In this document: positions 1 to 64,000 of the stretch, one piece after another
Numbering within the stretch: the first letter of the stretch is position 1
Layout: each line of letters begins with the position of its first letter
Origin: Candidatus Micrarchaeota archaeon
GTDB lineage: Archaea > Iainarchaeota > Iainarchaeia > Iainarchaeales > JAGVWC01
Assembly (NCBI GenBank): GCA_043803815.1
Contig: JAZDJR010000014.1
Span: 32,001-96,000 of the forward strand
DNA length: 64,000 nucleotides
Direction of reading: 5' to 3'
Position numbers and translations under genes: made by a program
Notes under the pieces: model-generated
The model's input: only the letters and a program-made list of their open reading frames with translations
Told to the model about the DNA's origin: nothing
Databases searched by the model: none

Positions 1-200
1 TCCAGCGGATCCATTTTTTGAAGCAAAGGAAGCGCAAACGCCGCGGTTTTTCCCGTTCCGGTTTTGGCCTGGCCGACAATGTCTTTTCCTTCCAATGCCA
101 AAGGAATGGTCTCGACCTGAATGTCGGTGGGCTCCGAAAAGCCGGCTTCCTTGATTCCCTGCAATACGTTTTTGTTGAATCCAAATTCGTCAAAGTTCAC
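1..200 (-). CDS. DEAD-box RNA helicase, N-terminal part (runs off the window)
   Basis: Manual translation [58 protein letters not shown] contains the Q motif and motif I. GTG start at 200 with GGTGA upstream. Not in the ORF track. Confidence 0.92.
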
Positions 201-313
201 GTTTTTCACCGTTTGAAAAAACCAGAAAAAGAAATTCAAAAGAACCGGATATTTCTAATTATGGCTTTTGATTATTGAATAAATTTTTTTAACGCCCACG
301 CCCTGTTTTTGGC

Positions 314-511
314 TTACTTTTTGGAAAACCATTGAAATCCGATCAATCCGTACGCGATAACCAGTATGCCAAGCAATGCCCGGATCAACAGTTTAACGCT
401 TCCCAACCATTCCAAAAAATCGATTCCGAAAAAATCACCCATCAATACCGCGCCGCCGATAACCGCGGCAACGGAAAGCAGCTGCATGGAAATTTTTTTG
501 ACGGAATCCAT
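314..511 (-). CDS. Small hypothetical protein with two TM helices
   Basis: 65-aa ORF with two hydrophobic helices; AGGAGGT upstream. Confidence 0.7.
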   Translation of the reverse strand: MDSVKKISMQLLSVAAVIGGAVLMGDFFGIDFLEWLGSVKLLIRALLGILVIAYGLIGFQWFSKK

Positions 512-551
512 ACAAAAATTACCTCCTTTGGATATAAAAATAAAACGGTTG

Positions 552-1160
552 CTAGCGGCTTAATTTTTCCCGCATCCGCGCCAAAGTGCCGTTGATTTCT
601 TCGGCTTCCAAAACCGCTTTTTTAAACTGGGGGGTCTGGGACACTCCTTTGCATTGCTCAAGGTCCAATAAAGAAGCCTTTAACGAAACGATTTCAAGCT
701 TCAAATCGCGCGTCAAAGTCATCAGCAGTTCCCCGAGCTTTTCATTGTCGTTTTTGAGCTCTTTTTCGAATTTTCGCCGTTCCGTCAAATCCCGAAATCC
801 CACATACAATCCGGCGATTTTTCCTTCCATGCGGATTTCCGTGGCGTTTAATTCGTAATGCAATTTGTCCCCCGCTTTGGTCATGGCTTCGATTTCAAAC
901 GGCGGGCTGGCCGTGCCTGCCATATGCATCAAAAATTTTTCAATGCAAACAGCCCTGCTTTTCAAAGTCAGCAGCCCCGATTCGAAAAATTTTTTCCCGA
1001 CAAGCTCTTTTTTTGAATAACCCGTGACTTCTTCCAGGCGCTTATTCACCAGCAAAAACCGGCCGTCAAAATCGAGCAATGCCTTGGGGTCCAGGGTGTT
1101 CTCGAAAAAAAACAAGGGGTCTTTTTCCACCAGTTTTGAAACATCCGGCTTTTCGGGCAT
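552..1160 (-). CDS. PAS-domain sensor protein with C-terminal coiled coil and no kinase domain
   Basis: PAS/PAC signature LLDFDGRFLLVNKRLEEVTGYSKKELVGK...FRDLTERRKFE. Start is ATG 1160 or TTG 1169. Confidence 0.8.
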   Translation of the reverse strand: MPEKPDVSKLVEKDPLFFFENTLDPKALLDFDGRFLLVNKRLEEVTGYSKKELVGKKFFESGLLTLKSRAVCIEKFLMHMAGTASPPFEIEAMTKAGDKLHYELNATEIRMEGKIAGLYVGFRDLTERRKFEKELKNDNEKLGELLMTLTRDLKLEIVSLKASLLDLEQCKGVSQTPQFKKAVLEAEEINGTLARMREKLSR

Positions 1161-1331
1161 TGATTGCAATAACGGCGACAGGCTATTTATGGTTTTCGAA
1201 TCGATTTCATCGGCAATGTTCAGCCTTCAAGAATTTAAAATCGGTTTTGGCGCTTTTTTGAAATGCAACACGGTATCGGTTCAAAATAACAATAAAAAAA
1301 TAGACAAAATAATTTTTGACTTGAAAAACCA

Positions 1332-1403
1332 CGCCGCTTCCGGGAGTTGAACCCGGCCCTCACCCGTGACAGGGGTGCATCCTAACCGATAGACGAAAGC
1401 AGC
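1332..1403 (-). tRNA. tRNA-Asp(GUC)
   Basis: Cloverleaf with GCTGCTT/AAGCGGC acceptor, anticodon loop CT-GTC-AC, GTTCAAC T-loop and G73. Confidence 0.95.
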
Positions 1404-1456
1404 AATGCTAAAAGTAACAAATTTTGGCGTAAAAGGTTTTTAAGCCAATCCTGCAA

Positions 1457-1536
1457 AGCAGCCTTTTGCTAGCGCAAAAGCCTGGGGAAAAAAGCCTTCG
1501 GCAACAACCTTTTGCTGGCCAAAAGCGGGGGAAAAA
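1457..1536 (+). repeat. Two tandem copies of tRNA-associated palindromic repeat (family I)
   Basis: AGCAGCC-TTTTGC-TAGC-GCAAAA-GCCTGGGGAAAAAAG (1457-1494) and ACAACC-TTTTGC-TGG-CCAAAA-GCGGGGGAAAAA (1503-1536). Matches copies at 20124, 20305 and 21897 and in tRNA introns. Confidence 0.75.
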
Positions 1537-2673
1537 TTACTGCGGTTTTTTGAAAACCACGACCGCATCCTTGGTTTGCCCCGTCTTAAAGCTTCGATCC
1601 GCATGGCACCAGATTTTTCTGGCGGTAATATTTTTCACAAGTTCAAACCCTTCGGTTGCCGCGATTTTTTCCAGGTACTCGTCCGATTGCACGGGGCCGT
1701 GCGGCAGGCAGCCGCCAGCAATATTAAACACGCAGACTCCGCCGGGCCTGATTGCGGGAAACAAATTGTTCAAAACTTTTTTCAAATCCAAAAAATACGC
1801 CTGGCCGATTAGCGGCAGTTCCGCAAACTCGGCCACGGGTTCCATGTTCGGGTTGTCCCCGACAAACGCGCGCAACCGCGTCTCCTGATAACCGAAAAAC
1901 AAGCCCAGTTCGAGCTTGTAAACGCTGGTGTATTCGATTTTGTTCAAATAGGGCGGTGAAGTAATCACCGAACCGATGGATTCGGGTTCAAGCGCTATCC
2001 TGCGGCAATCCTCGTTCCATACGGCGGGCTCTTTTGCAAAGCCGGTTTTGGAATCGTCCAGATTAAATTTCGTTGATTTCAAATCCGCGGCCATTTTGGT
2101 TATTTTTCCCAAAAAAAGCTTGGCTACGGGCATGTCGGGTTTTTTTTGCTTGCGCAAACTGCCGCCGACCTTGACCACGTTAGCCACCCTTCCCGTGGTG
2201 TCGATTAAGGCCAGCAAAAACAACTCGCGGATTTTTTCATCCAGAATTTGCTCGATTTGCGTTTTATAAAACCACACCGTTTCCAAGGCGGAATGGTAAA
2301 ACAGTTTTCTAATGCGCGGATCCACGGGAATTTTTTCAATCGGTTCGGGCTTTAATCCCCGCAGTTTTTCAAGTTCCGAACCGATTTTTTCCAAATCATA
2401 ATTTCGCGTCTTTGCGCGGCTTGCCAGGCACGCCAAAGGCGAAACATCCGTTCCCATGGATTCGATTCCTTTTTTTTTGCACGCGACCAAAGTGGTTCCG
2501 ACTCCGCAAAACGGGTCGAACACGGGCCCCTTTAACTGGAATTTTTTTAGGCACCAGTTCACAAACTCCTCGGAATAACCCTCCTTGTAATACAGCCAGT
2601 TATGAATCGGCTTGTCCTTATTCGGGACAAAAGTAACCCAGTCGGCAAGTCTAGCTTCGATATTTTCGGCCAT
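1537..2673 (-). CDS. Orphan amino (N4-C/N6-A) DNA methyltransferase
   Basis: Motif I FDPFCGVGTT precedes catalytic motif IV TSPPY. No adjacent endonuclease. Confidence 0.85.
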   Translation of the reverse strand: MAENIEARLADWVTFVPNKDKPIHNWLYYKEGYSEEFVNWCLKKFQLKGPVFDPFCGVGTTLVACKKKGIESMGTDVSPLACLASRAKTRNYDLEKIGSELEKLRGLKPEPIEKIPVDPRIRKLFYHSALETVWFYKTQIEQILDEKIRELFLLALIDTTGRVANVVKVGGSLRKQKKPDMPVAKLFLGKITKMAADLKSTKFNLDDSKTGFAKEPAVWNEDCRRIALEPESIGSVITSPPYLNKIEYTSVYKLELGLFFGYQETRLRAFVGDNPNMEPVAEFAELPLIGQAYFLDLKKVLNNLFPAIRPGGVCVFNIAGGCLPHGPVQSDEYLEKIAATEGFELVKNITARKIWCHADRSFKTGQTKDAVVVFKKPQ

Positions 2674-2757
2674 ATTTTTTTCCGCAACCGCCTGTTTTTT
2701 TAGTAACCAATATTGGAACGATTATGTTTTTATTGCCCAAAAACCTCAATTAACCCT

Positions 2758-4284
2758 ATGGTTGCCGAATCCAATCCCTTAATGGTCATCGGAATAATTC
2801 TGGTGTTCAGCTGGGTTTTAAGCTTTTTTTTCAAAAGAATCGGCCAAAATCCCGTGGTCGGATTTATCGTTTCGGGGTTTTTGCTCGGGCCCTTTGTATT
2901 CCACATTTTAACACCCGAAACTCCCCTGGTTCAGGCGTTTTCCGAACTTGGGCTGTTTGTTCTTTTGTTTTATCTTGGAATCGAATTGTCGTTTCGCGAC
3001 TTTGTCAAAGCGGGCGTTCCCACTTTGGGCCTTGCCCTGGCGGACATGTCGGTTTGTTTTCTTGCGGGCTTTTTAATCGCTTTAATGGCTGGCTTTTCCC
3101 TTCTTTTTTCCGCCGCCGTCGGACTTATGATGTTTTCTACTTCCAGTGCCATTGTAGGCAAATTTTTGGTGGATCGCGGCCTGATACGAAAAAAATCCTC
3201 GCAAATGGCCTTAGCGATTTTGATTCTGCAGGACTTTTTGGGAATCTTGGTGCTCGTTTTCATTTCAAGCGTTTCCAGTTCCGGTTCCGCACTGGACTTG
3301 GCCCTGACCGCGGTCGTGTTTGCCGGAGTATCCTTTTATGCGGTGCACCGATTGTCCAAATTCGTTGAAACATACTTCGAGCGCTATCATCTCGGAGCAA
3401 CCGAACTGACCGTGTACGCTCTCGCCGTTGCTTTGGTCGTATCCGCCTTGGGAAGCTTTCTGAAACTTAATCCCGCATTGGGCGCGTATTTTGCCGGATT
3501 TGCCCTGTCGGAACTGTCGGTCGGCGAAAAAGTCAAGGAACAAATCGGGTTTTCGCGCGACTTTTTCCTGATGTTTTTTTTCGTTTCTTTTGGCGCGAGC
3601 CTGTTTTACAATTCCGTTTCCCAAACCATCACGTTTCCGGCCATCGACCAGCTCGTGTTCCTAGTCGGACTTTCCATTGTCCTTGGAATCGTGAGCATTA
3701 TTGTCCACGGCGTGGTACTGACCATGATGGGGCCTTTGTTCAACATTTCCAACCGCGAATCCAGCGAAATGGCGATTCTGCTTTCTCCACTCGGAGAATT
3801 CGTCATCATCATCGCGATTTCAATCATCCCGATTCTTGCGGTAACGGAATCGCTTTCTCTTGCGCCGATTGCATTCCTGCTTATTTTGGCTACACTTTTG
3901 ATTTTCCAGCCGCTCTACAACCACCTGAACTGGCACGATCGAATAACCCAAAAAATTCCCGCGTTTGCCTCGCGCGTCCACACCGAACAGCCCAAAACAG
4001 AACATTCCAGCGAAAGCATCCAATGGCTAAAAACGCTTGCCAAAAACCTGCTGCTTTTAGTCTGCCTGGCCTGGCTGACCCTGCAATTATACCGCGCCAT
4101 CCCGACAATCGGAATTCCGATTCCTTTCAGCCGCGAAATATTCACCGTTTTGGTATTCGCGTTTTTCGCGTACATTCCCGTGTCGCGTTCCTTGCGCGCA
4201 TTCCGCAAAATCATCCACGCCGCACAGCCAAGCCATTACCACCATCACGGCAAAGTCCTGCACAGCCGCCTGAAAAACTTTTAG
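2758..4284 (+). CDS. CPA2-family cation:proton antiporter (Kef/NapA-like)
   Basis: More than 12 TM helices with the motifs ELGLFVLLFYLGIE, STSSAIV, ILQD and PLGEF. Confidence 0.88.
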   Translation: MVAESNPLMVIGIILVFSWVLSFFFKRIGQNPVVGFIVSGFLLGPFVFHILTPETPLVQAFSELGLFVLLFYLGIELSFRDFVKAGVPTLGLALADMSVCFLAGFLIALMAGFSLLFSAAVGLMMFSTSSAIVGKFLVDRGLIRKKSSQMALAILILQDFLGILVLVFISSVSSSGSALDLALTAVVFAGVSFYAVHRLSKFVETYFERYHLGATELTVYALAVALVVSALGSFLKLNPALGAYFAGFALSELSVGEKVKEQIGFSRDFFLMFFFVSFGASLFYNSVSQTITFPAIDQLVFLVGLSIVLGIVSIIVHGVVLTMMGPLFNISNRESSEMAILLSPLGEFVIIIAISIIPILAVTESLSLAPIAFLLILATLLIFQPLYNHLNWHDRITQKIPAFASRVHTEQPKTEHSSESIQWLKTLAKNLLLLVCLAWLTLQLYRAIPTIGIPIPFSREIFTVLVFAFFAYIPVSRSLRAFRKIIHAAQPSHYHHHGKVLHSRLKNF

Positions 4285-4290
4285 ACTTTT

Positions 4291-5250
4291 TCAGGACTGT
4301 TTTTTTCCCAAACGGACCGCAAGCCTGACCAGCATGTCCTTGGTCATGGCAGTCAAATCATAGCTCGGCTTCCAGTCCCATTCGCTTCTCGCGCAGGAAT
4401 CGTCCAACGAAGCAGGCCAGGAATCGGCAATCGCCTGGCGAAAATCCGGCTTGTATGTTATTGCAAATTCGGGAACGTGCTTTTGGATTTCGGCAGCCAA
4501 TTGTTCCGGCGCAAAACTCATGGCATTCACGTTAAAGTCCGCATGACGCTTTAATTTGGAAACCGGCGCATCGGCCAGGTCCATGAGCGCTTTAAGGGCA
4601 TCCGGCATGTACATCATGGGTAAAAAAGTCCCTTTTTGCAAAAAGCACTCGTATTTTTTGCTTTGAATCGCTTCGTAAAAAATCGCGACCGCATAATCCG
4701 TAGTGCCGCCGCCGGGCAAAGCTTCCGAAGAAATGATTCCGGGAAAACGCACCCCGCGCACATCCAGGCCGTATTTGTGAAAATAATACGTTCCCAATAA
4801 TTCGCCCGCAACCTTGGTCGCGCCGTACATGGTGGACGGATGCAAAACCGCATCGTTGGACGTGTTTTTTTTTGGCGCGTCGGAGCCGTACACCGCCATG
4901 GAACTCGGAATCATTATCCTTTCGAGCTTGAACTCGCGGCCGACTTCAAGGACATTGTACGTTCCCGTCATGTTGACGTGGTAGGCCGCCTGCGGGTTTT
5001 GCTCCCCTTTGGCCGAAATAATCGCGGCCATGTGATAAATTGTATCAATGCCGTTTTTGCGCACGATTTTTTCCAAATCCTCTTTTCGGGTCACGTCGCC
5101 AAACACCACGGGCCCTTCTCCCAAGTCAACGCCTTTGGTATTCATATGGCCCATGGCAAAAACATTTTCATTTCCGAATTTTTTTCGCAACGCGGGAACC
5201 AGTTCCGAGCCGATTTGGCCAAACGCGCCCGTAACCAGGATTCTTTTCAT
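4291..5250 (-). CDS. SDR-type L-threonine 3-dehydrogenase (NAD-dependent epimerase/dehydratase family)
   Basis: GAFGQIG, YGATK, GGGTTDYAV, LPMMYMPDA and RQAIADSWP match SDR-TDH. Confidence 0.88.
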   Translation of the reverse strand: MKRILVTGAFGQIGSELVPALRKKFGNENVFAMGHMNTKGVDLGEGPVVFGDVTRKEDLEKIVRKNGIDTIYHMAAIISAKGEQNPQAAYHVNMTGTYNVLEVGREFKLERIMIPSSMAVYGSDAPKKNTSNDAVLHPSTMYGATKVAGELLGTYYFHKYGLDVRGVRFPGIISSEALPGGGTTDYAVAIFYEAIQSKKYECFLQKGTFLPMMYMPDALKALMDLADAPVSKLKRHADFNVNAMSFAPEQLAAEIQKHVPEFAITYKPDFRQAIADSWPASLDDSCARSEWDWKPSYDLTAMTKDMLVRLAVRLGKKQS

Positions 5251-5331
5251 TCCATCACAGTTCAATATCGGGGGATTTGGGTTAAATAGCCTTTTGGCGA
5301 AAAAAAACCAAAAGTCGGGAAGTGACGAAAA

Positions 5332-5982
5332 TCAGTCCTGAATCCTGCCGTTTTTTTGGAACGCATAATACGAATAACCGAACGAACCGGCAACAATACA
5401 GGCAATGGACAGGCCAAACCAAATCCAAAACTGATTTGGCCAAACCAAAATCGGCAAAACCAGCACTGCGGCCAGCCAAAAAACGGTTCTGGCAAACTTG
5501 TGCGTCTGGTCCCAGACTTTTTCGCTTGCCAAAGTCCACGGCGTCCGTATTCCTACAAAATAATTGCGCTTAAACGACGGCGACAAATAACCGATAACAA
5601 AAAAAAGCAGGGCCAAGCCCGGAACCATAAAATAATTCATGTTAAATTCAAAGCCGAGATTGAACAGCAAAGTCACGGCAAAAACCGCGCCTAAAAAAAG
5701 CTCGATTACCAAACCCAGCAGCCAGTATTGTGCCTCGAATTTTTTCAGGTTTTTTTGGTACACTTCGATTTTTGGAATCAGTAAAAAAACTATGAACGCA
5801 ACCAGCATGACAACGGGAAGAATAAACGCGGCCGTTAAGGGCGAACCAAAACCGTTGGCTTGTCCAGCTGCGTTCCAGTGAATCGCCACTTTTTCAGGCA
5901 GCAATGGCAAAGCCCAAAATCCCGCGATAAAAGAAAGTACGACTAATAGTCCTGCCAGTATCTTTGGAATTCTTTTTTGCAT
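5332..5982 (-). CDS. SdpI/DUF1648 family membrane protein
   Basis: LPEKVAIHWNAAGQANG (DUF1648) and RNYFVGIRTPWTLASEKVWDQTH (SdpI). Start set at MQKRIPK. Confidence 0.88.
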   Translation of the reverse strand: MQKRIPKILAGLLVVLSFIAGFWALPLLPEKVAIHWNAAGQANGFGSPLTAAFILPVVMLVAFIVFLLIPKIEVYQKNLKKFEAQYWLLGLVIELFLGAVFAVTLLFNLGFEFNMNYFMVPGLALLFFVIGYLSPSFKRNYFVGIRTPWTLASEKVWDQTHKFARTVFWLAAVLVLPILVWPNQFWIWFGLSIACIVAGSFGYSYYAFQKNGRIQD

Positions 5983-6022
5983 AACGAATACACGGCAAAA
6001 CAGCGTAAATAGCTTTCGAAAT

Positions 6023-6319
6023 TTACTGTTTGGCAATCGTGCCGGCTTTTCCCGTGGAAATCTGCTTTTCGCCCTTGTATTCCGAGCACCAGCCGTTTTC
6101 AATGGTTATGGTGTCGCCTTCGTTGTACTGGTTCACCTGGTCGTTCCACAAGGTCAGGGAAATCTCGCCGGAATCGTCTTTAACCGCCGCTTTGCAAAGT
6201 TTTCCCTCGCCGCGGCTAGACGCAAAAGGGCGGGGCTCTCCTTTGGATACCAGTTCAACCACGACTTTTGAAAACGTCTGGTTAACCTGCAGTTCTTTTA
6301 CTTTTTGAATTTCAGCCAT
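6023..6319 (-). CDS. Single OB-fold ssDNA-binding protein (SSB/RPA-like)
   Basis: VKDDSGEISLTLWNDQ...ITIENGWCSEYKGEKQISTGKAG is an archaeal SSB OB fold. Confidence 0.88.
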   Translation of the reverse strand: MAEIQKVKELQVNQTFSKVVVELVSKGEPRPFASSRGEGKLCKAAVKDDSGEISLTLWNDQVNQYNEGDTITIENGWCSEYKGEKQISTGKAGTIAKQ

Positions 6320-6439
6320 AACAAATCAGAATTATTTGCCAGCCAAACCGTTATAAATTAATCCTTGCCAACCAAACCCAAAAAAAGCAACCAAAAGGCG
6401 ATTTTTCAAATCAAACGCTTATTTTTGAATTTCAAATCT

Positions 6440-7786
6440 TTATTTTTTGGCTTTGGATTTTACTGTTTTTTTAACCGTTTTTTTCGCGGGTTTTTTCGCC
6501 TTCGCTTTTGGTGTTGCTATTGAAACGTGCTTTCCGATTTCAGTCTGGCCGTCCATGTACGGCTGCAAAACTTTTGGAATCTTGATGTTTCCGCTTTCGG
6601 TCTGGTAAGTTTCCAAAAGCGCTATCATTAACCGCGAAGTCGCAAGGCCCGAACCGTTTAACGTGTGGCAAAAAATCGTTTCGTTTTGCCGCTTAAACTT
6701 GGTATTCATGCGCCTGCCTTGGAAATCCGTGCAATTCGAAATCGAACTGCATTCCAGGTACTTATCCATTGCCGGAGCGTACACTTCCAAATCATACGTT
6801 TTCGCGGACGCGATTCCCATGTCACCCGACGCCAATAATTTGGTTCGGTAATGCAAGCCCAGTTTTTCAAGCAATTGTTCGCCGTAACCGCGCATTTCCT
6901 CGTGCAGTTTCCACGATTCTTCCGGCGTGCAGATAAAAACCATTTCGACTTTGTCAAACTGGTGCAGGCGAAAAATTCCCGGGGTTTCCGCTCCGTGCTT
7001 TCCCGCTTCGGTTCGAAAACACGCGGTAAAACTGCAAAACTTTTTCGGCAAATCCTTTTCTTCCAGGGTTTCGTTCGCGAACAGGTTCGTGACAGGCACT
7101 TCGGCTGTCGGAATCAGGTAAAAACCGTCCGTGGTCTTGTACAGGTCTTTTTCAAACTTGGGCAGGTTTCCCGTTCCAAATGCGGTTTTCTCGTTCACCA
7201 AAAACGGAACGCTCACTTCTTCCAACCCGTTTTTTCTGTGGCAATCCAGAAAAAAATTAATCAACGCGCGCTCCAATCGTGCCAAATCTTTTCGAAAAAC
7301 AAAAAATCCCGCCCCCGCGATTTTGGCCGCGCGCGTCATGTCCAGCATTTCCAAGGCGTTCGCCAGCTCGTGGTGCTGCTTTGGAACAAAATCAAATGCG
7401 GGTTTTTTTCCGCTTTCTTTTACGATTTGAAAATTTTCCTCTCCGCCGGACGGAACGCTTTCATGCGGAATATTGGGCAGGCGCTGGAGCAAAAAATCCC
7501 TGCGCTCCAAAAACGAGCCGGTTTCGACTTCGGTTTTCGCGATTTCCCGCGGCAATTCCCGAGCTTGTTTCAGCAATTCTTCAATCGATTTTCCCGCTTT
7601 TTTGGCTTCTTTGATTTCAATGGTAATCTTGTTCCGCTTGTTCCGCAACTGGTCTTCCATGGACTTGGATTCCCTCCATTTTTGGTCAAATTCCATTAAC
7701 TCGTCAACGGATACCTCGCTTTGGCGCTTTTGCATCGCTTGCCTGACCAGTTCAGTCTTTTCGCGGATTAAATGAATATCCAGCAT
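6440..7786 (-). CDS. serS: Seryl-tRNA synthetase with Lys-rich C-terminal tail
   Basis: MLDIHLIR start, LIPTAEVP, FRTEAG, LHQFDKVE and HTLNGSGLA motifs. Confidence 0.97.
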   Translation of the reverse strand: MLDIHLIREKTELVRQAMQKRQSEVSVDELMEFDQKWRESKSMEDQLRNKRNKITIEIKEAKKAGKSIEELLKQARELPREIAKTEVETGSFLERRDFLLQRLPNIPHESVPSGGEENFQIVKESGKKPAFDFVPKQHHELANALEMLDMTRAAKIAGAGFFVFRKDLARLERALINFFLDCHRKNGLEEVSVPFLVNEKTAFGTGNLPKFEKDLYKTTDGFYLIPTAEVPVTNLFANETLEEKDLPKKFCSFTACFRTEAGKHGAETPGIFRLHQFDKVEMVFICTPEESWKLHEEMRGYGEQLLEKLGLHYRTKLLASGDMGIASAKTYDLEVYAPAMDKYLECSSISNCTDFQGRRMNTKFKRQNETIFCHTLNGSGLATSRLMIALLETYQTESGNIKIPKVLQPYMDGQTEIGKHVSIATPKAKAKKPAKKTVKKTVKSKAKK

Positions 7787-8021
7787 GTCCAACACTATGT
7801 TCCCTAAGCCATTTTAACCTTTGGCACCCTCGAGAGTGTCAAATACAAAAAGCCCTTAAACAAACCAAAAGGGGCTTTTTGTTATTGCGAAACAAGGCCA
7901 ATCAGGGGTTTTGCGGCTAAAACGAGGGTTTAACTACTTTTTGAAGACAAGGTATTCAAGGCGATAGTAAGACTAGGTTCTAGTTGTTTTTTCGCCAAAA
8001 ACAAAAAAGGAGTAAGTAAGA

Positions 8022-8189
8022 ATGGCTTTCCAACCACGCGGCTCATTTGGCGGCGGTGCAGGCGGAGATCGGCAAATGTTCGATGTCACCTGTTCAGATT
8101 GCGGACAACCCACTCAAGTCCCCTTCAAACCGACCGACGGACGACCCGTATATTGCAGAAATTGCTACCAAAAACACAAACGATACTAA
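8022..8189 (+). CDS. CxxC-x17-CxxC zinc-ribbon protein (55 aa)
   Basis: Manual translation MAFQPRGSFGGGAGGDRQMFDVTCSDCGQPTQVPFKPTDGRPVYCRNCYQKHKRY; AGGAG upstream. Below the ORF-track length cutoff. Confidence 0.93.
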   Translation: MAFQPRGSFGGGAGGDRQMFDVTCSDCGQPTQVPFKPTDGRPVYCRNCYQKHKRY

Positions 8190-8258
8190 ATCGTTTTTGG
8201 GTAACAACTCTAAAAAATTCACTGTATTTTTCTAATTTTTATTATTTTTTTTCCCGAA

Positions 8259-8328
8259 GCATCGCTTTAAACCAAAAACAGCCCGCTTGCCCCATTACGT
8301 GGGGCGAGCGGCGGGAACACGGATAGTT
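8259..8328 (+). repeat. Family II dispersed repeat with one hairpin of cargo
   Basis: GCATCGCTTTAAACCAAAAACAGCCCGC-TTGCCCCATTACGTGGGGCGA-GCGGCGGGAACACGGATAGTT. 17 nt are identical to the 33156-33172 reverse complement. Confidence 0.75.
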
Positions 8329-8348
8329 CCGGATTTTGACAATTGTTT

Positions 8349-8630
8349 TTACCGCTTGTAAATATTGTCGTGATGGTCAAAGCGGTCAAACAGGATGAAT
8401 TTTTCTTTTTTGGATACCTTAAATAGCAGGACAAAATTGCGTGCGATGTGCACCCGCTTGTATTCGCTTAAATCGTGCTTGAGATTCTTGTAATGGTCAA
8501 TGGTGGCATCGTCGCTGGCGATTATCTGCCGGATTTTCTTGTTAATCGCATCCGCCATCGCGGGGTCCCGCTTGGCCAAAAGGCGAACGGCATCCTTTAA
8601 TTCGTCGGACAAATCAAAAGAAAACGGCAT
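8349..8630 (-). CDS. RelE/YafQ-like type II toxin
   Basis: HYKNLKHDLSEYKRVHIARNFVLLF...FDHHDNIY is an archaeal RelE signature; coupled to the upstream antitoxin. Confidence 0.85.
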   Translation of the reverse strand: MPFSFDLSDELKDAVRLLAKRDPAMADAINKKIRQIIASDDATIDHYKNLKHDLSEYKRVHIARNFVLLFKVSKKEKFILFDRFDHHDNIYKR

Positions 8631-8631
8631 C

Positions 8632-8895
8632 TTATTGCCCCGCAGTCAACCGGTCCAGCTCGTCCAAAGTCATTTTCCGAAAGCCGTATTTTTTGATGTG
8701 CCGCGCGCAGGAAGCGATGACTTCTTTAACGACTTCTTCCTTGACTTCGCGCTCCACAAACTCGTCGCCGCACAGCTCGGCAAACTTGTCGAGAGCCTTT
8801 CCCTTGTCCTTTAAGCCGTACTTTTCCTTGACCACCCCGACCACGCGGTTGGTATACTCGCTTACCGTCACGTTCATCGTCACCGTCTTACCCAT
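8632..8895 (-). CDS. Antitoxin (DUF2683-like)
   Basis: SEYTNRVVGVVKEKYGLKDKGKALDKF; ends 1 nt before the toxin start. Confidence 0.75.
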   Translation of the reverse strand: MGKTVTMNVTVSEYTNRVVGVVKEKYGLKDKGKALDKFAELCGDEFVEREVKEEVVKEVIASCARHIKKYGFRKMTLDELDRLTAGQ

Positions 8896-8994
8896 ATTAG
8901 TTCACCTAATATAAACTTAGTCCGACTAATTTAAAAATATTCGGTCGGTTAACACCAAAAAGCTTCAAAAACCGGAAAAACGACAAAATGGGTG

Positions 8995-9600
8995 TTAACT
9001 AACTCCCAGTTTTTGCAGGTCATTAACCAATTGTTCGTTGTTCTTGAACAAAATCGTCTGGAACCCCATTTCTTTTGCGGGCTTCAGATGCCGTTCTCGG
9101 TCATCCACAAAAACGCATTCGTTGGCCAAAAGCTTCATTTTTTTCAAGACGAGTTCGAATATTTTCGGGTCGGGTTTGGCAAGCCCCACTTCGCAAGACA
9201 ACAAACATGGGTCAAACGGTTCGAACAGTCCCCTTTCTTTGGTAATCTCGGCATGAAAGTCGTTCAGGTTGCTTAACAACGCCACTTTGTATTTTTTCTT
9301 CAGTTTTTTGGCAATTTCCAATAGTCCCTCATTAACCGGCATTACTTCCAAATACGCGGCTTTCCAAATCGATTGCAATTGTTCAATGCTTTGATGCAAG
9401 CCGGCTTTTTTCTTTAACAGTTCTAAAAATTCCTTGTGCGACATTTTTCCGGTCAATGCCTTTTTTTCATACTCGTCCTGGCCCAAGCCCTCCAGTATGC
9501 TTTTGTCGATTCCGAGTTTTTCACTCACGCGCTGTATAATCAGTTCAAACTTTCCGACCAAGACAACGCCACCCATGTCAAAAACGACCGCCTTAATCAT
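8995..9600 (-). CDS. HAD-family phosphatase (subfamily IA)
   Basis: FDMGGV, LSN, KPDPKIF and FVDD motifs. Confidence 0.92.
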   Translation of the reverse strand: MIKAVVFDMGGVVLVGKFELIIQRVSEKLGIDKSILEGLGQDEYEKKALTGKMSHKEFLELLKKKAGLHQSIEQLQSIWKAAYLEVMPVNEGLLEIAKKLKKKYKVALLSNLNDFHAEITKERGLFEPFDPCLLSCEVGLAKPDPKIFELVLKKMKLLANECVFVDDRERHLKPAKEMGFQTILFKNNEQLVNDLQKLGVS

Positions 9601-9652
9601 AACCAACACTATCTGCAATCAGGGATTAAAACCATTCGCCAAAGCTGACCAA

Positions 9653-9694
9653 TAAACCCAAATTCAGCGCCGCAGGCCGACGAGACGGACGGTT
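9653..9694 (+). repeat. Family II dispersed repeat
   Basis: TAAACCCAAATTCAGCGCCGCAGGCCGACGAGACGGACGGTT; shares CGACGAGACGGAC with the 35914-35963 copy. Confidence 0.75.
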
Positions 9695-9715
9695 AAAAAT
9701 TTTAAAAATTAGTAT

Positions 9716-9956
9716 TCCCCTCTCCAGGATTTGCACCAGGGACCTTCCGGTCGCCGCACGTCCCAAAGGGACATTAGGCCATCCGCTTTTGGCGGATATT
9801 ATTCCTCGGGTTTCCCGTTTTTGGCTTTCGCCAAAAAGGGCCCTTTCAAGCTTTCGCTTGAAACGGGTTTCTTTGAACCCGAGGCGCGTTTCTTTTCTTT
9901 CGAAAAGAAAGCCGTTCTTCTACAGCCGGACGCTCTACTAGCTGAGCTAAGAGGGG
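9716..9956 (-). tRNA. tRNA-Tyr(GUA) with 168-nt intron (9752-9919) at 37/38
   Basis: C1:G72 acceptor CCCCTCT/AGAGGGG-A, TCCGG-CT-GTA-G|intron|A-CCGGA. Relaxed BHB with CTGT/GCGG central helix. Confidence 0.92.
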
Positions 9957-9957
9957 T

Positions 9958-10890
9958 CTATGAATTATGCCTTGGGACGGTTTTTAAATGCTTTTTGGGG
10001 GTGAAAACGCGTTCAAAGAGCCAGGGCCAGGCCGCGGAAACCCAAAGGCCCGCACAGAAAAAAACGAGAAATTGTTCCATCGAAGAAGGAAGTTTTAAGG
10101 CGGCAAAAACCAGTATTGCGGTGATAATTAATCCCACAACGGTTTTTTTGGCTTGGTTTTTCCGGTTTTGGGCGGATTGCACAAACCCCGCTTTTTGAAC
10201 CCAAAAAAATCCCCCGTAAAATCCCAAGACAACGGCCGTGAGTAATGGCGGGTTAATCCAAACCAAAAGAACTATCGCCAAAACCAAGGTCAGCAAAAAC
10301 CCGAGCTCGTCGTCGAGTTTGGATAGCTTGATTCCTTTTTTTTCCAGGCGCAGGTGCGTTTGCCAAGCCGCCCAGCCCACCAATAATCCGACAACGGTTC
10401 CCGCAACTACGTCGGAAAAAAAATGCGCGCCCAAAACAAGGCGCGACAAATCAACCAGTATAATCAAAAGAATTCCCAAAACCAGCCAGTGATTTTTTTT
10501 CAGTTTTTTGATTTGCGAAACCGGCTTTAAAAAAAACAAGGTCATGGAACCGATGATTCCCGCGTGGCCGCTTGGAAAACTATACGGACTTTCCCCAAGC
10601 CCAGAAACCAGACTGTTTTCAGGGGCAACGAAAAACTGTAGGGCCGTCGGCCGCGGGCGCATGAAAGCGGCTTTGAGCGCACCGATGACAACCGAAGTGA
10701 ACACAATGAGGTTAACCATCCAAAACGATTCTTTTTCACGCGAGTTCCAGTACAAAATGCACGCGATGGCAAACCAGAAACCGGGGTGGCCAAGATACGT
10801 TATCCAGTGGAAAGCGGGTTCCAAAAAGCCGAGGCTGCCTTGGACCGAGGTTAAGACCGCGTTGTCAAAGGACTGAATTAGTTCGAACAT
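9958..10890 (-). CDS. PAP2-family membrane phosphatase
   Basis: KAAFMRPRP, SFPSGH and SRLVLGAHFFSDV motifs. The stop lies 1 nt before the tRNA-Tyr 5' end. Confidence 0.92.
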   Translation of the reverse strand: MFELIQSFDNAVLTSVQGSLGFLEPAFHWITYLGHPGFWFAIACILYWNSREKESFWMVNLIVFTSVVIGALKAAFMRPRPTALQFFVAPENSLVSGLGESPYSFPSGHAGIIGSMTLFFLKPVSQIKKLKKNHWLVLGILLIILVDLSRLVLGAHFFSDVVAGTVVGLLVGWAAWQTHLRLEKKGIKLSKLDDELGFLLTLVLAIVLLVWINPPLLTAVVLGFYGGFFWVQKAGFVQSAQNRKNQAKKTVVGLIITAILVFAALKLPSSMEQFLVFFCAGLWVSAAWPWLFERVFTPKKHLKTVPRHNS

Positions 10891-10939
10891 AACCTATACA
10901 AAGAGCGGTTATACCAATATAAATTATTCTCGAAAACGT

Positions 10940-11173
10940 TCAGATTTTTCTTCGCAGTTTTTCGTATTCTTCTCTCGTGATTTTGGTTTGTTTCAGTATT
11001 TCGTTCAAAAGCCAGATGTTCAGGTCTTCGTTTCCATGCACCGGAATAACGGTTTTTCTTCCGTCGGGATGGATATAACGGACGTGGCTTCCGACTTGGT
11101 GGATTCTTTGAAAACCCATTTTTTCCAGGAGTTTGCACAGTTCCTTGCCAGAAATCGGAATTAATTTTGGCCG
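10940..11173 (-). pseudogene. hicA: HicA-family toxin lacking a start codon
   Basis: Frame reads (R)PKLIPISGKELCKLLEKMGFQRIHQVGSHVRYIHPDGRKTVIPVHGNEDLNIWLLNEILKQTKITREEYEKLRRKI*. CGG sits at the Met position, with an in-frame TAA four codons upstream. Confidence 0.8.
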
Positions 11174-11218
11174 TTTACACCGTTATTTGAACTTTTTATT
11201 TGTTTCTTTCAAACGTTT

Positions 11219-11668
11219 TCACGCTTTTTTCGCGCTTTTCATGACGCGTTTCATGCCGGGAATCTTGATTTCCGAATAATCCACGACAACCCCGCAGGCT
11301 TTTAGGAGTTTTCTTGAGGCGTAGGCGCGCAAAAAATCCGCGACTTCTTTTTGCTCGCCTTTTTGCAAGGAGGGAATGGCGGAAATTTCGTTGATGACCT
11401 GGGAAACTTTTCGCGTATTAAGCTCTTTTAAAACGCCTGCGATTTCGTCTTCGGTTTTGCCGGCCTGAACTTGGTCCAAAACCGCGTCGAGTTTTTTGAT
11501 GTCCGTTATTTTGCCGAGGTTTTCCGCGATTTTTCGGTCCACGCTAAACGTCATGGAAGCCAAAAATTCGGCTATGGTGCGCGGGTCGGTTGCGGGTTCT
11601 ATTTTGAGTTTTTTAATCGCGGCCCAATCGTCATAATTGGCCACAAATTGGATGTATTGTTCGCTCAT
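11219..11668 (-). CDS. Conserved archaeal protein (DUF2666-like)
   Basis: IQFVANYDDWAAIKKLKI N-terminus; ATG at 11668 with GGTGA upstream. The longer ORF call overlaps tRNA-Thr. Confidence 0.7.
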   Translation of the reverse strand: MSEQYIQFVANYDDWAAIKKLKIEPATDPRTIAEFLASMTFSVDRKIAENLGKITDIKKLDAVLDQVQAGKTEDEIAGVLKELNTRKVSQVINEISAIPSLQKGEQKEVADFLRAYASRKLLKACGVVVDYSEIKIPGMKRVMKSAKKA

Positions 11669-11753
11669 GGTTTCACCCGCTCTAATGCCAAAACTTGAAT
11701 TATTTGAGTAATTGAAAGGTTTTAAATGAATCTGTGGGGAATTCTTTATCATT

Positions 11754-11827
11754 GCCGGTGAAGCATATCCTGGTTTTGCAGCGGTTTTGTAAACCGCAGG
11801 CTGAGGGTTCAAATCCCTCCACCGGCT
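11754..11827 (+). tRNA. tRNA-Thr(UGU)
   Basis: GCCGGTG/CACCGGC-T acceptor, GCGGT-TT-TGT-AA-ACCGC, GTTCAAA T-loop; TTTAAA box upstream. Confidence 0.93.
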
Positions 11828-11997
11828 ATTTGTTCAATTTTATCCAAGTGCCCGAACCGGTTTCTTTTTTTGCCGTGTCAAAAAAAAGTTTCAGGGTATC
11901 CAAATTATAAAATCCGATTCGAGAATCATGCATGGGAAAAATAGCTCTTAAGCGAATAAGCCGTTTTGCCAGCCCGTCATTTCCGGTGAAACCGGAT

Positions 11998-12711
11998 TTA
12001 TTGGTCCGGCAGGCTTTCGAGGATATAACGCCAGGCCAGCAGTTTGTGGGCTTCAACAAGCTTAAAGTCCTCTAGGGTTTCGGTTTCAAACCGCGTTTTT
12101 TTGAAATCAATGTATTCCCTCAGCATTTGGGCGTCGCCGTCGCGGACCTGCTGTTCACTCAGGCCGGTTTCGTTTGCAATGACCGTGACGTTTTCAGGAG
12201 AAACAAAATTCTTGATTTGAATATTGGGAAGTTCCTGCTCCGCGAGCGCGATGGTTTCGTCAGGGGTCACGTTTTCGTCGGACAACAAGGAAACGAGTTC
12301 GTCCTGGATTATGCCAAGATGCGCGACGAGTGCGAATACCGCGGTTTCCTTTTGCAAAGCGTTCATTACGTCTATGTTGTTTTCGCTTTTTTGGAGCGTC
12401 TCATACAACGGCGTTTCTTTTTGCATTATCCAAAGCACTTCTTCCTCGTTGGAAACCGCAAGCGCGTATAATCTTGCGTATTCGGCCTCGTGGTCCAGCG
12501 GCGGCGCGGTTTGCTGCATGGTTGCCACCAAATCGGCGGTTTGTGCGTTCATGTCCGCCAGTCCTGCGTGAACATTGTCTGAAAAAGTTTTGGCCATTGT
12601 TGCTCCGATTCCGCTGTTTTTTTGTGTCGCTAAAAATAACGCGATTCCGGCCAATACGATAATTGCAACGGCAAGTCCAGCGATTATCCACTGGTCTTTG
12701 GAAAGTTTCAT
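11998..12711 (-). CDS. Membrane-anchored hypothetical protein
   Basis: N-terminal TM helix followed by an acidic helical ectodomain. Confidence 0.7.
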   Translation of the reverse strand: MKLSKDQWIIAGLAVAIIVLAGIALFLATQKNSGIGATMAKTFSDNVHAGLADMNAQTADLVATMQQTAPPLDHEAEYARLYALAVSNEEEVLWIMQKETPLYETLQKSENNIDVMNALQKETAVFALVAHLGIIQDELVSLLSDENVTPDETIALAEQELPNIQIKNFVSPENVTVIANETGLSEQQVRDGDAQMLREYIDFKKTRFETETLEDFKLVEAHKLLAWRYILESLPDQ

Positions 12712-12761
12712 GGCAGAGTAAGGACGAAAAAGTATTTTAGGGAGTCGGTTGAAAGTTAATC

Positions 12762-13631
12762 ATGGCTTTTGAAATCGGGATACTCGCGGCGTTTGGCGCA
12801 ATGATTTGCTGGGGACTGGGGGATTTTTTCATCCAGCGTTCCACAAGAAAAATCGGTGACGTGCAGTCTTTAGCCTGGATTGGGTTAATCGGCGCGGTCC
12901 TCTTATTGCCGTTTGTAATCGGTGATTTGCAGTTATTGGTCGTTAAGCAAAACCTGTGGTTTTTGGCGGCTTTGGGTGCACTGGGTTTTGCAATTTCCTT
13001 GGTCACTTTTGAAGGATTCAAGCAGGGAAAACTTTCGGTAGTCGACGTCATTTTGGAAATCGAATTGCCGATTACGATTGCGTTTGGAATCGTTTTTCTG
13101 TCCGAAACCGTTTCGCTAATCCAACTGGCCATCATTTCCTTTGTTTTTGTTGGAATCGTATTGGTCGCCCTGCCGGTTTTTTCGCTTAAAGAATCGTTTC
13201 AAAAACTCGAAAAAGGCGCGCTGCTGGCCATTGTTGCTGCTTTGGGAATGGGTGCCATCAATTTTTTGACCGGGGTCGGCGCCAAAACCGTTTCGCCTTT
13301 TTTGGTGATTTGGGTTCCCTGGGTCATCATGGCGGTCATTTCGCTGTTCATTGTCTGGCGACGCGAAGGCTTCCAAAACTTTTTCAAAAACGCGGCCCAA
13401 AACAAAAAACTGATTGCCTGCGAAAGCGTTTTGGACACCGCCGCGTGGATGCTGTTTGCCATTGCGTTAGTCCGCCATCCGGTTTCGATTACAACCGCAA
13501 TCACCGAAAGCTATCCTGCATTGGCGGTGCTTTTAGGGGTTTGGTTTAACCGCGAAAAAGTGCAACGCCACCAATTGGCGGGAGCGGGAATGGCGATTGT
13601 TGCCAGCATCTGCCTTGGGTTTTTGGTTTAG
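12762..13631 (+). CDS. DMT/EamA family transporter
   Basis: Ten TM helices in two EamA repeats (AMICWGLGDFF; YPALAVLLGVWFNREK). Confidence 0.9.
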   Translation: MAFEIGILAAFGAMICWGLGDFFIQRSTRKIGDVQSLAWIGLIGAVLLLPFVIGDLQLLVVKQNLWFLAALGALGFAISLVTFEGFKQGKLSVVDVILEIELPITIAFGIVFLSETVSLIQLAIISFVFVGIVLVALPVFSLKESFQKLEKGALLAIVAALGMGAINFLTGVGAKTVSPFLVIWVPWVIMAVISLFIVWRREGFQNFFKNAAQNKKLIACESVLDTAAWMLFAIALVRHPVSITTAITESYPALAVLLGVWFNREKVQRHQLAGAGMAIVASICLGFLV

Positions 13632-13633
13632 CC

Positions 13634-13701
13634 CGATTGGTACACCCTTTCGGGTGCAGGCGTGCACTCCGCATATGTGTCCCAGCTGCGCTGGGACGGT
13701 A
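13634..13701 (+). repeat. Family III hairpin element
   Basis: CGATTG..CCCTTTCG..CGTGC..ATATGTGTCCCAG-CTGCG-CTGGGACGGTA; homologous to 20351-20419. Confidence 0.65.
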
Positions 13702-13710
13702 ATATTTTTT

Positions 13711-13890
13711 TGCCCTTGCCGGGAGTTGAACCCGGGTCTCAACCGCACTCCCTGTTGATAATTTTTTCCAAGGTTTTTTGCGATCCGATTTTGCCAAAAA
13801 GGCAAAATGAGCCCATTCGAGCTTGCTCGAATCGGGCAGCAAAAAAGTTGTTTGAGAGGGTTGTATCCTTGGCCGCTAGATGACAAGGGC
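13711..13890 (-). tRNA. tRNA-Glu(CUC) with 107-nt intron (13746-13852) at 37/38
   Basis: GCCCTTG/CAAGGGC-A acceptor, CAACC-CT-CTC-A|intron|C-GGTTG. BHB central helix CTCT/GGAG. Confidence 0.93.
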
Positions 13891-13928
13891 GATTACGAAT
13901 TAGGCCTCAAATGCTTTTTTATGGGTTT

Positions 13929-14450
13929 TCATTTGGCCAGTTTGAACTCGGCTACGGTTTTCCAAACCATGTGTTGAGGCGTGTTTTTAAGCAAGGCCAA
14001 TTTGTCAAAAACTCCCCCTTCCGGCATTTGGCTTTGGGCGGCTTGAATCATCGGCTGTTTGGACGCAAGGTCAAAGTCGCCGTAAATCATCGTAAAATGC
14101 GGCATGAATCCGCGCTTGTCCGACCGGCCAAAGACGGCTTCGCTTTTGGCTCTGCAATCAAACAGTTCTTTCGAATCTTTTACCCTGATAAAAACGCATC
14201 GCACAAAATCATCCATGTGCTCGACCTTGGAAAAAACAGCGGCAATTGGCTTGGTTTGATTGGCAAGCCGCTTTGTTTTTTCAACCAGTTCTTTTTCGCG
14301 GTTTTCATCCTGCGGAATCTGGACAAGAAGCGAAACATGCGGTTCGAAAAAAGGAGCGTTGTATTTTCGGCTTAATCTGTCGATAATTTTTTTGAGTGGT
14401 GCGCGCGTTTTTTTGTCCGGCAAAAGCCAAACGTGATATTCGTTTTGCAT
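13929..14450 (-). CDS. 2H phosphoesterase (cyclic phosphodiesterase / 2'-5' ligase family)
   Basis: Two HxS/T motifs, FEPHVSL and FMPHFTMIYGD; YHVWLLP start. Confidence 0.85.
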   Translation of the reverse strand: MQNEYHVWLLPDKKTRAPLKKIIDRLSRKYNAPFFEPHVSLLVQIPQDENREKELVEKTKRLANQTKPIAAVFSKVEHMDDFVRCVFIRVKDSKELFDCRAKSEAVFGRSDKRGFMPHFTMIYGDFDLASKQPMIQAAQSQMPEGGVFDKLALLKNTPQHMVWKTVAEFKLAK

Positions 14451-14467
14451 AAGCCAAACCGGATTAG

Positions 14468-14881
14468 TTATTGGCCGGGAACTGCGCCGGCGGTTGCCGC
14501 GGGCGGCAGGCGAAACTCGATTGTGATGTCCTGGTTCAAGGTCAAGGAATCGATTCCTTGGGTGAATTCTTCGCCGTTTACAAACGTTCCCATCTGGCGG
14601 TCGGATGTGGAGTGCAATTCGTTGACGCCGGTGACTTTTTTTCCATTGGCTTGCAAACTGATTTGCAATTGGGCCATTTGGCTTAACGCCGAAAACGCAT
14701 TGGTTCCTTTCGGAAATTCCTGGAACTTGTCAACGACAATCAGGTTGCGGTCCAAAGCGCGCAGGTGAACCTCGGCCGTGGTTTTGGCTTCGGGAGTGGA
14801 AGAACCGTTATTGGAAGAAGTGCATCCGGCAAGGACAATCGAAACGGCAATCAAAAGCAAGGCCGCGCTTTTCCAGTTCAT
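14468..14881 (-). CDS. Lipoprotein with DUF4430-like domain
   Basis: Lipobox LAGC; GTNAFSAL...VTGVN...FVNGEEFTQGIDSLTL. Confidence 0.7.
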   Translation of the reverse strand: MNWKSAALLLIAVSIVLAGCTSSNNGSSTPEAKTTAEVHLRALDRNLIVVDKFQEFPKGTNAFSALSQMAQLQISLQANGKKVTGVNELHSTSDRQMGTFVNGEEFTQGIDSLTLNQDITIEFRLPPAATAGAVPGQ

Positions 14882-14919
14882 AGGCACTAATAGGAAAAAG
14901 CGGTATAAAAAACCCACCC

Positions 14920-15303
14920 AAGTTATGTAGCAAACTAACCAACGTTTTTGGGTTTTCGTATGGAAAAAAAACTGATAAACCGATTGACTTTGTCCAAAAA
15001 TTTTCGGATAATCTGCAACTGCAATTTATCGCTGGCTTATGGGATACCGACGGCGGAAAGTCGGGAAAAACATACGCTTTTTGCAATTCATCCAAAAAAA
15101 TGGTTTTATATGTAAAAGATTTTATGGAAAAAAACCAAATCAGCACCCGATTTTACGAACAGTATAAAGGGCCATTCACTTGGTATTTGCTCTTTGTTCA
15201 AATTCGGGACAAAGAAAAATTTCTTAATTTATTCCCGCTAAAAAACACGAGGAAGTATGGTGTGCCGGTGGGGAGATTTGAACTCCCGACCCCTACATTA
15301 TGA
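14920..15303 (+). pseudogene. 5'-truncated LAGLIDADG endonuclease (C-terminal domain) ending antisense within tRNA-Met
   Basis: Open frame KLCSKLTNVFGFSYGKKTDKPIDFVQKFSDNLQLQFIAGLWDTDGG aligns with the second domain of 17080..18201. No start codon upstream of the motif. Confidence 0.8.
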
Positions 15304-15334
15304 GTGTAGTGCTCCACCGCTGAGCTACACCGGC
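15263..15334 (-). tRNA. tRNA-Met(CAU), probably elongator
   Basis: GCCGGTG/CACCGGC-A acceptor, CTACA-CT-CAT-AA-TGTAG; G1:C72 and no initiator GGG/CCC stem. Confidence 0.9.
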
Positions 15335-15383
15335 AAAAGAATCCGTTACTCAATTTTCGGCGAAAGCATTTTTAAGGGTTTAT

Positions 15384-16043
15384 TCAGCGCATCCGGCTTT
15401 TGACTTCGATTCCGGGGTTGTATAAAATCAGCCGGTCCGCGTATCCGATGAATAATCCGGTTTCGATGACTCCGGGAATTTCCTTGGCCGAAAAATTGAT
15501 GTCTTCGGGAGAATAAACCTCGTCGATTTTGATGACGGCAAGATAATTTCCGCTTTCGGTCAAAAACGGCCGCTGGCTGACGGTTTTTAGGCCGCAAGGT
15601 CCCAGCTTTTCAAGCGCAAGCAGGGTGCGTTTGTATCCGAACGGCGTGATTTCAACCGCCATGGAACCGTTCAGTTTTTTCACGAAATTTTTTTTCTCGC
15701 ACACCACCACCAGTTCGTCCGCGCTTTGGCAAATCATCTTGTCGCGCACCAAGGAATGCGAATCGGTTTTCAAAAAATTGTACTGCTCGTCTATCTGGTC
15801 GGCAAATTCGATGGCTAAATCGATTTCGCTTTCGTCAATCGACACAACCGGAAGATGCAGTTCGGTCGCGATTTCCGCCAGATGCATGGAAGTCGGAACA
15901 AAAAAAATCGACAAATCCTGCTGTTCCAGCCTCCAAACCAATTGGCGCAAAAACTGCTCTCCCAGGTGGCTGGTTCCGATGGAAACCACGGAACCGTTTT
16001 TGACATACTTGGCAATCAGGCCTTCAATCGTGGACTCGTCCAT
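15384..16043 (-). CDS. rpiA: Ribose-5-phosphate isomerase A homologue with altered catalytic motifs
   Basis: Overall RpiA layout (PFLTESGNY, IPGVIETGLF), but GTGST, DGAD and KGGG..REK are changed. Confidence 0.8.
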   Translation of the reverse strand: MDESTIEGLIAKYVKNGSVVSIGTSHLGEQFLRQLVWRLEQQDLSIFFVPTSMHLAEIATELHLPVVSIDESEIDLAIEFADQIDEQYNFLKTDSHSLVRDKMICQSADELVVVCEKKNFVKKLNGSMAVEITPFGYKRTLLALEKLGPCGLKTVSQRPFLTESGNYLAVIKIDEVYSPEDINFSAKEIPGVIETGLFIGYADRLILYNPGIEVKSRMR

Positions 16044-16115
16044 AGCCAAAATAAGGATTATTGGACTATAAAAGAAATTCGATTAAAAAATGGAAATTGG
16101 GCTGAAAACGGGAAA

Positions 16116-16952
16116 TTACTTTTTTTTGCCCGTTTTTCCCTGGTGGCGAATAAACGCGTTAACCGCATCCATGATTTCAATCGGAACCGCAATTACGACC
16201 GTATTGGAAGCTGTTGGCCCCAGGCCGTCGATGGTCTGCAGGGTTCGCAATTGCATGGCGCCGGGCATTTTGGCCATGATTTCGGCGGCCTTGGCCAGGT
16301 TGTCGGCTGCCATGCGGTCCCCTTCGGCCTTGATAATCGTCGCGCGTTTTTCGCGTTCGCTTGACGCTTGTCGGCTCATCAATCGCTTTAAGTCTTCGGG
16401 CATGTCGATGTCCTGCATTTTGATGCTTGTGACCTCGATTCCCCAGGCAATGCTTTCTTTTTCGACAATCGTTTCAATCTGCTTTCCGATTTGTTCGCGC
16501 TCCGCCAAGACTTCGTCCAGCATCTGTCCGCCGACGACATCGCGCAAAGCGGTTTGCGCGTACTGCGAAACCGCGTATTCGTAATCCTGCACGTTAATGA
16601 TTGCTTTGGAAGCATCCACTACCTTGAAATACAATACCCCGTTAATCGTAACCGGAACATTGTCTTTGGTAATCGCCTGCTGGCGCGGAATATCAATCGT
16701 GGTTATCCGCATGTCGATAATCCGAACGCGCTCGATAAACGGAAAAATAAAATTCAAGCCCGCCTGCAACGTGCGGTCCATTCGGCCCAAAGAAAATATT
16801 ACGCCGGTCTGGTATTGCTGGACAATGCGAATCGACAAAGCCAAAAGCAAAATAATATAAATCGGAAGAAAAATCCAAAGTCCCAAAGATAAAAGCGCAA
16901 CCGCAATCGCCGCCAAAATCAGGCCGATAACCAGTTTGGGGCCGTTGTTCAT
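16116..16952 (-). CDS. SPFH/band-7 (stomatin-like) protein
   Basis: ITKDNVPVTINGVLYF, AQTALRDVVG and EREKRATIIKAEG. Confidence 0.93.
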   Translation of the reverse strand: MNNGPKLVIGLILAAIAVALLSLGLWIFLPIYIILLLALSIRIVQQYQTGVIFSLGRMDRTLQAGLNFIFPFIERVRIIDMRITTIDIPRQQAITKDNVPVTINGVLYFKVVDASKAIINVQDYEYAVSQYAQTALRDVVGGQMLDEVLAEREQIGKQIETIVEKESIAWGIEVTSIKMQDIDMPEDLKRLMSRQASSEREKRATIIKAEGDRMAADNLAKAAEIMAKMPGAMQLRTLQTIDGLGPTASNTVVIAVPIEIMDAVNAFIRHQGKTGKKK

Positions 16953-17009
16953 ATGGTATTCTTCCAGCAGAGAATTTAAAAAACCAAATCCAAAAACGGG
17001 TCTAAGTAT

Positions 17010-17050
17010 CCAAAAACGCAGGCCACGCGGCGGGGTGGGTGCGAACAGTT
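17010..17050 (+). repeat. Family II dispersed repeat upstream of the LAGLIDADG gene
   Basis: CCAAAAACGCAGGCCACGCGGCGGGGTGGGTGCGAACAGTT compared with the 33131-33172 reverse complement CCAAAAACAGCCCTGCGGCGATTGGGTGCGGATAG. Confidence 0.6.
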
Positions 17051-17079
17051 AAAACCGGTTTTCAGCGGAAACGAGGTGC

Positions 17080-18201
17080 GTGCAAAATGACTTATTCCAA
17101 AATACGGCTATTTTATTGCTGATTGAAATGCGTGTTGGTTTTGGGGATGCTGCTATTCGCACCGAGTTTTTTGAACTGGCTAAAGCAGGAGCGAGCTGCA
17201 AGACTTGGCAGGTATTCAGCCAATTGCTAAAAATGAGACGAACAAGATTGGAGCGTTTTCGGTATGGTCAGCAACTGTTTTCAGAGGAATTATTTGAAAA
17301 ACTCTTGGGATTTTTGCCTGGAGATGAACGGGAAAAATTTCGAAAATCCACTGTTTTTAACTCTGATAATTGGGGGCAAGTCAAGGGAGGAAAAAGGACG
17401 GCGAAATTGCATCCCGAGAATTATGAGCGGGCGCGTCAATTTGCAATTAATGCAACAAAAGAAAAAGCAAGATTGCAAGAAGATAACTTTGATTTGACAA
17501 TGCCTCTTTCAGAGGAGTTGTGCGAGTTGGTGGGCGCGATTATCGGAGACGGCTGCATTAGCGGATTTAAGACCAAATATGGTCACTATCAGAATCATGT
17601 TTCCATAACCGGCCACAGTGTTTTGGACAAAGATTATTTGGGTTATATGGGCAGTCTTTTGGGAAAGTTTTTTGGGATTAAAGTAACAACGCGTTTTCGA
17701 AAAACCAAAAAAGCAATGGTTGTTTTTGTTCATTCCAAACTCGTTTTTTCTTTTTTCACCAAGCGTTTCGGATTTGTTCCCGGTCCAAAGGCATTCACGG
17801 TAAAAATCCCGGAAGAAATTTTGAAATCTGAAGAGCGATTTGTTTTTTCAACGATTCGAGGAATATACGATACCGACGGCTGTATTTTTTTTGACAGGCG
17901 AAAACCATACGGCAGACCGTACCCTCGAATTTCACTGCAAATAGTAAGCAAACCGTTGGCCGAACAATTGCATGGTTTTTTACGGCGGTATTTTTCCGTT
18001 CGTTTCGGAAAAAACCGCAATCGCAACTCGTATTTCGTTGAAATTTACGGCCATGAACAATTAGCAAAGTGGATGAACTTAATCGGGTTTTCTAACCAAA
18101 AACATTTGAATCGATATTATGCTGGAATGAAGAATAGCCCGTGGGGAGATTTGAACTCCCAACCCCGTCATGGTCAGACAACAAGTTATGTATACCAATG
18201 A
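17080..18201 (+). CDS. Free-standing double-motif LAGLIDADG homing endonuclease
   Basis: LCELVGAIIGDGC and STIRGIYDTDGC motifs; no intein or intron context. The last 66 nt overlap tRNA-Thr(GGU) antisense. Alternative start ATG 17128. Confidence 0.9.
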   Translation: MQNDLFQNTAILLLIEMRVGFGDAAIRTEFFELAKAGASCKTWQVFSQLLKMRRTRLERFRYGQQLFSEELFEKLLGFLPGDEREKFRKSTVFNSDNWGQVKGGKRTAKLHPENYERARQFAINATKEKARLQEDNFDLTMPLSEELCELVGAIIGDGCISGFKTKYGHYQNHVSITGHSVLDKDYLGYMGSLLGKFFGIKVTTRFRKTKKAMVVFVHSKLVFSFFTKRFGFVPGPKAFTVKIPEEILKSEERFVFSTIRGIYDTDGCIFFDRRKPYGRPYPRISLQIVSKPLAEQLHGFLRRYFSVRFGKNRNRNSYFVEIYGHEQLAKWMNLIGFSNQKHLNRYYAGMKNSPWGDLNSQPRHGQTTSYVYQ

Positions 18202-18230
18202 CGAGCAAAACCAGGCTATGCTTCACGGGC
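18136..18230 (-). tRNA. tRNA-Thr(GGU) with 21-nt intron (18172-18192)
   Basis: GCCCGTG/CACGGGC-T acceptor, CGTCA-TT-GGT-A|TACATAACTTGTTGTCTGACC|A-TGACG; BHB motif. Confidence 0.93.
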
Positions 18231-18264
18231 GAATAGCTACTAAAAACCGCTTGGAAAATGCTTT

Positions 18265-19527
18265 TTAACCCATCATTTCAAGCAGTTTGGAAAGGCCGAC
18301 CAAGGAATTGGGCAAGTCAAATTGCCCTTTTTTTTGCAAGTCCTTGACCGTTACGGTTCCTTTTTTTTCCTCGTTTTCGCCGATAATCGCGAGAAAACGG
18401 ATTCCTTTTTTTTGGCAGTACTCCGAATTTTTGGACACGTTTCGAGACAATAAGTCAAACTCCGCATTAATTCCTGCTTGCCGGAAAGCGTCGGCCGCTT
18501 TTAACGCCAAAGCGGATTGTTTTTCCGTAAACGCCATGACCAGCACCCGGGATTTGGGTGGAACTTTTTTGTTTTGTTTTTCCAAAACATCGAGCAGGCG
18601 GTCAACGCCAAACGAAATTCCGGTTGCCGGCGTTGCTTGTCCGCCGTACAATTCCACGAGCTTGTCATAGCGCCCGCCGCCGCCGACACTCGGCCCCTGC
18701 TTGGTCTTGATTTCAAAAACAAATCCGGTATAATACTCCAGTCCGCGGGCCAATGACAAGTCCAGTTTTACCGCTTCGGTCAGATTGTTTTGCTTGACCA
18801 GTTCCAAAAGCTTTTCCATTTCTTCCATCGGCTTTTTGTTTTTCAAAACCGCCTTGATTTTTTTCAAATCCTTTTCCTTTAGCACTCCAAGGATTTTTTT
18901 GCCGATTCCGCATTGCTTTAATTCTTCCTCGACCTCTTTTTCCCCGATTTTGTCAAGCTTGTCGATAGAGCGAAAACAATCCGCAATTTTTTCCTTGGGA
19001 ACCCCGCAGGAAAATGCGAGTTCTTCCAAAAGCGGGCGAGAATTCAACACCACCCAATAATCGATTTGCAATTCCTGCATGACCTTGCATCCGATTTGCA
19101 GGCATTCAAAATCCGCCAAAATTCCGGCTGCACCTATAATGTCCACGTCGCATTGCGTGAACTCGCGGTAACGCCCAGCCTGCGGCCGGTCATAGCGGTA
19201 CACGGTTCCGATTTGGTAACGCTTAAACGGCTTGGGCAAAGTGGAATTTGAGGCAATTACCCTGCCCAAAGGAACGGTTAAGTCAAACCGCAATCCGAGT
19301 TCGCGGTCGCTTTTGTCCTTGAAATAATAAATCTCGTTTTTGATGGCTTCTCCGCCAGAACCTTTTTTTGCCAGCAACCCGAAATCTTCCACTATCGGCG
19401 TCTGCAAGGGCTCAAAGCCAAAACTTTCAAACACGTTTCTGCAGGTGTCTTCAATGGACTGCTTGACGCGCATCTGGTCAGGCAAAAAATCGCGCATTCC
19501 CCGAACCGTCTGAAATTTTTCCGTCAT
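18265..19527 (-). CDS. hisS: Histidyl-tRNA synthetase
   Basis: RGMRDFLP, LRFDLTVP, GRYREFTQCD, RGLEYYTG and GGGRYD. Confidence 0.97.
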   Translation of the reverse strand: MTEKFQTVRGMRDFLPDQMRVKQSIEDTCRNVFESFGFEPLQTPIVEDFGLLAKKGSGGEAIKNEIYYFKDKSDRELGLRFDLTVPLGRVIASNSTLPKPFKRYQIGTVYRYDRPQAGRYREFTQCDVDIIGAAGILADFECLQIGCKVMQELQIDYWVVLNSRPLLEELAFSCGVPKEKIADCFRSIDKLDKIGEKEVEEELKQCGIGKKILGVLKEKDLKKIKAVLKNKKPMEEMEKLLELVKQNNLTEAVKLDLSLARGLEYYTGFVFEIKTKQGPSVGGGGRYDKLVELYGGQATPATGISFGVDRLLDVLEKQNKKVPPKSRVLVMAFTEKQSALALKAADAFRQAGINAEFDLLSRNVSKNSEYCQKKGIRFLAIIGENEEKKGTVTVKDLQKKGQFDLPNSLVGLSKLLEMMG

Positions 19528-19529
19528 TT

Positions 19530-20030
19530 TTATCTTCCTCGCCCCGTTCGCCTTTGTTGTATTTGTGTTAATAGAATGGTTTTCAATCTTGACAGTGCAG
19601 GATCACTAAAATTGTATTTTTGTTGCAAGTTCAAAAGACCCATCGGCAATGTTTCCGGCCTTTCCACCATTTTTTGAAAAACCGGCAATGATTGGATTCC
19701 TTTTTCGGCAACCATTGCAACGTGCTGGGGGTTGCCGCGCGATTGGCCTTCTGCCAGTTCGCTAACCAGAATCCTGGCAAATCCATCGTCTGGGCATTGC
19801 TCTTTTAATTTGGAAACCAAAGCGCCGAGATTTTTTGGAGTAATAAATTCCCTTTTGATTGCTTCCCCAAAAACTCCCTGTTGGGTGGGGGAAAGCCGCG
19901 GAAACTTATTTCTTAATTGGTCGGAAAGAATGCTCTGTTCGGTTTGTCTTGGGTTTCCTCTTTGCGTTTGTCTTGGCATAATCCGACTCCGGCTACTAGA
20001 ACCACGTCCTGCCTGAGAATATCTTACCAT
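19530..20030 (-). CDS. Hypothetical basic protein
   Basis: ATG 20030 with GGTGA upstream; abuts hisS. The longer ORF call overlaps repeats and tRNA-His. Confidence 0.6.
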   Translation of the reverse strand: MVRYSQAGRGSSSRSRIMPRQTQRGNPRQTEQSILSDQLRNKFPRLSPTQQGVFGEAIKREFITPKNLGALVSKLKEQCPDDGFARILVSELAEGQSRGNPQHVAMVAEKGIQSLPVFQKMVERPETLPMGLLNLQQKYNFSDPALSRLKTILLTQIQQRRTGRGR

Positions 20031-20123
20031 TAAATAATCACCCGCCTTTGAAAAAGCAAAGTTCGATTTTCTTTTCTTTCTTTTGAATAAAGCCGATTTT
20101 CTTTTCTTTTCGCACCTTGCGCG

Positions 20124-20160
20124 TTTTTCCCAGGTTTTTTTGCATAAGCAAAAAAAGCTG
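20124..20160 (-). repeat. Family I palindromic repeat 3 nt from the tRNA-His 3' end
   Basis: Reverse complement CAGC-TTTTTTTGC-TTAT-GCAAAAAAA-CCTGGGAAAAA. Confidence 0.75.
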
Positions 20161-20163
20161 TAG

Positions 20164-20238
20164 GGCGGCAACCGAGATTTGAACTCGGGTTCCAAGCGCC
20201 ACAGGCTTGTGTCCTAACCAGGCTGGACGATTGCCGCC
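20164..20238 (-). tRNA. tRNA-His(GUG) with encoded G-1
   Basis: G-GCGGCAA/TTGCCGC-C acceptor; CAAGC-CT-GTG-GC-GCTTG. Confidence 0.95.
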
Positions 20239-20241
20239 GCA

Positions 20242-20419
20242 CGATTGCGTACGTGCGCTCCGCGCACTTTGTGGTCGCAAGCGACCACAAGAGAGCTGCA
20301 TAGTCTTTTTTCCCCATGCTTTTTGGCTGTGGCCAAAAAGGCTGCTCGGGCGATTGCCGCCACAGCGCCCTTTCGATGGCGCGTGCCGAGATACGTGTCC
20401 CATTTGCAATGGGACGGTA
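20242..20419. repeat. Composite hairpin cluster 5' of tRNA-His (family I at 20305-20346, family III at 20351-20419)
   Basis: Hairpins GTGCG-CTCCG-CGCAC, TTGTGGTCGC-AA-GCGACCACAA, CTTTTTGGC-TGTG-GCCAAAAAG and GTCCCAT-TTGCA-ATGGGAC. Confidence 0.7.
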
Positions 20420-20716
20420 GTATGCTTTTATGGAAATGCTCGCTTTGCTCAAATCCCCGATAATATACGGCTGACTCGGCGAAACGTAAAAGTAGGTTTT
20501 TGGCATTGTGACCGTCTGATAAGTGATAATTGAGTTAAAAATAGTGTCATCAGTTTCGATAATGAAGTCGATCACTTATCATAGACAATCAAACTAATTA
20601 CTGTGAACGAGTGTTTTAAAAGGTTTGGATAGTCCTTAACCAGTTGCTTTTTCCCAAGGGTCGTTTTTTTGGGTGAAAACGGCTTTTTAAGCTTTATTTA
20701 GGGGTTTTTTGGTAAT

Positions 20717-21631
20717 ATGGATAAAAAATTGCGGCAAAATTACGAAAAAGCGGGCGCTATTCACCAAAGCGCGGTCGCGTTTGCCCAGAAAAAACTCAAG
20801 CCCGAAACCCCGCTGCTTGGATTGGCCGTTGAAATCGAGGATTTTATTTTTGGCCGGTTAAAAGAGGAAAAACTCGACGGCGGCCTCGCGTTTCCCTTGA
20901 ATCTATCCTTAAACAATGTTGCCGCGCATTTTACCCCCGGAACTGGCGACAAAACCGTTTTGGGAAAAGACGACGTTTTAAAAGTGGACATCGGCGTTCA
21001 CGTGAAAGGCTGCATTGCCGACGGAGCGTTTACATTCAATTATTCCAATAAGCACGAAAAACAAATCGAGCTGAACAATTCGATTTTGCAGTCCGGCTTG
21101 GATTCAATCAAAGTCGGTTCCCCGATTTCGGTTGTCGGAAACGCGATTGGAAAAATAATGGAAAAAACGGATTTCAAAACCATTGAAAACCTGACCGGAC
21201 ACGGCCTAGGCGTATACCTCCAGCACGACGAACCCCAGATTCCAAATCAGCCCAACAACCTGAAAACCAAAATCACGGACGGAATGGCATTAGCCATCGA
21301 GCCGTTTGTCACAACCGGCCGCGGATTCGTTGCCGAGGCAAGCCAGGTTGAAATATTTTCCATTGAAGAGCCAAAGCCGGTCCGCGACATGAACGCGCGA
21401 AAACTATTGGATGTCATCGGAAAGCACTGGCCTTCCCTTCCCTTTGCGGAACGCCAATTGGCCAAAGAAACCGAGTTAAGCGAATTTGCGCGAAAAGTCG
21501 GCTTGCGCGAATTATCCCGCAACAAGATTTTGCACGCTTACCCCGTTTTGCAGGAGCAAAAAGACGCGATTGTCACGCAAAGCGAAAAAACCGTCCTAAT
21601 CGACGGCGACGAAGTCAAAATCATCAACTGA
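20717..21631 (+). CDS. map: Methionine aminopeptidase type II
   Basis: AAHFTP, KVDIGVHV.G.IADGA, NLTGHGL and AIEPF motifs, plus the type II helical insert. Confidence 0.95.
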   Translation: MDKKLRQNYEKAGAIHQSAVAFAQKKLKPETPLLGLAVEIEDFIFGRLKEEKLDGGLAFPLNLSLNNVAAHFTPGTGDKTVLGKDDVLKVDIGVHVKGCIADGAFTFNYSNKHEKQIELNNSILQSGLDSIKVGSPISVVGNAIGKIMEKTDFKTIENLTGHGLGVYLQHDEPQIPNQPNNLKTKITDGMALAIEPFVTTGRGFVAEASQVEIFSIEEPKPVRDMNARKLLDVIGKHWPSLPFAERQLAKETELSEFARKVGLRELSRNKILHAYPVLQEQKDAIVTQSEKTVLIDGDEVKIIN

Positions 21632-21736
21632 ACGGTTTGAAAGGAAAAAATTTCCATCCTTAAAATAACCACATTTATTTAAAACAAAAGCAAAAGAAGT
21701 GTATAGTTAACCAATCAGAACAGCCAAACAAAAGCT

Positions 21737-21892
21737 GGTCCCGTAGTATAGCCTGGATAGTATACAAGCTTGCGGTAACCTTTTAGGAAAAGGTTAGCGA
21801 AAAAAATACGTCGTCCTGTTTTCAACAGGACAGCGGTATGTTCGCAAAGTTGCAATGAGCTTGGGACCTGGGTTCGAATCCCAGCGGGATCG
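21737..21892 (+). tRNA. tRNA-Arg(GCG) with 82-nt intron (21776-21857)
   Basis: GGTCCCG/CGGGATC-G acceptor, CAAGC-TT-GCG-G|intron|A-GCTTG. Strict BHB with TTGC/GCAA and AAC/GTT helices. Confidence 0.95.
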
Positions 21893-21955
21893 CACACTTT
21901 TTCCCCGGGCTTTTTTAATAAAAAAGGCCGGGATTGGAATCCCAGCGGGATCGCA
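21876..21955 (+). mobile_element. 19-bp duplication of the tRNA-Arg 3' end enclosing a family I palindrome
   Basis: GAATCCCAGCGGGATCGCA at 21876-21894 and 21937-21955. The spacer reverse complement contains CCGGCC-TTTTTT-ATT-AAAAAA-GCCCGGGGAAAAAG. Confidence 0.75.
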
Positions 21956-21972
21956 AAATTTTTGGTGAAAAA

Positions 21973-22308
21973 GTGGACGCCATTTCATGGAATGATTTTG
22001 AAAAGGTCGGCCTTTGCGTGGGCACAATCATTAAAGTGGAAACTTTTCCGGAAGCCAAAAAACCCGCGTACAAGATTTGGGTTGATTTTGGAGAATACGG
22101 AGTCAAAAAATCCAGCGCTCAAATTACTCATTGGTACACGAAAGAAGAACTGGTTGGAAAGCAAATTATCGGCGTAATTAATTTTCCCGTCAAGCAAATT
22201 GCCAATTTTGCGTCCGAGTTTTTGACCGCTGGGTTTGTACGGCCCGACGGAAAAGTTGTTCTGGCAGTTCCGGAAAAAGAAGTTCCCAACGGTTCTAAGC
22301 TTGCTTAA
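21973..22308 (+). CDS. csaA: CsaA / Trbp111-like tRNA-binding chaperone
   Basis: [15 protein letters not shown]...[23 protein letters not shown]...[17 protein letters not shown]; GTG start after GGTGA. Confidence 0.9.
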
Positions 22309-22387
22309 AAAATCGAATAATCCAGCGAAAATTCTTTTATCGGTCTATTTTTTGTTGGACTCCGCAAAACTAAATAAAAAAAGCTTT

Positions 22388-22472
22388 TGCAGGAGGGCGG
22401 ATTCGAACCGCCGAAAGGCACTAAGCCGGTAGCCCCTGGAGCTACTGGAATTGACCGCTATCCGACTCCTGC
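22388..22472 (-). tRNA. tRNA-Leu(CAG)
   Basis: GCAGGAG/CTCCTGC-A acceptor, long variable arm, GTAGC-TC-CAG-GG-GCTAC (C at position 33). Confidence 0.9.
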
Positions 22473-22528
22473 GGTATGTGAAATACCGGCCAAAAACCCT
22501 TAAATACCGCATATTCCTTTGAATTAGC

Positions 22529-23683
22529 ATGGAAGCCCAAAACCAAAAAGCGCCGATATTCGGTTTTTTGGCGTTTTTGTTCTCTTTTTTGGCGGCGTTT
22601 TTGTTTTTCAATGTCGGCTTGTCCACCAACGATTTTTTTTCCTTCAGTTTTTCCGGCAAAATCGCCAAAATCCTTTCGGTTAATTTTGCCTTGTTTTTAT
22701 TGTCGGTTCCCTTGCTGGGCGTTTTGGCCAGCGCGGCAAGTTTTTGGATTGAAAAAAAAATCGCGTGGCTTTCTTTGGGAATCGGAAGCGCCGTCGGATT
22801 GGGATTGTCAGTCGTTGTTTTTCCGAGTTTGGCGGATTTTTTTTGGGTCGGGGTTTTTTTCGTAATCGGCGTTTTGGTTTCAATCCAGCAAGTGTACATG
22901 AAAAAAGACGAGTTAAAGCACTGGATAACGTTTCGCCTGGCCAAAATAGGAGTGCAACGGCATTTGGCTTTGGTTGCCGTCGGCTTAATCCTGTTTTCCG
23001 CGGCGACCATTTTGCCGCAAAAAAGCATGTTTGCCGAAAAGTTTGAAAACGATTTGGCGGATACCATTTTTTCGGGCAATTCGACCGGAAACCTCAAAAC
23101 CCAGCTGTCCGATTCGCTTGCGGAAACGTCCGTTCAAAGCCAGCGCCAATTGCTCAACCAGCTTGTTTTGCTTCCGCAGTACACCGCGCTTCGCGATGAC
23201 ATGCAAAACACCAAAACCCAGGCGTTTGTTTCCGTCATGGGGCAATTGCAGTCCACAGTGAATTCGGATTCCTACAAAAAAACAATTCAGGACCAAATCG
23301 AACAGCAAACCGCAGGCGTCACCGTGAATCCTGCCGAAGTATTCAACAAAGTCAAGGAAAACTTTCCGCTGTTTACGGCTTTCGGGGAATGGCTATGGCT
23401 CATTTTCGGCGTCGGCTTGGCCAGCATGTTCTTGTTTTTTTCCTCGTTTATTTTAGCTCCATTGGGAATGGTTTACGGTTTTTTGCTGAACAAAATTTTT
23501 AAAACCGCGTGGAAACCGCAGGCCGTTTCGGCTTCTCCGCAAGCGGTTTTTGCGGCGCCCCTTGCGGCTCCCGAAACCCCAAAGCCCGTTTCGCCAGCTT
23601 ATTCGTCGTCGATTTCACCGGACGAAATGCAAAAACTAAAAGACGAACTCAAAAAACAGCTGGAACAAAGCCGGCCGATTTGA
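22529..23683 (+). CDS. Multi-pass membrane hypothetical protein
   Basis: About six TM helices and a large polar loop. Confidence 0.75.
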   Translation: MEAQNQKAPIFGFLAFLFSFLAAFLFFNVGLSTNDFFSFSFSGKIAKILSVNFALFLLSVPLLGVLASAASFWIEKKIAWLSLGIGSAVGLGLSVVVFPSLADFFWVGVFFVIGVLVSIQQVYMKKDELKHWITFRLAKIGVQRHLALVAVGLILFSAATILPQKSMFAEKFENDLADTIFSGNSTGNLKTQLSDSLAETSVQSQRQLLNQLVLLPQYTALRDDMQNTKTQAFVSVMGQLQSTVNSDSYKKTIQDQIEQQTAGVTVNPAEVFNKVKENFPLFTAFGEWLWLIFGVGLASMFLFFSSFILAPLGMVYGFLLNKIFKTAWKPQAVSASPQAVFAAPLAAPETPKPVSPAYSSSISPDEMQKLKDELKKQLEQSRPI

Positions 23684-23688
23684 GTTTT

Positions 23689-24282
23689 TCAGATTAAACC
23701 CAGTACGCAGCAAAGCTGGTCAATGCAATCCTCTGCTTGCGCATAAACCGATTCGTTGGGCAGGCAGCTATTCCGGCAAAACCCGCCGTTAGAAGAACAA
23801 TACGCCGGGTCGCAGGCACCGCAATCGTCCGGGCAATTCGCGCAGGTTTCGGGATTTTCGCAGAGCTCGTTTCCGCAAAACGAACTCGTGGAGTTTGAAT
23901 CGCCGTTGAAATCCGAGCCTGTTAAAGAATCGTCATTTTCGGAAGAATCCGGAACGGAAGAGCCGTTCGCCATTCCTGCTAAACCGTCTCTTCCCGAATC
24001 TCCGGCAATGCCGTTTTGGTTTTCGGTATTTTGATTGGGCGCGGGGTTTGCCGGATTGGAATTTGGGTTGGTGCCTGAATCCGCCGCATCGGCTAAATCC
24101 GTATCGGATTGGCCGGCATCCTGATTGGAAGAACCCTTATCCTGATTGACATTGAAAAACGATTTTGGGGAATTTGGATTTCCCATAATCAAAAAAACTC
24201 CCGCAGTCAAAAAAACGGCAATTAAAACAACCATTGCCAAAAAAGGAACCGAAAAAATGCGCTTTTTGATTTCAGGGTCCAT
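23689..24282 (-). CDS. Membrane-anchored protein with Cys-rich C-terminus
   Basis: N-terminal TM helix, Asn/Ser/Asp linker and CGNELCENPETCANCPDDC motif. Confidence 0.8.
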   Translation of the reverse strand: MDPEIKKRIFSVPFLAMVVLIAVFLTAGVFLIMGNPNSPKSFFNVNQDKGSSNQDAGQSDTDLADAADSGTNPNSNPANPAPNQNTENQNGIAGDSGRDGLAGMANGSSVPDSSENDDSLTGSDFNGDSNSTSSFCGNELCENPETCANCPDDCGACDPAYCSSNGGFCRNSCLPNESVYAQAEDCIDQLCCVLGLI

Positions 24283-24329
24283 GCAACCAAAACGAAAACG
24301 GTTTATTTAACGGTTTGCCCAAAACCGCT

Positions 24330-24590
24330 TTATTCGACCAATTTGAAACGCGGAGTATCTTTTATGGGCATTTCCAGCCAGCTGTCCAAATCCCGCACAA
24401 AAAGAACGTCGGGATTGGCGATGTCATGGTAAATAACGCACACCTTATCGGTCGCTTCCTGGGTTCCTAATGCAACGACTTTGACCAAATGTTTCGGGTT
24501 TTTGTAATGGGAATAAGTCCCGCCGACTTTTACCCGTTTTTTGGCGGCAACCAATTCCTTTTCAATTGCCGAATAGCTTTTGTGCGCCAT
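24330..24590 (-). CDS. DUF1653-domain protein
   Basis: GGTYSHYKN...VIY...LFVRDLDSWLE...PRF. Confidence 0.8.
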   Translation of the reverse strand: MAHKSYSAIEKELVAAKKRVKVGGTYSHYKNPKHLVKVVALGTQEATDKVCVIYHDIANPDVLFVRDLDSWLEMPIKDTPRFKLVE

Positions 24591-24652
24591 AGGTTTTCCA
24601 TCTATACCCCTAACAGAACAATAAAAATCCATTAGGCGGATTCGGTTTTTTT

Positions 24653-27097
24653 TTATTGGAATGCCCCAAGCCCGGTTTGTTTTCCCCCGTGAATCAGGTC
24701 TTCTTTTTTCACTCCAAGTTCGCTTAAGATTTTGATGACCGCGGGAATTACCTGGTTTTCGATGTAATAGTCCGCGTCGTAGTTTCCTTCACTGACGAAT
24801 TCTTCCAGGTTGGCTTTGTCGGAAATCGTTTTTCCGTTTTTGGTGATGATATAGCCTAAGACCGAGCCGACTTCGATTTGTTTTCCTTTTTCCATTGCGC
24901 GCTTGGCGGCTTCAATGTGCGGCTCTTTGGCGTCGTACTGGTCCACGGGTTTTACCAGCTGCGTCAGCACGACCAGTTCTTTTTTCGGGACTTTGCCGGA
25001 TTTGAGCTCTAAAATGGCCTGCTTGGCAATGGCAATGGCTTTGTCGGAATTTCCGTCTTTGAGCAATGCCTCGATGACTTTTTTTTGGGTTTGCTTGGCA
25101 ATGTTGCTCCAGTCGCGGCGGACATATTCAAACCCCACGATTTTGAGGTTATCCTTGTAATCCATCAAGGCATAGCGTTTTTTGGCGGCCTGGCCTTCTT
25201 TTTTCGCGACAAAAATTGCTCGCTTGTAAAAACCCTCTAGTTCCAATTCCATCGATTCCGGCAATTCGGAATTAATTTTTTTAACAAAATTTTTTACATC
25301 CTCTTGGGTTTTGGAAGAGGAAACTTTGATGAAGCATCCGTCGGTGTCCCCGTATAAAACCGCGAATCCGCTGCTTTCCGCCTTGTGCATGACTTCGCGG
25401 ATATAATGCCTGCTCCAGGACGTAATCGCGCGGGCGCATTCGCGCGAATACCAGCGAAAGCGCGCAAAGCCAAGGGTTCCGTAAAACGAATTCAGAATGA
25501 TTTTTAAGGCCCATTGGCGGGCAAACACCATCGGGTATTCGGAGTCTTTTTTGTCGAGTAATTGCGAGCGTTTTTTGTATTCCGAGCGCTTTTTGAGCAG
25601 GTCCGAAACGATTGAAACGATAAATCCGGATTTTTTTTCGCAGAACCAGTCCTGGTCGGGAGAAACGTTTTTTCCTTTGGCACAAGACTCGTGGTCGCAC
25701 TTTAGGGTGTCGGGCGAGATGTTGTGCGCGATAATGATGCTTGGGTGAAGGGAGCGAAAGTCGAGCACCGCGATGTTCTCGTGCAATCCCGCAATGGGCT
25801 CTTTGACAAAGCCGCCGATGTACGTGGACAGCATGCGCTGCTTGACAACGGTTTCGGACGGCTTGTTTGGGGAAAGCGTCTGGGTTTCGCTTGATTTGAT
25901 AAACAGCAATTGCTCGACCAATTGGGACGCGCTCGTGCGCGACAAGTCAAACAGGTTAAAGCGCACCAAACGGCAAAACTCGACCATTAGCGGCCAGTAT
26001 TGTTCCACGATTTTTAAGGTGTACGCGGAGTCTTCCAGGTTATAGGTGAACAGTTCGTCAAGCCCTTTTTCCGAGTCCCAGATTTGGTTGATTTCGTGGG
26101 CTTTTATTTTTGTTTTATCGGCTTTGAACAGGGCATTGGCAACGGATTCCAGGTCAAACTTGACCAGGCTGACTACTCCAAGGCGCGAAAGCAAAAGCAA
26201 TAACTGATAGGCGTCCACGTGCTGGATTCCTTTTAACCGCACCGCGTTGTCCGTTCCTTTGCGCTTGGTAATCGGTTCGGAATTTTCAAACCCCATGGGA
26301 GAACGGATATTGTAGTATTTGGCGCGCTTGGTCAGGTAGGGAAAATCGAACGAGTCGCCGTTATACGTGACAATGATGTCCAAATCCAGTTTTGAAAGCG
26401 CTTCAAAAAAACCCAAAATCATTTCTTTTTCATTTTCAAATATGCGCGCATTTTTGTTTTTTTTCCACTGGGCTTTGGTAGAAAACACAAGGGTTTCTTT
26501 TTGCGAAACCAAACTAATCATCAAAATAGGGTCTTTTTCAGGCTGGGAAAATCGCCCCGGAGAATACGTTTCAAGGTCAAAGGAAGCCATGGAAAGCGTC
26601 GGCATTTCCTGAATTTTGGACTGAAAAATTTTTTGAATCCATTTTGTTTTTTCTTTTCTTTTTTCCTCGTATTCGATTTCAACCGCGCTGGTCGGCGACA
26701 ATCCGCGGTCAATCAGGTAACGCTTGAAAAACGGAATGTCGTACTCGGCGGTTTTGAGTTCGTTCCAGTTGTGCAGTTCATTTCGCGTTTCCACTAATTC
26801 GCCGGTGTTTTTGAATTCCAATCGCAAGGCGTTTTCCGCGTTGGTTTTTTTTTCTTTTGAAATTGACTGGATGCGGACCCTTGTTTCTCCGAAGGTTGCG
26901 TTTTTGAGTTTTTCAACCAGTTTTTCAGGGTCTATTTTTTCGGTTTGCACGGGAACAACGTAAAAATACGGGGCAAAATCGGGAACCAAAAACCGTTCCA
27001 ATCCGTTTTTGGTGCGGACAAACAATTCGATTCGCGAAACATTGTCCGAACCCGTTACGTAATCCGCGTCCAGTAATACTCCGGTTGTTTTGGGCAT
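24653..27097 (-). CDS. polB: Family B DNA polymerase
   Basis: ExoI DLET, ExoII YNGDSFDFPY, ExoIII YNLED; motif A DFRSLHPS, motif B KIILNSFYG, motif C YGDTDG. No intein. Confidence 0.96.
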   Translation of the reverse strand: MPKTTGVLLDADYVTGSDNVSRIELFVRTKNGLERFLVPDFAPYFYVVPVQTEKIDPEKLVEKLKNATFGETRVRIQSISKEKKTNAENALRLEFKNTGELVETRNELHNWNELKTAEYDIPFFKRYLIDRGLSPTSAVEIEYEEKRKEKTKWIQKIFQSKIQEMPTLSMASFDLETYSPGRFSQPEKDPILMISLVSQKETLVFSTKAQWKKNKNARIFENEKEMILGFFEALSKLDLDIIVTYNGDSFDFPYLTKRAKYYNIRSPMGFENSEPITKRKGTDNAVRLKGIQHVDAYQLLLLLSRLGVVSLVKFDLESVANALFKADKTKIKAHEINQIWDSEKGLDELFTYNLEDSAYTLKIVEQYWPLMVEFCRLVRFNLFDLSRTSASQLVEQLLFIKSSETQTLSPNKPSETVVKQRMLSTYIGGFVKEPIAGLHENIAVLDFRSLHPSIIIAHNISPDTLKCDHESCAKGKNVSPDQDWFCEKKSGFIVSIVSDLLKKRSEYKKRSQLLDKKDSEYPMVFARQWALKIILNSFYGTLGFARFRWYSRECARAITSWSRHYIREVMHKAESSGFAVLYGDTDGCFIKVSSSKTQEDVKNFVKKINSELPESMELELEGFYKRAIFVAKKEGQAAKKRYALMDYKDNLKIVGFEYVRRDWSNIAKQTQKKVIEALLKDGNSDKAIAIAKQAILELKSGKVPKKELVVLTQLVKPVDQYDAKEPHIEAAKRAMEKGKQIEVGSVLGYIITKNGKTISDKANLEEFVSEGNYDADYYIENQVIPAVIKILSELGVKKEDLIHGGKQTGLGAFQ

Positions 27098-27150
27098 AAA
27101 TGCTCTTTTTGTAATAAGGCAAGATTCCTTATTTAAGGGCAATAGGGCTC

Positions 27151-27302
27151 TTGGGGGTTGCCGGGTTTGGATTGGGTTGTTCCGCGAGGAAACGGTATAC
27201 CGGAATCGTGCAGTCCATGAATTCAAGTGAAAATGGGCTTTTCACCAAAGATTCAGTTCCACGAGGGCTTCATGAATACTCGCCATGTCCAAACAACCCC
27301 AA
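27151..27302. other. Intergenic inverted-repeat-bounded structured element (ncRNA or MITE candidate)
   Basis: TTGGG(G)TTG arms at 27151 and 27172 pair with AACAACCCCAA (27292-27302); inner CATGAA/TTCATG and GTGAAAA/TTTTCAC stems. Confidence 0.35.
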
Positions 27303-27366
27303 ATCGATTATACGTTAATTATAATTAACACAGATTTATCTAGTTTGGGCTTTTTTAGCCGAGGCG

Positions 27367-30300
27367 TTACGGTGCCGTGTTCCCCTGTTCGTCGGTTTTG
27401 AGTATCCAAAAGTCGGTGTTGTTGCTTGTAATAGATTTTTGGCTGGCTATGATGTATCCGTTGTCATTGGTGTTTTGGACGCTCATGCCGTAGTCCGTAT
27501 AACTTCCGCCGTAGTTTTTGTTCCAATCCATGTTTCCGAGGGAATTGGTTTTAATGAGCCATAAGTCGGTTCCGTTTCCGCTTTTTTGGCCGGTTAGGAT
27601 GTATCCGTTGTCGGGGGTTTGTTGGACAAAGTAGGCTCGGTTGTCTCCGCTGGTTCCGAATGTTTTCTGCCATTGTTGGTTTCCGGTTGAGTCGGTTTTG
27701 ATTAGCCATGCAGCCCCCTGTCCGCCGCCTAATCCGAATACCGCTGCGAGAACGTAACCGCCGTCGGTTGTGGTGTCAACGGAGTACGCGATTTCGCTCA
27801 TGCTTGTGGTTCCGAATGTTTTTTCCCATTGGAAAACGCCTTGTAAATTGATTTTTACGAGCCAGGCATCAACCATATTTTGGGTGGTGTCGCCTGAAAT
27901 AATGTATCCGTTTGGGGTTGCCTTGATTTGGGTTCCTTCGTTATCCCCGCTTCGGCTTAGGCGCAATGCAAAAGTATGGTTGTTGGTGTCGGTGCAGTTT
28001 CCGGTTGTTCCATAGTTGCACGTGTTTCCTTGGGAATTGGTTTTGATTATCCATAAGTCAGAGCCTTGGCTTCCGAATGATTTGGTGAATCCTGCCAGGA
28101 TGTATCCTCCGTCGCTGGTTTTTTGGATTGATTTGAATCGGTCGTCGCCTGTTCCGCCGAATGTTTTTTGCCATTGTTGGTTTCCAAATGAATCGGTTTT
28201 GACGAGCCATGCGTCGAAGTTTCCTGCTCCGCTGGATTTGGTGTAGCCTGCCAATAAGTATCCGTTGTCATTGGTTTGTACGAGTTCTTCCGCGTAATCA
28301 TATTGGGTTCCGCCGAATGTTTTGTTCCAGTCCATGGTTCCGTTTGGTTGCAGTTTGATTAGCCAGGCGTCCACGTCAGCGTCGTTCGGTTGGGTGGTTC
28401 CAATCGCAATGTATCCAAAGTCGGCTGTTTGTTGGGCGAAATATGCCCTGTCCGGTTTTGAACCGCCAAAGGTTACATTGAATGTTGGCGTTGGTGGTGC
28501 TTGGGTTTCTTCGCAGTCGTAACAGCCGGTTAATTGTTTGTCGTGGTGGAAGCGCGGCCACTGCTGGTTTTCTGAAACAAAGGGAGAATCCGTGTCCCAG
28601 ACATATAGCGAACCGCGGAATTTGTCCATGTGGGTTTGAGGGTTATAATCCCAGTTCGAACTGGCGGCGATTTCCACTTTCGAATCGCGGTCCAAGTCGA
28701 CGATGACTGCCGGTGCTTGCGCGTCGACATCGGTAAACAAGGGAAACCCATCAAGTGTTTCGCCGGTGAATGTCCAACCGTAGACTCCTCCGCCTCCAAA
28801 AGTCCAACTGCCCGCGGTGGTGGCCAAGGCCTTATTTCCTTGGTTAAGGCTTCCAACTACGGGGGAGTAATAGTCCCTCCAAGAAGTGTATTTGGGCCAG
28901 CCGGGTAGGGTTTCGCCGTTCGAGTTGAAAATATGCGTATATTGGGAAAGGTTGCTTGCGACGATTTCCAAATGGCGGTCCCCATCGAGGTCAAACAATG
29001 CTGGAGTGGACTGGTATTTTTTTCCCATTTGTTGTGGCCATCCCGGCAGTTCCTGGCCTTGGCGGTTGAAAGCATGGATTCCCCCGAATTGGTTGTCGGG
29101 GAAAGTGTCGGAATTGTACAAGAGTCCGATGATGATTTCCTGCATTCCGTCGTTTTGCAAATCGCCAACTACAGGAGAGGAAAGCGCGAATCCCGGCAGG
29201 GTTATAGGCCAGCCGTTCACAGGAGTTCCATTGCGGTTGTAGACTCCCAGTATTCCGTTGTTTACCCATTGCTGACCGTCGAAGAAGCTGTCCGCAGTAC
29301 TCACCACGATTTCGAGGTCGGGATCGTCATCAAAATTTCCCATGGCGGGAACCCCGCTTATGCTGCCAAACAAATTGGAATGTGGTAAACCCCATTGGGA
29401 AAGAATGGTTCCAGTGGAGGAAAGTACAGTGACCAGTTCATTGCCGTAAGGATTTAAATTTCCCTTGACGATTATTTCGATACTTCCGTCGCGGTCCAAA
29501 TCCGCGGCTGCAAGGTTGTTCTTATAATCAAAGGGCAAAGTCATTGGCCAGCCATTGACCAACGTACCGTCGCTGTTGAAAGCGAAGATTTTGGAATACG
29601 CTTGCTCGGGTTGTATATAATCGTCATAATAGTCACCGACCACGAGTTCATCCAAGCCGTCGTTATCCAAATCGATTAGGAGCGGGTGTTGGAGATTGCT
29701 GCCCTGGCCATCATTGGTTCCCACAGAGATGACGGAAAGTAACGTGCCGCTTTCATTGAAAATTTTGATTTTTGGGGGGTGTCCACCTGTGTAAACGGCG
29801 TATTCCAAATTGGCATCGCCGGTCACATTGCCGATGACTGGTTCTATTAACCCCGGCCAAATCGGGTAGGTTTCACCCCAGTCGGTAAATATTTCATTTG
29901 GAATATGGACCGGCCAATTGTTTTTGAGGGCGGGGTCGCTATACAAATAGTCCAGTTGGAGGGAATCGGTTAACCCGGGCACGAAAGTGATGAGGGCACG
30001 GATTTTGACTGTTCCTTTTTCGGTCATGAATCCGGGGGCAATGGTGGCCGAAAGGTTGGCGGGGTTGGTGGTTACGCTCTGCGAGGTCCAATCGGAGGGA
30101 GGTACTTGGTATTGCACGACGAAGTTTTGGATTTCGAGGTTGTTGGTGTTTTCGATGGCTATTTGTGTTGTCTTGTTGGGGTTTAGGATGTCCCCTTCCA
30201 TCGGTTCGATGAATTGGAAGCGCTCGATTTTGAAAATTCCATAATCGTTGAAGGAATTGTTGCTATCTTCGATGGCCTGCAGTCGCAACAAATATCGACC

Positions 30301-32307
30301 TTGGGGCAGTGTGAGCGTGGAAAAATTTTCCATGAGAATACCGTTGGATGGGATTTGGGTGGATTCGGTTATGGTGTCCCAGTCGCTTTCCGAATATTCA
30401 TTGAGATTTTTTTCGATGGCGATAGCCAGCGTATAGCGGGTGAAATCCGTGCCGGCAATCCGACCGGTGATATTGAACGTGTTTTGGTCTTGGGGCAGGG
30501 GGTCGAGCTGAACCTCAAGGGCTTTTTGTAGCCGGACGGCTTGCAAGGCATTTACAAGGCCGGTTCCTTGGGAGGTTATTTTTTCGGAAGCCGGCAGTAG
30601 TTCCGCGGTTTTTTTAATCGCGGTTTTGACTTGCAAAGGCGACCAACCAGGATGCGCCTGTTTTACGAGTGCTGCAAGGCCTGCTGTGTGCGGAGTTGCC
30701 ATCGAGGTTCCGGAAATCGCGACGTGCTGGTCATCCAAGCATTCATTGCTTGACCAAGCGTTGTCCCATTGGGCAGCGCAAATCGAAACTCCCGGAGCCA
30801 CAATATCGGGTTTTACAAGGGAAACTGTTTCGTTGTTTTCGTTGGTCCAAATGACTGGTCCGCGTGAACTGAAATAGGCCATGTTTTTTTGTTTGTCAAC
30901 CGCGCCAACCGTAATGGCGTTTCTTGCGGTTCCAGGGGAACCAATAGTTTGTTCGCTGGAGCCTGAATTGCCCGCCGCGATTGCGGCAATAACTCCCGCA
31001 TTGACTGCGTTGTCAATCGCTTGGCTTAATTCGTCGTCCGGGTTTCCCTCTCCGCCCAGGCTCAAATTGATTACATCCAAATGGTCGCTTGTATCCCCAT
31101 TCTGGTTGGGGTCTGTGCTGTATTCAATGCCATTGAGGATTGCCGAGTAGGGGCAGCTTCCATATGAATCGCATACCTTGTAGGAATATATTGTGGCTTC
31201 TGGTGCTACTCCTTTTAGTGTTCCGTTTCCGGCTGCGGTTGCGGCTACGTGGGTTCCGTGGCCCATGTCATCCATGGGGTCTAAATCATTATTGACAAAA
31301 TCGTATCCTCCGATTACTTTGCATCCGGTTCCAAAGCAGCCGCCTAAATCGGGGTGGGTGTAGTCTACTCCGGTGTCGATGATTCCGATTTTGATTCCTT
31401 GTCCGGTCAAGCAGTCGTTGGTTCGAATTGTATTTCTGGGGCAGGCTGTGGCGGGAATTGGTTTGGATGGCAATATGCTGTTGCCGGTTAAGGGGGATTG
31501 GTTTTCGGTTTCTGAAATCCCGGTCGGTGTATTGGATGAGTTTTCGGTCGGTATTTTGGTTGGAATGCATTTGGTGCTGCAGGTTTGTCCTTGGGCGTTT
31601 ATTTTCCACACGTCATCCGCGTGGATGAGGGGAACCGAGTCCATGAGGTTGGTGTGGGCAATGTAGTTGGGGGATATTTTGAAAGAATTATTTTTGACAA
31701 ATTCCAATTGTTCTTTTGGGATTTTGACGGCAAACCCGTTGAACACGAGTTTGTACGAGTTTTTGATTTGTACTCCCGCGTATTGGGTTAGGGTTTGGCG
31801 TGCTTGGTTTTGCTGGGTTTCGAGTACCTGTTTGTAAGCGGTTAATTCGCTTGTGATTTGTTCGGACGTTGCCTTGTTTTTTTCAAGTTCAATTTTTTTT
31901 TCAATGATTGATGGGCCTAGCGTGATAATGTATTCGTTTGGAACAACGCTCGCGAGTTTGTCGGTTTTTTGGGTAATTATTTCGCCGGCTTCGACGGTTT
32001 GGTTTTTGTAAATTTCTTGTTGGTTGGCTATGCGGGTAAAATAAGCGCCTTTGGGAAAAACTCCTTTGAGAACGGTTTGGTTTCCGCTTTGTTCGGTCCA
32101 ATAAACCAGTTCGGGATTTGCTGAATCGGATTGCAAAGAATTGGGGGGTCGGGAATTGGATTGGGGGTTTTCAACGGGGTTGGGAAGCAATTGGTTGGGG
32201 CTTGCAGAACCCGTGTTTTTTGGGATGGCCTGACCGAATTGTGGAAAGCCGGTCAAAAAGAGGCTGATAATGATTAAAGCGGCCAGTGCAATAATCGTTA
32301 TTCTCAT
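27367..32307 (-). CDS. Secreted S8 subtilisin-like protease with I9 prodomain, FG-GAP/VCBS repeats and C-terminal beta-propeller
   Basis: Catalytic triad IIDTG, HGTH and GTSMA; DLDxDGxxE repeats; W.KTFGG...D repeats; signal peptide MRITIIALAALIIISLF. Confidence 0.92.
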   Translation of the reverse strand: MRITIIALAALIIISLFLTGFPQFGQAIPKNTGSASPNQLLPNPVENPQSNSRPPNSLQSDSANPELVYWTEQSGNQTVLKGVFPKGAYFTRIANQQEIYKNQTVEAGEIITQKTDKLASVVPNEYIITLGPSIIEKKIELEKNKATSEQITSELTAYKQVLETQQNQARQTLTQYAGVQIKNSYKLVFNGFAVKIPKEQLEFVKNNSFKISPNYIAHTNLMDSVPLIHADDVWKINAQGQTCSTKCIPTKIPTENSSNTPTGISETENQSPLTGNSILPSKPIPATACPRNTIRTNDCLTGQGIKIGIIDTGVDYTHPDLGGCFGTGCKVIGGYDFVNNDLDPMDDMGHGTHVAATAAGNGTLKGVAPEATIYSYKVCDSYGSCPYSAILNGIEYSTDPNQNGDTSDHLDVINLSLGGEGNPDDELSQAIDNAVNAGVIAAIAAGNSGSSEQTIGSPGTARNAITVGAVDKQKNMAYFSSRGPVIWTNENNETVSLVKPDIVAPGVSICAAQWDNAWSSNECLDDQHVAISGTSMATPHTAGLAALVKQAHPGWSPLQVKTAIKKTAELLPASEKITSQGTGLVNALQAVRLQKALEVQLDPLPQDQNTFNITGRIAGTDFTRYTLAIAIEKNLNEYSESDWDTITESTQIPSNGILMENFSTLTLPQGRYLLRLQAIEDSNNSFNDYGIFKIERFQFIEPMEGDILNPNKTTQIAIENTNNLEIQNFVVQYQVPPSDWTSQSVTTNPANLSATIAPGFMTEKGTVKIRALITFVPGLTDSLQLDYLYSDPALKNNWPVHIPNEIFTDWGETYPIWPGLIEPVIGNVTGDANLEYAVYTGGHPPKIKIFNESGTLLSVISVGTNDGQGSNLQHPLLIDLDNDGLDELVVGDYYDDYIQPEQAYSKIFAFNSDGTLVNGWPMTLPFDYKNNLAAADLDRDGSIEIIVKGNLNPYGNELVTVLSSTGTILSQWGLPHSNLFGSISGVPAMGNFDDDPDLEIVVSTADSFFDGQQWVNNGILGVYNRNGTPVNGWPITLPGFALSSPVVGDLQNDGMQEIIIGLLYNSDTFPDNQFGGIHAFNRQGQELPGWPQQMGKKYQSTPALFDLDGDRHLEIVASNLSQYTHIFNSNGETLPGWPKYTSWRDYYSPVVGSLNQGNKALATTAGSWTFGGGGVYGWTFTGETLDGFPLFTDVDAQAPAVIVDLDRDSKVEIAASSNWDYNPQTHMDKFRGSLYVWDTDSPFVSENQQWPRFHHDKQLTGCYDCEETQAPPTPTFNVTFGGSKPDRAYFAQQTADFGYIAIGTTQPNDADVDAWLIKLQPNGTMDWNKTFGGTQYDYAEELVQTNDNGYLLAGYTKSSGAGNFDAWLVKTDSFGNQQWQKTFGGTGDDRFKSIQKTSDGGYILAGFTKSFGSQGSDLWIIKTNSQGNTCNYGTTGNCTDTNNHTFALRLSRSGDNEGTQIKATPNGYIISGDTTQNMVDAWLVKINLQGVFQWEKTFGTTSMSEIAYSVDTTTDGGYVLAAVFGLGGGQGAAWLIKTDSTGNQQWQKTFGTSGDNRAYFVQQTPDNGYILTGQKSGNGTDLWLIKTNSLGNMDWNKNYGGSYTDYGMSVQNTNDNGYIIASQKSITSNNTDFWILKTDEQGNTAP

Positions 32308-32486
32308 GAATGGCTGGGATAACTGACTTGGCATGGTTTTCAACAAAACCGTGTCTTTCAGTCTTTTTATTCGTTCCTTTTTTGCGTTTTTCCTCATTAA
32401 ACCGACTTTAATTAAAACGCAGCGACAATTAAAAAAACGGGGTGTAAAGGGTTTTAAAGTTAAAACGCGTTATTTTAGCGGTTTTT

Positions 32487-32951
32487 ATGGCTCATGAGCG
32501 TCCCCAGCAAAAGGTTTCCGGCCAGCAGGCGATGAACGCGTTTGGCTCGATTCAGGCGGACATTAGGGCCCTTAATTCGTCGGTTTTACTCTTGAGCCAA
32601 AAAATGCAGTATTTGGTGCGCAATGAAAAAATTTTGGGGCGCAATTTGATTGTGCTTTCCAAGCGCTTAAAAGAAAGGGAAACCGAAGGCCTTGAAAAAA
32701 GCGGGGGGCAACTGCCGCCCCAGTTTTTGCAGGAATTTTCAGAGGTTAAAACCAAAGTCGAGTCGCACGAACGCACGTTACTCGAGCTTCAAAACGATGT
32801 TGCCGAAATCAAGGACCGCTATGCCAAAGCCGATTCCGTCAGCGAACTCAAATATGTGATTGACGCGATTAACCCCTTGGAATTCGTCACCGTAAAACAG
32901 GTTCAGGAATTATTGGAAAAAGAAAAAAGCGCTGTTCAAAAGAAAAAATGA
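32487..32951 (+). CDS. Coiled-coil hypothetical protein
   Basis: 154-aa ORF with heptad pattern and ELKYVIDAINPLEF C-terminus. Confidence 0.75.
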   Translation: MAHERPQQKVSGQQAMNAFGSIQADIRALNSSVLLLSQKMQYLVRNEKILGRNLIVLSKRLKERETEGLEKSGGQLPPQFLQEFSEVKTKVESHERTLLELQNDVAEIKDRYAKADSVSELKYVIDAINPLEFVTVKQVQELLEKEKSAVQKKK

Positions 32952-32962
32952 TTTGTAAAAAA

Positions 32963-33088
32963 TTAACTGTTCAGGATTTTGAATAATTCTTTCTCGCTTA
33001 AACAGCGGCCTTTTTTAATTTCCTGACGAATATTTTCCAGTTCTTCCATCTTCTTTTTGCCAAGTCGAATTATACGCATATTTTTCAT
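32963..33088 (-). CDS. 41-aa orphan antitoxin-like peptide or fragment
   Basis: Manual translation MKNMRIIRLGKKKMEELENIRQEIKKGRCLSEKELFKILNS resembles the C-termini of archaeal RelB-type antitoxins. Confidence 0.4.
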   Translation of the reverse strand: MKNMRIIRLGKKKMEELENIRQEIKKGRCLSEKELFKILNS

Positions 33089-33130
33089 TTGAATAACGGC
33101 TTAAAAGTTTAAAACTGTTTCGCGAAAAGC

Positions 33131-33172
33131 CGGCTATCCGCACCCAATCGCCGCAGGGCTGTTTTTGGTTTA
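33131..33172 (-). repeat. Family II dispersed repeat overlapping a stop codon
   Basis: Reverse complement TAAACCAAAAACAGCCCTGCGGCGATTGGGTGCGGATAGCCG. Confidence 0.75.
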
Positions 33173-33739
33173 TTTGATTTCCAGCTTTTTTTTGAGGCGT
33201 TCGATGGTTTCAAGGCCGTGCGAAACTTGAGGCAACATTCCGATGATGATGCGCCGGATTCGTCGTGCCATGATGACGTCAAATTGGCCGGATTGGCAGG
33301 TAATGGCGGAATTGCAATGCTGGTAAATCCGGCATAATCGGTTTTTCGATTGGTGCAAGTCTTGCTCGGCTTTTCGGATGGCGTTCGGCGTGGGCCGGAT
33401 GCCTCCCCTGTTCAGGAACCGTTCAAAACGGTCGAGTTCGGGAATGGTTTGGGAAATGCGGTCGGATCCTTTTTTGATTTCGTCGGCGAATTGTGCAAGT
33501 TTGTTTGCTTTGCGTTTGGGTCCAATGCTCTTTTTTCGGGCTTTGGCGAATTCGGCTTGCAACACCGCCAAGTCCTGCGGGGGGCGATTGGCAAAAAAAT
33601 TGTTTTGGGCGACCAATGCTCCGATGGTCACGGGTTTTTTGGATTGCAATAGGGAGTTCAAGTTTTTGGCCATGCGCCGCGCACTTTTGCGAAGGCTTTT
33701 TTCGCGTTGTTTTCCGGTTTTCCAAATTCGCTTAGGCAT
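33170..33739 (-). CDS. Hypothetical Arg/Lys-rich protein
   Basis: 189-aa ORF starting 3 nt after the stop of the HerA-like gene. Confidence 0.6.
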   Translation of the reverse strand: MPKRIWKTGKQREKSLRKSARRMAKNLNSLLQSKKPVTIGALVAQNNFFANRPPQDLAVLQAEFAKARKKSIGPKRKANKLAQFADEIKKGSDRISQTIPELDRFERFLNRGGIRPTPNAIRKAEQDLHQSKNRLCRIYQHCNSAITCQSGQFDVIMARRIRRIIIGMLPQVSHGLETIERLKKKLEIK

Positions 33740-33742
33740 GCA

Positions 33743-35257
33743 TCATGCTCCGGATTGGCTTAAGGTGGGGCGAAGCAGGACGCGGTAGGGTTTTCGGTTT
33801 TCAATCCGGACTCCGGCGTCGTTTTGGCCGACAATGGAAATTTCACAGGAAATGTTTTCGAACAAGGATTGGTTTACGTCGCTTGGTTTTGCGGCGGAGA
33901 CAAAAAATCCGATTCCGTTGGCGCTGGCGGTTTTCAAATCATTGAGGATGAGTTCCTGTATTTTCCAGTCCGCTTGGCGGCCCAAAAGGTTTTCGATTTC
34001 GGGCAAAGCGATTACGGCTTTGACGGGTTTTGAATTGCCCTGCGTTTTGTAATAATCGTTTAGTTCGCGGATTAGCGCGTGCAATAAAATCAGTTTGGCG
34101 CGGTTGTCCCATTCGTTTAGCTTGAGCAGGCTTGCGCGCCCAAGGCCGGTTCCCCAGCTTTTGGCCAGTTCATTGACTTGGTTTGGGCCGTTGAATACTC
34201 CCGGATACCGGTTTTCAATGAGCAGGCAAAGGCGAACCGCTTTTCGCAGCTGGAATTGCGTTCTTTGGTTTTTGGGCTGCAGTATGCCGATTCGTTCGAT
34301 AGTTTGGCTCCAGTTTTGCGCCAGATTGTTGGACAAAATATCGTGTATAACGCTTACCGCGGGGGTTTGCCCGGTCCGGAACAAATCCAATGCCGCCATT
34401 ACGTCGATTTTGGACAGGTTGATTTTGACGTTTGAGGGAACCGTCATTTCCAAAACCGGAAATCCGATGGGTTCCAAAGAAACCTTGTTTTTGGCAAGTT
34501 CGGTTCGGCTGGGATTCTGGTTTTGCAGGCCGTCCAGATGGTTTTTGGGGTCGAATGCCAAAACACCCGTGGAAGAAAGCAATGCACTTTCCACAAATAC
34601 CTGCAATAAGCGGTAGCGGTCCTGCGGTGTTCCTCCGGAAGCCATTGTTTTTTTGAACAATACGAACGGTTCCTGAATTACGGTTTGGTTTTTGTCCAGG
34701 CCAAGCCAGAATTGGCCCGTATTGGGGTATTGCACGTCGACCGGTTTTTGCTCGGTGTTTTGAACGGCTAAAGTTTGAATGGAAGCGCCGCTTAATGCCA
34801 GCCAGTTTAAAGGGGATGAAAAAAAAGCGGTTTTTTGCTGGTCGGATGCCTCGTGAAGCGGCCTTATTTCAAGTGAAAGCGCTTTGGCTCTGGCAAGCAC
34901 CAATTTTTCGGCTTGCTGCAATTGCGTTTCAAGCGTTTGCAGTTCGGAATTGATTTTGTCGGTTTCGTTGATGCAAAAAACGGGTTCGCTTTGAACGAAT
35001 AAGAATCCGAAAAATCGGTCTTGGCTTTTTTTGGTTATCGCAAGGCCGCTTCCCGAAAGCAGGACCAATAGCGGTTCGGGGTCTTCTTTGGTGACAAACG
35101 CTTTGTACAGTTCAAGGGCCAGGCCTGCGGATTCTTCGGCGGTTTTTTTTTCAAAAACCACGACCAATAATCGCCCGGCGTTGTCCGTCCAGATTTGGGT
35201 TTGGTGGCCCTGGCTGTCGCCTTCGGACAATATTTTCCAGTTTTCGCTTAAAATCAA
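33743..35257 (-). CDS. HerA/FtsK-like P-loop protein with degenerate Walker motifs
   Basis: FWLGLDK...KKTMASGGTPQDRYRLLQVFVESALLSSTGVLAFDPKN and KAVIALPEIENL align to HerA/DUF853 motifs; C-terminal PYRVLLRPTLS. Start uncertain. Confidence 0.65.
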   Translation of the reverse strand: MILSENWKILSEGDSQGHQTQIWTDNAGRLLVVVFEKKTAEESAGLALELYKAFVTKEDPEPLLVLLSGSGLAITKKSQDRFFGFLFVQSEPVFCINETDKINSELQTLETQLQQAEKLVLARAKALSLEIRPLHEASDQQKTAFFSSPLNWLALSGASIQTLAVQNTEQKPVDVQYPNTGQFWLGLDKNQTVIQEPFVLFKKTMASGGTPQDRYRLLQVFVESALLSSTGVLAFDPKNHLDGLQNQNPSRTELAKNKVSLEPIGFPVLEMTVPSNVKINLSKIDVMAALDLFRTGQTPAVSVIHDILSNNLAQNWSQTIERIGILQPKNQRTQFQLRKAVRLCLLIENRYPGVFNGPNQVNELAKSWGTGLGRASLLKLNEWDNRAKLILLHALIRELNDYYKTQGNSKPVKAVIALPEIENLLGRQADWKIQELILNDLKTASANGIGFFVSAAKPSDVNQSLFENISCEISIVGQNDAGVRIENRKPYRVLLRPTLSQSGA

Positions 35258-35357
35258 CCCATCGCCTTTCGATAGGTTTAATGAATTTTGAAGTATAAAA
35301 AAACGGGTGGCTTCAACCAAAGGCCATTTAAATACCTTTTTTCCTATTTTTAGCGTT

Positions 35358-35915
35358 ATGGTCGACCGTGAAGTCGTATTGTCCACCATCCGAAAAATGC
35401 TGGACGCGGGCCTAAACGACCAGGTCATTACCACTACTTTGTCCGATGTCGGTTTGACCCCTGCTGAAATCAAATCGTATCTTGGCGAAGCCAAAAAACC
35501 GGTCGATTCCCGCCAAGCGCGGGCTTCTGTCGAGCCTGTTGTTTCAGCGGAATCTTCATTGGATTCTTCGGCTTCTTCCGATTCGGATTCTTCGGTTTCC
35601 GATTCTGTCCAAAACCCGCTAGCCGAAGAAAACGAGTTGCTGCATGAAACCACGCATTTGTCCTTGGCGGAAAACCAGGAAGTCTTGCAGGAGTTGACCG
35701 ACCGCTTAAGCCGCATCGAATCCTTATTGGCAGCATTATCCAAGATTCCAGTTTCGGAACTGAATATCAAAATCGGCTCTTTGGACAAGAAAATTTCGGA
35801 CAATATCCGCGAAATTGCGGATGTAAAAGCACAGACTTCCGCTTTGCTGGAAATACTGGAAAAAATTCTGGAAACCGACCGGAACACGCTGTTGGAACTT
35901 CAAAAGAAAAAATAA
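35358..35915 (+). CDS. Coiled-coil hypothetical protein
   Basis: Helical N-domain (TIRKMLDAGLNDQVI), Ser-rich linker and C-terminal coiled coil. Confidence 0.75.
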   Translation: MVDREVVLSTIRKMLDAGLNDQVITTTLSDVGLTPAEIKSYLGEAKKPVDSRQARASVEPVVSAESSLDSSASSDSDSSVSDSVQNPLAEENELLHETTHLSLAENQEVLQELTDRLSRIESLLAALSKIPVSELNIKIGSLDKKISDNIREIADVKAQTSALLEILEKILETDRNTLLELQKKK

Positions 35916-35963
35916 CTGTCCGTCTCGTCGCCGCTGGCGGGCTGTTTTGGGTTTAAGCGATGC
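35914..35963 (-). repeat. Family II dispersed repeat between convergent stop codons
   Basis: Reverse complement GCATCGCTTAAACCCAAAACAGCCCGC-CA-GCGGCGACGAGACGGACAGTT. Confidence 0.78.
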
Positions 35964-36165
35964 GGTTGGTTTTTATCCCGTTCAAATAAGATTTGATATT
36001 TTGGATTGTTTCTTTTCGAAGCCTTGCTTGGGCTTTGGGGGTCATCCAGCCAAAGTGCGGGGTCAAATAGGCGTTGTCGAGTTTTTGGAATTGTTTTCGA
36101 ATTTTGGGTTCTTCGATGGCTTCAAACCATGCGTAAAAATACAAAAAAATAAACGCGGTTTTCAT
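35953..36165 (-). pseudogene. C-terminal fragment of a D-isomer 2-hydroxyacid dehydrogenase
   Basis: LDNAYLTPHFGWMTPKAQARL...QNIKSYLNG is the terminal TPH motif; the rest of the enzyme is absent. Confidence 0.7.
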
Positions 36166-36225
36166 GAATGGTTCCGACTGTTCCAGCTTTTACCATTTAG
36201 CGGTTGAGCGGGAAACCCCGCGACT

Positions 36226-37104
36226 TTAGGATTCGATGTACAGAACGGTTATTCTTCTGAGGGACACTCCTTCCTTGGATGTGCCGGCATCAAATTCGGT
36301 TGATTTTATTTTTAAATAGGATACTCCGCTTTCCGTTTCTTCTATTAGGACCGTGTCCCCTGCGTCCGATTCATAGATTCCGTTTAATATTTTTGGCTCG
36401 TACGTTCCCGCGTCGGTTCGAGTAAGCACGTACCACCTCACGAGGTTTAGGCCGTAGGTTGTCGAAACGCCGGGCGAAAAGAAGCTGTCGGTTCCGCCCG
36501 TATAATCCAGGCCGAAAAATACTTTTTTTACATTGCTGCCAACGAAGGCTTGGATCTTTCGGTATCCCCCGCTTTCAAACAAATTTCCTTTAACGTAATG
36601 ATGAATTGAGAGGCTCAAGGGTTCTGCTAGGGCCGCGTTGGCGGCTTCCAAATCGGAGAGGCAGGAATTTTTTTCTCCAAGTAAAGTTTCTTTCATGGCA
36701 TTGCAGTCATTGAACTGGTTTTGAACGCCGGCTTTTGCCTCAATGCACGTGGTTAACTGGGAACTCAAGGAGGCAGCCACGGCATTGCAGTCCGCGGATA
36801 CCGGGCAAACCGGGCAGTCGCAATCCACCTCCGGACAATTGCAATCGGGATTTGCCAGACTGGTTTTACAGGTTTCTTTTTCTTCAAGGCAGTTTGAAAG
36901 GTTTTCATTCACTTGATTGTATTGAACCCGCAGTTCATCCAAAGTAGCTGCCGCGTTTTCAGTATTTTCCCCCGTGTTTTCCGGAGAAATCTGCCGTTGC
37001 AACGGAGGAGTGCTTGCGTTTTGTTCCGGCTGGCTAAGGGTACAGCCGCCCAACAGAATCAAACCGGTTACTACAAAAAAAAGAACCATTATTTTTGCTT
37101 TCAT
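36226..37104 (-). CDS. Lipoprotein with Cys-rich coiled coil
   Basis: Lipobox LGGC; CNCPEVDCDCPVCP; periodic Cys in heptads. Confidence 0.75.
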   Translation of the reverse strand: MKAKIMVLFFVVTGLILLGGCTLSQPEQNASTPPLQRQISPENTGENTENAAATLDELRVQYNQVNENLSNCLEEKETCKTSLANPDCNCPEVDCDCPVCPVSADCNAVAASLSSQLTTCIEAKAGVQNQFNDCNAMKETLLGEKNSCLSDLEAANAALAEPLSLSIHHYVKGNLFESGGYRKIQAFVGSNVKKVFFGLDYTGGTDSFFSPGVSTTYGLNLVRWYVLTRTDAGTYEPKILNGIYESDAGDTVLIEETESGVSYLKIKSTEFDAGTSKEGVSLRRITVLYIES

Positions 37105-37361
37105 TTACCGGTGCCCCGCTACCGGCAACAAAAAGGCCGTTCTAATATTTAAGTTTTTGCATCCCGCCGCTTTACGACCTCGTCGTTTTAGCCCGTGTTT
37201 TTGTTAGCAGTATAGATTTTCCAAACCAAAGACTGAAAAGTTTGGAACTCCAAAAGAGCAATTTGATTTTTTTTAATTGAACGAAAAATTTGAACGAAAA
37301 AATAACCGCTTTTTGGATTTTCGATTTCGAATTTCGTTTTGTTTTCTCTGGATTTTTTTCT

Positions 37362-37928
37362 TTATTTGAACAGCTTGAATAATTCGTCCATGATGTTTTT
37401 GGCCCCTTTGGCGATTCGCAAGGGAAGGTTTTTGGACTGCAGTTCGCCTTTTTTGGCGGAAGCAAAGTCGCCGAGTTTTCCGCCACTGGCTTTGAATCCT
37501 TTTTCCAAAATATCGGTTTTTGGATACTGGCCTTTGGCGCTTCCGACATCGGTCTTGAGTTCCTCGTAGTTTTCCCTGGCTTTGCGGTAAACTTTTTTTC
37601 CGCCGAAAATCGGGTAAGAAAGCAAAAACAGGGCTATCAATACGCCGCCTAAAATAACCGCCAAAAAAATTTGCTGGACAACCACTAACAGTATGATTCC
37701 GGCGACCAAAAACAGTGGAATCCAGTATTCGTTCTGCAAAAATTCTTTTTGGCCGGTGTGCCAAAAATATCCGGCAAGAAAAAAACCGGACATCCAAAGA
37801 ACCGTTTCCAATGTGGGTTCAAGCCACACGGCCAAAGCGCCGATAACGATTGAAAGCCAATAGGTTTCCGAACTGGCTCCCAGCAGAATCAGAATGCCGG
37901 AAACCACCAGCAAAAACGGGTTGGTCAT
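37362..37928 (-). CDS. Membrane protein (5th of small membrane-protein cluster)
   Basis: Hydrophobic N-terminal half and basic C-terminal tail. Confidence 0.7.
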   Translation of the reverse strand: MTNPFLLVVSGILILLGASSETYWLSIVIGALAVWLEPTLETVLWMSGFFLAGYFWHTGQKEFLQNEYWIPLFLVAGIILLVVVQQIFLAVILGGVLIALFLLSYPIFGGKKVYRKARENYEELKTDVGSAKGQYPKTDILEKGFKASGGKLGDFASAKKGELQSKNLPLRIAKGAKNIMDELFKLFK

Positions 37929-37939
37929 GATTTTCTCCG

Positions 37940-38260
37940 TTAATATCCCGGCGGCGCGCCCATTAGTCCGCTTAAGTCTCCCATTCCTCCGGCTCCGCCG
38001 TACGGGTCGGGTTGCTTGTTTTCTCCGGAAAGCGCCAAGGACAAAATAATGAGCCCGAAAATGATGTACAGCGCATTTTCCTTGATATTGCCCTGAAAAA
38101 CAAACACCAATACAAGGGCCGCAATCACCAATACCAAGGTATTCCAGCCGCGCATGGTTAAAATCATGAGCAGCCCGACGGCAAACGCGAGCCAGTAGGC
38201 GTCATAGGATGCCGCGAGCATGATGATGACTACGCCGGTCAAAAAATTCATGGTGTCCAT
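37940..38260 (-). CDS. Small membrane protein (4th of cluster)
   Basis: Three to four short TM segments and a Gly/Pro/Met tail. Confidence 0.72.
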   Translation of the reverse strand: MDTMNFLTGVVIIMLAASYDAYWLAFAVGLLMILTMRGWNTLVLVIAALVLVFVFQGNIKENALYIIFGLIILSLALSGENKQPDPYGGAGGMGDLSGLMGAPPGY

Positions 38261-38269
38261 ATTTTTGAT

Positions 38270-38512
38270 TCACTTTCCGGGGGATTTGTCCCAGAGTTCT
38301 TTTCCAAAGGTGGCGAATAAAAACAAAAACACGGTGAGCCAGACCAGTTCGCGGTATTGGAATACGGTCAGGTAAACGATGACTGCGGCAAAAATAATGG
38401 CGAGTTTGGAGCTGCCCAAAGAGCCTTTGGCCCAGCCGAACAGCCAGATGAAAAAAAACAGAATTAGGGCGATTTCGACATTGCCCAGCAATGCGTCGGT
38501 GTAAACGTTCAT
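38270..38512 (-). CDS. Small membrane protein (3rd of cluster)
   Basis: MNVYTDALLG...WLFGWAKGSLGSSKLAII; ATG 2 nt after the upstream stop. Confidence 0.72.
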   Translation of the reverse strand: MNVYTDALLGNVEIALILFFFIWLFGWAKGSLGSSKLAIIFAAVIVYLTVFQYRELVWLTVFLFLFATFGKELWDKSPGK

Positions 38513-38514
38513 TT

Positions 38515-38838
38515 TTATTCGCCTTTCCAAAACAAAAATCTTGCAAACCATGTAATAAGGGATGCTCCGCCAAACGCCAGCAGAATGGTGAGCAGGTAAA
38601 AGCCGCTGGCAATAAGGAAGTATTTGAACACGAGAAAATAAATCAGTATCGCGCTGATGATAATGGTGGGCATGCCGTCTCCGATGGAGCCGCGCACGTT
38701 CATAAAAATGGCAAACGACAAAACGATTCCCATGACGATTTGGGCCTGCGGAACCAGGATTAACACGACCATGGAAATGGCCACCAGCACCACGGCAATC
38801 AGGATGTAATACAGCAGTAAGTTTCCGTTTTGGTTCAT
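38515..38838 (-). CDS. Small membrane protein (2nd of cluster)
   Basis: 107 aa, about four TM helices. Confidence 0.72.
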   Translation of the reverse strand: MNQNGNLLLYYILIAVVLVAISMVVLILVPQAQIVMGIVLSFAIFMNVRGSIGDGMPTIIISAILIYFLVFKYFLIASGFYLLTILLAFGGASLITWFARFLFWKGE

Positions 38839-39016
38839 TTTTCTCACATTCCATTTATTTTTTTTGAATCGTTTGCTTGATTTTTTTAATCTTTTTTTGG
38901 CCGGTTTTCGGATTTATTGATTTTGTTTTTCGGCTGTTTCGTTGAATTTATTCTTTTTGATTTTTTTATCGGTTTTTCATGTTATTTTATTCTTTTTTTT
39001 GGTTAATCGTTTTGAT

Positions 39017-39415
39017 TTAGCCCGGCGGCGGCGCGCGGGGCGGGTGTCCTCCTCCGCCGTGCGGGGCTTTGTGCAATATGTCTTGCCGTGCCTTGGCGTC
39101 CATGCTGTTGGGGCCTTCCATTTCTCCGCCTTTGACGTGGCGCGCCTGAAGCGGCGTTGACATGAAGAAAAAATCAATCAAAAAGCCCACAAAGCCAAGG
39201 GCCAAAACCATATACAAAATGTAAACCGGCCCGAATATTTTCCACGAATCAAAAATCACAAAATAGGCGAGTATGGCCATGACAATCCAGGCCATGGGAC
39301 CCTTGCCCAGATGGTTGAGCACAAAGGACATTATCATGACTAAAACGAGAATTTTGAGGATAATGTTGAAATCCTGGAACATCTGGAATAATTGCATGCC
39401 GGTAATGGGGTTCAT
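39017..39415 (-). CDS. Small membrane protein (1st of cluster)
   Basis: Three TM helices with SFVLNHLGKGP loop and a Pro/Gly tail. Confidence 0.72.
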   Translation of the reverse strand: MNPITGMQLFQMFQDFNIILKILVLVMIMSFVLNHLGKGPMAWIVMAILAYFVIFDSWKIFGPVYILYMVLALGFVGFLIDFFFMSTPLQARHVKGGEMEGPNSMDAKARQDILHKAPHGGGGHPPRAPPPG

Positions 39416-39512
39416 ACGGCAGATTAGGTTTTTAGGAAAATAAAAGGTTTTTGGGGTCGATTGACGAAATCGGGCGGGTTTTTTAATCCCTTTTGCTCTA
39501 TAGTGATTTAGT

Positions 39513-39704
39513 ATGTCGGAATACGACTTTTACCTCAAAAACGACCTAACCCGGTTTAGCGGAGAATGGGTGGCCATTTTCGGCGAAAAAGTAGTCGGTC
39601 ACAATAAGAGCTTTAAGGAAGTCGCCGAAATGACGGACCGCGAGTTTCCGGGAAAAAAAGTCTTAATTGCACGTGTTCCAGAACCGATTGCGCAGTTGTT
39701 GTAA
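39513..39704 (+). CDS. DUF5678-family protein
   Basis: FSGEWVAIFGEKVVGHNKSFKEV...FPGKKVLIARVP. Confidence 0.8.
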   Translation: MSEYDFYLKNDLTRFSGEWVAIFGEKVVGHNKSFKEVAEMTDREFPGKKVLIARVPEPIAQLL

Positions 39705-39705
39705 T

Positions 39706-40125
39706 ATGTCTTTTTTGTTTCGTTTCCGAAAAGACCGCGTTGAAGACGGATGGGTATCTCGGCCCAAAATCAAAATTACGCTGATTCACCAAAACAAAAG
39801 CAAGGAAGTCATCGCCGTTTTGGACACCGGTTCGGACCTTGTTTTTATTCCGGCAGAAATCGCGGAATATTTTGATTTGGCGCTTTCCGAAAAGGAATTA
39901 ATTGCGCAAGGCATTGAGACGAATTTTTCCTACAAAACCGCCAAAATTCAAATCAAGCTGGAAAACCCGCATAATTCCTACAAAAAATCGGTTTCCGTCA
40001 TGGTTCCCGCCAAAGAAACCATGCACCGCGACGTTATTTTGGGTTCGGAATTCCTGAAAGACTTCTCGGTTCTGTTTGATTACCCGAACGAAACCGTAAA
40101 ACTGACCCAAAAAACAAAAAAATAG
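39706..40125 (+). CDS. Retropepsin-like (clan AA) aspartyl protease
   Basis: RPKIKITL, AVLDTGSD and VILGSEFL; starts 1 nt after the DUF5678 stop. Confidence 0.85.
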   Translation: MSFLFRFRKDRVEDGWVSRPKIKITLIHQNKSKEVIAVLDTGSDLVFIPAEIAEYFDLALSEKELIAQGIETNFSYKTAKIQIKLENPHNSYKKSVSVMVPAKETMHRDVILGSEFLKDFSVLFDYPNETVKLTQKTKK

Positions 40126-40135
40126 AATGGAAAAT

Positions 40136-40222
40136 GCGCGTACTGAGAATCCAAGGCGGATTGAATTCCTAGCTTGTCCAACCGGACTAAAACCGGCCAA
40201 ACGCCCTAGCACCAGCACACTC
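40136..40222 (-). ncRNA. Candidate ~87-nt structured non-coding RNA
   Basis: Terminal stem GTGTGCTG/CAGTACGC, internal 10-bp hairpin rich in G:U pairs and a second hairpin. TTTATA box at 40249-40244; T-rich tract downstream. Confidence 0.6.
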
Positions 40223-40310
40223 AAAATATTGCATTCGATAAACTATAAATAAGTATGCTTTCGGTTAATTGCCGAAAACCGTTAGGATCACCGTTATATT
40301 TTGCCTATTA

Positions 40311-41126
40311 TTACGCTCTGCTTAGGGTGTGCTGCCGTGGTCGCAAACGCGTTTTTGTTTTCGCAGCAGGTTCCTCAACTTTAAATTTTTGCCGTATGGC
40401 TCGCATTTGTCCTAATCGAAGCCAAATCGCCTGTGCTTGCAAGTTCTCCCGCCAAAATCGAAGCCCTTTTTTGGTAATGCCTCCGTTGGATTCCAAGTAT
40501 CCGTTCTGAACCATTTGTTTTTCCCAAATTGGAACTTGCAGGGCATCCATTTTTTTCGGAGGGCTAACCCATAATAAAAGTATGGCGTCTTCGCCGTGTT
40601 TTTCAAATAAGTTTCGGACCCGACTTTGCCGCTTTACTGTCTGAATAAAACTTGGCAATAATGTGCTCAGTAAAGCAAGTCCTCTAATCGGATACCCATA
40701 TTTTATTGCAGAAAGCGCGAGACCGGCAACCGTGACTCTGGGTAATGCGGTAAAACCCTGACTATAATTGGCCAATGCTTCCAAATAGAGATTATTATTT
40801 GGATTAGCATTCGTGGGTTCGAGCCATTGAACCGCTTTTTTTTGGAACGCGTATTTTTTTTTCAAGCGCCCGATGCGGCTTTTACTATTAACTGATTTTA
40901 ATCCGGGAACAAACTCTTGGGGTCTGGAAAGTATTTGCAATCCGTGGCGGTACTCATGTGACAATACTGATTCATTTCGTATGCTTCGAACGGAGTGAGT
41001 GCTTATATTATAATTTGGGTCCGTATTGGAACGGTCAATAATTGGTTTCAATTCCGATATGGGAATTCCGGTAATTTGAGAAAATCGCTTAAACAGGCGT
41101 TCCGTGCTAAATGTGCGTTTTTGCAT
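40311..41126 (-). CDS. Hypothetical basic protein with HExxH motif
   Basis: SVLSHEYRHGLQ plus downstream LYLEALA; one hydrophobic hairpin. Confidence 0.65.
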   Translation of the reverse strand: MQKRTFSTERLFKRFSQITGIPISELKPIIDRSNTDPNYNISTHSVRSIRNESVLSHEYRHGLQILSRPQEFVPGLKSVNSKSRIGRLKKKYAFQKKAVQWLEPTNANPNNNLYLEALANYSQGFTALPRVTVAGLALSAIKYGYPIRGLALLSTLLPSFIQTVKRQSRVRNLFEKHGEDAILLLWVSPPKKMDALQVPIWEKQMVQNGYLESNGGITKKGLRFWRENLQAQAIWLRLGQMRAIRQKFKVEEPAAKTKTRLRPRQHTLSRA

Positions 41127-41131
41127 AACCG

Positions 41132-44100
41132 TTATTGGATGCACGCGTTTTGCGCATTTTCGGTTTCTTGTTGCAGGGTGTCCAGGACTATTTTGGGGTT
41201 CCAGAAAAAGTCGGTTTTTTGGGTGTTGCCAAGGCCGTTTACGCAGACGACTCCGTCTTTGACCAGTTGCAGCACATCTTCGACGGTTTGGATGGGGTTA
41301 TCTTTGGAATCTTTGGATAAGCCGGATACTCCGTTGAGTTCAAGGGATGTTCCGCGCGTGTTTGCTCCGATTAGTTCCGCGTCGTCGCGGCTTTCGGTTT
41401 TGGCGAGAGTCGAGATGCTTTTGACCGGAGTGTAAAACACGGACTGCAAAAACACGGTTCCGCTTTTGTCTTTTTGGCACCATTCCAAGCCGTAAGAATT
41501 ATTGGCGCGGCTGGCGCAGCTGGAAGTTCCGCTGGGTCTATCGGGGTATTCCTGATAGGTGTCCATTCCGTTGCCGAAAAAGTCCTGGCATTTTCCGACT
41601 CCGTTCCATTTGGCCAAAGAGCTGAAATTGGATTGTTTTTGGCCGTCGACTTCCAAATTGTAAAACACGAATGCGTCGCGCTTGTTGTCGTTGGTTAATT
41701 TTACGAGTACGGGGCTTGCAAGGCTTGGGGCCAGGTCCAGTTCGTTTTTGCCAAGGTCAATGGACAATACCTGTCCGCGCTTGTCGATGTTAAGCGTTTT
41801 GAAGTCCGTAATTGTTTGGTTTTTGAGTGTAAGTACGGGGTTGCTTCCGACAATGTTGTTTAAGCGTACGCTTTGCTCCGTGCTTTGGTTTAAGACAACC
41901 GTGTCTTCGGGGGATAATAATTCGTAGTTGAGCCCGTAGCCGGTTCGGCCGCTGTCGATTCCGATTTGGCCGTCAAACGGCAGGTAATAAAACGGGCTGG
42001 AAGGCTTGGCGTCCTTGGTTTTTTCCATAGTGACAATAATTTTGGCGGCCGGCTGGTGGTTTTTGAACCAGGTGAACGATTTGTCCGAAAAATTCGCGTC
42101 TACCAAAATTTTGTAGCTTCCGGGTCCGAGCAGCGGATTGACCGGCGCTCCCAAATAATCGAATGTGAAAGCGCTCGGGTCGGAGAAGTATTGTCCGAGG
42201 CCGTCCTGCTCTGAATAATATTGCGGGGTTTGGAACAGGGTTTTGGTGAGCGCGTAATTGTGAAAGTCGTTTCGAAAGTCCGCGCTGTAGCCGTCCTTTA
42301 TTAAAGTGGCTTCGAAGTTCACGAGTTTTAGGACTTGTTCTTTGGTCAGGCCGCTCGGATAAGCAATGGTTTTGTTTTGGCGTTCGGTTGCGGTGATAAA
42401 ACTTTCCAGGCGCGAAGTGGAAACCGGATCGCAGACCAAAATTCCGCTGTCAAGGCCGATTCGTGTTTCTTTGGCAATCGAATCGTTAATCGCGGAGCTG
42501 TTTTGGCAGTCAACGCAGTCGGCGATTCCGGTAATGGCCGAATGCAGCGTATACGTTCCGGAAGCGATATTGGAAATGGTACATCCGACGGTTTCGTGCG
42601 ACAAAACTGTTGCGGTATTGGTGCAGGTTTGGAGCGCTTGGCCGGAATTCTTGTCGGAAATCGTTGTAGTGACAGTGGCTGTTAGCAATCGCTGGTTATT
42701 GGATTCAATGGTCGTGACTACATTGATGTCGGCTCCGCTTTTTTTGGTTTCAATTCCCGTAAGGCCGACATCGAGTGCTGTTGTGGACAAGTCTTGGCGG
42801 ATTGCCGGTTCGGTTCCGATTAATGGCGGGCATTCGAGTCCGTTTGAATTGGCTTCCAAAAATTCGCGCAGGGATTGCAGTTTTTGCAGCAAGGCAATGC
42901 TGAATTGCGTGGCGTCGCAATAAATGTGGCTTGGGTTGTCCGAGTCGCAGGAATCGGCTTTGATGTCGGTCCAGTTCCACGAAAATTTTACTTTGGGAAC
43001 CGCGTTGGCACCCGTGCTTCCGGTGAGTGCGCCGATTTGGCAGTTTCCGATTTCGTTTGAACCAAGCGTATTATTCAGGTCGGCTTGGTAAGAATTAAGC
43101 TGGATGTGAAATTTGGCGTCGATATTCTGGCTTTGGGCTTCGCGTAATTGGGTTGGAACTTCTTTTTTGTAGGCTTGGTCGGGATTGTAAAAATGCCGGG
43201 TTCCTTTGACATCCATAACCGCGTAAAACGGCGAGTATTGGTCGGGTTGGAGCAAATTGCCCGTATTTTCGATTTTCAGATAAGCGGTTTCGGTTTGCAG
43301 GGCTTGGTTGTCCAAACGAGGGCTAAAAGTAGGCCTTCGGTACTCGCTTAATGCGGCTCCATCAAAGGGAACATTGGTTTGCGTGCCTGGAGTTTGGATT
43401 AAAAAGAACGCCTGGCGGTTATAAGGCAAAATGGAGTCTAATAGTCCGCCGATGGCTTGTCCGATGCCGCCCAAACCGCTATTTTGGCCTAAAATTCCGC
43501 CATTCGAACTTCCGCCGCCCAGTCCCGAGGGCAATCCGTTTCCGCCAAAGGAAAATCCGAATCCAAATAATCCGCCGCCAAGTTCCAAGTCTTTTTGAAC
43601 AAGCAATAATCGGACATCTTCCTGCGCGGAATATGCCTGCAAGGTTCCGGCCGCGTACATCATCATGGCCATGCTAAACGGGTCGTTTCCGCCGCCTGCT
43701 ACCGTAACTGCGGCGGTAATGGTTTGCAGGTCGGCAAGTTCGCTCGCGTCTTTTTCGCGTGCTTTGTCAATCTGCGCGTTTCCGGTGTGCTCGATTTCAA
43801 CATCGGAAGAACCCATGGGCAGTCCAATCAATCCGGTATTGGAAATCGGCAAGTTGGATGTTTTTGCAGGTCTGGCTGTGGGCAGTATGGTTCCGCCCGG
43901 AGCGGTTGTGCCATTTGGAGTTCCTGAAGCGGGATTATTGGTTCCGGAATTGAGGAGTTCGTAATATCCTTGTGGATTATAACCAACTTGGGTATATACG
44001 CCGCCGTTTTGGGTATAATAAAAATTGCTGCCGCTCGCGCCAATTGTATTGTTCATGATAAGCGGTTGTTGGACTAATTGGCCGTTGGAAAGTTTGACCA

Positions 44101-47100
44101 TGGCCATTCCTTTGCAGGTGTAATTGGGGTCTAGATTTCCGCAGGGAGAAGCGGGTACAACCGTGCTTGAAGAACCGCTTTTTTCATTGTTATCTTTTGA
44201 ATCTTTGTCCGGACTGTCGCTTTTGAGTTTTTCCGCCAGGTTTCCGTTGAATACCTGCTGCATCATGCCGATCATGAGTCCCATGGCCGCGGCTTTTTTG
44301 CCCGCTTTTTGCGCTTCCTTAAACGAATGCTTGTCAACCATTATGGGAACCGGCTTGTCCAGGCAAAAATTAAACGCGCGCGTCGTGTCGATTCCCTGGG
44401 ATTGGTTTCCCTTGAAAATATTAAATTCGAATTTGTTGATTTGAATGCAGTCCTGCGGATTCGTGTGAATCACGACGGGAATATTTTTGATTGGTTTTGG
44501 CGTTCGGATATCGCTGGACTGGATGTACACCTTGACGCCGTATTGCCCCGGATAATTGTCCTCGCCCATTACGACGATTTGGTCGCTTTCGTCGTCGGCC
44601 TTAAGCTGAATTTGCTGCACGTTCATGTTAAGCGGCGACTCAAAAGTAATCGTGACGGGTCCGCCGCATTTGGTGGTTTTGATTTTGAACGAATCCTGCA
44701 CCGGTGCCGCCATTCCGCCTGCGGCCAATGGCAATACTTGTTGGCCGGTAAGTGGGGTTGTAGAAGCCGTGCTTGCGGTGTTAGCCGTTCCGGTTGTTGC
44801 GCTTAAAACTCCCGAATTGGTAGTGCCGTTAGAGCCAAATGTGCCGTAGCCGTTGTTGGTTTGGCCGTATCCGGCATAACCGGAAGGGTATGCTCCGTAG
44901 GGACTGTCGGCTTGCGAATAAGCTAGTGATGGGGCAAATCCGGGTCCGATTCCGCCGCCAAATCCGCCTGGTGAACCGTATCCGCTGCCGTAACCTCCGA
45001 TTCCGCCGTATCCTCCGATTCCGCTCAGGCCGCTTGCTCCGCCGAATCCGCCGTAACCGCCGGCTAATCCGCCGAAGCTTCCCTGTCCGACGTTTTCAAA
45101 GTCGCCGTTTAATATTTGCTGGTTGTAGCTTTGGCCGAATCCGTTTAAGCGCGGCGCAAAAATATTTTGAGTAACCATTTCAAGCTGTTCTTTGCTGAAC
45201 GCCACGCATTCTTTAAGATTAATCACTTCAATGGAAGCGGATAGGGATGCCTTGACGATTTGGGGTTTTGCGTCTGTTGGATGACTGGCCTGAAATTGAA
45301 TTATAGCCTGGGCAATGTCAAATATTCCGCCGCTTGGGGTAAATGTCAATTTGGCGTGGCTTTTTTCTTCCGAGGCCATGGCGGGCAAAATTGTTTTGAA
45401 AAATCCTGTGCGCAAAGTAGAGCCGCCGGAACTCGTCACGATATCAAAGTCTCCTGCGCGGTTGGATTGCCATTCGATTTTGGCTTCGATTTCCTGCAAA
45501 GCAACGGGTGTTCCGCCAACCGAACAATTATTTTCAATGTCAAATTCCACAAAAACGGGTTTTCCTTCGGTCGAGGTTTTCCATTCGGATTTGGATACTG
45601 ACAAACAAGCGGGGTCGTCTAGTTCTCCGCCGATTCCGATATTAATCGCAACGGGAATGTCAAATGCCCACGCATGGCCGAAGTTTTCAAGTTCAATGTC
45701 AATGTTTCCGGTTATATCGACGGGTTCGCTGACTTGGTTTCCAAGTTCGCTAAGCTGCATCGTAATCGGGAATTGCTTGGTTTCGCCAGCCTTGATTTCG
45801 TTTTGGCTGTACAAGCCAAGTGAATTGGAAAGAGCGGTTTCGTCGATTAATCCGTAAAATTTTCCCGTCATCTGGATTTTGCGGACAAACAATGAAAACA
45901 GGGTTTTGTTTTCGACGTCGACTGTTTTTTGCTCGGTTTTTTTGGTGTTCGCGTTAAATCCGAATCCAAGCTGGGTTGGCCGCACTACGGCAACATCCCC
46001 GCTGACGGACAGGTCTTTTTGGGCGGGTTTGTAATCGGTTTTTTCGGCTTTAACCACAAGTTTTTCTCCGGGAAGCTGGCTTGGCAAAGTGATTATCGCG
46101 TTTCCTTGGCTGTTGGTTGTGCTTGTCAATAAGCTTCGTTCAAAGCGGTCCAAAACCGTGACTACCGCCCGGTCCAATGGCTCGCCGGTTGCGGAATCTG
46201 TTACATTAACGGTAACTTCGTTTTCAATTCCCGCGGGCAACAAGTCCGGAGTAACGGTCAATGAAAGTTCTTTTTCGCTTGGAATGCGGAACAATAATTC
46301 GCCTTCGAAAACGATTTTGCTTTGGTCCTTGTCCACGATTTGGATAAACAAGGAGGAGTCAACCGCTTTTTTCGGGGTGAACGAAATTGTTCCAGAGATG
46401 TGGCGCTGGGGAGAAAAATCGCCGATGTCAATATGCGGCAATTCGTATCCTTTGAGTGTTCCGCTGACGGGCTGCGAACCCGTTGAAAATGCGGTCTGAA
46501 TTGTATACGCGCTCATTTCCAAGGACTCGGGCTTGTTTTTCACGCGCAATTCCGCGTTCTTAAACGAGTCGACGTCTTTACCGGAAACGTTCGCGAGTGA
46601 AAACGACAAAACGTAATTCTTGAATAACTGGGCGTCAAAAGAATTGTTGTTCGCGGGCAAGTTGAGTTCTTCGTTGACATCGCGGATACTGGCTTCAAAG
46701 CAAAACCTGTCGTCGCACAGGGTTCCCGAGCCCACGACAAAACTCGCAAGTTTGGCGTCCGAATACAAATCGTTGGCCGAACCGCTGTTGTCCACAGGGT
46801 CGCGAACGATTGTTCCGCCTTTTTTGGTCCAGCCGCGGTAATACACTGTCAACTGGTCCCCCAAGCTTGCGGCTTCCTTGATGTGAATGGGCGCCTCGAC
46901 CAGATAAACGCTTGCGCGCGGCTGTTTCCAAACAATGTTGGCCCATTTGGCATTTGCGTTTGTCGCTTGTCCGATATCCACGGTGTAATTTCCGGTAAAA
47001 GAAGTGGATTTCAAAATATTGGATTGCGGCGCATTCGCGCTTTTGATAAACAGCAGGTCTTTTTCCATAATGGTGTCTTTTCCCGTACGAATGTGCAGTC

Positions 47101-49111
47101 CAAATTCGTCAAGCCGCTGGCCGGATTCTGTTACTTGGCTTTGCGGAATCTTGACCAAAAACCTTCCCACATAATCCTGCCCCGGCGCAAGCGATACCGT
47201 TTGGGTGGTGCTGTTAGGCGCAAAAAAATTGCCCTGGAATAATTCCAAAAACTCGACTTGGAATTTGGTTACCGGCGGGTACAACGTGACCGTCAGTTGC
47301 TGGACGGTTTGAGGAATGATTTCGATTTCAGGAGTGACAAACGACGCCAAATTTTCTTTTTGGACGATTGCAAAAACTTTTTTGTCCGCGCGGGTTTCAA
47401 AATTCAGCACGCCTTGTCCGTCGGTCGGAACGGGCCCGCCGCCAAACGTATTATTGGTCAAAGTGTCAATCAAAAAAACGGTTGCGAACGGAACCGGTTG
47501 GCCATCCTTGTCGATTACGAGCAAGCGCAAAGTGCCGTTTGGAATCTGCATGGTAACCGTCAAATTGGGCCTTGAATCCGACTGGTTTTGGTTGTTAAAA
47601 TAAGCGGGGTCTGCCCAACCCGAAATTTTTCCCTTGGACGCAAATGCGGTGTACGTTCCCGCGGGCATTCCGCTGAATCGGACCTGGCCGTTCATGTCCG
47701 ATAATTTTTGGTCTGTTCCCAAAAAGAATTTCCCTTCGTTTGCCATGGTAACGCTTGCGTTCTGGACGGGCTTTCCGTCCTGGTCGACGACCTGCACTAA
47801 AACGGTTCCGCCGCAGGCAACAGACAGCGGATTGAGTTCGATGATATACTGGCCGGGAACGATTCGGATGCCGGTTCTGGTTTCAAAGCAATAATTGGCG
47901 GCGGTAATTGCAACGTCGAATTCCGCATCCTGATTAACGTTGAAAATGACAAATCCGTTGTTGTCCGAACTCGTGGTTTTGCGGTCGATTTCAACCCGGT
48001 TTAAACGCAAAGAAACCGACGCGTTATTGACCGCGGTTTGAAGAGCCTTGTCCACGATTTTGATTTTGATGCTGCCGACAATATTGCGGGTTAACGCGAG
48101 CGAAACCACGGTGCGCTGGTTGGCTTGGATGATAACGCTTGATTTGGTTTGCGAACCGAAGTTTGCGGTTGCCTGTGTGCGGATGGTATATGTTCCGGTG
48201 TTGACAAAATCAAAAAACGCGGTGCCGCTGGCGCTTGCTTTTTGCAAAACCAAAATGCTTCCGGTCGAATCGAACAACTGCACCATGACCGGTTCCAATA
48301 CCGGGCTTGCGCCATCGGTCAAGTCCACTTCAAGGCTTCCCTGGCTCTGATCCAAAGAACCTTCCGACAAAGTCAGGGTAATTATTTGCGGTTCGTTGTA
48401 AATCGGCTGGGATTCGACAGTTCTGAATTTGGAACTGGTTACTCTCGCCACTAATCCGTTGCAGTTTCCGGGTTCGACTACCTGCGCTTGTCCCGTTGCG
48501 GTCGTAATCGAATCGGGAACGCGGGCGCTCGGGTTCAGGCAAAAAAACGTCAGGCGGATTTCTTCGTTGATAATCGGCTGGTTGTCGGTGTTGACCAGGC
48601 GAATCGTGTGCAGTTTTGTTTCTCCGGTTCCGCCGCCGCCATCGCTTCCAATCGGCATTAAGCGCGCGGTATGCGTGATTGAATTCAACAGTTTGATGGT
48701 GTCCGACGTGTACGGCTCATAGCCGTCCTGATTAATGGTTACTATAATGTCCGAATTTTTCGGGATTGAAAAAGCGGACGTGCTTCCATTGATTGCGGTT
48801 GCCGCGTTCAGGGTTTTGCCGCCGAATGTGACAATCACATTGACATTGGCCAATGGCTGGTCCTGGTCGTCCAGCACGCTGACAATGAACTGCTGGTTTT
48901 GGCCGCTGAAATAATTGAACGCGAAAAAACCCGCGGCCAGAACCAATAAAAGAATAATAACCAAAACAATGGCAAATGAAGGAACTATTTTGTCCAAGGG
49001 TTCGATGACTGAATAAACCGGAATGCCTTTGGAATCCAATGAATCCAAAAATTGGTAATAGCCGTCTTCCCACCGAAAATAAGTGTCGCGAATAGAATCC
49101 ATCAAACCCAA
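41132..49111 (-). CDS. Giant (2659 aa) membrane-anchored surface protein with carboxypeptidase-regulatory-like repeats and Gly/Tyr-rich segments
   Basis: N-terminal anchor paralogous to 51692..60832; V.D..G.PV.NA.V repeats; Cys-linked beta domains. Confidence 0.88.
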   Translation of the reverse strand: MGLMDSIRDTYFRWEDGYYQFLDSLDSKGIPVYSVIEPLDKIVPSFAIVLVIILLLVLAAGFFAFNYFSGQNQQFIVSVLDDQDQPLANVNVIVTFGGKTLNAATAINGSTSAFSIPKNSDIIVTINQDGYEPYTSDTIKLLNSITHTARLMPIGSDGGGGTGETKLHTIRLVNTDNQPIINEEIRLTFFCLNPSARVPDSITTATGQAQVVEPGNCNGLVARVTSSKFRTVESQPIYNEPQIITLTLSEGSLDQSQGSLEVDLTDGASPVLEPVMVQLFDSTGSILVLQKASASGTAFFDFVNTGTYTIRTQATANFGSQTKSSVIIQANQRTVVSLALTRNIVGSIKIKIVDKALQTAVNNASVSLRLNRVEIDRKTTSSDNNGFVIFNVNQDAEFDVAITAANYCFETRTGIRIVPGQYIIELNPLSVACGGTVLVQVVDQDGKPVQNASVTMANEGKFFLGTDQKLSDMNGQVRFSGMPAGTYTAFASKGKISGWADPAYFNNQNQSDSRPNLTVTMQIPNGTLRLLVIDKDGQPVPFATVFLIDTLTNNTFGGGPVPTDGQGVLNFETRADKKVFAIVQKENLASFVTPEIEIIPQTVQQLTVTLYPPVTKFQVEFLELFQGNFFAPNSTTQTVSLAPGQDYVGRFLVKIPQSQVTESGQRLDEFGLHIRTGKDTIMEKDLLFIKSANAPQSNILKSTSFTGNYTVDIGQATNANAKWANIVWKQPRASVYLVEAPIHIKEAASLGDQLTVYYRGWTKKGGTIVRDPVDNSGSANDLYSDAKLASFVVGSGTLCDDRFCFEASIRDVNEELNLPANNNSFDAQLFKNYVLSFSLANVSGKDVDSFKNAELRVKNKPESLEMSAYTIQTAFSTGSQPVSGTLKGYELPHIDIGDFSPQRHISGTISFTPKKAVDSSLFIQIVDKDQSKIVFEGELLFRIPSEKELSLTVTPDLLPAGIENEVTVNVTDSATGEPLDRAVVTVLDRFERSLLTSTTNSQGNAIITLPSQLPGEKLVVKAEKTDYKPAQKDLSVSGDVAVVRPTQLGFGFNANTKKTEQKTVDVENKTLFSLFVRKIQMTGKFYGLIDETALSNSLGLYSQNEIKAGETKQFPITMQLSELGNQVSEPVDITGNIDIELENFGHAWAFDIPVAINIGIGGELDDPACLSVSKSEWKTSTEGKPVFVEFDIENNCSVGGTPVALQEIEAKIEWQSNRAGDFDIVTSSGGSTLRTGFFKTILPAMASEEKSHAKLTFTPSGGIFDIAQAIIQFQASHPTDAKPQIVKASLSASIEVINLKECVAFSKEQLEMVTQNIFAPRLNGFGQSYNQQILNGDFENVGQGSFGGLAGGYGGFGGASGLSGIGGYGGIGGYGSGYGSPGGFGGGIGPGFAPSLAYSQADSPYGAYPSGYAGYGQTNNGYGTFGSNGTTNSGVLSATTGTANTASTASTTPLTGQQVLPLAAGGMAAPVQDSFKIKTTKCGGPVTITFESPLNMNVQQIQLKADDESDQIVVMGEDNYPGQYGVKVYIQSSDIRTPKPIKNIPVVIHTNPQDCIQINKFEFNIFKGNQSQGIDTTRAFNFCLDKPVPIMVDKHSFKEAQKAGKKAAAMGLMIGMMQQVFNGNLAEKLKSDSPDKDSKDNNEKSGSSSTVVPASPCGNLDPNYTCKGMAMVKLSNGQLVQQPLIMNNTIGASGSNFYYTQNGGVYTQVGYNPQGYYELLNSGTNNPASGTPNGTTAPGGTILPTARPAKTSNLPISNTGLIGLPMGSSDVEIEHTGNAQIDKAREKDASELADLQTITAAVTVAGGGNDPFSMAMMMYAAGTLQAYSAQEDVRLLLVQKDLELGGGLFGFGFSFGGNGLPSGLGGGSSNGGILGQNSGLGGIGQAIGGLLDSILPYNRQAFFLIQTPGTQTNVPFDGAALSEYRRPTFSPRLDNQALQTETAYLKIENTGNLLQPDQYSPFYAVMDVKGTRHFYNPDQAYKKEVPTQLREAQSQNIDAKFHIQLNSYQADLNNTLGSNEIGNCQIGALTGSTGANAVPKVKFSWNWTDIKADSCDSDNPSHIYCDATQFSIALLQKLQSLREFLEANSNGLECPPLIGTEPAIRQDLSTTALDVGLTGIETKKSGADINVVTTIESNNQRLLTATVTTTISDKNSGQALQTCTNTATVLSHETVGCTISNIASGTYTLHSAITGIADCVDCQNSSAINDSIAKETRIGLDSGILVCDPVSTSRLESFITATERQNKTIAYPSGLTKEQVLKLVNFEATLIKDGYSADFRNDFHNYALTKTLFQTPQYYSEQDGLGQYFSDPSAFTFDYLGAPVNPLLGPGSYKILVDANFSDKSFTWFKNHQPAAKIIVTMEKTKDAKPSSPFYYLPFDGQIGIDSGRTGYGLNYELLSPEDTVVLNQSTEQSVRLNNIVGSNPVLTLKNQTITDFKTLNIDKRGQVLSIDLGKNELDLAPSLASPVLVKLTNDNKRDAFVFYNLEVDGQKQSNFSSLAKWNGVGKCQDFFGNGMDTYQEYPDRPSGTSSCASRANNSYGLEWCQKDKSGTVFLQSVFYTPVKSISTLAKTESRDDAELIGANTRGTSLELNGVSGLSKDSKDNPIQTVEDVLQLVKDGVVCVNGLGNTQKTDFFWNPKIVLDTLQQETENAQNACIQ

Positions 49112-49365
49112 TGAAATCCCTCTTTAACGTGGTCGAATTAACATACTCGGTTTTGCTTCGTTTTTTTAATATATGGTCAAACAAGGTTTTTTCAGGCCAA
49201 AACCCCCCTAAAACCCTCAAAAATAGGCGCTTGACGTTTAAATAGTTAGCGCCCAAAAATCCCAAAAATCAAGCGATTTAAGCGAAATTTATCGTATCGA
49301 ATTCGCCAATTAACCCCCGATCGCCAAAAAAAATTCAAACCCAAAATTCGGCAACGGTTTTGTAC

Positions 49366-49441
49366 AAAAATCAGCCAACACCATTTTATGGTGTGCGCAT
49401 ACCCAAAGGGTATTGGCCGAAGGCCGACAAGACGGATAATT
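49366..49441 (+). repeat. Family II repeat with three hairpins of cargo
   Basis: AAAAATCAGCC-[ACACCAT-TTT-ATGGTGT][ATACCC-AAA-GGGTAT][TGGCC-GAA-GGCCG]-ACAAGACGGATAATT. Confidence 0.65.
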
Positions 49442-49459
49442 AAAAAACGCTTTTTTGGA

Positions 49460-50755
49460 TTACCGCACGTTTCTGACCAAAAGCGGGGGAATGACGTCGC
49501 TTTCCGCGGCTAACGGCTTGAACCGCGTGTCTATTTTTTCCTGCGAAACCAAACGGTTATTGGACGTTCGAAGGCCGTCAAGTTCGGCGGAAAGCACGAC
49601 TCCGTACTCGGAATCCAAACAAATTTTTGGGGAAACCGCGGGAAAATTCTGGCGCATGTCGGAATCTAAAATCATTCCGGGGTTTTGCGAAACTTCCGCC
49701 AGCTTTTGCAAGGTCTTGTCGCCGTTGACTTGGGCGTCGAACCGTTCGCAGGCGCGGCCTGCAATTTCGATTTCACCGTTTTGGGTAACTGAAAAAACCG
49801 TTCGGAAATTCAATTGCCAGAACCAGTCGCTTTCCGCGGTGTTCCGGCTTTTTTGCAGGAAAAATTCCCGCGTAATGCTGTCCCAGTTTGTGACAAACGA
49901 CTGCAATGCGCGGACCTTGGTTTGTTCCAACGATTCGCGGTCGGTTTTGCGGCAGGTATCGGCATCGACCGGCCCTTCGCAAAAAATCGCGGTTCCGTTG
50001 TAATCAAACCATGTATTGGAATCGCTTCCGGAGATTTCCTCTATCCGAAAACTGTTTTCATATTTCAAAAAAACGGTTTGTTTTTGAATCGGAGCCGAAT
50101 CGCTTTGCAGCCAAACCGTGCGGGTTTGCGCTTCGGAAAAACTTTCCAGATTATTTACTTCGCTTGATTTTTCGCTTAATGTCAAAAACCGGTTTAATGC
50201 CGCGTCGGGAACAACATTGTTCAATGGCGGCTCGAATAAACCGAATAATTTTTCAAAGCTGAATTTTCCCTGCCGAAAATCCTTGGCCAGCACCACTCCG
50301 TTTTGGCTTGCGTACACCAAGGCCTGGCTTGATGCCGAAACAAAAATCGCCAAGGCGATTCCGATTAAAAAAACCGCGATGATTTTTCTGTTCAGCAGGT
50401 TAAATTCGGTTTTTTTGGCCAAATCGTCAAACAGCAGTTCTCCGATTAAAACGCCCAGCAGGCCAAACCACACCAGAACGATGGTTTCGGACAAGACCAA
50501 TAAGATTCCGGAAAACGATACTTTGGCGGCCTGAACAAAACCCAATGCCAAAAAAAACAGGAATCCCAAGCGGCCGAAAAAAAGCAGGGTAAAAACGGCC
50601 ATGACCAGGCCCATCCATGCCAGTTCAAGCGGCGTTGTCAGATTCAGGGTCAACAGGGTATAATGCCACCCGAACATTTTGGCAAGCAAAACCCCGACAA
50701 TCCATGCGCTTAAAAACGCGAAAAAGCTGATGACGAGACTTGATTTGGATGCCAT
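49460..50755 (-). CDS. Membrane protein with extracellular C-terminal domain
   Basis: About five N-terminal TM helices; C-terminal domain with IAGRACERF and ICLDSEYGVVL. Start set at MASKSSL. Confidence 0.72.
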   Translation of the reverse strand: MASKSSLVISFFAFLSAWIVGVLLAKMFGWHYTLLTLNLTTPLELAWMGLVMAVFTLLFFGRLGFLFFLALGFVQAAKVSFSGILLVLSETIVLVWFGLLGVLIGELLFDDLAKKTEFNLLNRKIIAVFLIGIALAIFVSASSQALVYASQNGVVLAKDFRQGKFSFEKLFGLFEPPLNNVVPDAALNRFLTLSEKSSEVNNLESFSEAQTRTVWLQSDSAPIQKQTVFLKYENSFRIEEISGSDSNTWFDYNGTAIFCEGPVDADTCRKTDRESLEQTKVRALQSFVTNWDSITREFFLQKSRNTAESDWFWQLNFRTVFSVTQNGEIEIAGRACERFDAQVNGDKTLQKLAEVSQNPGMILDSDMRQNFPAVSPKICLDSEYGVVLSAELDGLRTSNNRLVSQEKIDTRFKPLAAESDVIPPLLVRNVR

Positions 50756-50879
50756 TTTAACCGAAAATAGTAACGCGATTCCTATTCTAAATGGTTGCGG
50801 TTTGGGTTGGGTGTTTTCTAAAACCAAAAAAAAACAAAATTTTTTATTTGACACCCGATTGGCGGCTTTTGTTGATATT

Positions 50880-50980
50880 CCAAAAATAGCCGGGCTTTAT
50901 TACGTGGAAAAACCCCCGTTAAAATTGGACGAGTTCCCTTGCAGGGGACAAGCGGCGATTGGCGAGAATGACCGCCGGAT
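50880..50980 (+). repeat. Degenerate family II repeat
   Basis: CCAAAAATAGCC...ATTACGTGG (same loop as the 8259 copy)...TCCCTT-GC-AGGGGA-CAAGCGGCGATTGG. Confidence 0.5.
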
Positions 50981-51040
50981 TTTTCACGGCAAAAAGCGAA
51001 ATAAAACGGTTTTAAATACGGGTTTTGCAGTATTTACTAT

Positions 51041-51232
51041 ATGGCGAAAAGCACTCTTCAAACGCAAACGATTCAGAAAATAAACCCGGGAGCCGAACGC
51101 GCCAAAATCGGGCAAGCCCTCAAAAAATGGGTGGATGAAACCGGTTTGCGCGGAAAAAAAATAATTCTGCCGACCCAAAAGCAAAGGGACGAATGGACTA
51201 AAGCGTACCTTGCACGAACTCAAGGGGAGTAA
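51041..51232 (+). CDS. Small basic protein, possible antitoxin
   Basis: 63-aa ORF with TTTAAATA about 30 nt upstream; overlaps the PIN gene tail-to-tail by 35 nt. Confidence 0.55.
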   Translation: MAKSTLQTQTIQKINPGAERAKIGQALKKWVDETGLRGKKIILPTQKQRDEWTKAYLARTQGE

Positions 51233-51626
51233 AACACGAAATAAGGCGCCCCGCTTTTTCCATGTCTTTTTTGTTCCAAGAAACAATTGCATTGCAATTT
51301 GATTCAAGTGCAGCCGCAACATGAACTGCGTCGGCGCGATGGATGCCTGTTTTTTGGGAAACTATTTTTGCTTGCTCACTCGAAGCGTCCTTGACGAATT
51401 CAACAGAAACTCCCAGGCATAAAAACAATTTTTCAACGCTTTTTTTGTCCGAAAAAGCGATTTTGGCGACTTCAAACAGAAAATGGTCGGAAAGCACAAT
51501 ACCGATTTTTTTTCCGCGGCAAAATGAAAAAAAATCTTCGGCTTGCACAAACCGCAGGTTAAACGCTCCGTCGATTTCGCTTTTGACAAACGAAATAAAA
51601 ACGTTGGAATCCAGATAAACCCGCAT
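51198..51626 (-). CDS. PIN-domain (VapC-like) nuclease
   Basis: RVYLDSNVFI, LFEV, ADAVHVAAA and SWNKKD. Confidence 0.88.
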   Translation of the reverse strand: MRVYLDSNVFISFVKSEIDGAFNLRFVQAEDFFSFCRGKKIGIVLSDHFLFEVAKIAFSDKKSVEKLFLCLGVSVEFVKDASSEQAKIVSQKTGIHRADAVHVAAALESNCNAIVSWNKKDMEKAGRLISCFTPLEFVQGTL

Positions 51627-51691
51627 GAAAAAACGATTGCCAAAACAGGTTAAAAAATACGAAAACTTTCGGCGATTGACTTGCGGTTTTT

Positions 51692-54600
51692 TCAGTTGGA
51701 AGTTCCGAATTGGGTCACGCCAAAGCAGGCGTTTAATGAACACGCGATTCCGACGCCGATTTGGGTGACATTCGGGTTCAGCATGTTTTGGCGGTGGCCG
51801 GAGCTGTTGTTCCATTGGTCAAAAAACTTTTGGCTGGCATCGATGGTGGAAATACCCGCGGGGTTGAAGAAAGTAGCGGTGTTTTCGGGGGCAAAAGTGG
51901 AATGGTCAATAGTTCCAACTGAAAGCAGATGTTCGCTCCACGTTTGGGATTGGCGGTCCAAAAAATCGTTTTCGGTTAATGCGGCCAGATTTTGCTTTTG
52001 GCGCTCCGCGTTTACCAGTTCAACTAGTTTTTTTTTTTCAGCGGAATTGTTATTCCCTGCGGCGGGGGGATTCGTATTGTTTCCCGCGGGCGGGGTTACC
52101 GCGGCTCCGCCGGCCTGGCTTGGCAAAGTATACACCGGGTTCCAGTATAATTCCAGCGTGTCAATCGTTGCCTTGACGCAGACTTTGTTTTCTTTGATTG
52201 CGCTTGCAATATCCTTGAGGTTGTAGGTGCCGATTTCGACTTTTTCAAACGGCAGGTTCGTGGTGCCCGTTGCGAGGAACAATTCCTTGTTGTTCGCGGT
52301 CAAGACTGTCGGCTTTAGCGCTCCGGCATTGGCCGTGAGTGCGCCTTGGTAAATCGTCATGGTGGCCGAGCTTGCGGCGCAGCCCAAACTAAACGTGGTC
52401 TTCTGGATTCCAATCGGCAGGTACAAATTGCCGTTGTAATTGTTATTCAGGAAACTGTATTGCGAGTCTCCTACAAGGTTGCAGGCCTGCTTGGGCGTCG
52501 ACTGTCCTTCGTTGACTCCCGCCCAGTTGATTTTTCCATTCAATGCCGCATCGCTGAACTTGAAGAGCGTTCCCGTTTTTCCGCCGGAGTGCGTCAATAC
52601 GAATCCGTAGGGAACGGTCGGGGAATAAATCGCGGTAGTTTGATTAATGGAAAGCAATCTTCCCTGGCTTGATTCGGCATTCGCGGTATCCTTGAAAATG
52701 GACAACGTGAACTGCTTGAACGTGCTCGTGCCGTTAATCGGGCTGAAGCGTTCGGTTCCACTGGAAAACAAGAGTTCGTCTGTGGTTTTGCTAAAAGCGG
52801 TTCCGTAATCGCGCGACTGGGAATTTTGGAGCGACGCGTCCAACGGATTCTGCAAAAGCGGGTTATTCAGTAATTTCGTCTCTGCGGTAAGCGCCTTGGT
52901 AATTTTGACGGTTGAACTTCCTTCGGTTGTTTTCCAGGAATATTCAATGGTCTGGACGTAAACGCCACTGTCGATTGCGCTTGGAGTGGAAGATGGCTGG
53001 CTGGTGGCCGGTGTATTGTTTCCGATTTGGAAGTTCCATTCCTTGACGGTTCCCGCAGTTGTTCTGAATTCCTGCGAGCCGGTCGCGCCGTAGTACGCCG
53101 CAAAGTCGGTCTTAAAAGCCAAGGAATAATTATCCGCAATGAGGTTGGACTTGATGTCTCCTTTGGAATTGGACAAGGTATCCAACAGTGTGACTTGGGG
53201 TTCTTTTTCCAAAAGTTCTTTAATCGGGCTTGCGTCCTGCGCTTTTTTGAATTCCGCGGCGTCCTTATTGTTGTTCCATTCCTTGGTTACCGCGACCGCG
53301 ATTTTCGGCGTCAGGTTCGCATTGGCGAGTGTTTCCAAAAACTTGGCGCTATAATCATATAATCCGGTTACCTTCGGATCTTTTTTGACCAATGATTCGA
53401 TTTTGCAAGTCGGTTCGTTGTTAGTCGCGCAGGTCTTGAACTGCTGGTGCAGGTAGCCGAACTCGTTAAGCGTAAAAACCAACGTAACATTTTCGGGTTT
53501 GCCGGGAACGATTGCGGGAATCGAAACCAAGGGCTCGGCTCCAAGCGATTGGGCTGAAGCGATAAAATCCTTGTTCTCGGTCGAGTTGGTCAGGGTTACT
53601 TCGACCGTGATTTTGTTCTTGTAATTCGGGTCCTGGGCCAAGCCGTTCAGTATCTGCTGCATCGCGTTGATTTTGTCAGCCGGGGTCGCATCGGGTTTTT
53701 TGAAATTGGTTATTGCGCCTTCGATGTCCTTGGTGGACGCAATGTCCTTGAGTGTAATCGTCGCGTTGTCTTTCAAAAAGAACGCCTTGGCTTCCTTGTT
53801 ATTGGAGGGATTGGCAATGAACTTATTGGACGCCGCGTCAAAGTTTGCGTTATCGATAATCGCGTTGGATAATTGGCTTTTCCAGAGCACGAGATTGCCC
53901 GTGTTTTGGAATTCAGATAATTTTTCGCCGAATATTTTGGTCAAGGTGTCTTTGTTGGTTGTGGTGATTGCAAGCAGGTCTTTGGTAATCAATTGCTTGA
54001 TTTTGTTTGTTTTTTTTGCAAGTTCAATCGTGTTTTGCACTCCGTCGCAGTAATAATTCTGGGTGCTCGCGACAACGTCGCAGGCTTTTCCGTTGGTTGC
54101 CGCGTCGCCGCTTAATCCCAAATTGTCATTCCAGTTGAACAATAACAGGTTCAGTCCGGATTTGTTGTATTCGTCCGTTCCGGTTGCGCGGTTGCTTGCG
54201 GTTCCCGAGCAGATGTCGGCTTGCTTGGTGTCAACCGTTGGAGTGCCGGGCGCGTTGTTTCCGGGAACCGGAGTTCCACCGGGACCGCCAGGTCCGCCGG
54301 GTCCCTGGTTTTGGTCTCCCAAGGTTACGCAGGCTTTGACCGGAATTTCAATCGAATAAGTGCCAAACGGTGTTTGGCGCGTGACGGTTGCCTTGATTTT
54401 TTCGTTTAATCGTGCTTCTCCTTTTCCTTTGGCGTTGGTCTTGTCAACCGTGAGTTTGATTGCGCTGTTTCCGGAGTTTCCGCTGATGGATGATTGTTTT
54501 CCCGCGCCGGTTTCAAACGTGAATTTGACTCCGCCGACTTCAAACGATTTGGTCTGGATTTGGATGCTGTCGGTGGGGCTGCAGACGTTTAATGCGGAAG

Positions 54601-57600
54601 CGGGGATTCCGACCGGCGCTGCGGACGGAAGCGTATAATTTTGCGCGTAATACGGATAGGGCTGCGGCAAGGTGGTGGACGCATAGCTGGGCTGCATAGT
54701 TGGTCCAAGCGGGTTGGTGATTGAAGTGGAATAAGGGGAAGCGTATACGCTGGAAGCAATCGGCAAGGCGGAAACATTGGGATTTCGGACTCCGGCATAA
54801 TTAGCGCCGCCCGGTCCGTAGGCGTTTTGTCCGAAAATTCCGCCGTCCATGTCCGCCGAACCGGCTCCGTTAGCCGCAATCGGCACGTTGCGGTACGGAT
54901 TTTGTCCGATGCGAAGCGCTTGGCGTTCGCTGTAAGAATAAGTTTTTTTGGCTCCAAAATCCGCGTCCGTCAAACAGGCGCCGTAATCCAATTCGTTCGG
55001 GTCGACGCATTGCTGGGGAGAAATGGCGGGGTTTCCAAAGTCCGCGATTTCGGGCAACGCGCTCCACATGTCCTGCAGTTCGACCAAAAACATTTTGCGG
55101 CCAACATAACCGTCGGGTGTCATGTATTGCACGATTAATTGCGCGCGTCCTTGCGCGCGGTTCAACGACTGCGAGGCAAACGAGCGGATGCCAAGCACGC
55201 TGTCCGTGATGCTTCCGCCGATTGGAATTTGCTGGGGGCGGTAATCGATGTTTTTGTATAATTCAAAATCAAGCACTTGGTAATATTGCCCCACTCCGGA
55301 AGGAACGGTCTGCAGGTTCAAGGGCTCGATGGATGCCGCAAGCCCGGGATTTCCGGTTTGGTATGCCAACTGGTCGCCGTATCCCTGATTGGAAAATGCA
55401 ATCGAATCGAGGTCGATTCGCACGCCTTGCGAAAAGCAGGTGTTGATTACGGTTGCGCGCTGGGGCTTGGCGACAAAGTCGTTGAATTGGAATTTGCGCT
55501 TGTTCAACTGGATGCAATTGTCGTACAGGCTCGGGTCGCCGCTGGGCATCACGTTGACCAGCAATTGTCCGACGTTTTCGCGCGTGTCTTTGGAGTCTTT
55601 TAGTTTGCCTTTGACTTTGAGCGGATAAATTCCGTAGTATTGCGTGGATTCGACGTGCACGATTTGTTCGGCGTCGGGTTCGAGATTCAAAACCGGCTGG
55701 TCCACCAATAAGGCGGGGTCGGGTTCGAAGCTGATTTCAATCTGCGCCTGGCAATGGTTCAGAATGCGGAACTGGTTGTTGCGGCCGTACATAGAATTGA
55801 ACTGGTTAAAATTTCCGAATTGTCCGCCGAATTGCTGTCCATACTGGCTTGAATAACCGTTGTAATTTGGAATCGAACCGTTTGAGGCGACCGGGCTCCA
55901 GGTATCGTAAGACGGCTGGGAGTAGCCCGCGTACGGATAATTATTGGAGTATAATTGTTCGGGATAATTGACGGTAGTCGGGTTTCCGTTGACCGAACCG
56001 TATCCGCTTTGCAATTGGCTTTGGTAATTGTTGTATCCGCCGGTGAAATCAAACCGGTTCATGCCCGTGTTGCTTCCGCCGGAACCGTAGGGGCTTCCCG
56101 AATACGTATTGTAACCGCTTCCGTAATTTCCGCTGCCGAATGCTCCCGGCGTTCCGTACGTGCCCAGTCCGCTAATGCCGCCGTAAGAACCGCCGGTGTA
56201 AGGGCCCGTTGCGCTTCCGTAGCCGCCGTAGCCGTACTGTCCGCCGTTAATCGCGGAGCCGATTCCATAGTTTCCGCCGCCGTAACCCGAGCCTTGCGCG
56301 CCGTATAATCCGCCGCCATAGCTGCCCATTCCGCTGCCATAACCGTCGGTTCCGCCGTATCCTCCGGCTGCTCCGTAGTAACCCGCGCCTCCGTAACCGT
56401 ATTGTCCGTAAATTCCGTTTCCGATTCCCGGAGAAGTCGAATAAACCGTAATCTGGGGCGGCACGATTTCAACGCAGGCGGTCAAATCGCTGACCTGAAT
56501 CGTGGTAGCAAGTATGGCCACTATGGGCTGAACTCCGTTGTTGGAAACGTGCTGTCCGCGCAAAATAATTTTGAGCTCTCCGCTGCCGGTTTTAATCGAC
56601 GCGTCGGGAGTAAACGTGATAAAAACCACGGATTCGGAATTGGCTGCCAAAAGCGGCGCCACGATTTGGGGCCTGTTGGTCAGGGTAACGCTGACGGGGT
56701 GGCTGATTTGCAGGTTGGCTTTTTTTCCTGTCGGATTGGCGGCTTGCGAGCTTGCGCTGACGGAATTGACAATCAATGTTCCGTTGAATGCCGGTCCGCC
56801 GAGCTGGTAATGCGTTCCTTGCGAGCAGGTTCCGCAAGTAATAGGGAATGTTCCGGATTGGCTTGCGACAAACCGGATGGTTTGCGGAGCAGTCGAACTC
56901 GTGATTTGCTGGTTGATTCCAAAAGCGTCAATCGTGATTCCGTGGCCGTGGCCTTCGGTTCCAGGTTCGGTCGTGGCATTGATGATTACGGTGTCGCCTT
57001 GGTTCACGGTCAGAGTCGAGGGAGAATAACCGCCCAGATGCGTAATGTTTACGGTAAATGTTTTGGTTTGGGCAGCGGTTGAATTGGAACCGGAAGCGGA
57101 ATTATCGATTATATTGGTGTTGCCAAAAGTCGTTCCGCCTGCCGCGATTCCCATTCCTTCCAAGGAAGTATTGGCCAAAGCCGAGCCGTCGGTGAGTTCT
57201 CCGCTTAATACAAAAGCGCCCAAGGGGTTTTGGCTAGCGGGCTGCTGCAAAAACGCTTCAAGGTTGCGCAAAGAAACGCTTCCGTTGGACACCTGGCAGG
57301 TGTTGGTTATTTTGAGTTCCAAAGCCTGGTTTTTGGTGCTGGCGGTACGGATATTCCAGTTGACGGGTTCAATGGTCAGGCATTTAGAGTCGGTTACTTC
57401 CCCGCCGAATCCGATATGCACGGTAATCGGAACCGTGTTTGGCCATGACAGATTTGCGTTCGGGTTTTCGGTTACGATTATCATGTCGCCTTTGATAGTG
57501 ACCGGTGCCAGCAATCGCTTGGCCAAATCGGTAAGCTCCACCCGAATCGAAAAATTATTGTCTTTGCCCGATTCCAGAGTTTGGCCGGCAATGTCCTGCA

Positions 57601-60600
57601 CAAACTGCGCGTTTAACAGCCGGTTAAAATCATTTGAAAAACCCGCTTTTGAAATCCGCAAGGGAAATTGGGTCTGGTTGGTAATCGTAAAATCGCGTTC
57701 GAACCCGAACACTCCGGTTACGGTCAGTGTTTCGTCCACCGAATCGGGGACAATCGACAAAATATTCGTGGTAACCTGCCATTGATGTTCCGCGGTTTTA
57801 AATCCCGGCTTTCGTGCGGTAACTTTTACAACCGCTCCGGGCTGGGGGGACTGCAAAGTATAATGGAAAACTCCCGCGCCGTCCGTCAGGCCGCTTGTGA
57901 CAATTGTTCCGTCAACGGCAATGTCCACGTTGGCTCCGCTGATGGCGTTGTTCTGGTCGGGTTCCGAATAACGGATAATCAAATCGTTGTCCAAAAACGG
58001 CGCCAAGGTTTTGGGCAAAACCGCAAGCATGGTCGGCTTTGCGGCTTCGACATTAATTGAAACGGTTTTTTGGAATGCGACCTGGCTGTTGGACTTGACC
58101 GTCAAATCCAAAGTGCTCGGCCCGTCGTTGACGGTTGCAAAAGCGATTTCGCCAAACAGGCTTGAATTTTCGCCGAAATCCGCAACAGGAATTGCGATGC
58201 TTGCTTCGCCGTTAAACGAACCGCTTTTGACCGCGCCCTGGGCATCCGTAATACGGTAAGTGTTCATGGATAGCCCGCCGCTTAAATTGGCAAGTTCAAG
58301 TGAGGACTGCGAAAACGCGGTCGCGGAATTATTTATCAAGGAGAAAAATAATTTGTAGTTTTGCCCCGATTTGGCTGGATACTCGTCCACTACCGCGGAG
58401 CGAAGGTTGGCCGCGGTGTCCTCGATAATCAAACTGTAGCAAAAATTGCTGGTGCAAAGACTCGATGGTCCGACGGAAAAAAACTTGTCGTTGGTTTTCG
58501 CGTACAATCCCTGCTTGACCGGAACGCTTTCGCTGTTGCCCAAAGTCTGGTCAATCGGAAAGCGGACATAAGAATCGCTTTTGCCCCAGGCGCGATAGCT
58601 GAACGGCAAAGAAGCGCCGGTCGGGGCTGAAGAAAGAACCTGCACCTGCGCTTCGATTTGGTAAACTCCGCCTTTCGGGTTTTTGAAAACGATATTGGCC
58701 CACTTGGAAACTCCGGTCGTTACTTTGGTCGCGTCCTGTGCAAAACCGGTGGGCGGGGAAAACGAAAGTCCTTTGAGAACGCTACTGGCCGCGGCATTTA
58801 CTTTGATAATGTTCCAGTAATCGGATTCCATCAGGTTCGTGATGCGTTCCTGCGCGTTTCCTGTGCGGATATGCACGCCGGCTTCGGACAAGGAAGCGTT
58901 TGCGGGAACAAGCAATAATAATCGGGCGGTGTATTGCTGGCCGGATGAAAGCGCGTCGGAGGATTTTTCTTCGTTGACATACAATCCGTCCAAAACTACT
59001 TCAAAGCGCACGATATCCTGCCGCAGCCGCACATTTACGGTTATGGAACTGTCCGCGGGAGGCGTAACGGGAACGGTCGTAAACCGGCTGTAATTGCTTG
59101 CGGTTATTTCAAAGAAAACTTTTTTGTCCTGGCGGATGAGAAATTCTGCTTTGCCGTCGACTCCGGAATTTTTTTTATCGAGTTCCTGGCCTGAAAATTG
59201 GTCTACCGCTCGGACGCTTGCGCCTTTGACCGCGGTGCCGCTTGTATCCGTTACCATCACATCGACGGTTCCACTTCCAATCGGAAGAATAATCGTCAAT
59301 TGGTTGATTTGGCGGTCGGCAACCGTAACCACGCTTGAAGTTACGCTATCAAATCCTTCCTTGACCGCGTCCGCATAATAATTTCCCGGCTGCAATCTGG
59401 TAAACGTCGCTTTGCCGTCGATTCCGGTTCCGATTGCTTCGGACGCGGAATCTCCGCTAGGCGAGGACTTGAGCAAAACCTGCACGTTTTCAACCGGCTT
59501 GTTGGACTGGTCGGTGACCAAGACTTCCAGGGTTGTTTGCTGGCCGTCGCTTAACGGCTGCAATAATACTTCAATAATCGAATCGCTTTTTCCAAGGCTA
59601 TTGAGCGTTGCAATCAGGTAACCGGGATTGTCGAATCGCACGGAATAAACATTTCCTGAATCGCTGACTCCGAATTCCGCATAGCCCGCGGCATCCGTTG
59701 AAGTGTTAAACAAGGTTACCCCGTTTTTTTGCAGGTAAACCGCGGTGTTGGGAACGGGCTGCCTGGTGGCCGCGTCTTTTACCGTAAATTTTATTTTGCC
59801 CGCAACGACCATGGAGAGTTTGGCGGAAAAATTCGTAACCGCATTGGCGGTGACATCCTTGATGTCGTTGACCGCGCTGGAATCATAATCCGCAAAATTC
59901 ACGCTGGAATAGGTTACAATGTAATAGCGCCCCACGGGAACTTCTTCGAATGTGGCGGTTCCGTTTGGCCCCGTGGTTCTTCCGGAAAACGGGACTCCGG
60001 CCTGGCTTCCCGTTGCGCGCAGCAACCGGATATTGACTCCGGCCGCGGGTTGCCCGCTTTGGTCGGTCAGAGAAACAACAACGGTTCCTTTAGCCGCGCT
60101 TTCTTCGGCAATCGAAAGGTTCGCGATTCCGGGGGACAAAAAATCCACGGTTCCGGTGCTGAAAGTTACTCCCGCGGTTCCGGGTGTTGCAATCAGTGTT
60201 CCGCAGTCGTTGGGAATATTCTCGACCGTAATAATTCCGTTGTTGGTCGTGGTCGGATAATTAAAACTCGGATTCGCGCTGCACGTGAACGTTACACTGA
60301 CGGGATCGGTGAACAACGCGCCGGTCACGCCGTGAACCAGATGAACGGTTTTGGAATAGGTTTGGTTTTGCGGGTCCAACAAAATTTTTCGCTCGACCGA
60401 ATCGCTGTCCGCGAAAAGCTTTATGTTCTGCTGGATAAAACCGTCTTTGGAAACCGTAATGTCCAGCTGGGTTTTTTTCGGGAATTCGCGCCTGACTTTT
60501 CCCTGGCTGTCGGTTAACAGCGGAATGGGCGCATTCGTGCCGACGCCGATTGAAACGCTCGCGCCTTCCAAAGCGGTTCCCTGATTATCGGTTACGGTCA

Positions 60601-60832
60601 ATAGCACCGAAGAATTGCCCGCGAAAAAGCCCCCGAACGCGGCTGAAAAAAGCAGGTACAATACTATTAATACTAAAATAATGAAAACGGGAAAGCTTGG
60701 AATGCCGGTGGATTCGATTGCGTCCACGACTTTGTAAACTGGAATGCCTTTTTCGTCAACCCAGTCCAGCATCCGATAATAGCGGTCTTCGAGGGAAAAA
60801 TAGGCTCCTTTGATTGAATCCGTTACACCCAT
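51692..60832 (-). CDS. Giant (3046 aa) membrane-anchored surface protein with carboxypeptidase-regulatory-like repeats, cupredoxin insert, Gly/Tyr-rich region and C-terminal CAP/SCP domain
   Basis: YSPSTLTVNQGDTV...HGITI...FPITCGTCSQGTH (cupredoxin); LVNAERQKQNL...WNNSSGHRQNMLNPNVTQIGVG (CAP). Confidence 0.9.
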   Translation of the reverse strand: MGVTDSIKGAYFSLEDRYYRMLDWVDEKGIPVYKVVDAIESTGIPSFPVFIILVLIVLYLLFSAAFGGFFAGNSSVLLTVTDNQGTALEGASVSIGVGTNAPIPLLTDSQGKVRREFPKKTQLDITVSKDGFIQQNIKLFADSDSVERKILLDPQNQTYSKTVHLVHGVTGALFTDPVSVTFTCSANPSFNYPTTTNNGIITVENIPNDCGTLIATPGTAGVTFSTGTVDFLSPGIANLSIAEESAAKGTVVVSLTDQSGQPAAGVNIRLLRATGSQAGVPFSGRTTGPNGTATFEEVPVGRYYIVTYSSVNFADYDSSAVNDIKDVTANAVTNFSAKLSMVVAGKIKFTVKDAATRQPVPNTAVYLQKNGVTLFNTSTDAAGYAEFGVSDSGNVYSVRFDNPGYLIATLNSLGKSDSIIEVLLQPLSDGQQTTLEVLVTDQSNKPVENVQVLLKSSPSGDSASEAIGTGIDGKATFTRLQPGNYYADAVKEGFDSVTSSVVTVADRQINQLTIILPIGSGTVDVMVTDTSGTAVKGASVRAVDQFSGQELDKKNSGVDGKAEFLIRQDKKVFFEITASNYSRFTTVPVTPPADSSITVNVRLRQDIVRFEVVLDGLYVNEEKSSDALSSGQQYTARLLLLVPANASLSEAGVHIRTGNAQERITNLMESDYWNIIKVNAAASSVLKGLSFSPPTGFAQDATKVTTGVSKWANIVFKNPKGGVYQIEAQVQVLSSAPTGASLPFSYRAWGKSDSYVRFPIDQTLGNSESVPVKQGLYAKTNDKFFSVGPSSLCTSNFCYSLIIEDTAANLRSAVVDEYPAKSGQNYKLFFSLINNSATAFSQSSLELANLSGGLSMNTYRITDAQGAVKSGSFNGEASIAIPVADFGENSSLFGEIAFATVNDGPSTLDLTVKSNSQVAFQKTVSINVEAAKPTMLAVLPKTLAPFLDNDLIIRYSEPDQNNAISGANVDIAVDGTIVTSGLTDGAGVFHYTLQSPQPGAVVKVTARKPGFKTAEHQWQVTTNILSIVPDSVDETLTVTGVFGFERDFTITNQTQFPLRISKAGFSNDFNRLLNAQFVQDIAGQTLESGKDNNFSIRVELTDLAKRLLAPVTIKGDMIIVTENPNANLSWPNTVPITVHIGFGGEVTDSKCLTIEPVNWNIRTASTKNQALELKITNTCQVSNGSVSLRNLEAFLQQPASQNPLGAFVLSGELTDGSALANTSLEGMGIAAGGTTFGNTNIIDNSASGSNSTAAQTKTFTVNITHLGGYSPSTLTVNQGDTVIINATTEPGTEGHGHGITIDAFGINQQITSSTAPQTIRFVASQSGTFPITCGTCSQGTHYQLGGPAFNGTLIVNSVSASSQAANPTGKKANLQISHPVSVTLTNRPQIVAPLLAANSESVVFITFTPDASIKTGSGELKIILRGQHVSNNGVQPIVAILATTIQVSDLTACVEIVPPQITVYSTSPGIGNGIYGQYGYGGAGYYGAAGGYGGTDGYGSGMGSYGGGLYGAQGSGYGGGNYGIGSAINGGQYGYGGYGSATGPYTGGSYGGISGLGTYGTPGAFGSGNYGSGYNTYSGSPYGSGGSNTGMNRFDFTGGYNNYQSQLQSGYGSVNGNPTTVNYPEQLYSNNYPYAGYSQPSYDTWSPVASNGSIPNYNGYSSQYGQQFGGQFGNFNQFNSMYGRNNQFRILNHCQAQIEISFEPDPALLVDQPVLNLEPDAEQIVHVESTQYYGIYPLKVKGKLKDSKDTRENVGQLLVNVMPSGDPSLYDNCIQLNKRKFQFNDFVAKPQRATVINTCFSQGVRIDLDSIAFSNQGYGDQLAYQTGNPGLAASIEPLNLQTVPSGVGQYYQVLDFELYKNIDYRPQQIPIGGSITDSVLGIRSFASQSLNRAQGRAQLIVQYMTPDGYVGRKMFLVELQDMWSALPEIADFGNPAISPQQCVDPNELDYGACLTDADFGAKKTYSYSERQALRIGQNPYRNVPIAANGAGSADMDGGIFGQNAYGPGGANYAGVRNPNVSALPIASSVYASPYSTSITNPLGPTMQPSYASTTLPQPYPYYAQNYTLPSAAPVGIPASALNVCSPTDSIQIQTKSFEVGGVKFTFETGAGKQSSISGNSGNSAIKLTVDKTNAKGKGEARLNEKIKATVTRQTPFGTYSIEIPVKACVTLGDQNQGPGGPGGPGGTPVPGNNAPGTPTVDTKQADICSGTASNRATGTDEYNKSGLNLLLFNWNDNLGLSGDAATNGKACDVVASTQNYYCDGVQNTIELAKKTNKIKQLITKDLLAITTTNKDTLTKIFGEKLSEFQNTGNLVLWKSQLSNAIIDNANFDAASNKFIANPSNNKEAKAFFLKDNATITLKDIASTKDIEGAITNFKKPDATPADKINAMQQILNGLAQDPNYKNKITVEVTLTNSTENKDFIASAQSLGAEPLVSIPAIVPGKPENVTLVFTLNEFGYLHQQFKTCATNNEPTCKIESLVKKDPKVTGLYDYSAKFLETLANANLTPKIAVAVTKEWNNNKDAAEFKKAQDASPIKELLEKEPQVTLLDTLSNSKGDIKSNLIADNYSLAFKTDFAAYYGATGSQEFRTTAGTVKEWNFQIGNNTPATSQPSSTPSAIDSGVYVQTIEYSWKTTEGSSTVKITKALTAETKLLNNPLLQNPLDASLQNSQSRDYGTAFSKTTDELLFSSGTERFSPINGTSTFKQFTLSIFKDTANAESSQGRLLSINQTTAIYSPTVPYGFVLTHSGGKTGTLFKFSDAALNGKINWAGVNEGQSTPKQACNLVGDSQYSFLNNNYNGNLYLPIGIQKTTFSLGCAASSATMTIYQGALTANAGALKPTVLTANNKELFLATGTTNLPFEKVEIGTYNLKDIASAIKENKVCVKATIDTLELYWNPVYTLPSQAGGAAVTPPAGNNTNPPAAGNNNSAEKKKLVELVNAERQKQNLAALTENDFLDRQSQTWSEHLLSVGTIDHSTFAPENTATFFNPAGISTIDASQKFFDQWNNSSGHRQNMLNPNVTQIGVGIACSLNACFGVTQFGTSN

Positions 60833-60969
60833 CCAATCACTTCGTAATCCGATAAGATTAACCCCAAAACGGCTTTTTATTCTTATTCTTCAGGGGTACC
60901 CAAAAAGCCGTTTTTTCCTGTCCAAACAACGCAATTGGACTTTTTATGCCTTTGTGAAAAACCCTTCAG

Positions 60970-62523
60970 TTAGGATGTTTCGCAGGAATATCCGCCCGTG
61001 CAGCCGCCGCCCGCCGTGGCGCATTTTGGATAGCACATCGGAAGCGGGGGAAGCGGCACATATCTTCCACTCCCAGCAAAGTCAGTATCGGTTATTAAAA
61101 CGCGGTAATTTTCAGTATTGTTTTTGTTTACGCGGTACAACTGGTTTTTCTCGTTGTAAATAAAAGTTAAGCCGACTCCCTGCAGCGAAGAACAAAAAGT
61201 GTATGTGCTGCTCTCGGTGGGTAAATTGATTTCCGTGTTTCGACGGCCGTTCGGTGATTCCACACGGATATCGGTAAAATTGACTTTCACGCAATGGATG
61301 TTGGCGGGGTCTGGGCAGGGAGCGGTGTTGGGAGCGGTGTCGAGCGGGTCGTTCATTTCGTTGGTCGTTAAAAACAGCCAATTCAAATAATCCTGCACCT
61401 GTGCTCGAACTGCAAGGCTCGTGTTTGGCGGCTCCCACGGTTTATACGTAGCGGGCCCCGAGAAAACGGACTGTGGAATCGTAAGTGTCGTATCCCGTTC
61501 TCCGGAAGTCCCAGACAAAAGACCGCTGGAAGTTCTGGGGCAAATATGGTCGCTCCAGTTTCCGCTGTTAGAACCAAATGGATCGGTGCGGGGCTTGCAC
61601 GAGTTCGGGTCGCAGATGCCAAGTCCCGCGCCCTGCAGTTTGCTTCGTATTGTGGAATCAAAAACGGTTACGTCCGCGATTTTTTTGGCGTGCGCGACCG
61701 CCTTGAAAATCCGAATCGGCATGTAAATCCGGATGTTGCGGCGCGGCAAAATCGCGGTGTACAAAAAATTTTTGGTGGCAACGTTTTGCACCTGTATTTT
61801 TGGCAGGCTTTCGTAAATAGATTCATCCAGTTCGCAATTGGCATAATTGTCGCTTGCATTGCAATTATTGGGGTCAAACGCTCCTTTGCTTAAGTCCACG
61901 TTCACGTAAAAAGTACCGGTGTAGCAGTTCAGTTCGTCGGCGCAGTCGATTACTTCAAAAAACTTTTTTCCGGGAACCGATGTGGAATTCTGAATGGATA
62001 GCTTGAGCGCTTCCTCCATCTTATCCTTGTCAATTATCAGTTTCATGGTGTAGCGGCCGAAGCTTCCGCCTTCGGACAAAGTGCCGACCATGTTGTTGGT
62101 GAGTTCGTGCGCAAACTGCTGGTTGCAGGGCTGTCCCGCAATCGCGCATCCGCCACCGAAATTAACGGAAACATAATTGTCCACGAGTTTTTGCCAGCAT
62201 TTTTTTCGTTCCGTATCGTTTGGAGCCGGGTCGCATCCGAGGCTGGGCTGTAGCGGGAAATAATTTTCCTGCGACGGGTTCGTGAGCCAGCCTTCCATGC
62301 GCAGGCGCAAATTATACGTGAACACCTGCAAAGCATCCGCGCGCGCCAAATCGGCAATCGCCTGCATCTGGCTTTGCTGTTCCAAATCCGAAACAGTTGC
62401 AATTGCTTTGTCTTCGGTTTGCGTCATTGCGTTGGTCAAAAGGACGGCTAAAATAATCAGGACAAACGAGACCAATGCGGTGAACAGGTTAAACGCCGAT
62501 TGATTCAGGAATCGCTTGGCCAT
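60970..62523 (-). CDS. Secreted Cys-rich protein with possible class III (pilin-like) signal peptide
   Basis: MAKRFLNQSA|FNLFTALVSFVLIILAVLL followed by a Cys-rich ectodomain. Confidence 0.7.
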   Translation of the reverse strand: MAKRFLNQSAFNLFTALVSFVLIILAVLLTNAMTQTEDKAIATVSDLEQQSQMQAIADLARADALQVFTYNLRLRMEGWLTNPSQENYFPLQPSLGCDPAPNDTERKKCWQKLVDNYVSVNFGGGCAIAGQPCNQQFAHELTNNMVGTLSEGGSFGRYTMKLIIDKDKMEEALKLSIQNSTSVPGKKFFEVIDCADELNCYTGTFYVNVDLSKGAFDPNNCNASDNYANCELDESIYESLPKIQVQNVATKNFLYTAILPRRNIRIYMPIRIFKAVAHAKKIADVTVFDSTIRSKLQGAGLGICDPNSCKPRTDPFGSNSGNWSDHICPRTSSGLLSGTSGERDTTLTIPQSVFSGPATYKPWEPPNTSLAVRAQVQDYLNWLFLTTNEMNDPLDTAPNTAPCPDPANIHCVKVNFTDIRVESPNGRRNTEINLPTESSTYTFCSSLQGVGLTFIYNEKNQLYRVNKNNTENYRVLITDTDFAGSGRYVPLPPLPMCYPKCATAGGGCTGGYSCETS

Positions 62524-62622
62524 GAATACTCCAACGAAATCCTAATTATTAAGAATTTGCGGGAAATCGGCGGCAGGAACCCAAAACCAAAAATAAGTTA
62601 TGTAGCATTTGAGTGGGGTTTT

Positions 62623-64000
62623 TCAGCGTGGCGGGGTCGGAGCGGGTGAACCGTTTGGATTGGCTCCTGTCGGGTTTGGCGTTGAACTTGGATTGCTTGG
62701 AGCTTGATTACCTGCGGGCCTGCTGGGTGCGGGTATTTCGTTTGAAGAACCGTATTTGACAAACAGCTTAGGGTCCAAGGGCTTAGTCGCGTAGGTGCCG
62801 TCGCAGTCACTCGTCAGGTAGTTTGCTTTTGCGGGAACGTCTTTTGGATTGACTTCGTCAATGGCCCATGTCCGCTGGGGCTGTCCGTTCACGGTTGTTT
62901 CCTTGATGGTGGCGCGGTACAATTTTCCTTTTTTCAAAATCGCGTCTTTTTGCAAATCGCCGTTCGCGTTGACCAACGGCTTTCCGTCGGGCCCGACTTG
63001 CGGCGTTCCGACGACTTGTTCGGTCGGAACATTAACGGGATTTTCGGCAAGGCCGTTTTTCCATGCCCATTCGCCAGCCGCGTTAGCGGCTGTTCCGCAC
63101 AAAATTCCGCGTCCGAGGTTGACGGCAAACTTTCTGAACTTTTTAAACCCGCTTAAGTCCGCGGTTTTTCCTTCCAATAATTTTTTGGCAAATCCGCCCG
63201 CATCTTTTTCAAGATTGACCCCGATTTTTTTCAAGGTCGCGTCCGGAACGGAAGAAGCAAGGTCTGAGTAAATTTTTTTGTACGCTTCAACCGAAAGGTT
63301 GTTGATTCCTTTTTTTCTCGGAATGGTTTTGTATTGCGTAAGCGCGCTTGTGGCGGTATTTTTAAAAGCAACTTTGTCCGCGGCCGAAACCGTTCCGCCG
63401 AGGCTTGTGATTTCGGATTCCATTCGGTTCGCGATTCCGCTTGCAATCGTCGGCAGGTCGGCATCGGTAAACGAGCTTGCGATTCCGCCCGCTCCGAGCT
63501 TTTCAACCAACGCGGTCCGCACCTGTTCGGAGCCGAATCCTTTGGGAAGAGTTTTGTACCCGTTTTTAATCGCCAAATCAAACAATCGCTTGTCTAAGGC
63601 GGGCGCGGTCTTGTCGATGGCGGCTTTGATTGCATCGTCTGCCGCGGCGTCCAGTTCTTTAAGCGTAATTCCCTTGGTCCCGAACTTGAAAAATCCGCGG
63701 CTTTCTTTTTGTGCTAATGCTTCCTTGATAGCGGGTTCCAATTCGCCTTTGATTGCATTTCTCAATTCGCTTCTGGCGCCGATACTTGTGAATGATAATT
63801 GTTCTTTGGCAACCTGATCCGCAATCTGGCTTGAAAAATCCGCAGCCGCAGTTGATGCCCAGACCCTGGTAGTCGTTTTATAATTTAACCAGTTGAATTT
63901 TACCGGTATCGCGCGGAGCAGTGTTTTCGCTCCGACGCCGCCGACTGCGCTGTTTTGCAAATCGTTAAAAATGGCTTGCTGGTCGGGTGTTAAGTTGCCT
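62623..64000 (-). CDS. C-terminal part of a large Ala/Gly/Lys-rich protein (starts beyond the window)
   Basis: Open frame to the window edge; helical Ala/Lys-rich region, GRGILCGTAANAAG segment and Pro-rich tail. Confidence 0.72.
   Translation of the reverse strand, partial: GNLTPDQQAIFNDLQNSAVGGVGAKTLLRAIPVKFNWLNYKTTTRVWASTAAADFSSQIADQVAKEQLSFTSIGARSELRNAIKGELEPAIKEALAQKESRGFFKFGTKGITLKELDAAADDAIKAAIDKTAPALDKRLFDLAIKNGYKTLPKGFGSEQVRTALVEKLGAGGIASSFTDADLPTIASGIANRMESEITSLGGTVSAADKVAFKNTATSALTQYKTIPRKKGINNLSVEAYKKIYSDLASSVPDATLKKIGVNLEKDAGGFAKKLLEGKTADLSGFKKFRKFAVNLGRGILCGTAANAAGEWAWKNGLAENPVNVPTEQVVGTPQVGPDGKPLVNANGDLQKDAILKKGKLYRATIKETTVNGQPQRTWAIDEVNPKDVPAKANYLTSDCDGTYATKPLDPKLFVKYGSSNEIPAPSRPAGNQAPSNPSSTPNPTGANPNGSPAPTPPR

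What the first reader, a model, noticed from the sequence alone, without database searches (positions are those of the whole stretch)
1457..21955. A tRNA-targeted palindromic element (family I) in tRNA introns and at tRNA ends
Seen: a ~30-45-nt motif, CA(A/G)C(C)-T4-7-[loop or cargo]-A4-7-(G/C)C-(T)GG(G)-A5-7, occurs eight times. All copies I found are at tRNA genes. Two lie upstream of tRNA-Asp (1457, 1503) and two flank tRNA-His (20124, 20305). One follows tRNA-Arg (21897), and three are inside the long introns (Tyr 9811-9840, Glu 13762-13852, Arg 21777-21806). The Tyr-intron copy CCTTTTTGGC-GAAA-GCCAAAAA and the intergenic copy CCTTTTTGGC-CACA-GCCAAAAA differ only in the loop. Most of the Glu intron is one copy with two extra hairpins nested in its loop. 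Known: archaeal splicing endonuclease reads only the BHB motif, so intron interiors tolerate insertions. Inference: a non-autonomous element targets tRNA loci, uses BHB introns as a safe haven and explains their expansion. Excised circular introns could be a vehicle. I know of no description of such an element.
Basis: partly seen in the sequence, partly recalled or inferred. Interest (0 to 1): 0.82.

Follow-up and report, generated by a model that had tools for sequence, protein, structure and literature searches.

The report
Mobile hairpin repeat around archaeal tRNAs
A short hairpin-forming DNA repeat has spread through this small archaeal genome and its relatives, landing mostly in tRNA introns and at gene ends, which may help explain how archaeal tRNA introns grow or arise.

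Summary
The motif is real. A strict descriptor finds 19 hits in the 1.08-Mb genome, against 0 in the reversed genome and 0-1 in simulated genomes. A covariance model gives about 25 copies.

Two are marginal (1505 and the cargo-bearing Glu intron copy). Two do not score (Tyr and Arg introns).

The consensus is C[A/G]GC, a T run, a free-sequence stem-loop, an A run, C-C[T/C]G-GG and an A run. The 3-bp foot helix covaries and sits beside a conserved C·C mismatch.

14 of 25 copies lie in tRNA introns or within 70 nt of a tRNA. The rest sit at protein-gene boundaries.

Many non-intron copies are flanked by 9-44-nt direct duplications of the gene end, which regenerate an intact gene. Relatives show empty sites.

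Distribution is patchy. One species carries 20 or more copies while its congeners carry 0-2, and all 71 matching stretches among 185,579 species genomes are in archaeal assemblies.

I read it as a non-autonomous mobile hairpin element with a strong but not exclusive tRNA association. No mobilising enzyme was identified.

The parts
1459..1493 (+). Family-I copy. It lies 55 nt upstream of tRNA-Asp, antisense to it, and just after the stop codon of the minus-strand ORF 1537-2673.
   Evidence: CM 28.6 bits, E 3.5e-6; strict descriptor hit; no flanking duplication.
1505..1536 (+). Degenerate second copy, 11 nt after the first. Its foot helix is broken.
   Evidence: CM 14.3 bits, E 0.05; sequence.
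9811..9839 (-). Hairpin inside the 168-nt tRNA-Tyr intron. It may be a decayed copy.
   Evidence: CM 11.4 bits, E 0.36, not separable from noise. Its arms are identical to those of copy 20306-20344.
13762..13850 (-). Family-I copy filling most of the 107-nt tRNA-Glu(CTC) intron, with two extra hairpins nested in its loop. It starts 2 nt after the 5' splice site, in sense orientation.
   Evidence: Intron bounds from ARAGORN. The fold shows a U6/A6 stem enclosing two hairpins. CM partial hit, 16.4 bits, E 0.013.
20124..20160 (-). Family-I copy abutting the 3' end of tRNA-His (3 nt away), in sense orientation, with no duplication.
   Evidence: CM 51.9 bits, E 5e-13.
20306..20344 (-). Family-I copy about 70 nt upstream of tRNA-His, in sense orientation.
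   Evidence: CM 28.8 bits, E 3e-6; one mismatch in the foot helix.
20351..20364 (-). 14-nt fragment that duplicates the 5' end region of tRNA-His (20228-20241). It abuts the 5' side of copy 20306-20344.
   Evidence: Duplication score 11.5 with 80-nt flanks; sequence.
21898..21932 (-). Family-I copy just after tRNA-Arg(GCG), antisense to it.
   Evidence: CM 32.5 bits, E 2.5e-7; strict descriptor hit.
21934..21955 (+). Direct duplicate of the last 19-22 nt of tRNA-Arg (21873-21894). It ends at the discriminator base.
   Evidence: Duplication score 19.5-20. A roughly 90%-identical relative in run X1 joins 21893 to 20 letters that match 21956-21975, so it lacks both the element and the duplicate.
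21777..21806 (+). Hairpin at the start of the tRNA-Arg(GCG) intron. It is not a family-I member by the model. By eye it resembles the start of the tRNA-Pro(GGG) intron on contig C23.
   Evidence: No CM hit at E<=10. The resemblance was read and was not formally tested.
1331..1404 (-). tRNA-Asp(GTC)
9716..9956 (-). tRNA-Tyr(GTA) with a 168-nt intron
13711..13890 (-). tRNA-Glu(CTC) with a 107-nt intron
20163..20237 (-). tRNA-His(GTG)
21737..21893 (+). tRNA-Arg(GCG) with an intron of about 63 nt. Its ortholog in G002 has no intron.

Best explanation
Family I is a small (about 30-45 nt, longer with cargo) non-autonomous mobile element. It is found in archaeal metagenome-assembled genomes that depositors mostly label as DPANN lineages.

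What is conserved is a shape plus two short tags. There is a 3-bp foot helix (C[A/G]G paired with C[T/C]G), a C·C mismatch, a T-run/A-run stem whose inner part is free to vary as long as it pairs, and a GG(G)-A5-8 tail, often followed by GAAAAC.

Shown:
- It is multi-copy and far beyond chance.
- Its stems covary.
- Its distribution among species is patchy.
- Relatives have empty sites.
- Its 5' end is always precise.

Shown: copies fall into three settings.
1. Inside BHB introns, usually starting 0-3 nt after the 5' splice site, at the canonical position and also in the T-loop. Here the foot helix serves as the intron-side helix of the splice motif.
2. Abutting the 3' end of a tRNA in sense orientation.
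3. Within the first or last 10-45 nt of a tRNA or protein gene, or at a stop/start junction. Here the element is flanked by a direct duplication of that gene end, so one intact gene copy remains.

Inferred:
- Insertions persist only where they do not kill a gene in this compact genome, that is, in introns, just past gene ends, or where a duplication rebuilds the gene.
- On top of that filter there is a real preference for tRNA loci.
- Insertion and accretion of such hairpin modules is what has inflated the long tRNA introns.
- The element is probably handled as a folded single strand by a structure-reading nuclease or transposase supplied in trans. A Y1 HUH enzyme is the leading candidate. The variable duplications would then arise from a second, imprecise break and fill-in. 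This last step is the weakest part of the reading.
For: Beyond chance:
- The strict descriptor gives 19 hits, against 0 in the reversed genome and 0-1 in each of five Markov-5 genomes.
- The CM gives 23 hits at E<=0.002 genome-wide. Two more that the first-look filter missed were recovered in the window.

Structure:
- Foot-helix types found with <=1 mismatch allowed were CAG/CTG (most copies), CGG/CCG, AGG/CCT, AAG/CTT, GAG/CTC and CAG/TTG.
- Inner stems differ in sequence but pair.

tRNA enrichment:
- 14 of 25 copies are in or within 70 nt of the 36 detected tRNAs, which with flanks cover 0.86% of the genome.
- The binomial P is 5e-23. It is 2e-10 if copies are confined to an assumed 12% non-coding fraction.

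Duplications:
- The flank-duplication score is >=11 at 9 of 24 loci, against 1.5% of 1500 random sites.
- Examples include about 25-29 nt of the tRNA-Trp 5' end, 19 nt of tRNA-Ser, 22 nt of the tRNA-Arg 3' end, 41, about 37 and 26 nt of protein-gene starts, and 16 nt of an overlapping stop/start.
- Relatives show the same pattern (L066, L067, L069, L080, L085, L086).
- In the species-wide scan, 19 of 77 copies score >=11.

Empty sites:
- The E2-like gene start is empty in G002 and G003.
- The tRNA-Arg 3' end is empty in a roughly 90%-identical relative.

Patchiness:
- The 16-mer tag occurs in 26 of 196 genomes of the order. The reversed control gives 0 everywhere.
- G186 has 20 copies, while the other 17 genomes of its genus have 0-2.
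- BLAST finds 27 further copies in G186. The hits in its 16 congeners cover only the flanking genes, not the element.
- All 71 matching stretches among 185,579 species genomes are in archaeal assemblies.

Introns:
- Copies are found in Ser, Leu, Arg and Glu introns here.
- Copies are found in Pro, Arg, Ser, Leu, Thr, Ile and Ala introns of relatives.
- At least 4 T-loop introns begin with the element.
- The orthologous tRNA-Leu(TAA) intron carries the element in sense orientation here and antisense in G003.
- tRNA-Arg(GCG) has no intron in G002, a 181-nt intron in G003 and a 111-nt intron in G105.
- In 3 of 4 folded pre-tRNA arms the foot helix starts right after a 2-3-nt bulge at the 5' splice site.

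Splicing endonuclease and RNase P RNA are both present.
Against: - No mobilising enzyme is tied to the element.
- Y1_Tnp is found in 6 of the 10 genomes with >=4 copies, against 49 of the other 186 genomes. It is not found in G186 (20 copies), G011 (14), G003 (13) or G002 (5). All of these are incomplete metagenome-assembled genomes.
- Five orthologs of this genome's TnpA have no copies within several kb.
- The TnpA's own flanks do not match the element.
- IS200/IS605 and REP systems, as I recall them, make no target duplication, and there is no fixed target word before the element here.
- Duplications are absent from all 5 intron copies and from all 19 loci examined in G186. They are therefore not an obligatory product of insertion.
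- Duplication lengths of 9-62 nt fit no known transposase.
- The outer edge of the duplication coincides with the mature tRNA end in most tRNA cases. That is an RNA landmark, not a DNA one, and my model does not explain it.
- tRNA enrichment is lineage-dependent: 0 of 20 copies in G186.
- No fresh insertion or excision was observed in reads.
Confidence: 0.6

Rival explanations
1. It is a retro-mobile tRNA intron. The splicing endonuclease cuts the intron RNA just before the CAGC foot. That RNA, linear or circular, is then copied back into DNA by target-primed synthesis from its A-rich tail. This would give variable duplications and occasional chimeras with tRNA fragments.
For: - The element has an A-rich 3' tail and a precise 5' end that equals the 5' splice-site position.
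- Duplications are variable and long.
- Duplication edges fall at mature tRNA termini, within 1 nt in 5 of 7 cases that I read.
- Variable extra sequence lies between the tail and the right-hand duplicate.
Against: - No RVT_1 match was found in the genome, which is 85.6% complete.
- Intron copies themselves lack duplications.
- Antisense intron copies exist.
- No 5'-truncated copies were seen.
- The tRNA fragments carry no CCA.
Confidence: 0.15
2. It is a functional RNA or DNA signal rather than a parasite. For example, it could be a processing or protein-binding hairpin for tRNA transcripts, combined with a bidirectional oligo-T terminator. On this reading it is kept by selection and copied with gene ends by ordinary duplication.
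For: - Copies sit next to RNA processing sites: the 5' splice site and the tRNA 3' end (8 or more cases across 5 genomes).
- T runs are present on both strands.
- All copies examined in G186 lie right after stop codons.
- Stem covariation shows selection for pairing.
Against: - Sense-strand T5-T8 runs lie inside introns of tRNA genes, where termination would cut off the tRNA.
- Both orientations occur.
- Copies occur between a duplicated fragment and the start of protein genes.
- The motif is absent from most relatives and from 15 of the 17 congeners of the richest carrier.
- Orthologous sites are empty.
Confidence: 0.1
3. The flanking duplications are not made at insertion. They are scars of recombination with DNA from a diverged relative, in which the element already lay next to that gene. 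In that case the 'duplicate' is a foreign or displaced ortholog fragment.
For: - Similarity between the two copies stops at the edge of the conserved gene (tRNA +1 or the 3' end).
- Differences between duplicated protein-gene starts are often synonymous or conservative. For example, both differences in L066 are at third codon positions. Across four pairs that I read, 10 of 17 differences are at third positions.
- The sequence between the tail and the right-hand duplicate is unrelated to the native upstream flank.
Against: - It requires a donor with the element at the same gene for every case.
- 10 of 17 third-position differences is close to what one decaying copy plus one selected copy would give (my estimate is about 47%).
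- The precise join at the CAGC foot in every case still needs a break made at the element.
Confidence: 0.1
4. The motif is a chance product of A/T-tract hairpins, or a generic terminator common to all intergenic DNA.
For:
- Many unrelated T/A hairpins exist in the window (89 hits at E<=10).
Against: - The strict descriptor gives 19 hits against 0-1 in controls.
- The top copies score 40-59 bits.
- The reversed-pattern control gives 0 in 196 genomes.
Confidence: 0.02

Closest known systems
Bacterial REP/REPIN elements with their RAYT (Y1 HUH) transposases
   Same: - Short imperfect palindromes with a conserved tetranucleotide at the foot.
- A mismatch in the stem.
- Dispersed extragenic copies, often touching or supplying stop codons.
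- Composite arrays.
- Patchy distribution.
REP properties come from passages read in PMC3733652 and PMC6006769.
   Different: - The foot tag is C[A/G]GC, not GT[AG]G.
- There are tens of copies rather than hundreds.
- The stem is A/T-rich.
- The hosts are archaeal.
- No REPtron arrangement was found around Y1 genes.
- Copies lie inside tRNA introns.
- Many copies carry long target duplications.
Transposed tRNA introns of Thermoproteales (Fujishima et al. 2010, as summarised in PMC4090602; I read passages only)
   Same: - Near-identical intron sequences occur in different tRNA species.
- They occur at canonical and non-canonical BHB positions.
- The mechanism is stated there to be unknown and presumed to act at the DNA level.
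   Different: - The host lineage is different.
- Here the same sequence also occurs outside introns, at tRNA ends and protein-gene boundaries. There it comes with target duplications and empty sites that give a handle on mechanism.
Bacterial miniature elements of modular hairpin type (Correia, BOX, RUP, RPE, MIRU).
   Same: - Small non-autonomous repeats in compact genomes.
- Modular hairpins.
- Insertion at gene boundaries, sometimes preserving overlapping stop/start signals.
   Different: - Those elements have terminal inverted repeats with short fixed duplications, or none at all.
- None is known to me to live in tRNA introns.
tRNA-gene-targeting retroelements of eukaryotes (Ty3, Dictyostelium TRE). 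These are recalled from memory.
   Same: Insertion is concentrated at the ends of tRNA genes.
   Different: - Those are autonomous retrotransposons guided by Pol III factors.
- Here there is no coding capacity and no reverse transcriptase was found.

Membership tests
REP/REPIN-RAYT system | Short imperfect palindrome present in many dispersed copies | tested here: met
   About 25 copies; stem with a conserved mismatch
REP/REPIN-RAYT system | Conserved 5' GT[AG]G tetranucleotide at the foot | tested here: not met
   The foot is C[A/G]GC
REP/REPIN-RAYT system | Cognate Y1 transposase gene flanked by copies (REPtron) | tested here: not met
   Five orthologs of the contig C21 TnpA have no copies within several kb. 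On C21 itself three copies lie about 2.2 kb away. Four of the ten genomes with >=4 copies show no Y1_Tnp.
IS200/IS605-derived miniature element (PATE) | Ends resemble the subterminal hairpins of a full-length IS in the genome | tested here: not met
   BLAST of C21:1201-2100 against the genome gives only one unrelated 48-nt match. A T/A hairpin upstream of tnpA is similar in style only.
IS200/IS605-derived miniature element (PATE) | Insertion 3' of a fixed tetra- or pentanucleotide, without target duplication | tested here: inconclusive
   There is no common word before the element in G000, and duplications are present. In G186, by my count, about 13 of 19 loci have TAAYT before the element and none has a duplication.
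Classical MITE (DDE transposase) | Terminal inverted repeats with a target duplication of fixed length | tested here: not met
   Duplications range from 9 to 62 nt or are absent
Mobile BHB tRNA intron (Thermoproteales type) | Closely similar intron sequence in tRNAs of different identity | tested here: met
   Ser, Leu, Arg and Glu introns here; Pro, Arg, Ser, Thr, Ile and Ala introns in relatives
Mobile BHB tRNA intron (Thermoproteales type) | Sits at splice-motif boundaries, canonical and non-canonical | tested here: met
   Starts 0-3 nt after the 5' splice site. T-loop introns are seen in at least 4 loci.
Mobile BHB tRNA intron (Thermoproteales type) | Confined to introns | tested here: not met
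   20 of 25 copies in G000 are outside introns
Intrinsic oligo-T terminator | Found at 3' ends of transcription units and not inside genes in sense orientation | tested here: not met
   Sense copies with T5-T8 lie inside tRNA introns. Copies also lie between a duplicated fragment and a gene start.
SINE-like retroposon | A-rich 3' tail and variable target duplications | tested here: met
SINE-like retroposon | A reverse transcriptase available in the genome | tested here: not met
   No RVT_1 match; the genome is 85.6% complete, so this is not proof of absence

The most novel reading that the evidence does not exclude
The element may be a mobile tRNA intron module spread across DPANN-labelled archaea, one that both creates and inflates BHB introns. 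Its foot helix supplies the intron-side helix of the splice motif at whatever loop it enters, whether the anticodon loop or the T-loop.

Its extragenic insertions may be aimed by RNA landmarks. The duplicated gene segments run from the mature tRNA 5' or 3' terminus, or from just upstream of a start codon, to a point 10-45 nt inside the gene. This is what one would expect if breaks were made at the edges of an RNA:DNA hybrid, or of a transcribing or paused complex, and the folded single-stranded element were then captured there.

If so, this would be a way of inserting DNA not described for any prokaryotic element. It would also be a concrete route for archaeal tRNA intron gain.
Probability: 0.25. 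Interest if true: 0.88.

Novelty: new variant of a known kind. Interest (0 to 1): 0.72.

Why it matters
How archaeal tRNA introns arrive and grow is an open question. A 2014 review calls the mechanism of intron transposition unknown (PMC4090602, passages read). The abstract of a 2026 preprint on Asgard tRNA genes says how introns arrive 'remains open'.

Here one sequence family is seen in three places: inside introns, at tRNA ends, and at protein-gene boundaries. Duplications and empty sites mark individual insertion events. That turns the question into something testable with strain-resolved genomes and simple biochemistry.

It would also be the first REP-like repeat family I could find for this kind of archaeon. 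Searches found no description. Supplements of those papers were not seen and could hold one.

Finally, it warns annotators that tRNA fragments and pseudo-starts next to these hairpins are by-products of insertion.

Tried and rejected
- RNA evidence: no RNA holder was listed for the window stretch. Splicing, intron circles, transcript starts and termination therefore could not be examined.
- Reads: only contigs of two DNA runs were available. One run is a relative at about 90% identity and the other is sparse cover of the same strain. Several joints near tRNA-His were reported as 'between: not known' and were not interpreted. No insertion polymorphism within one strain was seen.
- A-run as a portable TATA box: rejected as a general rule. 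The distance from the tail to the tRNA start varies from 19 to 64 nt, and the distance to protein start codons is only 11-26 nt.
- Small upstream ORFs that read through the element and stop on the real start codon: explained by duplication of overlapping stop/start junctions, not by a peptide.
- Cas1-type integration (which gives long duplications): no Cas1 was found.
- Reverse transcriptase: none was found.
- Tyrosine recombinases: two were found and not followed up. Remnants of integrase attachment sites cannot explain one 40-nt insert at many different genes.
- Y1 transposase link: weak.
- Genome-wide CM search: it scored only 150 of 1763 first-look candidates and missed two true copies. 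I rescored the window with filters off.
- Orthologous tRNA-Trp locus: found only in a different family (G006). There it has no intron and no upstream copy. This is consistent with the reading but the relative is distant.
- Empty sites for G186 copies in congeners: the flanking genes are only 67-75% identical, so exact insertion bounds could not be drawn.
- The search of earlier findings returned nothing.
The folds were made by reference instead.
Depositor labels of carriers are quoted only.

Full report
**Setting**

The window is contig C14:32001-96000 of a 1.08-Mb, 36-contig genome that is 85.6% complete. ARAGORN with introns allowed finds 35 tRNA genes, 20 of them with introns of 19-287 nt. 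Rfam adds one more tRNA in the window.

A tRNA-splicing endonuclease domain and an archaeal RNase P RNA are both present. The host is therefore an archaeon with a small genome. I did not name it.

All eight places hold T-run/A-run hairpins. Aligning clear copies from the whole genome gives this consensus:
- C[A/G]GC, with an optional extra C;
- a run of 4-8 T;
- an inner stem and loop;
- a run of 4-8 A, with an optional G;
- C, then C[T/C]G, then G1-3;
- a run of 5-8 A.

A strict descriptor of this shape finds 19 hits in the genome, 17 of them compact copies. It finds none in the reversed genome and 0-1 in each of five 5th-order Markov genomes.

A covariance model built from 8 copies of other loci and genomes gives 23 hits at E<=0.002 genome-wide. 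That search scored only 150 of 1763 candidates. Rescoring the window with filters off recovered two more copies.

In the window:
- the cargo-bearing Glu-intron copy scores E 0.013 and the second Asp copy scores E 0.05, so both are marginal;
- the Tyr-intron copy (E 0.36) and the Arg-intron hairpin (no hit) are not members by this test.

There is no other hit with E<0.01 in the 64-kb window.

**Anatomy**

The first three bases pair with the three bases after the C that follows the A run. With <=1 mismatch allowed, the pairs found were CAG/CTG (most copies), CGG/CCG, AGG/CCT, AAG/CTT, GAG/CTC and the wobble form CAG/TTG. The base next to the foot is a conserved C opposite C.

The inner stem differs from copy to copy but pairs. 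What is conserved is therefore a fold plus short tags, not a long sequence. Some copies carry extra hairpins in the loop, namely the Glu intron, C21:4080-4164, and several copies in relatives.

**Where the copies are**

Of 25 copies, 5 lie in tRNA introns (4 sense, 1 antisense). Nine lie within 70 nt of a tRNA end, and one more lies at 71 nt. tRNAs with 70-nt flanks make up 0.86% of the genome. The binomial P is 5e-23, or 2e-10 if copies are confined to an assumed 12% non-coding fraction.

The remaining copies are at protein-gene starts or boundaries, in an array on contig C21, and in a hairpin array that follows tRNA-Pro.

The association is thus strong but not exclusive, and it depends on lineage:
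- in relatives, 8 of 13 copies (G003), 3 of 5 (G002), 2 of 4 (G001), 5 of 14 (G011), 3 of 6 (G105) and 1 of 3 (G107) are at detected tRNAs;
- in G186, 0 of 20 are at tRNAs;
- in G186 a near-identical unit of about 60-90 nt follows stop codons at all 19 loci examined.

**Evidence of insertion**

Non-intron copies are often flanked by a direct duplication of the adjacent gene end. The left duplicate abuts the CAGC foot. The right duplicate follows the A tail after 0-64 nt.

Examples in this genome:
- 25-29 nt of the tRNA-Trp 5' end;
- 19 nt of tRNA-Ser;
- 14 nt of tRNA-His;
- 22 nt of the tRNA-Arg 3' end;
- 17 nt of the tRNA-Pro 3' end;
- 41, about 37 and 26 nt of protein-gene starts including the ribosome-binding site;
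- 16 nt spanning an overlapping stop/start;
- 9 nt spanning a stop codon.

Against 1500 random sites, a duplication score of >=11 occurs at 9 of 24 loci versus 1.5% of controls. The same pattern appears in G001, G003 and G011. In the species-wide scan, 19 of 77 copies score >=11.

In each case one intact gene copy remains. None of the 5 intron copies has a duplication, and none of the 19 G186 loci has one either.

Empty sites:
- The E2-like gene start that carries a copy plus a duplication of about 37 nt here is uninterrupted in G002 and G003.
- A relative of about 90% identity in run X1 passes from the tRNA-Arg 3' end straight to the sequence that here follows the duplicated fragment. It therefore lacks both the element and the duplicate.

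**Distribution**

The 16-letter tag occurs in 26 of 196 genomes of the order, and the reversed control gives 0 everywhere. Counts are 12 in this genome, 13 in G003, 14 in G011 and 20 in G186. The other 17 genomes of G186's genus have 0-2.

BLAST with two G186 loci finds 27 further copies in G186. The hits in its 16 congeners cover only the flanking genes, not the element.

A 25-letter gapped pattern scanned over one genome for each of 185,579 species gives 71 stretches. All are in archaeal assemblies. Depositors label them Iainarchaeum, Woesearchaeota, Micrarchaeota, Nanoarchaeota, Undinarchaeota, unclassified archaeon or 'Methanosarcinales'.

**Introns**

Intron copies usually begin 0-3 nt after the 5' splice site. 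In 3 of 4 folded anticodon arms, the element's foot helix starts directly after a 2-3-nt bulge that holds the splice site.

In tRNA-Leu(TAA) the T run pairs with a further A run plus GCTG at the 3' end of the intron, giving a clean outer helix. The same outer helix closes T-loop introns in other assemblies. At least 4 such introns begin with the element right after the T-loop bases.

Orthologous introns differ widely:
- tRNA-Arg(GCG) has no intron in G002, about 63 nt here, 111 nt in G105 (a variant copy at the splice site) and 181 nt in G003 (an antisense copy);
- tRNA-Tyr introns range from 80 to 216 nt;
- the tRNA-Leu(TAA) intron holds the element in sense orientation here and antisense in G003.

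This supports repeated, independent entry into introns and intron growth by hairpin modules. It does not show whether an insertion can create an intron.

**Mechanism**

No reverse transcriptase or Cas1 was found. A Y1 HUH transposase of IS200 type is encoded on contig C21, 2.2 kb from a triple array of the element. A fragment of a second, unrelated one lies at a contig end.

Fold-reading HUH enzymes are the natural candidates for an element defined by a hairpin with a tagged foot. The link is weak, however:
- Y1_Tnp is detected in 6 of the 10 genomes with >=4 copies, against 49 of the other 186;
- it is not detected in G186, G011, G003 or G002;
- orthologs of the C21 enzyme have no copies nearby;
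- the known HUH systems, as I recall them, make no duplications.

The duplications range from 9 to 62 nt and are optional. At tRNAs, their outer edge falls within 1 nt of the mature terminus in 5 of 7 cases I read. The cases are tRNA-Trp, tRNA-Ser, tRNA-Arg 3', tRNA-Pro 3' and G003 tRNA-Arg. tRNA-His is at -4, and one G003 case shares its first base with the element. ARAGORN ends are uncertain by 1-2 nt. I have no tested explanation for this.

I commit to a single-stranded hairpin element, nicked precisely at its foot, with a second imprecise break filled in. I hold the enzyme and the origin of the duplications as open.

**Rivals**

- A generic terminator or chance hairpin is excluded for the core family.
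- A selected RNA signal is hard to square with the patchy distribution, both orientations, sense T runs inside tRNA introns and empty orthologous sites.
- A retro-mobile intron fits the tail, the precise 5' end and the RNA-landmark edges, but it lacks an enzyme.
- A recombination-scar origin of the duplicates fits the sharp loss of similarity at gene edges and the often synonymous differences, but it needs many coincident donors.

**Known relatives**

The closest known kinds are bacterial REP/REPIN elements and the transposed tRNA introns of Thermoproteales. The element fails defining features of each:
- for REP, the GT[AG]G tag and the REPtron arrangement;
- for the transposed introns, confinement to introns.

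Five literature searches found no description of such an element in these archaea. I saw abstracts and selected passages only, and no supplements.

Noticed in passing
G000 contig C33:2807-3187 (outside the window): ARAGORN calls a second tRNA-Arg(GCG) with a 287-nt 'intron'. In the printout this intron looks as if it could encode a small protein with cysteine/histidine pairs. It may be a false tRNA call or an intron-borne gene.
   Followed up: no
G000 contig C21:1362-1856(-) and C8:5-130(+): There are two unrelated IS200-type Y1 transposase genes. The first is intact (164 aa, HUH and Tyr motifs visible) and has a T/A-run palindrome about 80 nt upstream. The second is cut by the contig end.
   Followed up: partly
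G000 C21:1308-1355 and C4:43865-43912: A 48-nt GC-rich hairpin sequence just downstream of the C21 transposase recurs at 96% identity on contig C4. It could be an IS-end remnant.
   Followed up: no
window 9716-9956, 13711-13890; G000 C23:9905-10091, C8:31087-31330: Other small hairpin modules recur in tRNA introns and flanks. One is a GC-poor hairpin of the type ttcaagc...gcttgaa. Others are short GC hairpins between family-I copies. The long introns look like stacks of such modules.
   Followed up: no
window 21777-21815 and G000 C23:13317-13360: By eye, the starts of the tRNA-Arg(GCG) and tRNA-Pro(GGG) introns share a related hairpin-plus-A-run module that differs from family I.
   Followed up: no
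window 11754-11827 and 11839-11996: A tRNA is found by Rfam but not by ARAGORN. The 158 nt that follow it, which include a T7/A8 hairpin, are skipped cleanly in a contig of a roughly 90%-identical relative (run X1).
   Followed up: partly
window 21976-22376: The ORF between tRNA-Arg and tRNA-Leu (21934-22308, 124 aa) is not covered by the contig of the X1 relative, which joins the tRNA-Arg trailer to 22377. This may be a gene-content difference or divergence below 85% identity.
   Followed up: no
G000 C8:31280-31471: From its long variable arm and loop, the gene that ARAGORN labels tRNA-Ala(TGC) with a 106-nt intron reads as tRNA-Ser(TGA). It holds the only antisense intron copy in this genome.
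   Followed up: partly
L084 (G011:C4:9029-9882) and L089 (G011:C48): These loci hold tandem arrays in which the element plus 33 or 67 nt of flank is repeated three or more times. This suggests that local re-duplication starts at the element.
   Followed up: no

Follow-up and report, generated by a model that had tools for sequence, protein, structure and literature searches.

Genes and tRNAs at the locus

The window analysed here, a DNA stretch of 64,000 nt in all, contains a block that is common to the order and consists of the histidyl-tRNA synthetase gene (HisRS), tRNA-Thr(GGU), the ribose-5-phosphate isomerase A gene (RpiA) and tRNA-Met. Two LAGLIDADG genes, one intact and one truncated, end antisense inside the tRNA-Thr and tRNA-Met genes of this block, respectively (Table 1). 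The intact ORF is flanked by an SPFH gene and the tRNA and is not enclosed in a host frame, and the tRNA intron is only ~21 nt long and on the opposite strand; the statement of the first-pass annotation that the gene is free-standing, within neither an intron nor an intein, thus holds.

Table 1. Coordinates of the genes and sequence features around tRNA-Thr(GGU) and tRNA-Met(CAU) in the window
Feature	Position	Strand	Basis and remarks
Relic of a second LAGLIDADG gene, 5'-truncated to its second domain	14884..15303	+	Pfam; ends antisense in tRNA-Met
tRNA-Met(CAU)	15262..15334	-	ARAGORN; Rfam, 72.2 bits
Ribose-5-phosphate isomerase A (RpiA)	15384..16049	-	Pfam
Conserved upstream element TTCAsNGGAAAy...	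17061..17089	+	Common to many paralogues of the order; overlaps the listed GTG start
Free-standing LAGLIDADG endonuclease ORF	17080..18201	+	373 aa as listed; ORF list, Pfam LAGLIDADG_3
N-terminal helical accessory domain, ~aa 17-135	17128..17500	+	Alignment, model helices
Double-motif LAGLIDADG nuclease core	17500..18132	+	Motifs at ~aa 150-158 and 259-267; D157, D266
Read-through tail, aa 352-373	18133..18201	+	Antisense on the tRNA gene, to the first in-frame stop
tRNA-Thr(GGU), ~21-nt intron 18172-18192 at position 37/38	18136..18230	-	Local cmscan, hand reading
Histidyl-tRNA synthetase (HisRS)	18265..19527	-	Pfam; conserved upstream neighbour of tRNA-Thr(GGU), synteny anchor

To judge from sequence and structure model, the product of the intact gene is an I-DmoI-like double-motif LAGLIDADG endonuclease. 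A Pfam match to LAGLIDADG_3 covers aa 255-336 (E = 1.7e-8), and two LAGLIDADG helices each head an alpha-beta-beta-alpha-beta-beta-alpha domain, as seen from Pfam for the second domain, from the AF2 model (mean pLDDT 85) and from Foldseek, in which the top matches are I-Tsp061I, PI-PfuI and I-DmoI (TM, target, 0.76-0.80). A sequence search against solved structures gave weak matches only, to inteins and PI-PfuI. An acidic residue closes each motif, D157 being invariant and D266 being present in at least 90% of the 19 aligned sequences. These residues are presumed to be catalytic, as in the LAGLIDADG family generally, and their retention agrees with the homing enzyme proposed at first pass; the product is accordingly predicted to be an active nuclease. 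Ahead of the core lies a domain of ~120 aa, whose model helices (H24-135) have high pLDDT and for which a Pfam search returned no family. Short forms of the family (208-222 aa), which cover 54-58% of the query, are without this helical domain. Alignment and model suggest that the true start is probably the ATG at 17128, giving a protein of 357 aa: among 75 homologues the closest 18 begin near the position of MRVGF, and aa 1-14 of the listed ORF have a pLDDT below 50.

The tRNA-Thr(GGU) gene was left uncalled by ARAGORN (with and without introns), by an Rfam scan of the whole window and by an RF00005 search of the whole genome. A local cmscan detects it at 41.9 bits (gathering score 29) and places an insert of 23 nt behind the anticodon, where hand reading gives an intron of ~21 nt at the canonical site, and its fold has an energy of -37.2 kcal/mol (z = -2.9). 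Annotation pipelines tend to miss the pattern described here, because default tools left the intron-bearing tRNA uncalled. As was noticed at first pass, the endonuclease ORF ends in the anticodon stem of this tRNA gene: its stop codon (TGA, 18199-18201) is complementary to the final three bases on the stem's 5' strand, and the antisense overlap is 66 nt. The stop falls in the anticodon region because the tRNA sequence itself puts UCA opposite TGA. The final helix of the nuclease core stops at aa 351 in the model and aa 354-373 are disordered (pLDDT < 50), the tails of homologues are translated antisense T-arms that are not conserved in the alignment, and the length of the overlap in 13 orthologous loci varies between 1 and 76 nt. 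On this alignment and model the overlap is a read-through tail, and the real signal lies in the tRNA adjacency. The suggestion that such elements become locked to the tRNA by the overlap is not upheld, given the variable length, the variable and disordered tail, and the other DPANN lineages in which the same family shares the strand of tRNA-Thr, either upstream or downstream of this tRNA. It had also been pointed out that both tRNAs have an identical T-arm read in different frames. The shared 17-nt T-arm and the different frames are indeed there; the T-arm is not special to tRNA-Thr and tRNA-Met, however, because the 17-mer is also found in a third tRNA of the genome.

The second LAGLIDADG gene was described as diverged and 5'-truncated, and this description is confirmed. 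Its frame is open, without ATG, GTG or TTG before 15100, matches LAGLIDADG_3 (Pfam, E = 1.2e-7) and overlaps tRNA-Met(CAU) by 42 nt, the stop (TGA, 15301-15303) being complementary to U33-C34-A35. The sole relative of the relic among 60 genomes is a 304-aa open frame in G024 (52% identity), which has the same position, after RpiA and tRNA-Met. By its sequence, the relic is what remains, in decayed form, of another such element at tRNA-Met(CAU). A search for a tRNA-Met remnant next to the relic and next to the gene of G024 gave nothing but short matches at chance level.

Adjacency to tRNA genes among homologues

The enrichment of tRNA adjacency expected from the first-pass annotation is evident both in relatives and across DPANN. 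In 41 related genomes, a tRNA gene adjoins 58 of the 71 homologous loci, compared with 21 of 641 control ORFs (3.3%; ORFs of at least 200 aa from the window's own genome, scored with the same pipeline), and 68 of 80 named DPANN loci, though these are not counts of independent events, given the kinship of the genomes and the overlap between the two surveys. In the DPANN survey the neighbour is mostly tRNA-Thr, in three different architectures; tRNA identities in these large counts are approximate because ARAGORN with introns mislabels some anticodons, for example in G051 and on contig C22 of the window's own genome. All 13 of the closest orthologous loci in relatives overlap an antisense tRNA, 11 of which are Thr(GGU) according to ARAGORN, and the paralogues are each located at their own tRNA. 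The family as a whole numbers 199 confirmed relatives. We found no account of tRNA-adjacent free-standing LAGLIDADG genes in DPANN in a literature search.

The tRNA on contig C22, which ARAGORN reports as a second tRNA-Thr(GGU), is a tRNA-Ala by hand reading (G3:U70, anticodon GGC). The N-terminal domain was therefore dropped as a candidate mark of tRNA-Thr specificity.

Presence, absence and recent gain

HisRS was found in 58 of 61 genomes, and 41 loci of the block could be compared. Among these, 14 are filled, 25 are without the gene and 2 hold relics, so that the empty alleles foreseen at first pass do exist in relatives; in 7 loci without the endonuclease gene, RpiA starts 11-110 nt after tRNA-Thr. 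Decayed copies are found in G026, G040 and G013 and in the window's own fragment, and G022 has another relic or broken copy. On the HisRS tree of 55 genomes the filled state requires at least nine changes. Two deep endonuclease lineages share the tRNA-Thr site, the second of them in G002 and G006, and the host clade of G000, G003 and G002 is rejected on the endonuclease tree (AU, P = 5.6e-16). Within the main lineage, which comprises 12 genes, the endonuclease tree does not conflict significantly with that of the hosts (AU, P = 0.31 and 0.28), and the pairs G000 and G003, G046 and G060, and G045 and G059 agree between the two trees. Much of the distribution could therefore be due to vertical descent and losses.

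G047 can be compared with G030, a genome of the same genus. The flanking regions of the two are 81-85% identical, and the tRNA of G047 has been replaced by a very different tRNA-Thr together with the endonuclease gene. Directly beyond the gene lies a 35-nt remnant that is identical at 35 of 35 positions with the 3' end of the G030 tRNA. These sequences document a clear case of recent gain, in which a foreign tRNA-Thr entered along with the gene and the whole tRNA was co-converted. When the donor of the G047 cassette was sought among all fetched loci, the best match had 69% DNA identity.

Of the 63 named loci that could be evaluated, 17 have a 3'-partial copy of tRNA-Thr where one is predicted, with 17 matches in 9.9 kb of predicted windows compared with 7 in 464 kb elsewhere, and the differences between remnants and the neighbouring full tRNA are paired stem changes. 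A duplicated tRNA 3' part also bounds the insert in G047, G045, G050, G051 and G006. A common tRNA-Thr(GGU) allele, GCCTCTG...CAGAGGC, recurs both in the remnants and in genomes that lack the gene. For the gene in the window itself, no remnant was detected past its 5' end at nhmmer E ≤ 10. The leftover tRNA pieces point to a break in the anticodon arm rather than at the 3' end. Adjacency, empty alleles, relics and the recent gain in G047 bear out the proposal of tRNA-anchored, apparently mobile endonuclease families, and the adjacency together with the leftover pieces of older tRNAs suggests a mobile element that overwrites tRNA genes.

Proposed mechanism and alternative explanations

We consider it likely that the gene belongs to a free-standing cassette of the homing-endonuclease kind, which has tRNA genes as its targets and supplies a new tRNA in their place. 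The purifying selection on intact copies is in keeping with this reading. The endonuclease lineage of the gene at 17080/17128-18201 would be specialised on the tRNA-Thr gene, and the mobile unit would be a small cassette of the endonuclease gene and a complete tRNA-Thr copy. The enzyme would make a double-strand break in the resident tRNA-Thr gene, probably in the anticodon arm, and when the break is repaired from a donor that bears the cassette, the resident 5' part would be overwritten by the new tRNA together with the endonuclease gene, the resident 3' part sometimes staying as a remnant. Since the gene is packed as tightly as it can be against its tRNA, the frame would lack a stop of its own and would run antisense into the tRNA to the first chance stop, adding a tail without function. 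The cassette reading gives no account of how a linked, intron-less tRNA escapes the cutting of its own enzyme.

In collaborative homing, a free-standing endonuclease is paired with an intron that interrupts its target. The window resembles this arrangement in having a free-standing gene beside an intron-bearing gene, with the intron near the inferred break site, and protection by the intron was raised at first pass. However, the tRNA-Thr intron is present in 5 of the 14 filled loci and in 7 of the 25 loci without the gene; the intron is therefore not a fixed partner, unlike in collaborative homing, and the idea is not supported.

The gene could instead encode a domesticated LAGLIDADG protein that is inherited vertically, either a regulator resembling WhiA or a factor related to tRNA. 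Its link with tRNA-Thr would then date back to the ancestor of the order, with many losses since. Such a protein would agree with the strong purifying selection on the intact gene (dN/dS of 0.07-0.10 between G045 and G059), with the fixed position in the conserved HisRS block, with the main lineage being free of significant host-tree conflict, and with the presence of WhiA among the Foldseek matches, at rank 25. WhiA has lost the catalytic residues and has a C-terminal helix-turn-helix domain, whereas here both acidic residues are kept, the extra domain of the 17080-18201 protein is N-terminal and the best structural matches are true homing endonucleases. Domestication is also difficult to reconcile with just 14 of 41 loci being filled and the number of changes on the host tree, with a second deep lineage at the same site in G002 and G006, with the relics and truncated copies, and with G047, which gained the gene together with a foreign tRNA and was left with a remnant. 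We thus regard it as unlikely.

A duplicated tRNA 3' part is a classic mark of integrase-type integration, and the remnants might be attachment-site duplications made by the site-specific recombinase of a larger integrative element, either lost or acting in trans, the endonuclease gene having only travelled along or settled afterwards at a hot spot linked to the tRNA. The varied cargo downstream of tRNA-Thr in other genomes (MazF, CorA and a permease) is in line with this explanation, as is the recombinase-bearing element of Caldiarchaeum at tRNA-Thr(GGU), which according to excerpts of PMC3293823 leaves a tRNA fragment. Against it, the 0.7-1.1 kb from the full tRNA to the remnant in the loci inspected holds the LAGLIDADG ORF alone and no recombinase gene, the family keeps its link with tRNA-Thr in three architectures and in several DPANN groups, and paralogues have each their own tRNA; this origin of the remnants appears improbable. 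Chance adjacency in a compact genome, coupled with an over-long ORF call, would explain the tail, which is indeed read-through and whose stop follows from the tRNA sequence, but it is rejected by the counts (58 of 71 and 68 of 80 loci compared with 3.3% of control ORFs) and deserves hardly any credence.

Comparison with known systems

Introns that encode archaeal LAGLIDADG enzymes such as I-DmoI lie in rRNA. The product described here has the two-domain fold of I-DmoI, I-Tsp061I and PI-PfuI as well as the acidic residue ending each motif. These three enzymes are intron- or intein-encoded according to their PDB titles, whereas the gene here stands alone beside a tRNA gene and its 17080-18201 protein has the extra N-terminal helical domain. 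For archaeal group I introns, 39 are reported in an excerpt of PMC6125680, in rRNA genes only.

Free-standing homing endonucleases are known from phages, the closest parallel being SegB, a GIY-YIG enzyme of the T4 tRNA gene cluster, alongside mobE. A gene of this kind, by cutting the rival allele, favours its own inheritance and that of neighbouring tRNA genes, as excerpts of PMC2330249 and PMC2790892 describe. The likeness to SegB lies in a free-standing endonuclease with tRNA spread, the whole tRNA having been co-converted in G047; the differences from SegB and mobE are the LAGLIDADG family, the cellular archaeal genome instead of a phage, the single tRNA species per lineage and the remnant of the replaced tRNA at the site. 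The element of Caldiarchaeum subterraneum (Sugahara et al. 2012, PMC3293823), in the excerpts of that paper, carries a recombinase, restores a working tRNA at tRNA-Thr(GGU) and leaves a 5' tRNA fragment. The target, the restored working tRNA and the leftover fragment are shared with the elements described here, which differ from the excerpted description in that the cassette, in the loci inspected, has a LAGLIDADG gene only and no recombinase, and in that the fragment is the 3' part rather than the 5' part.

If the cassette reading is correct, a family of selfish endonucleases that carries its spare tRNA along lands in tRNA genes that very small archaeal genomes need and have in one copy only, and there is a third route for mobile DNA into tRNA genes, beside integrases and intron-borne endonucleases. 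It would also offer a testable mechanism for phenomena that have long been under discussion for archaeal tRNA genes (PMC3293823, for example), namely tRNA fragments, the replacement of tRNA alleles and possibly the gain of introns. In addition, it would provide natural meganucleases whose targets, being tRNA genes, can be predicted. More tentatively, DPANN may harbour a large undescribed radiation of free-standing LAGLIDADG "tRNA-gene drives", with one tRNA species per lineage, which cut in the anticodon arm and overwrite the target with the linked tRNA copy. Their activity would lead to a turnover of tRNA alleles in lineages far apart, with halves of tRNAs left behind. The drives could descend from endonuclease-bearing tRNA introns, because the break would be at or next to the canonical intron site, and some archaeal tRNA introns, tRNA fragments and split tRNA genes could in turn have arisen from them.

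Conserved element upstream of the genes

A regular expression for the conserved upstream element matches 20 of 145 upstream regions, the expectation being 0.015 per 210 nt. The element also precedes the tRNA-Met-linked gene of G024.

The endonuclease genes of the window and their tRNAs

The first-pass annotation had described two LAGLIDADG genes that each end antisense inside a tRNA gene, and coordinates, stop codons, Pfam matches and cmscan bear out this description in detail. The tRNA-Thr(GGU) was not called by ARAGORN, by the whole-window Rfam scan or by the whole-genome tRNA search. Read by hand, it has the acceptor stem GCCCGTG/CACGGGC, the anticodon stem CGTCA/TGACG and the anticodon GGT, with site 37/38 occupied by an intron of about 21 nt (18172-18192). 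The main ORF overlaps the tRNA antisense by 66 nt, and its TGA (18199-18201) pairs with the last three bases in the anticodon stem's 5' strand. The true start is probably ATG 17128, because homologues begin near MRVGF. The identical 17-nt T-arm reported for both tRNAs is real, but it is also present in a third tRNA of the genome.

Features of the window discussed in the text
Feature	Position	Strand	Remarks
LAGLIDADG endonuclease ORF (main gene)	17080-18201	+	373 aa; Pfam LAGLIDADG_3 match at aa 255-336
tRNA-Thr(GGU)	18136-18230	-	local cmscan 41.9 bits; 23-nt insert after anticodon
Second LAGLIDADG frame	14884-15303	+	open; LAGLIDADG_3 match; no start codon before 15100
tRNA-Met(CAU)	15262-15334		TGA of second frame complementary to U33-C34-A35
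tRNA-Tyr	9716-9956		ARAGORN with introns; 168-nt intron (unusually long)
tRNA-Glu(CUC)	13711-13890		ARAGORN with introns; 107-nt intron (unusually long)
tRNA-Arg(GCG)	21737-21893		ARAGORN with introns; 63-nt intron (unusually long)

The last three tRNAs are ARAGORN predictions that the whole-window Rfam scan did not return.

Seventy-five homologues of the main protein were found, a few with names of DPANN archaea in their sources. An alignment of 19 sequences contains two LAGLIDADG motifs, with D157 kept in every sequence and D266 in nearly all. Residues 17-135 form a conserved N-terminal domain without a match in Pfam. The AlphaFold model built from this alignment has a mean pLDDT of 85 (below 50 for aa 1-14 and 354-373). 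In Foldseek it comes closest to I-Tsp061I, PI-PfuI and I-DmoI (TM by target 0.76-0.80), with WhiA only at rank 25. The final helix of the model stops at aa 351 (window position 18132), four bases short of the tRNA 3' end. Many C-terminal tails among the 19 homologues resemble antisense translations of a T-arm (GGIEP, AGIEPA, WGDSNPRP and similar), and this comparison of tails showed that the tRNA overlap recurs across the family, the tail itself not being conserved.

The second frame has a single relative among 60 genomes (G024, 52% identity). This open frame of 304 aa occupies the corresponding position, behind RpiA (ribose-5-phosphate isomerase A) and an intron-bearing tRNA-Met, and stops inside the tRNA-Met T-loop. 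In the window copy, the first domain has been lost. A third free-standing LAGLIDADG gene of the genome, a 290-aa open frame on contig C7 (fetched locus L003:1300-2169, +), stops 30 nt short of a tRNA-Ile(GAU) gene (L003:2202-2295) that has an intron and the same orientation. On contig C22, a 476-aa protein (L002:406-1833, -) lies directly upstream of a tRNA (L002:263-366, -); it shares the N-terminal domain alone with the main endonuclease (36% identity over aa 26-109), and its different C-terminal part matches no Pfam family. ARAGORN called this tRNA Thr(GGU), a call rejected on hand reading as tRNA-Ala(GGC) with a 32-nt intron. Moreover, about seven long ORFs of 858-1347 aa with internal LAGLIDADG_3 matches (L005-L008, L010, L012, L013, L015, L016) are probably inteins, so that this small genome would be rich in homing elements.

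Adjacency to tRNA genes among relatives

To the window's own genome (1.08 Mb, 36 contigs) we added 60 genomes of the same order, and the main protein found matches at E 1e-10 or lower in 41 of the 61. The closest 13 orthologous loci all show an antisense tRNA overlap, of 1 to 76 nt; ARAGORN identified 11 of these tRNAs as Thr(GGU), one as Thr(UGU) and one as 'Ser(GCU)', which we read as an intron-bearing Thr(GGU) because a TTGGTA anticodon loop is followed by an insert. We fetched 72 of the 74 places with a query match and recovered a match in 71. A tRNA stands at one end of the ORF in 58 of these 71 loci, and of a separate sample of 80 loci (the named set, titled, for instance, Iainarchaeum, Woesearchaeota, Pacearchaeota and Nanoarchaeota) 68 have a tRNA next to the gene, in most cases tRNA-Thr; the two samples overlap in part and their genomes are kin, so the counts are not independent events. 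In the genome of the window the same pipeline called 34 tRNA loci and, by the same criteria, placed 21 (3.3%) of the 641 ORFs with at least 200 aa next to a tRNA. Adjacency is thus enriched, in line with the tRNA anchoring first proposed.

Most of the more distant paralogues directly precede a co-oriented tRNA, which differs from group to group (Ala, Arg, Val, Leu, Gly, Glu, Lys, Trp, His and others). The named set shows three architectures. In class A, as in the window, an antisense gene follows tRNA-Thr; in the other two, gene and tRNA share one strand, with the gene ahead of tRNA-Thr(GGU) in B and behind tRNA-Thr(CGU) in C. In 8 of the 10 class C loci, the full tRNA-Thr(CGU) match spans 85-103 nt (L176, L182, L184, L187, L191, L197, L204, L209), which indicates a short insert near the anticodon.

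Presence and absence at the HisRS-tRNA-Thr site

HisRS (histidyl-tRNA synthetase) is present in 58 of the 61 genomes, and the DNA downstream of it was fetched for comparison. The order-wide block is HisRS, tRNA-Thr(GGU), RpiA, tRNA-Met(CAU) and tRNA-Glu(CUC). Empty alleles, sought among relatives, do exist: tRNA-Thr was found at 41 loci, 14 of them filled, with the endonuclease gene abutting the tRNA 3' end, two (G026 and G040) with just a short relic of the gene's C-terminus, and 25 without the gene, one of which has only 48 nt of flank. RpiA begins 11-110 nt after tRNA-Thr in seven gene-less loci, including that of G001, labelled as the window's own family, and unrelated cargo occupies others. 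The tRNA-Thr(GGU)-RpiA interval is variable across the order (L046-L101, just downstream of tRNA-Thr(GGU)), with MazF/PemK-like and RNase H-like proteins, CorA, an amino-acid permease and an ArsR-type regulator as examples of cargo.

The filled state needs at least nine changes on the HisRS tree (55 genomes), seven of them forced by well-supported branches. The endonuclease genes at this site fall into two deep lineages, G002 and G006 versus the other twelve, and the host clade G000+G003+G002 is rejected on the endonuclease tree (AU p 5.6e-16, in a test run after the likeness of G002 and G006 had been noticed). Within the twelve-gene lineage the endonuclease and host trees do not conflict significantly (p 0.31 and 0.28), so vertical descent with loss accounts for part of the distribution. 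The dN/dS ratio between G045 and G059 is 0.07-0.10 (110-135 codons). That the gene encodes a domesticated host protein we regard as improbable.

The proposal that introns protect the target did not hold as a rule, since a tRNA-Thr intron occurs in just 5 of 14 filled loci versus 7 of 25 gene-less loci. An intron link might still exist in the class C tRNA-Thr(CGU) lineage, though none is seen at tRNA-Thr(GGU).

Gain in one lineage and tRNA remnants

The filled G047 and the gene-less G030 are members of a single genus, with branches of 0.03 and 0.06 on the HisRS tree, and their flanks align at 81-85% identity. In G047, a very different tRNA-Thr(GGU) and an antisense endonuclease gene stand in place of the resident tRNA. 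Just past the 5' end of that gene, a stretch of 35 nt matches G030 in every position (35/35), covering the final 31 nt of the G030 tRNA and the trailer behind it. The right-hand junction falls in the 3' strand of the anticodon stem. The gene was gained in the G047 lineage, because G030 could not have restored its matching 5' half from a G047-like structure, and the unit that entered was tRNA plus endonuclease gene.

Searching with a tRNA-Thr profile (nhmmer) revealed further tRNA-Thr 3'-end pieces just beyond the gene start in G045, G050, G051 and G006; the window's own locus has no such remnant. Among the 63 loci of the named set that could be evaluated, 17 hold a 3'-partial tRNA-Thr copy at the position expected from their architecture (A, 4/22; B, 6/31; C, 7/10), a density of 17 in 9.9 kb of predicted windows versus 7 in 464 kb elsewhere. 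The longest remnants start within the anticodon arm, and three of class B start exactly at TAATG, that is, from the third anticodon base onward. Compared with the neighbouring full tRNA, remnants carry paired changes in the T and acceptor stems, indicating that they derive from another allele and not from recent tandem duplication.

The best reading of these results is a free-standing homing-endonuclease cassette that is aimed at a tRNA gene and carries a replacement tRNA. We infer cleavage of the tRNA gene by the enzyme, and likewise the position of the cut and the route of repair. The antisense overlap, proposed earlier to lock the element to its tRNA, is best read as a by-product of tight packing. 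Phage T4 SegB is the closest free-standing analogue (PMC2330249), and the closest described case that we found is in Caldiarchaeum, where a recombinase-bearing insertion is described at tRNA-Thr(GGU) (PMC3293823). The remnants could alternatively be attachment-site duplications left by a recombinase acting in trans, an explanation to which we give little credence. Our literature searches turned up no account of free-standing LAGLIDADG genes beside tRNAs in DPANN archaea.

The acceptor 3' strand GCCAGAGGCT ends four of six remnants (L060, L061, L067, L087). The same allele is found in several gene-less loci and in none of 14 endonuclease-linked tRNAs, which hints that the linked tRNAs differ from the preferred target allele.

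A conserved element of about 28 nt, TTCAsNGGAAAy plus a CTCC-rich stretch, lies at 17061-17089 in the window and upstream of many paralogues linked to different tRNAs (for example L023, L024, L107, L122, L132). Of 145 upstream regions, 20 contain it (expected 0.015 per 210 nt). It lies in most cases 48-85 nt ahead of the start, often directly beside a tRNA remnant, and could be a promoter, an operator or a cassette end.
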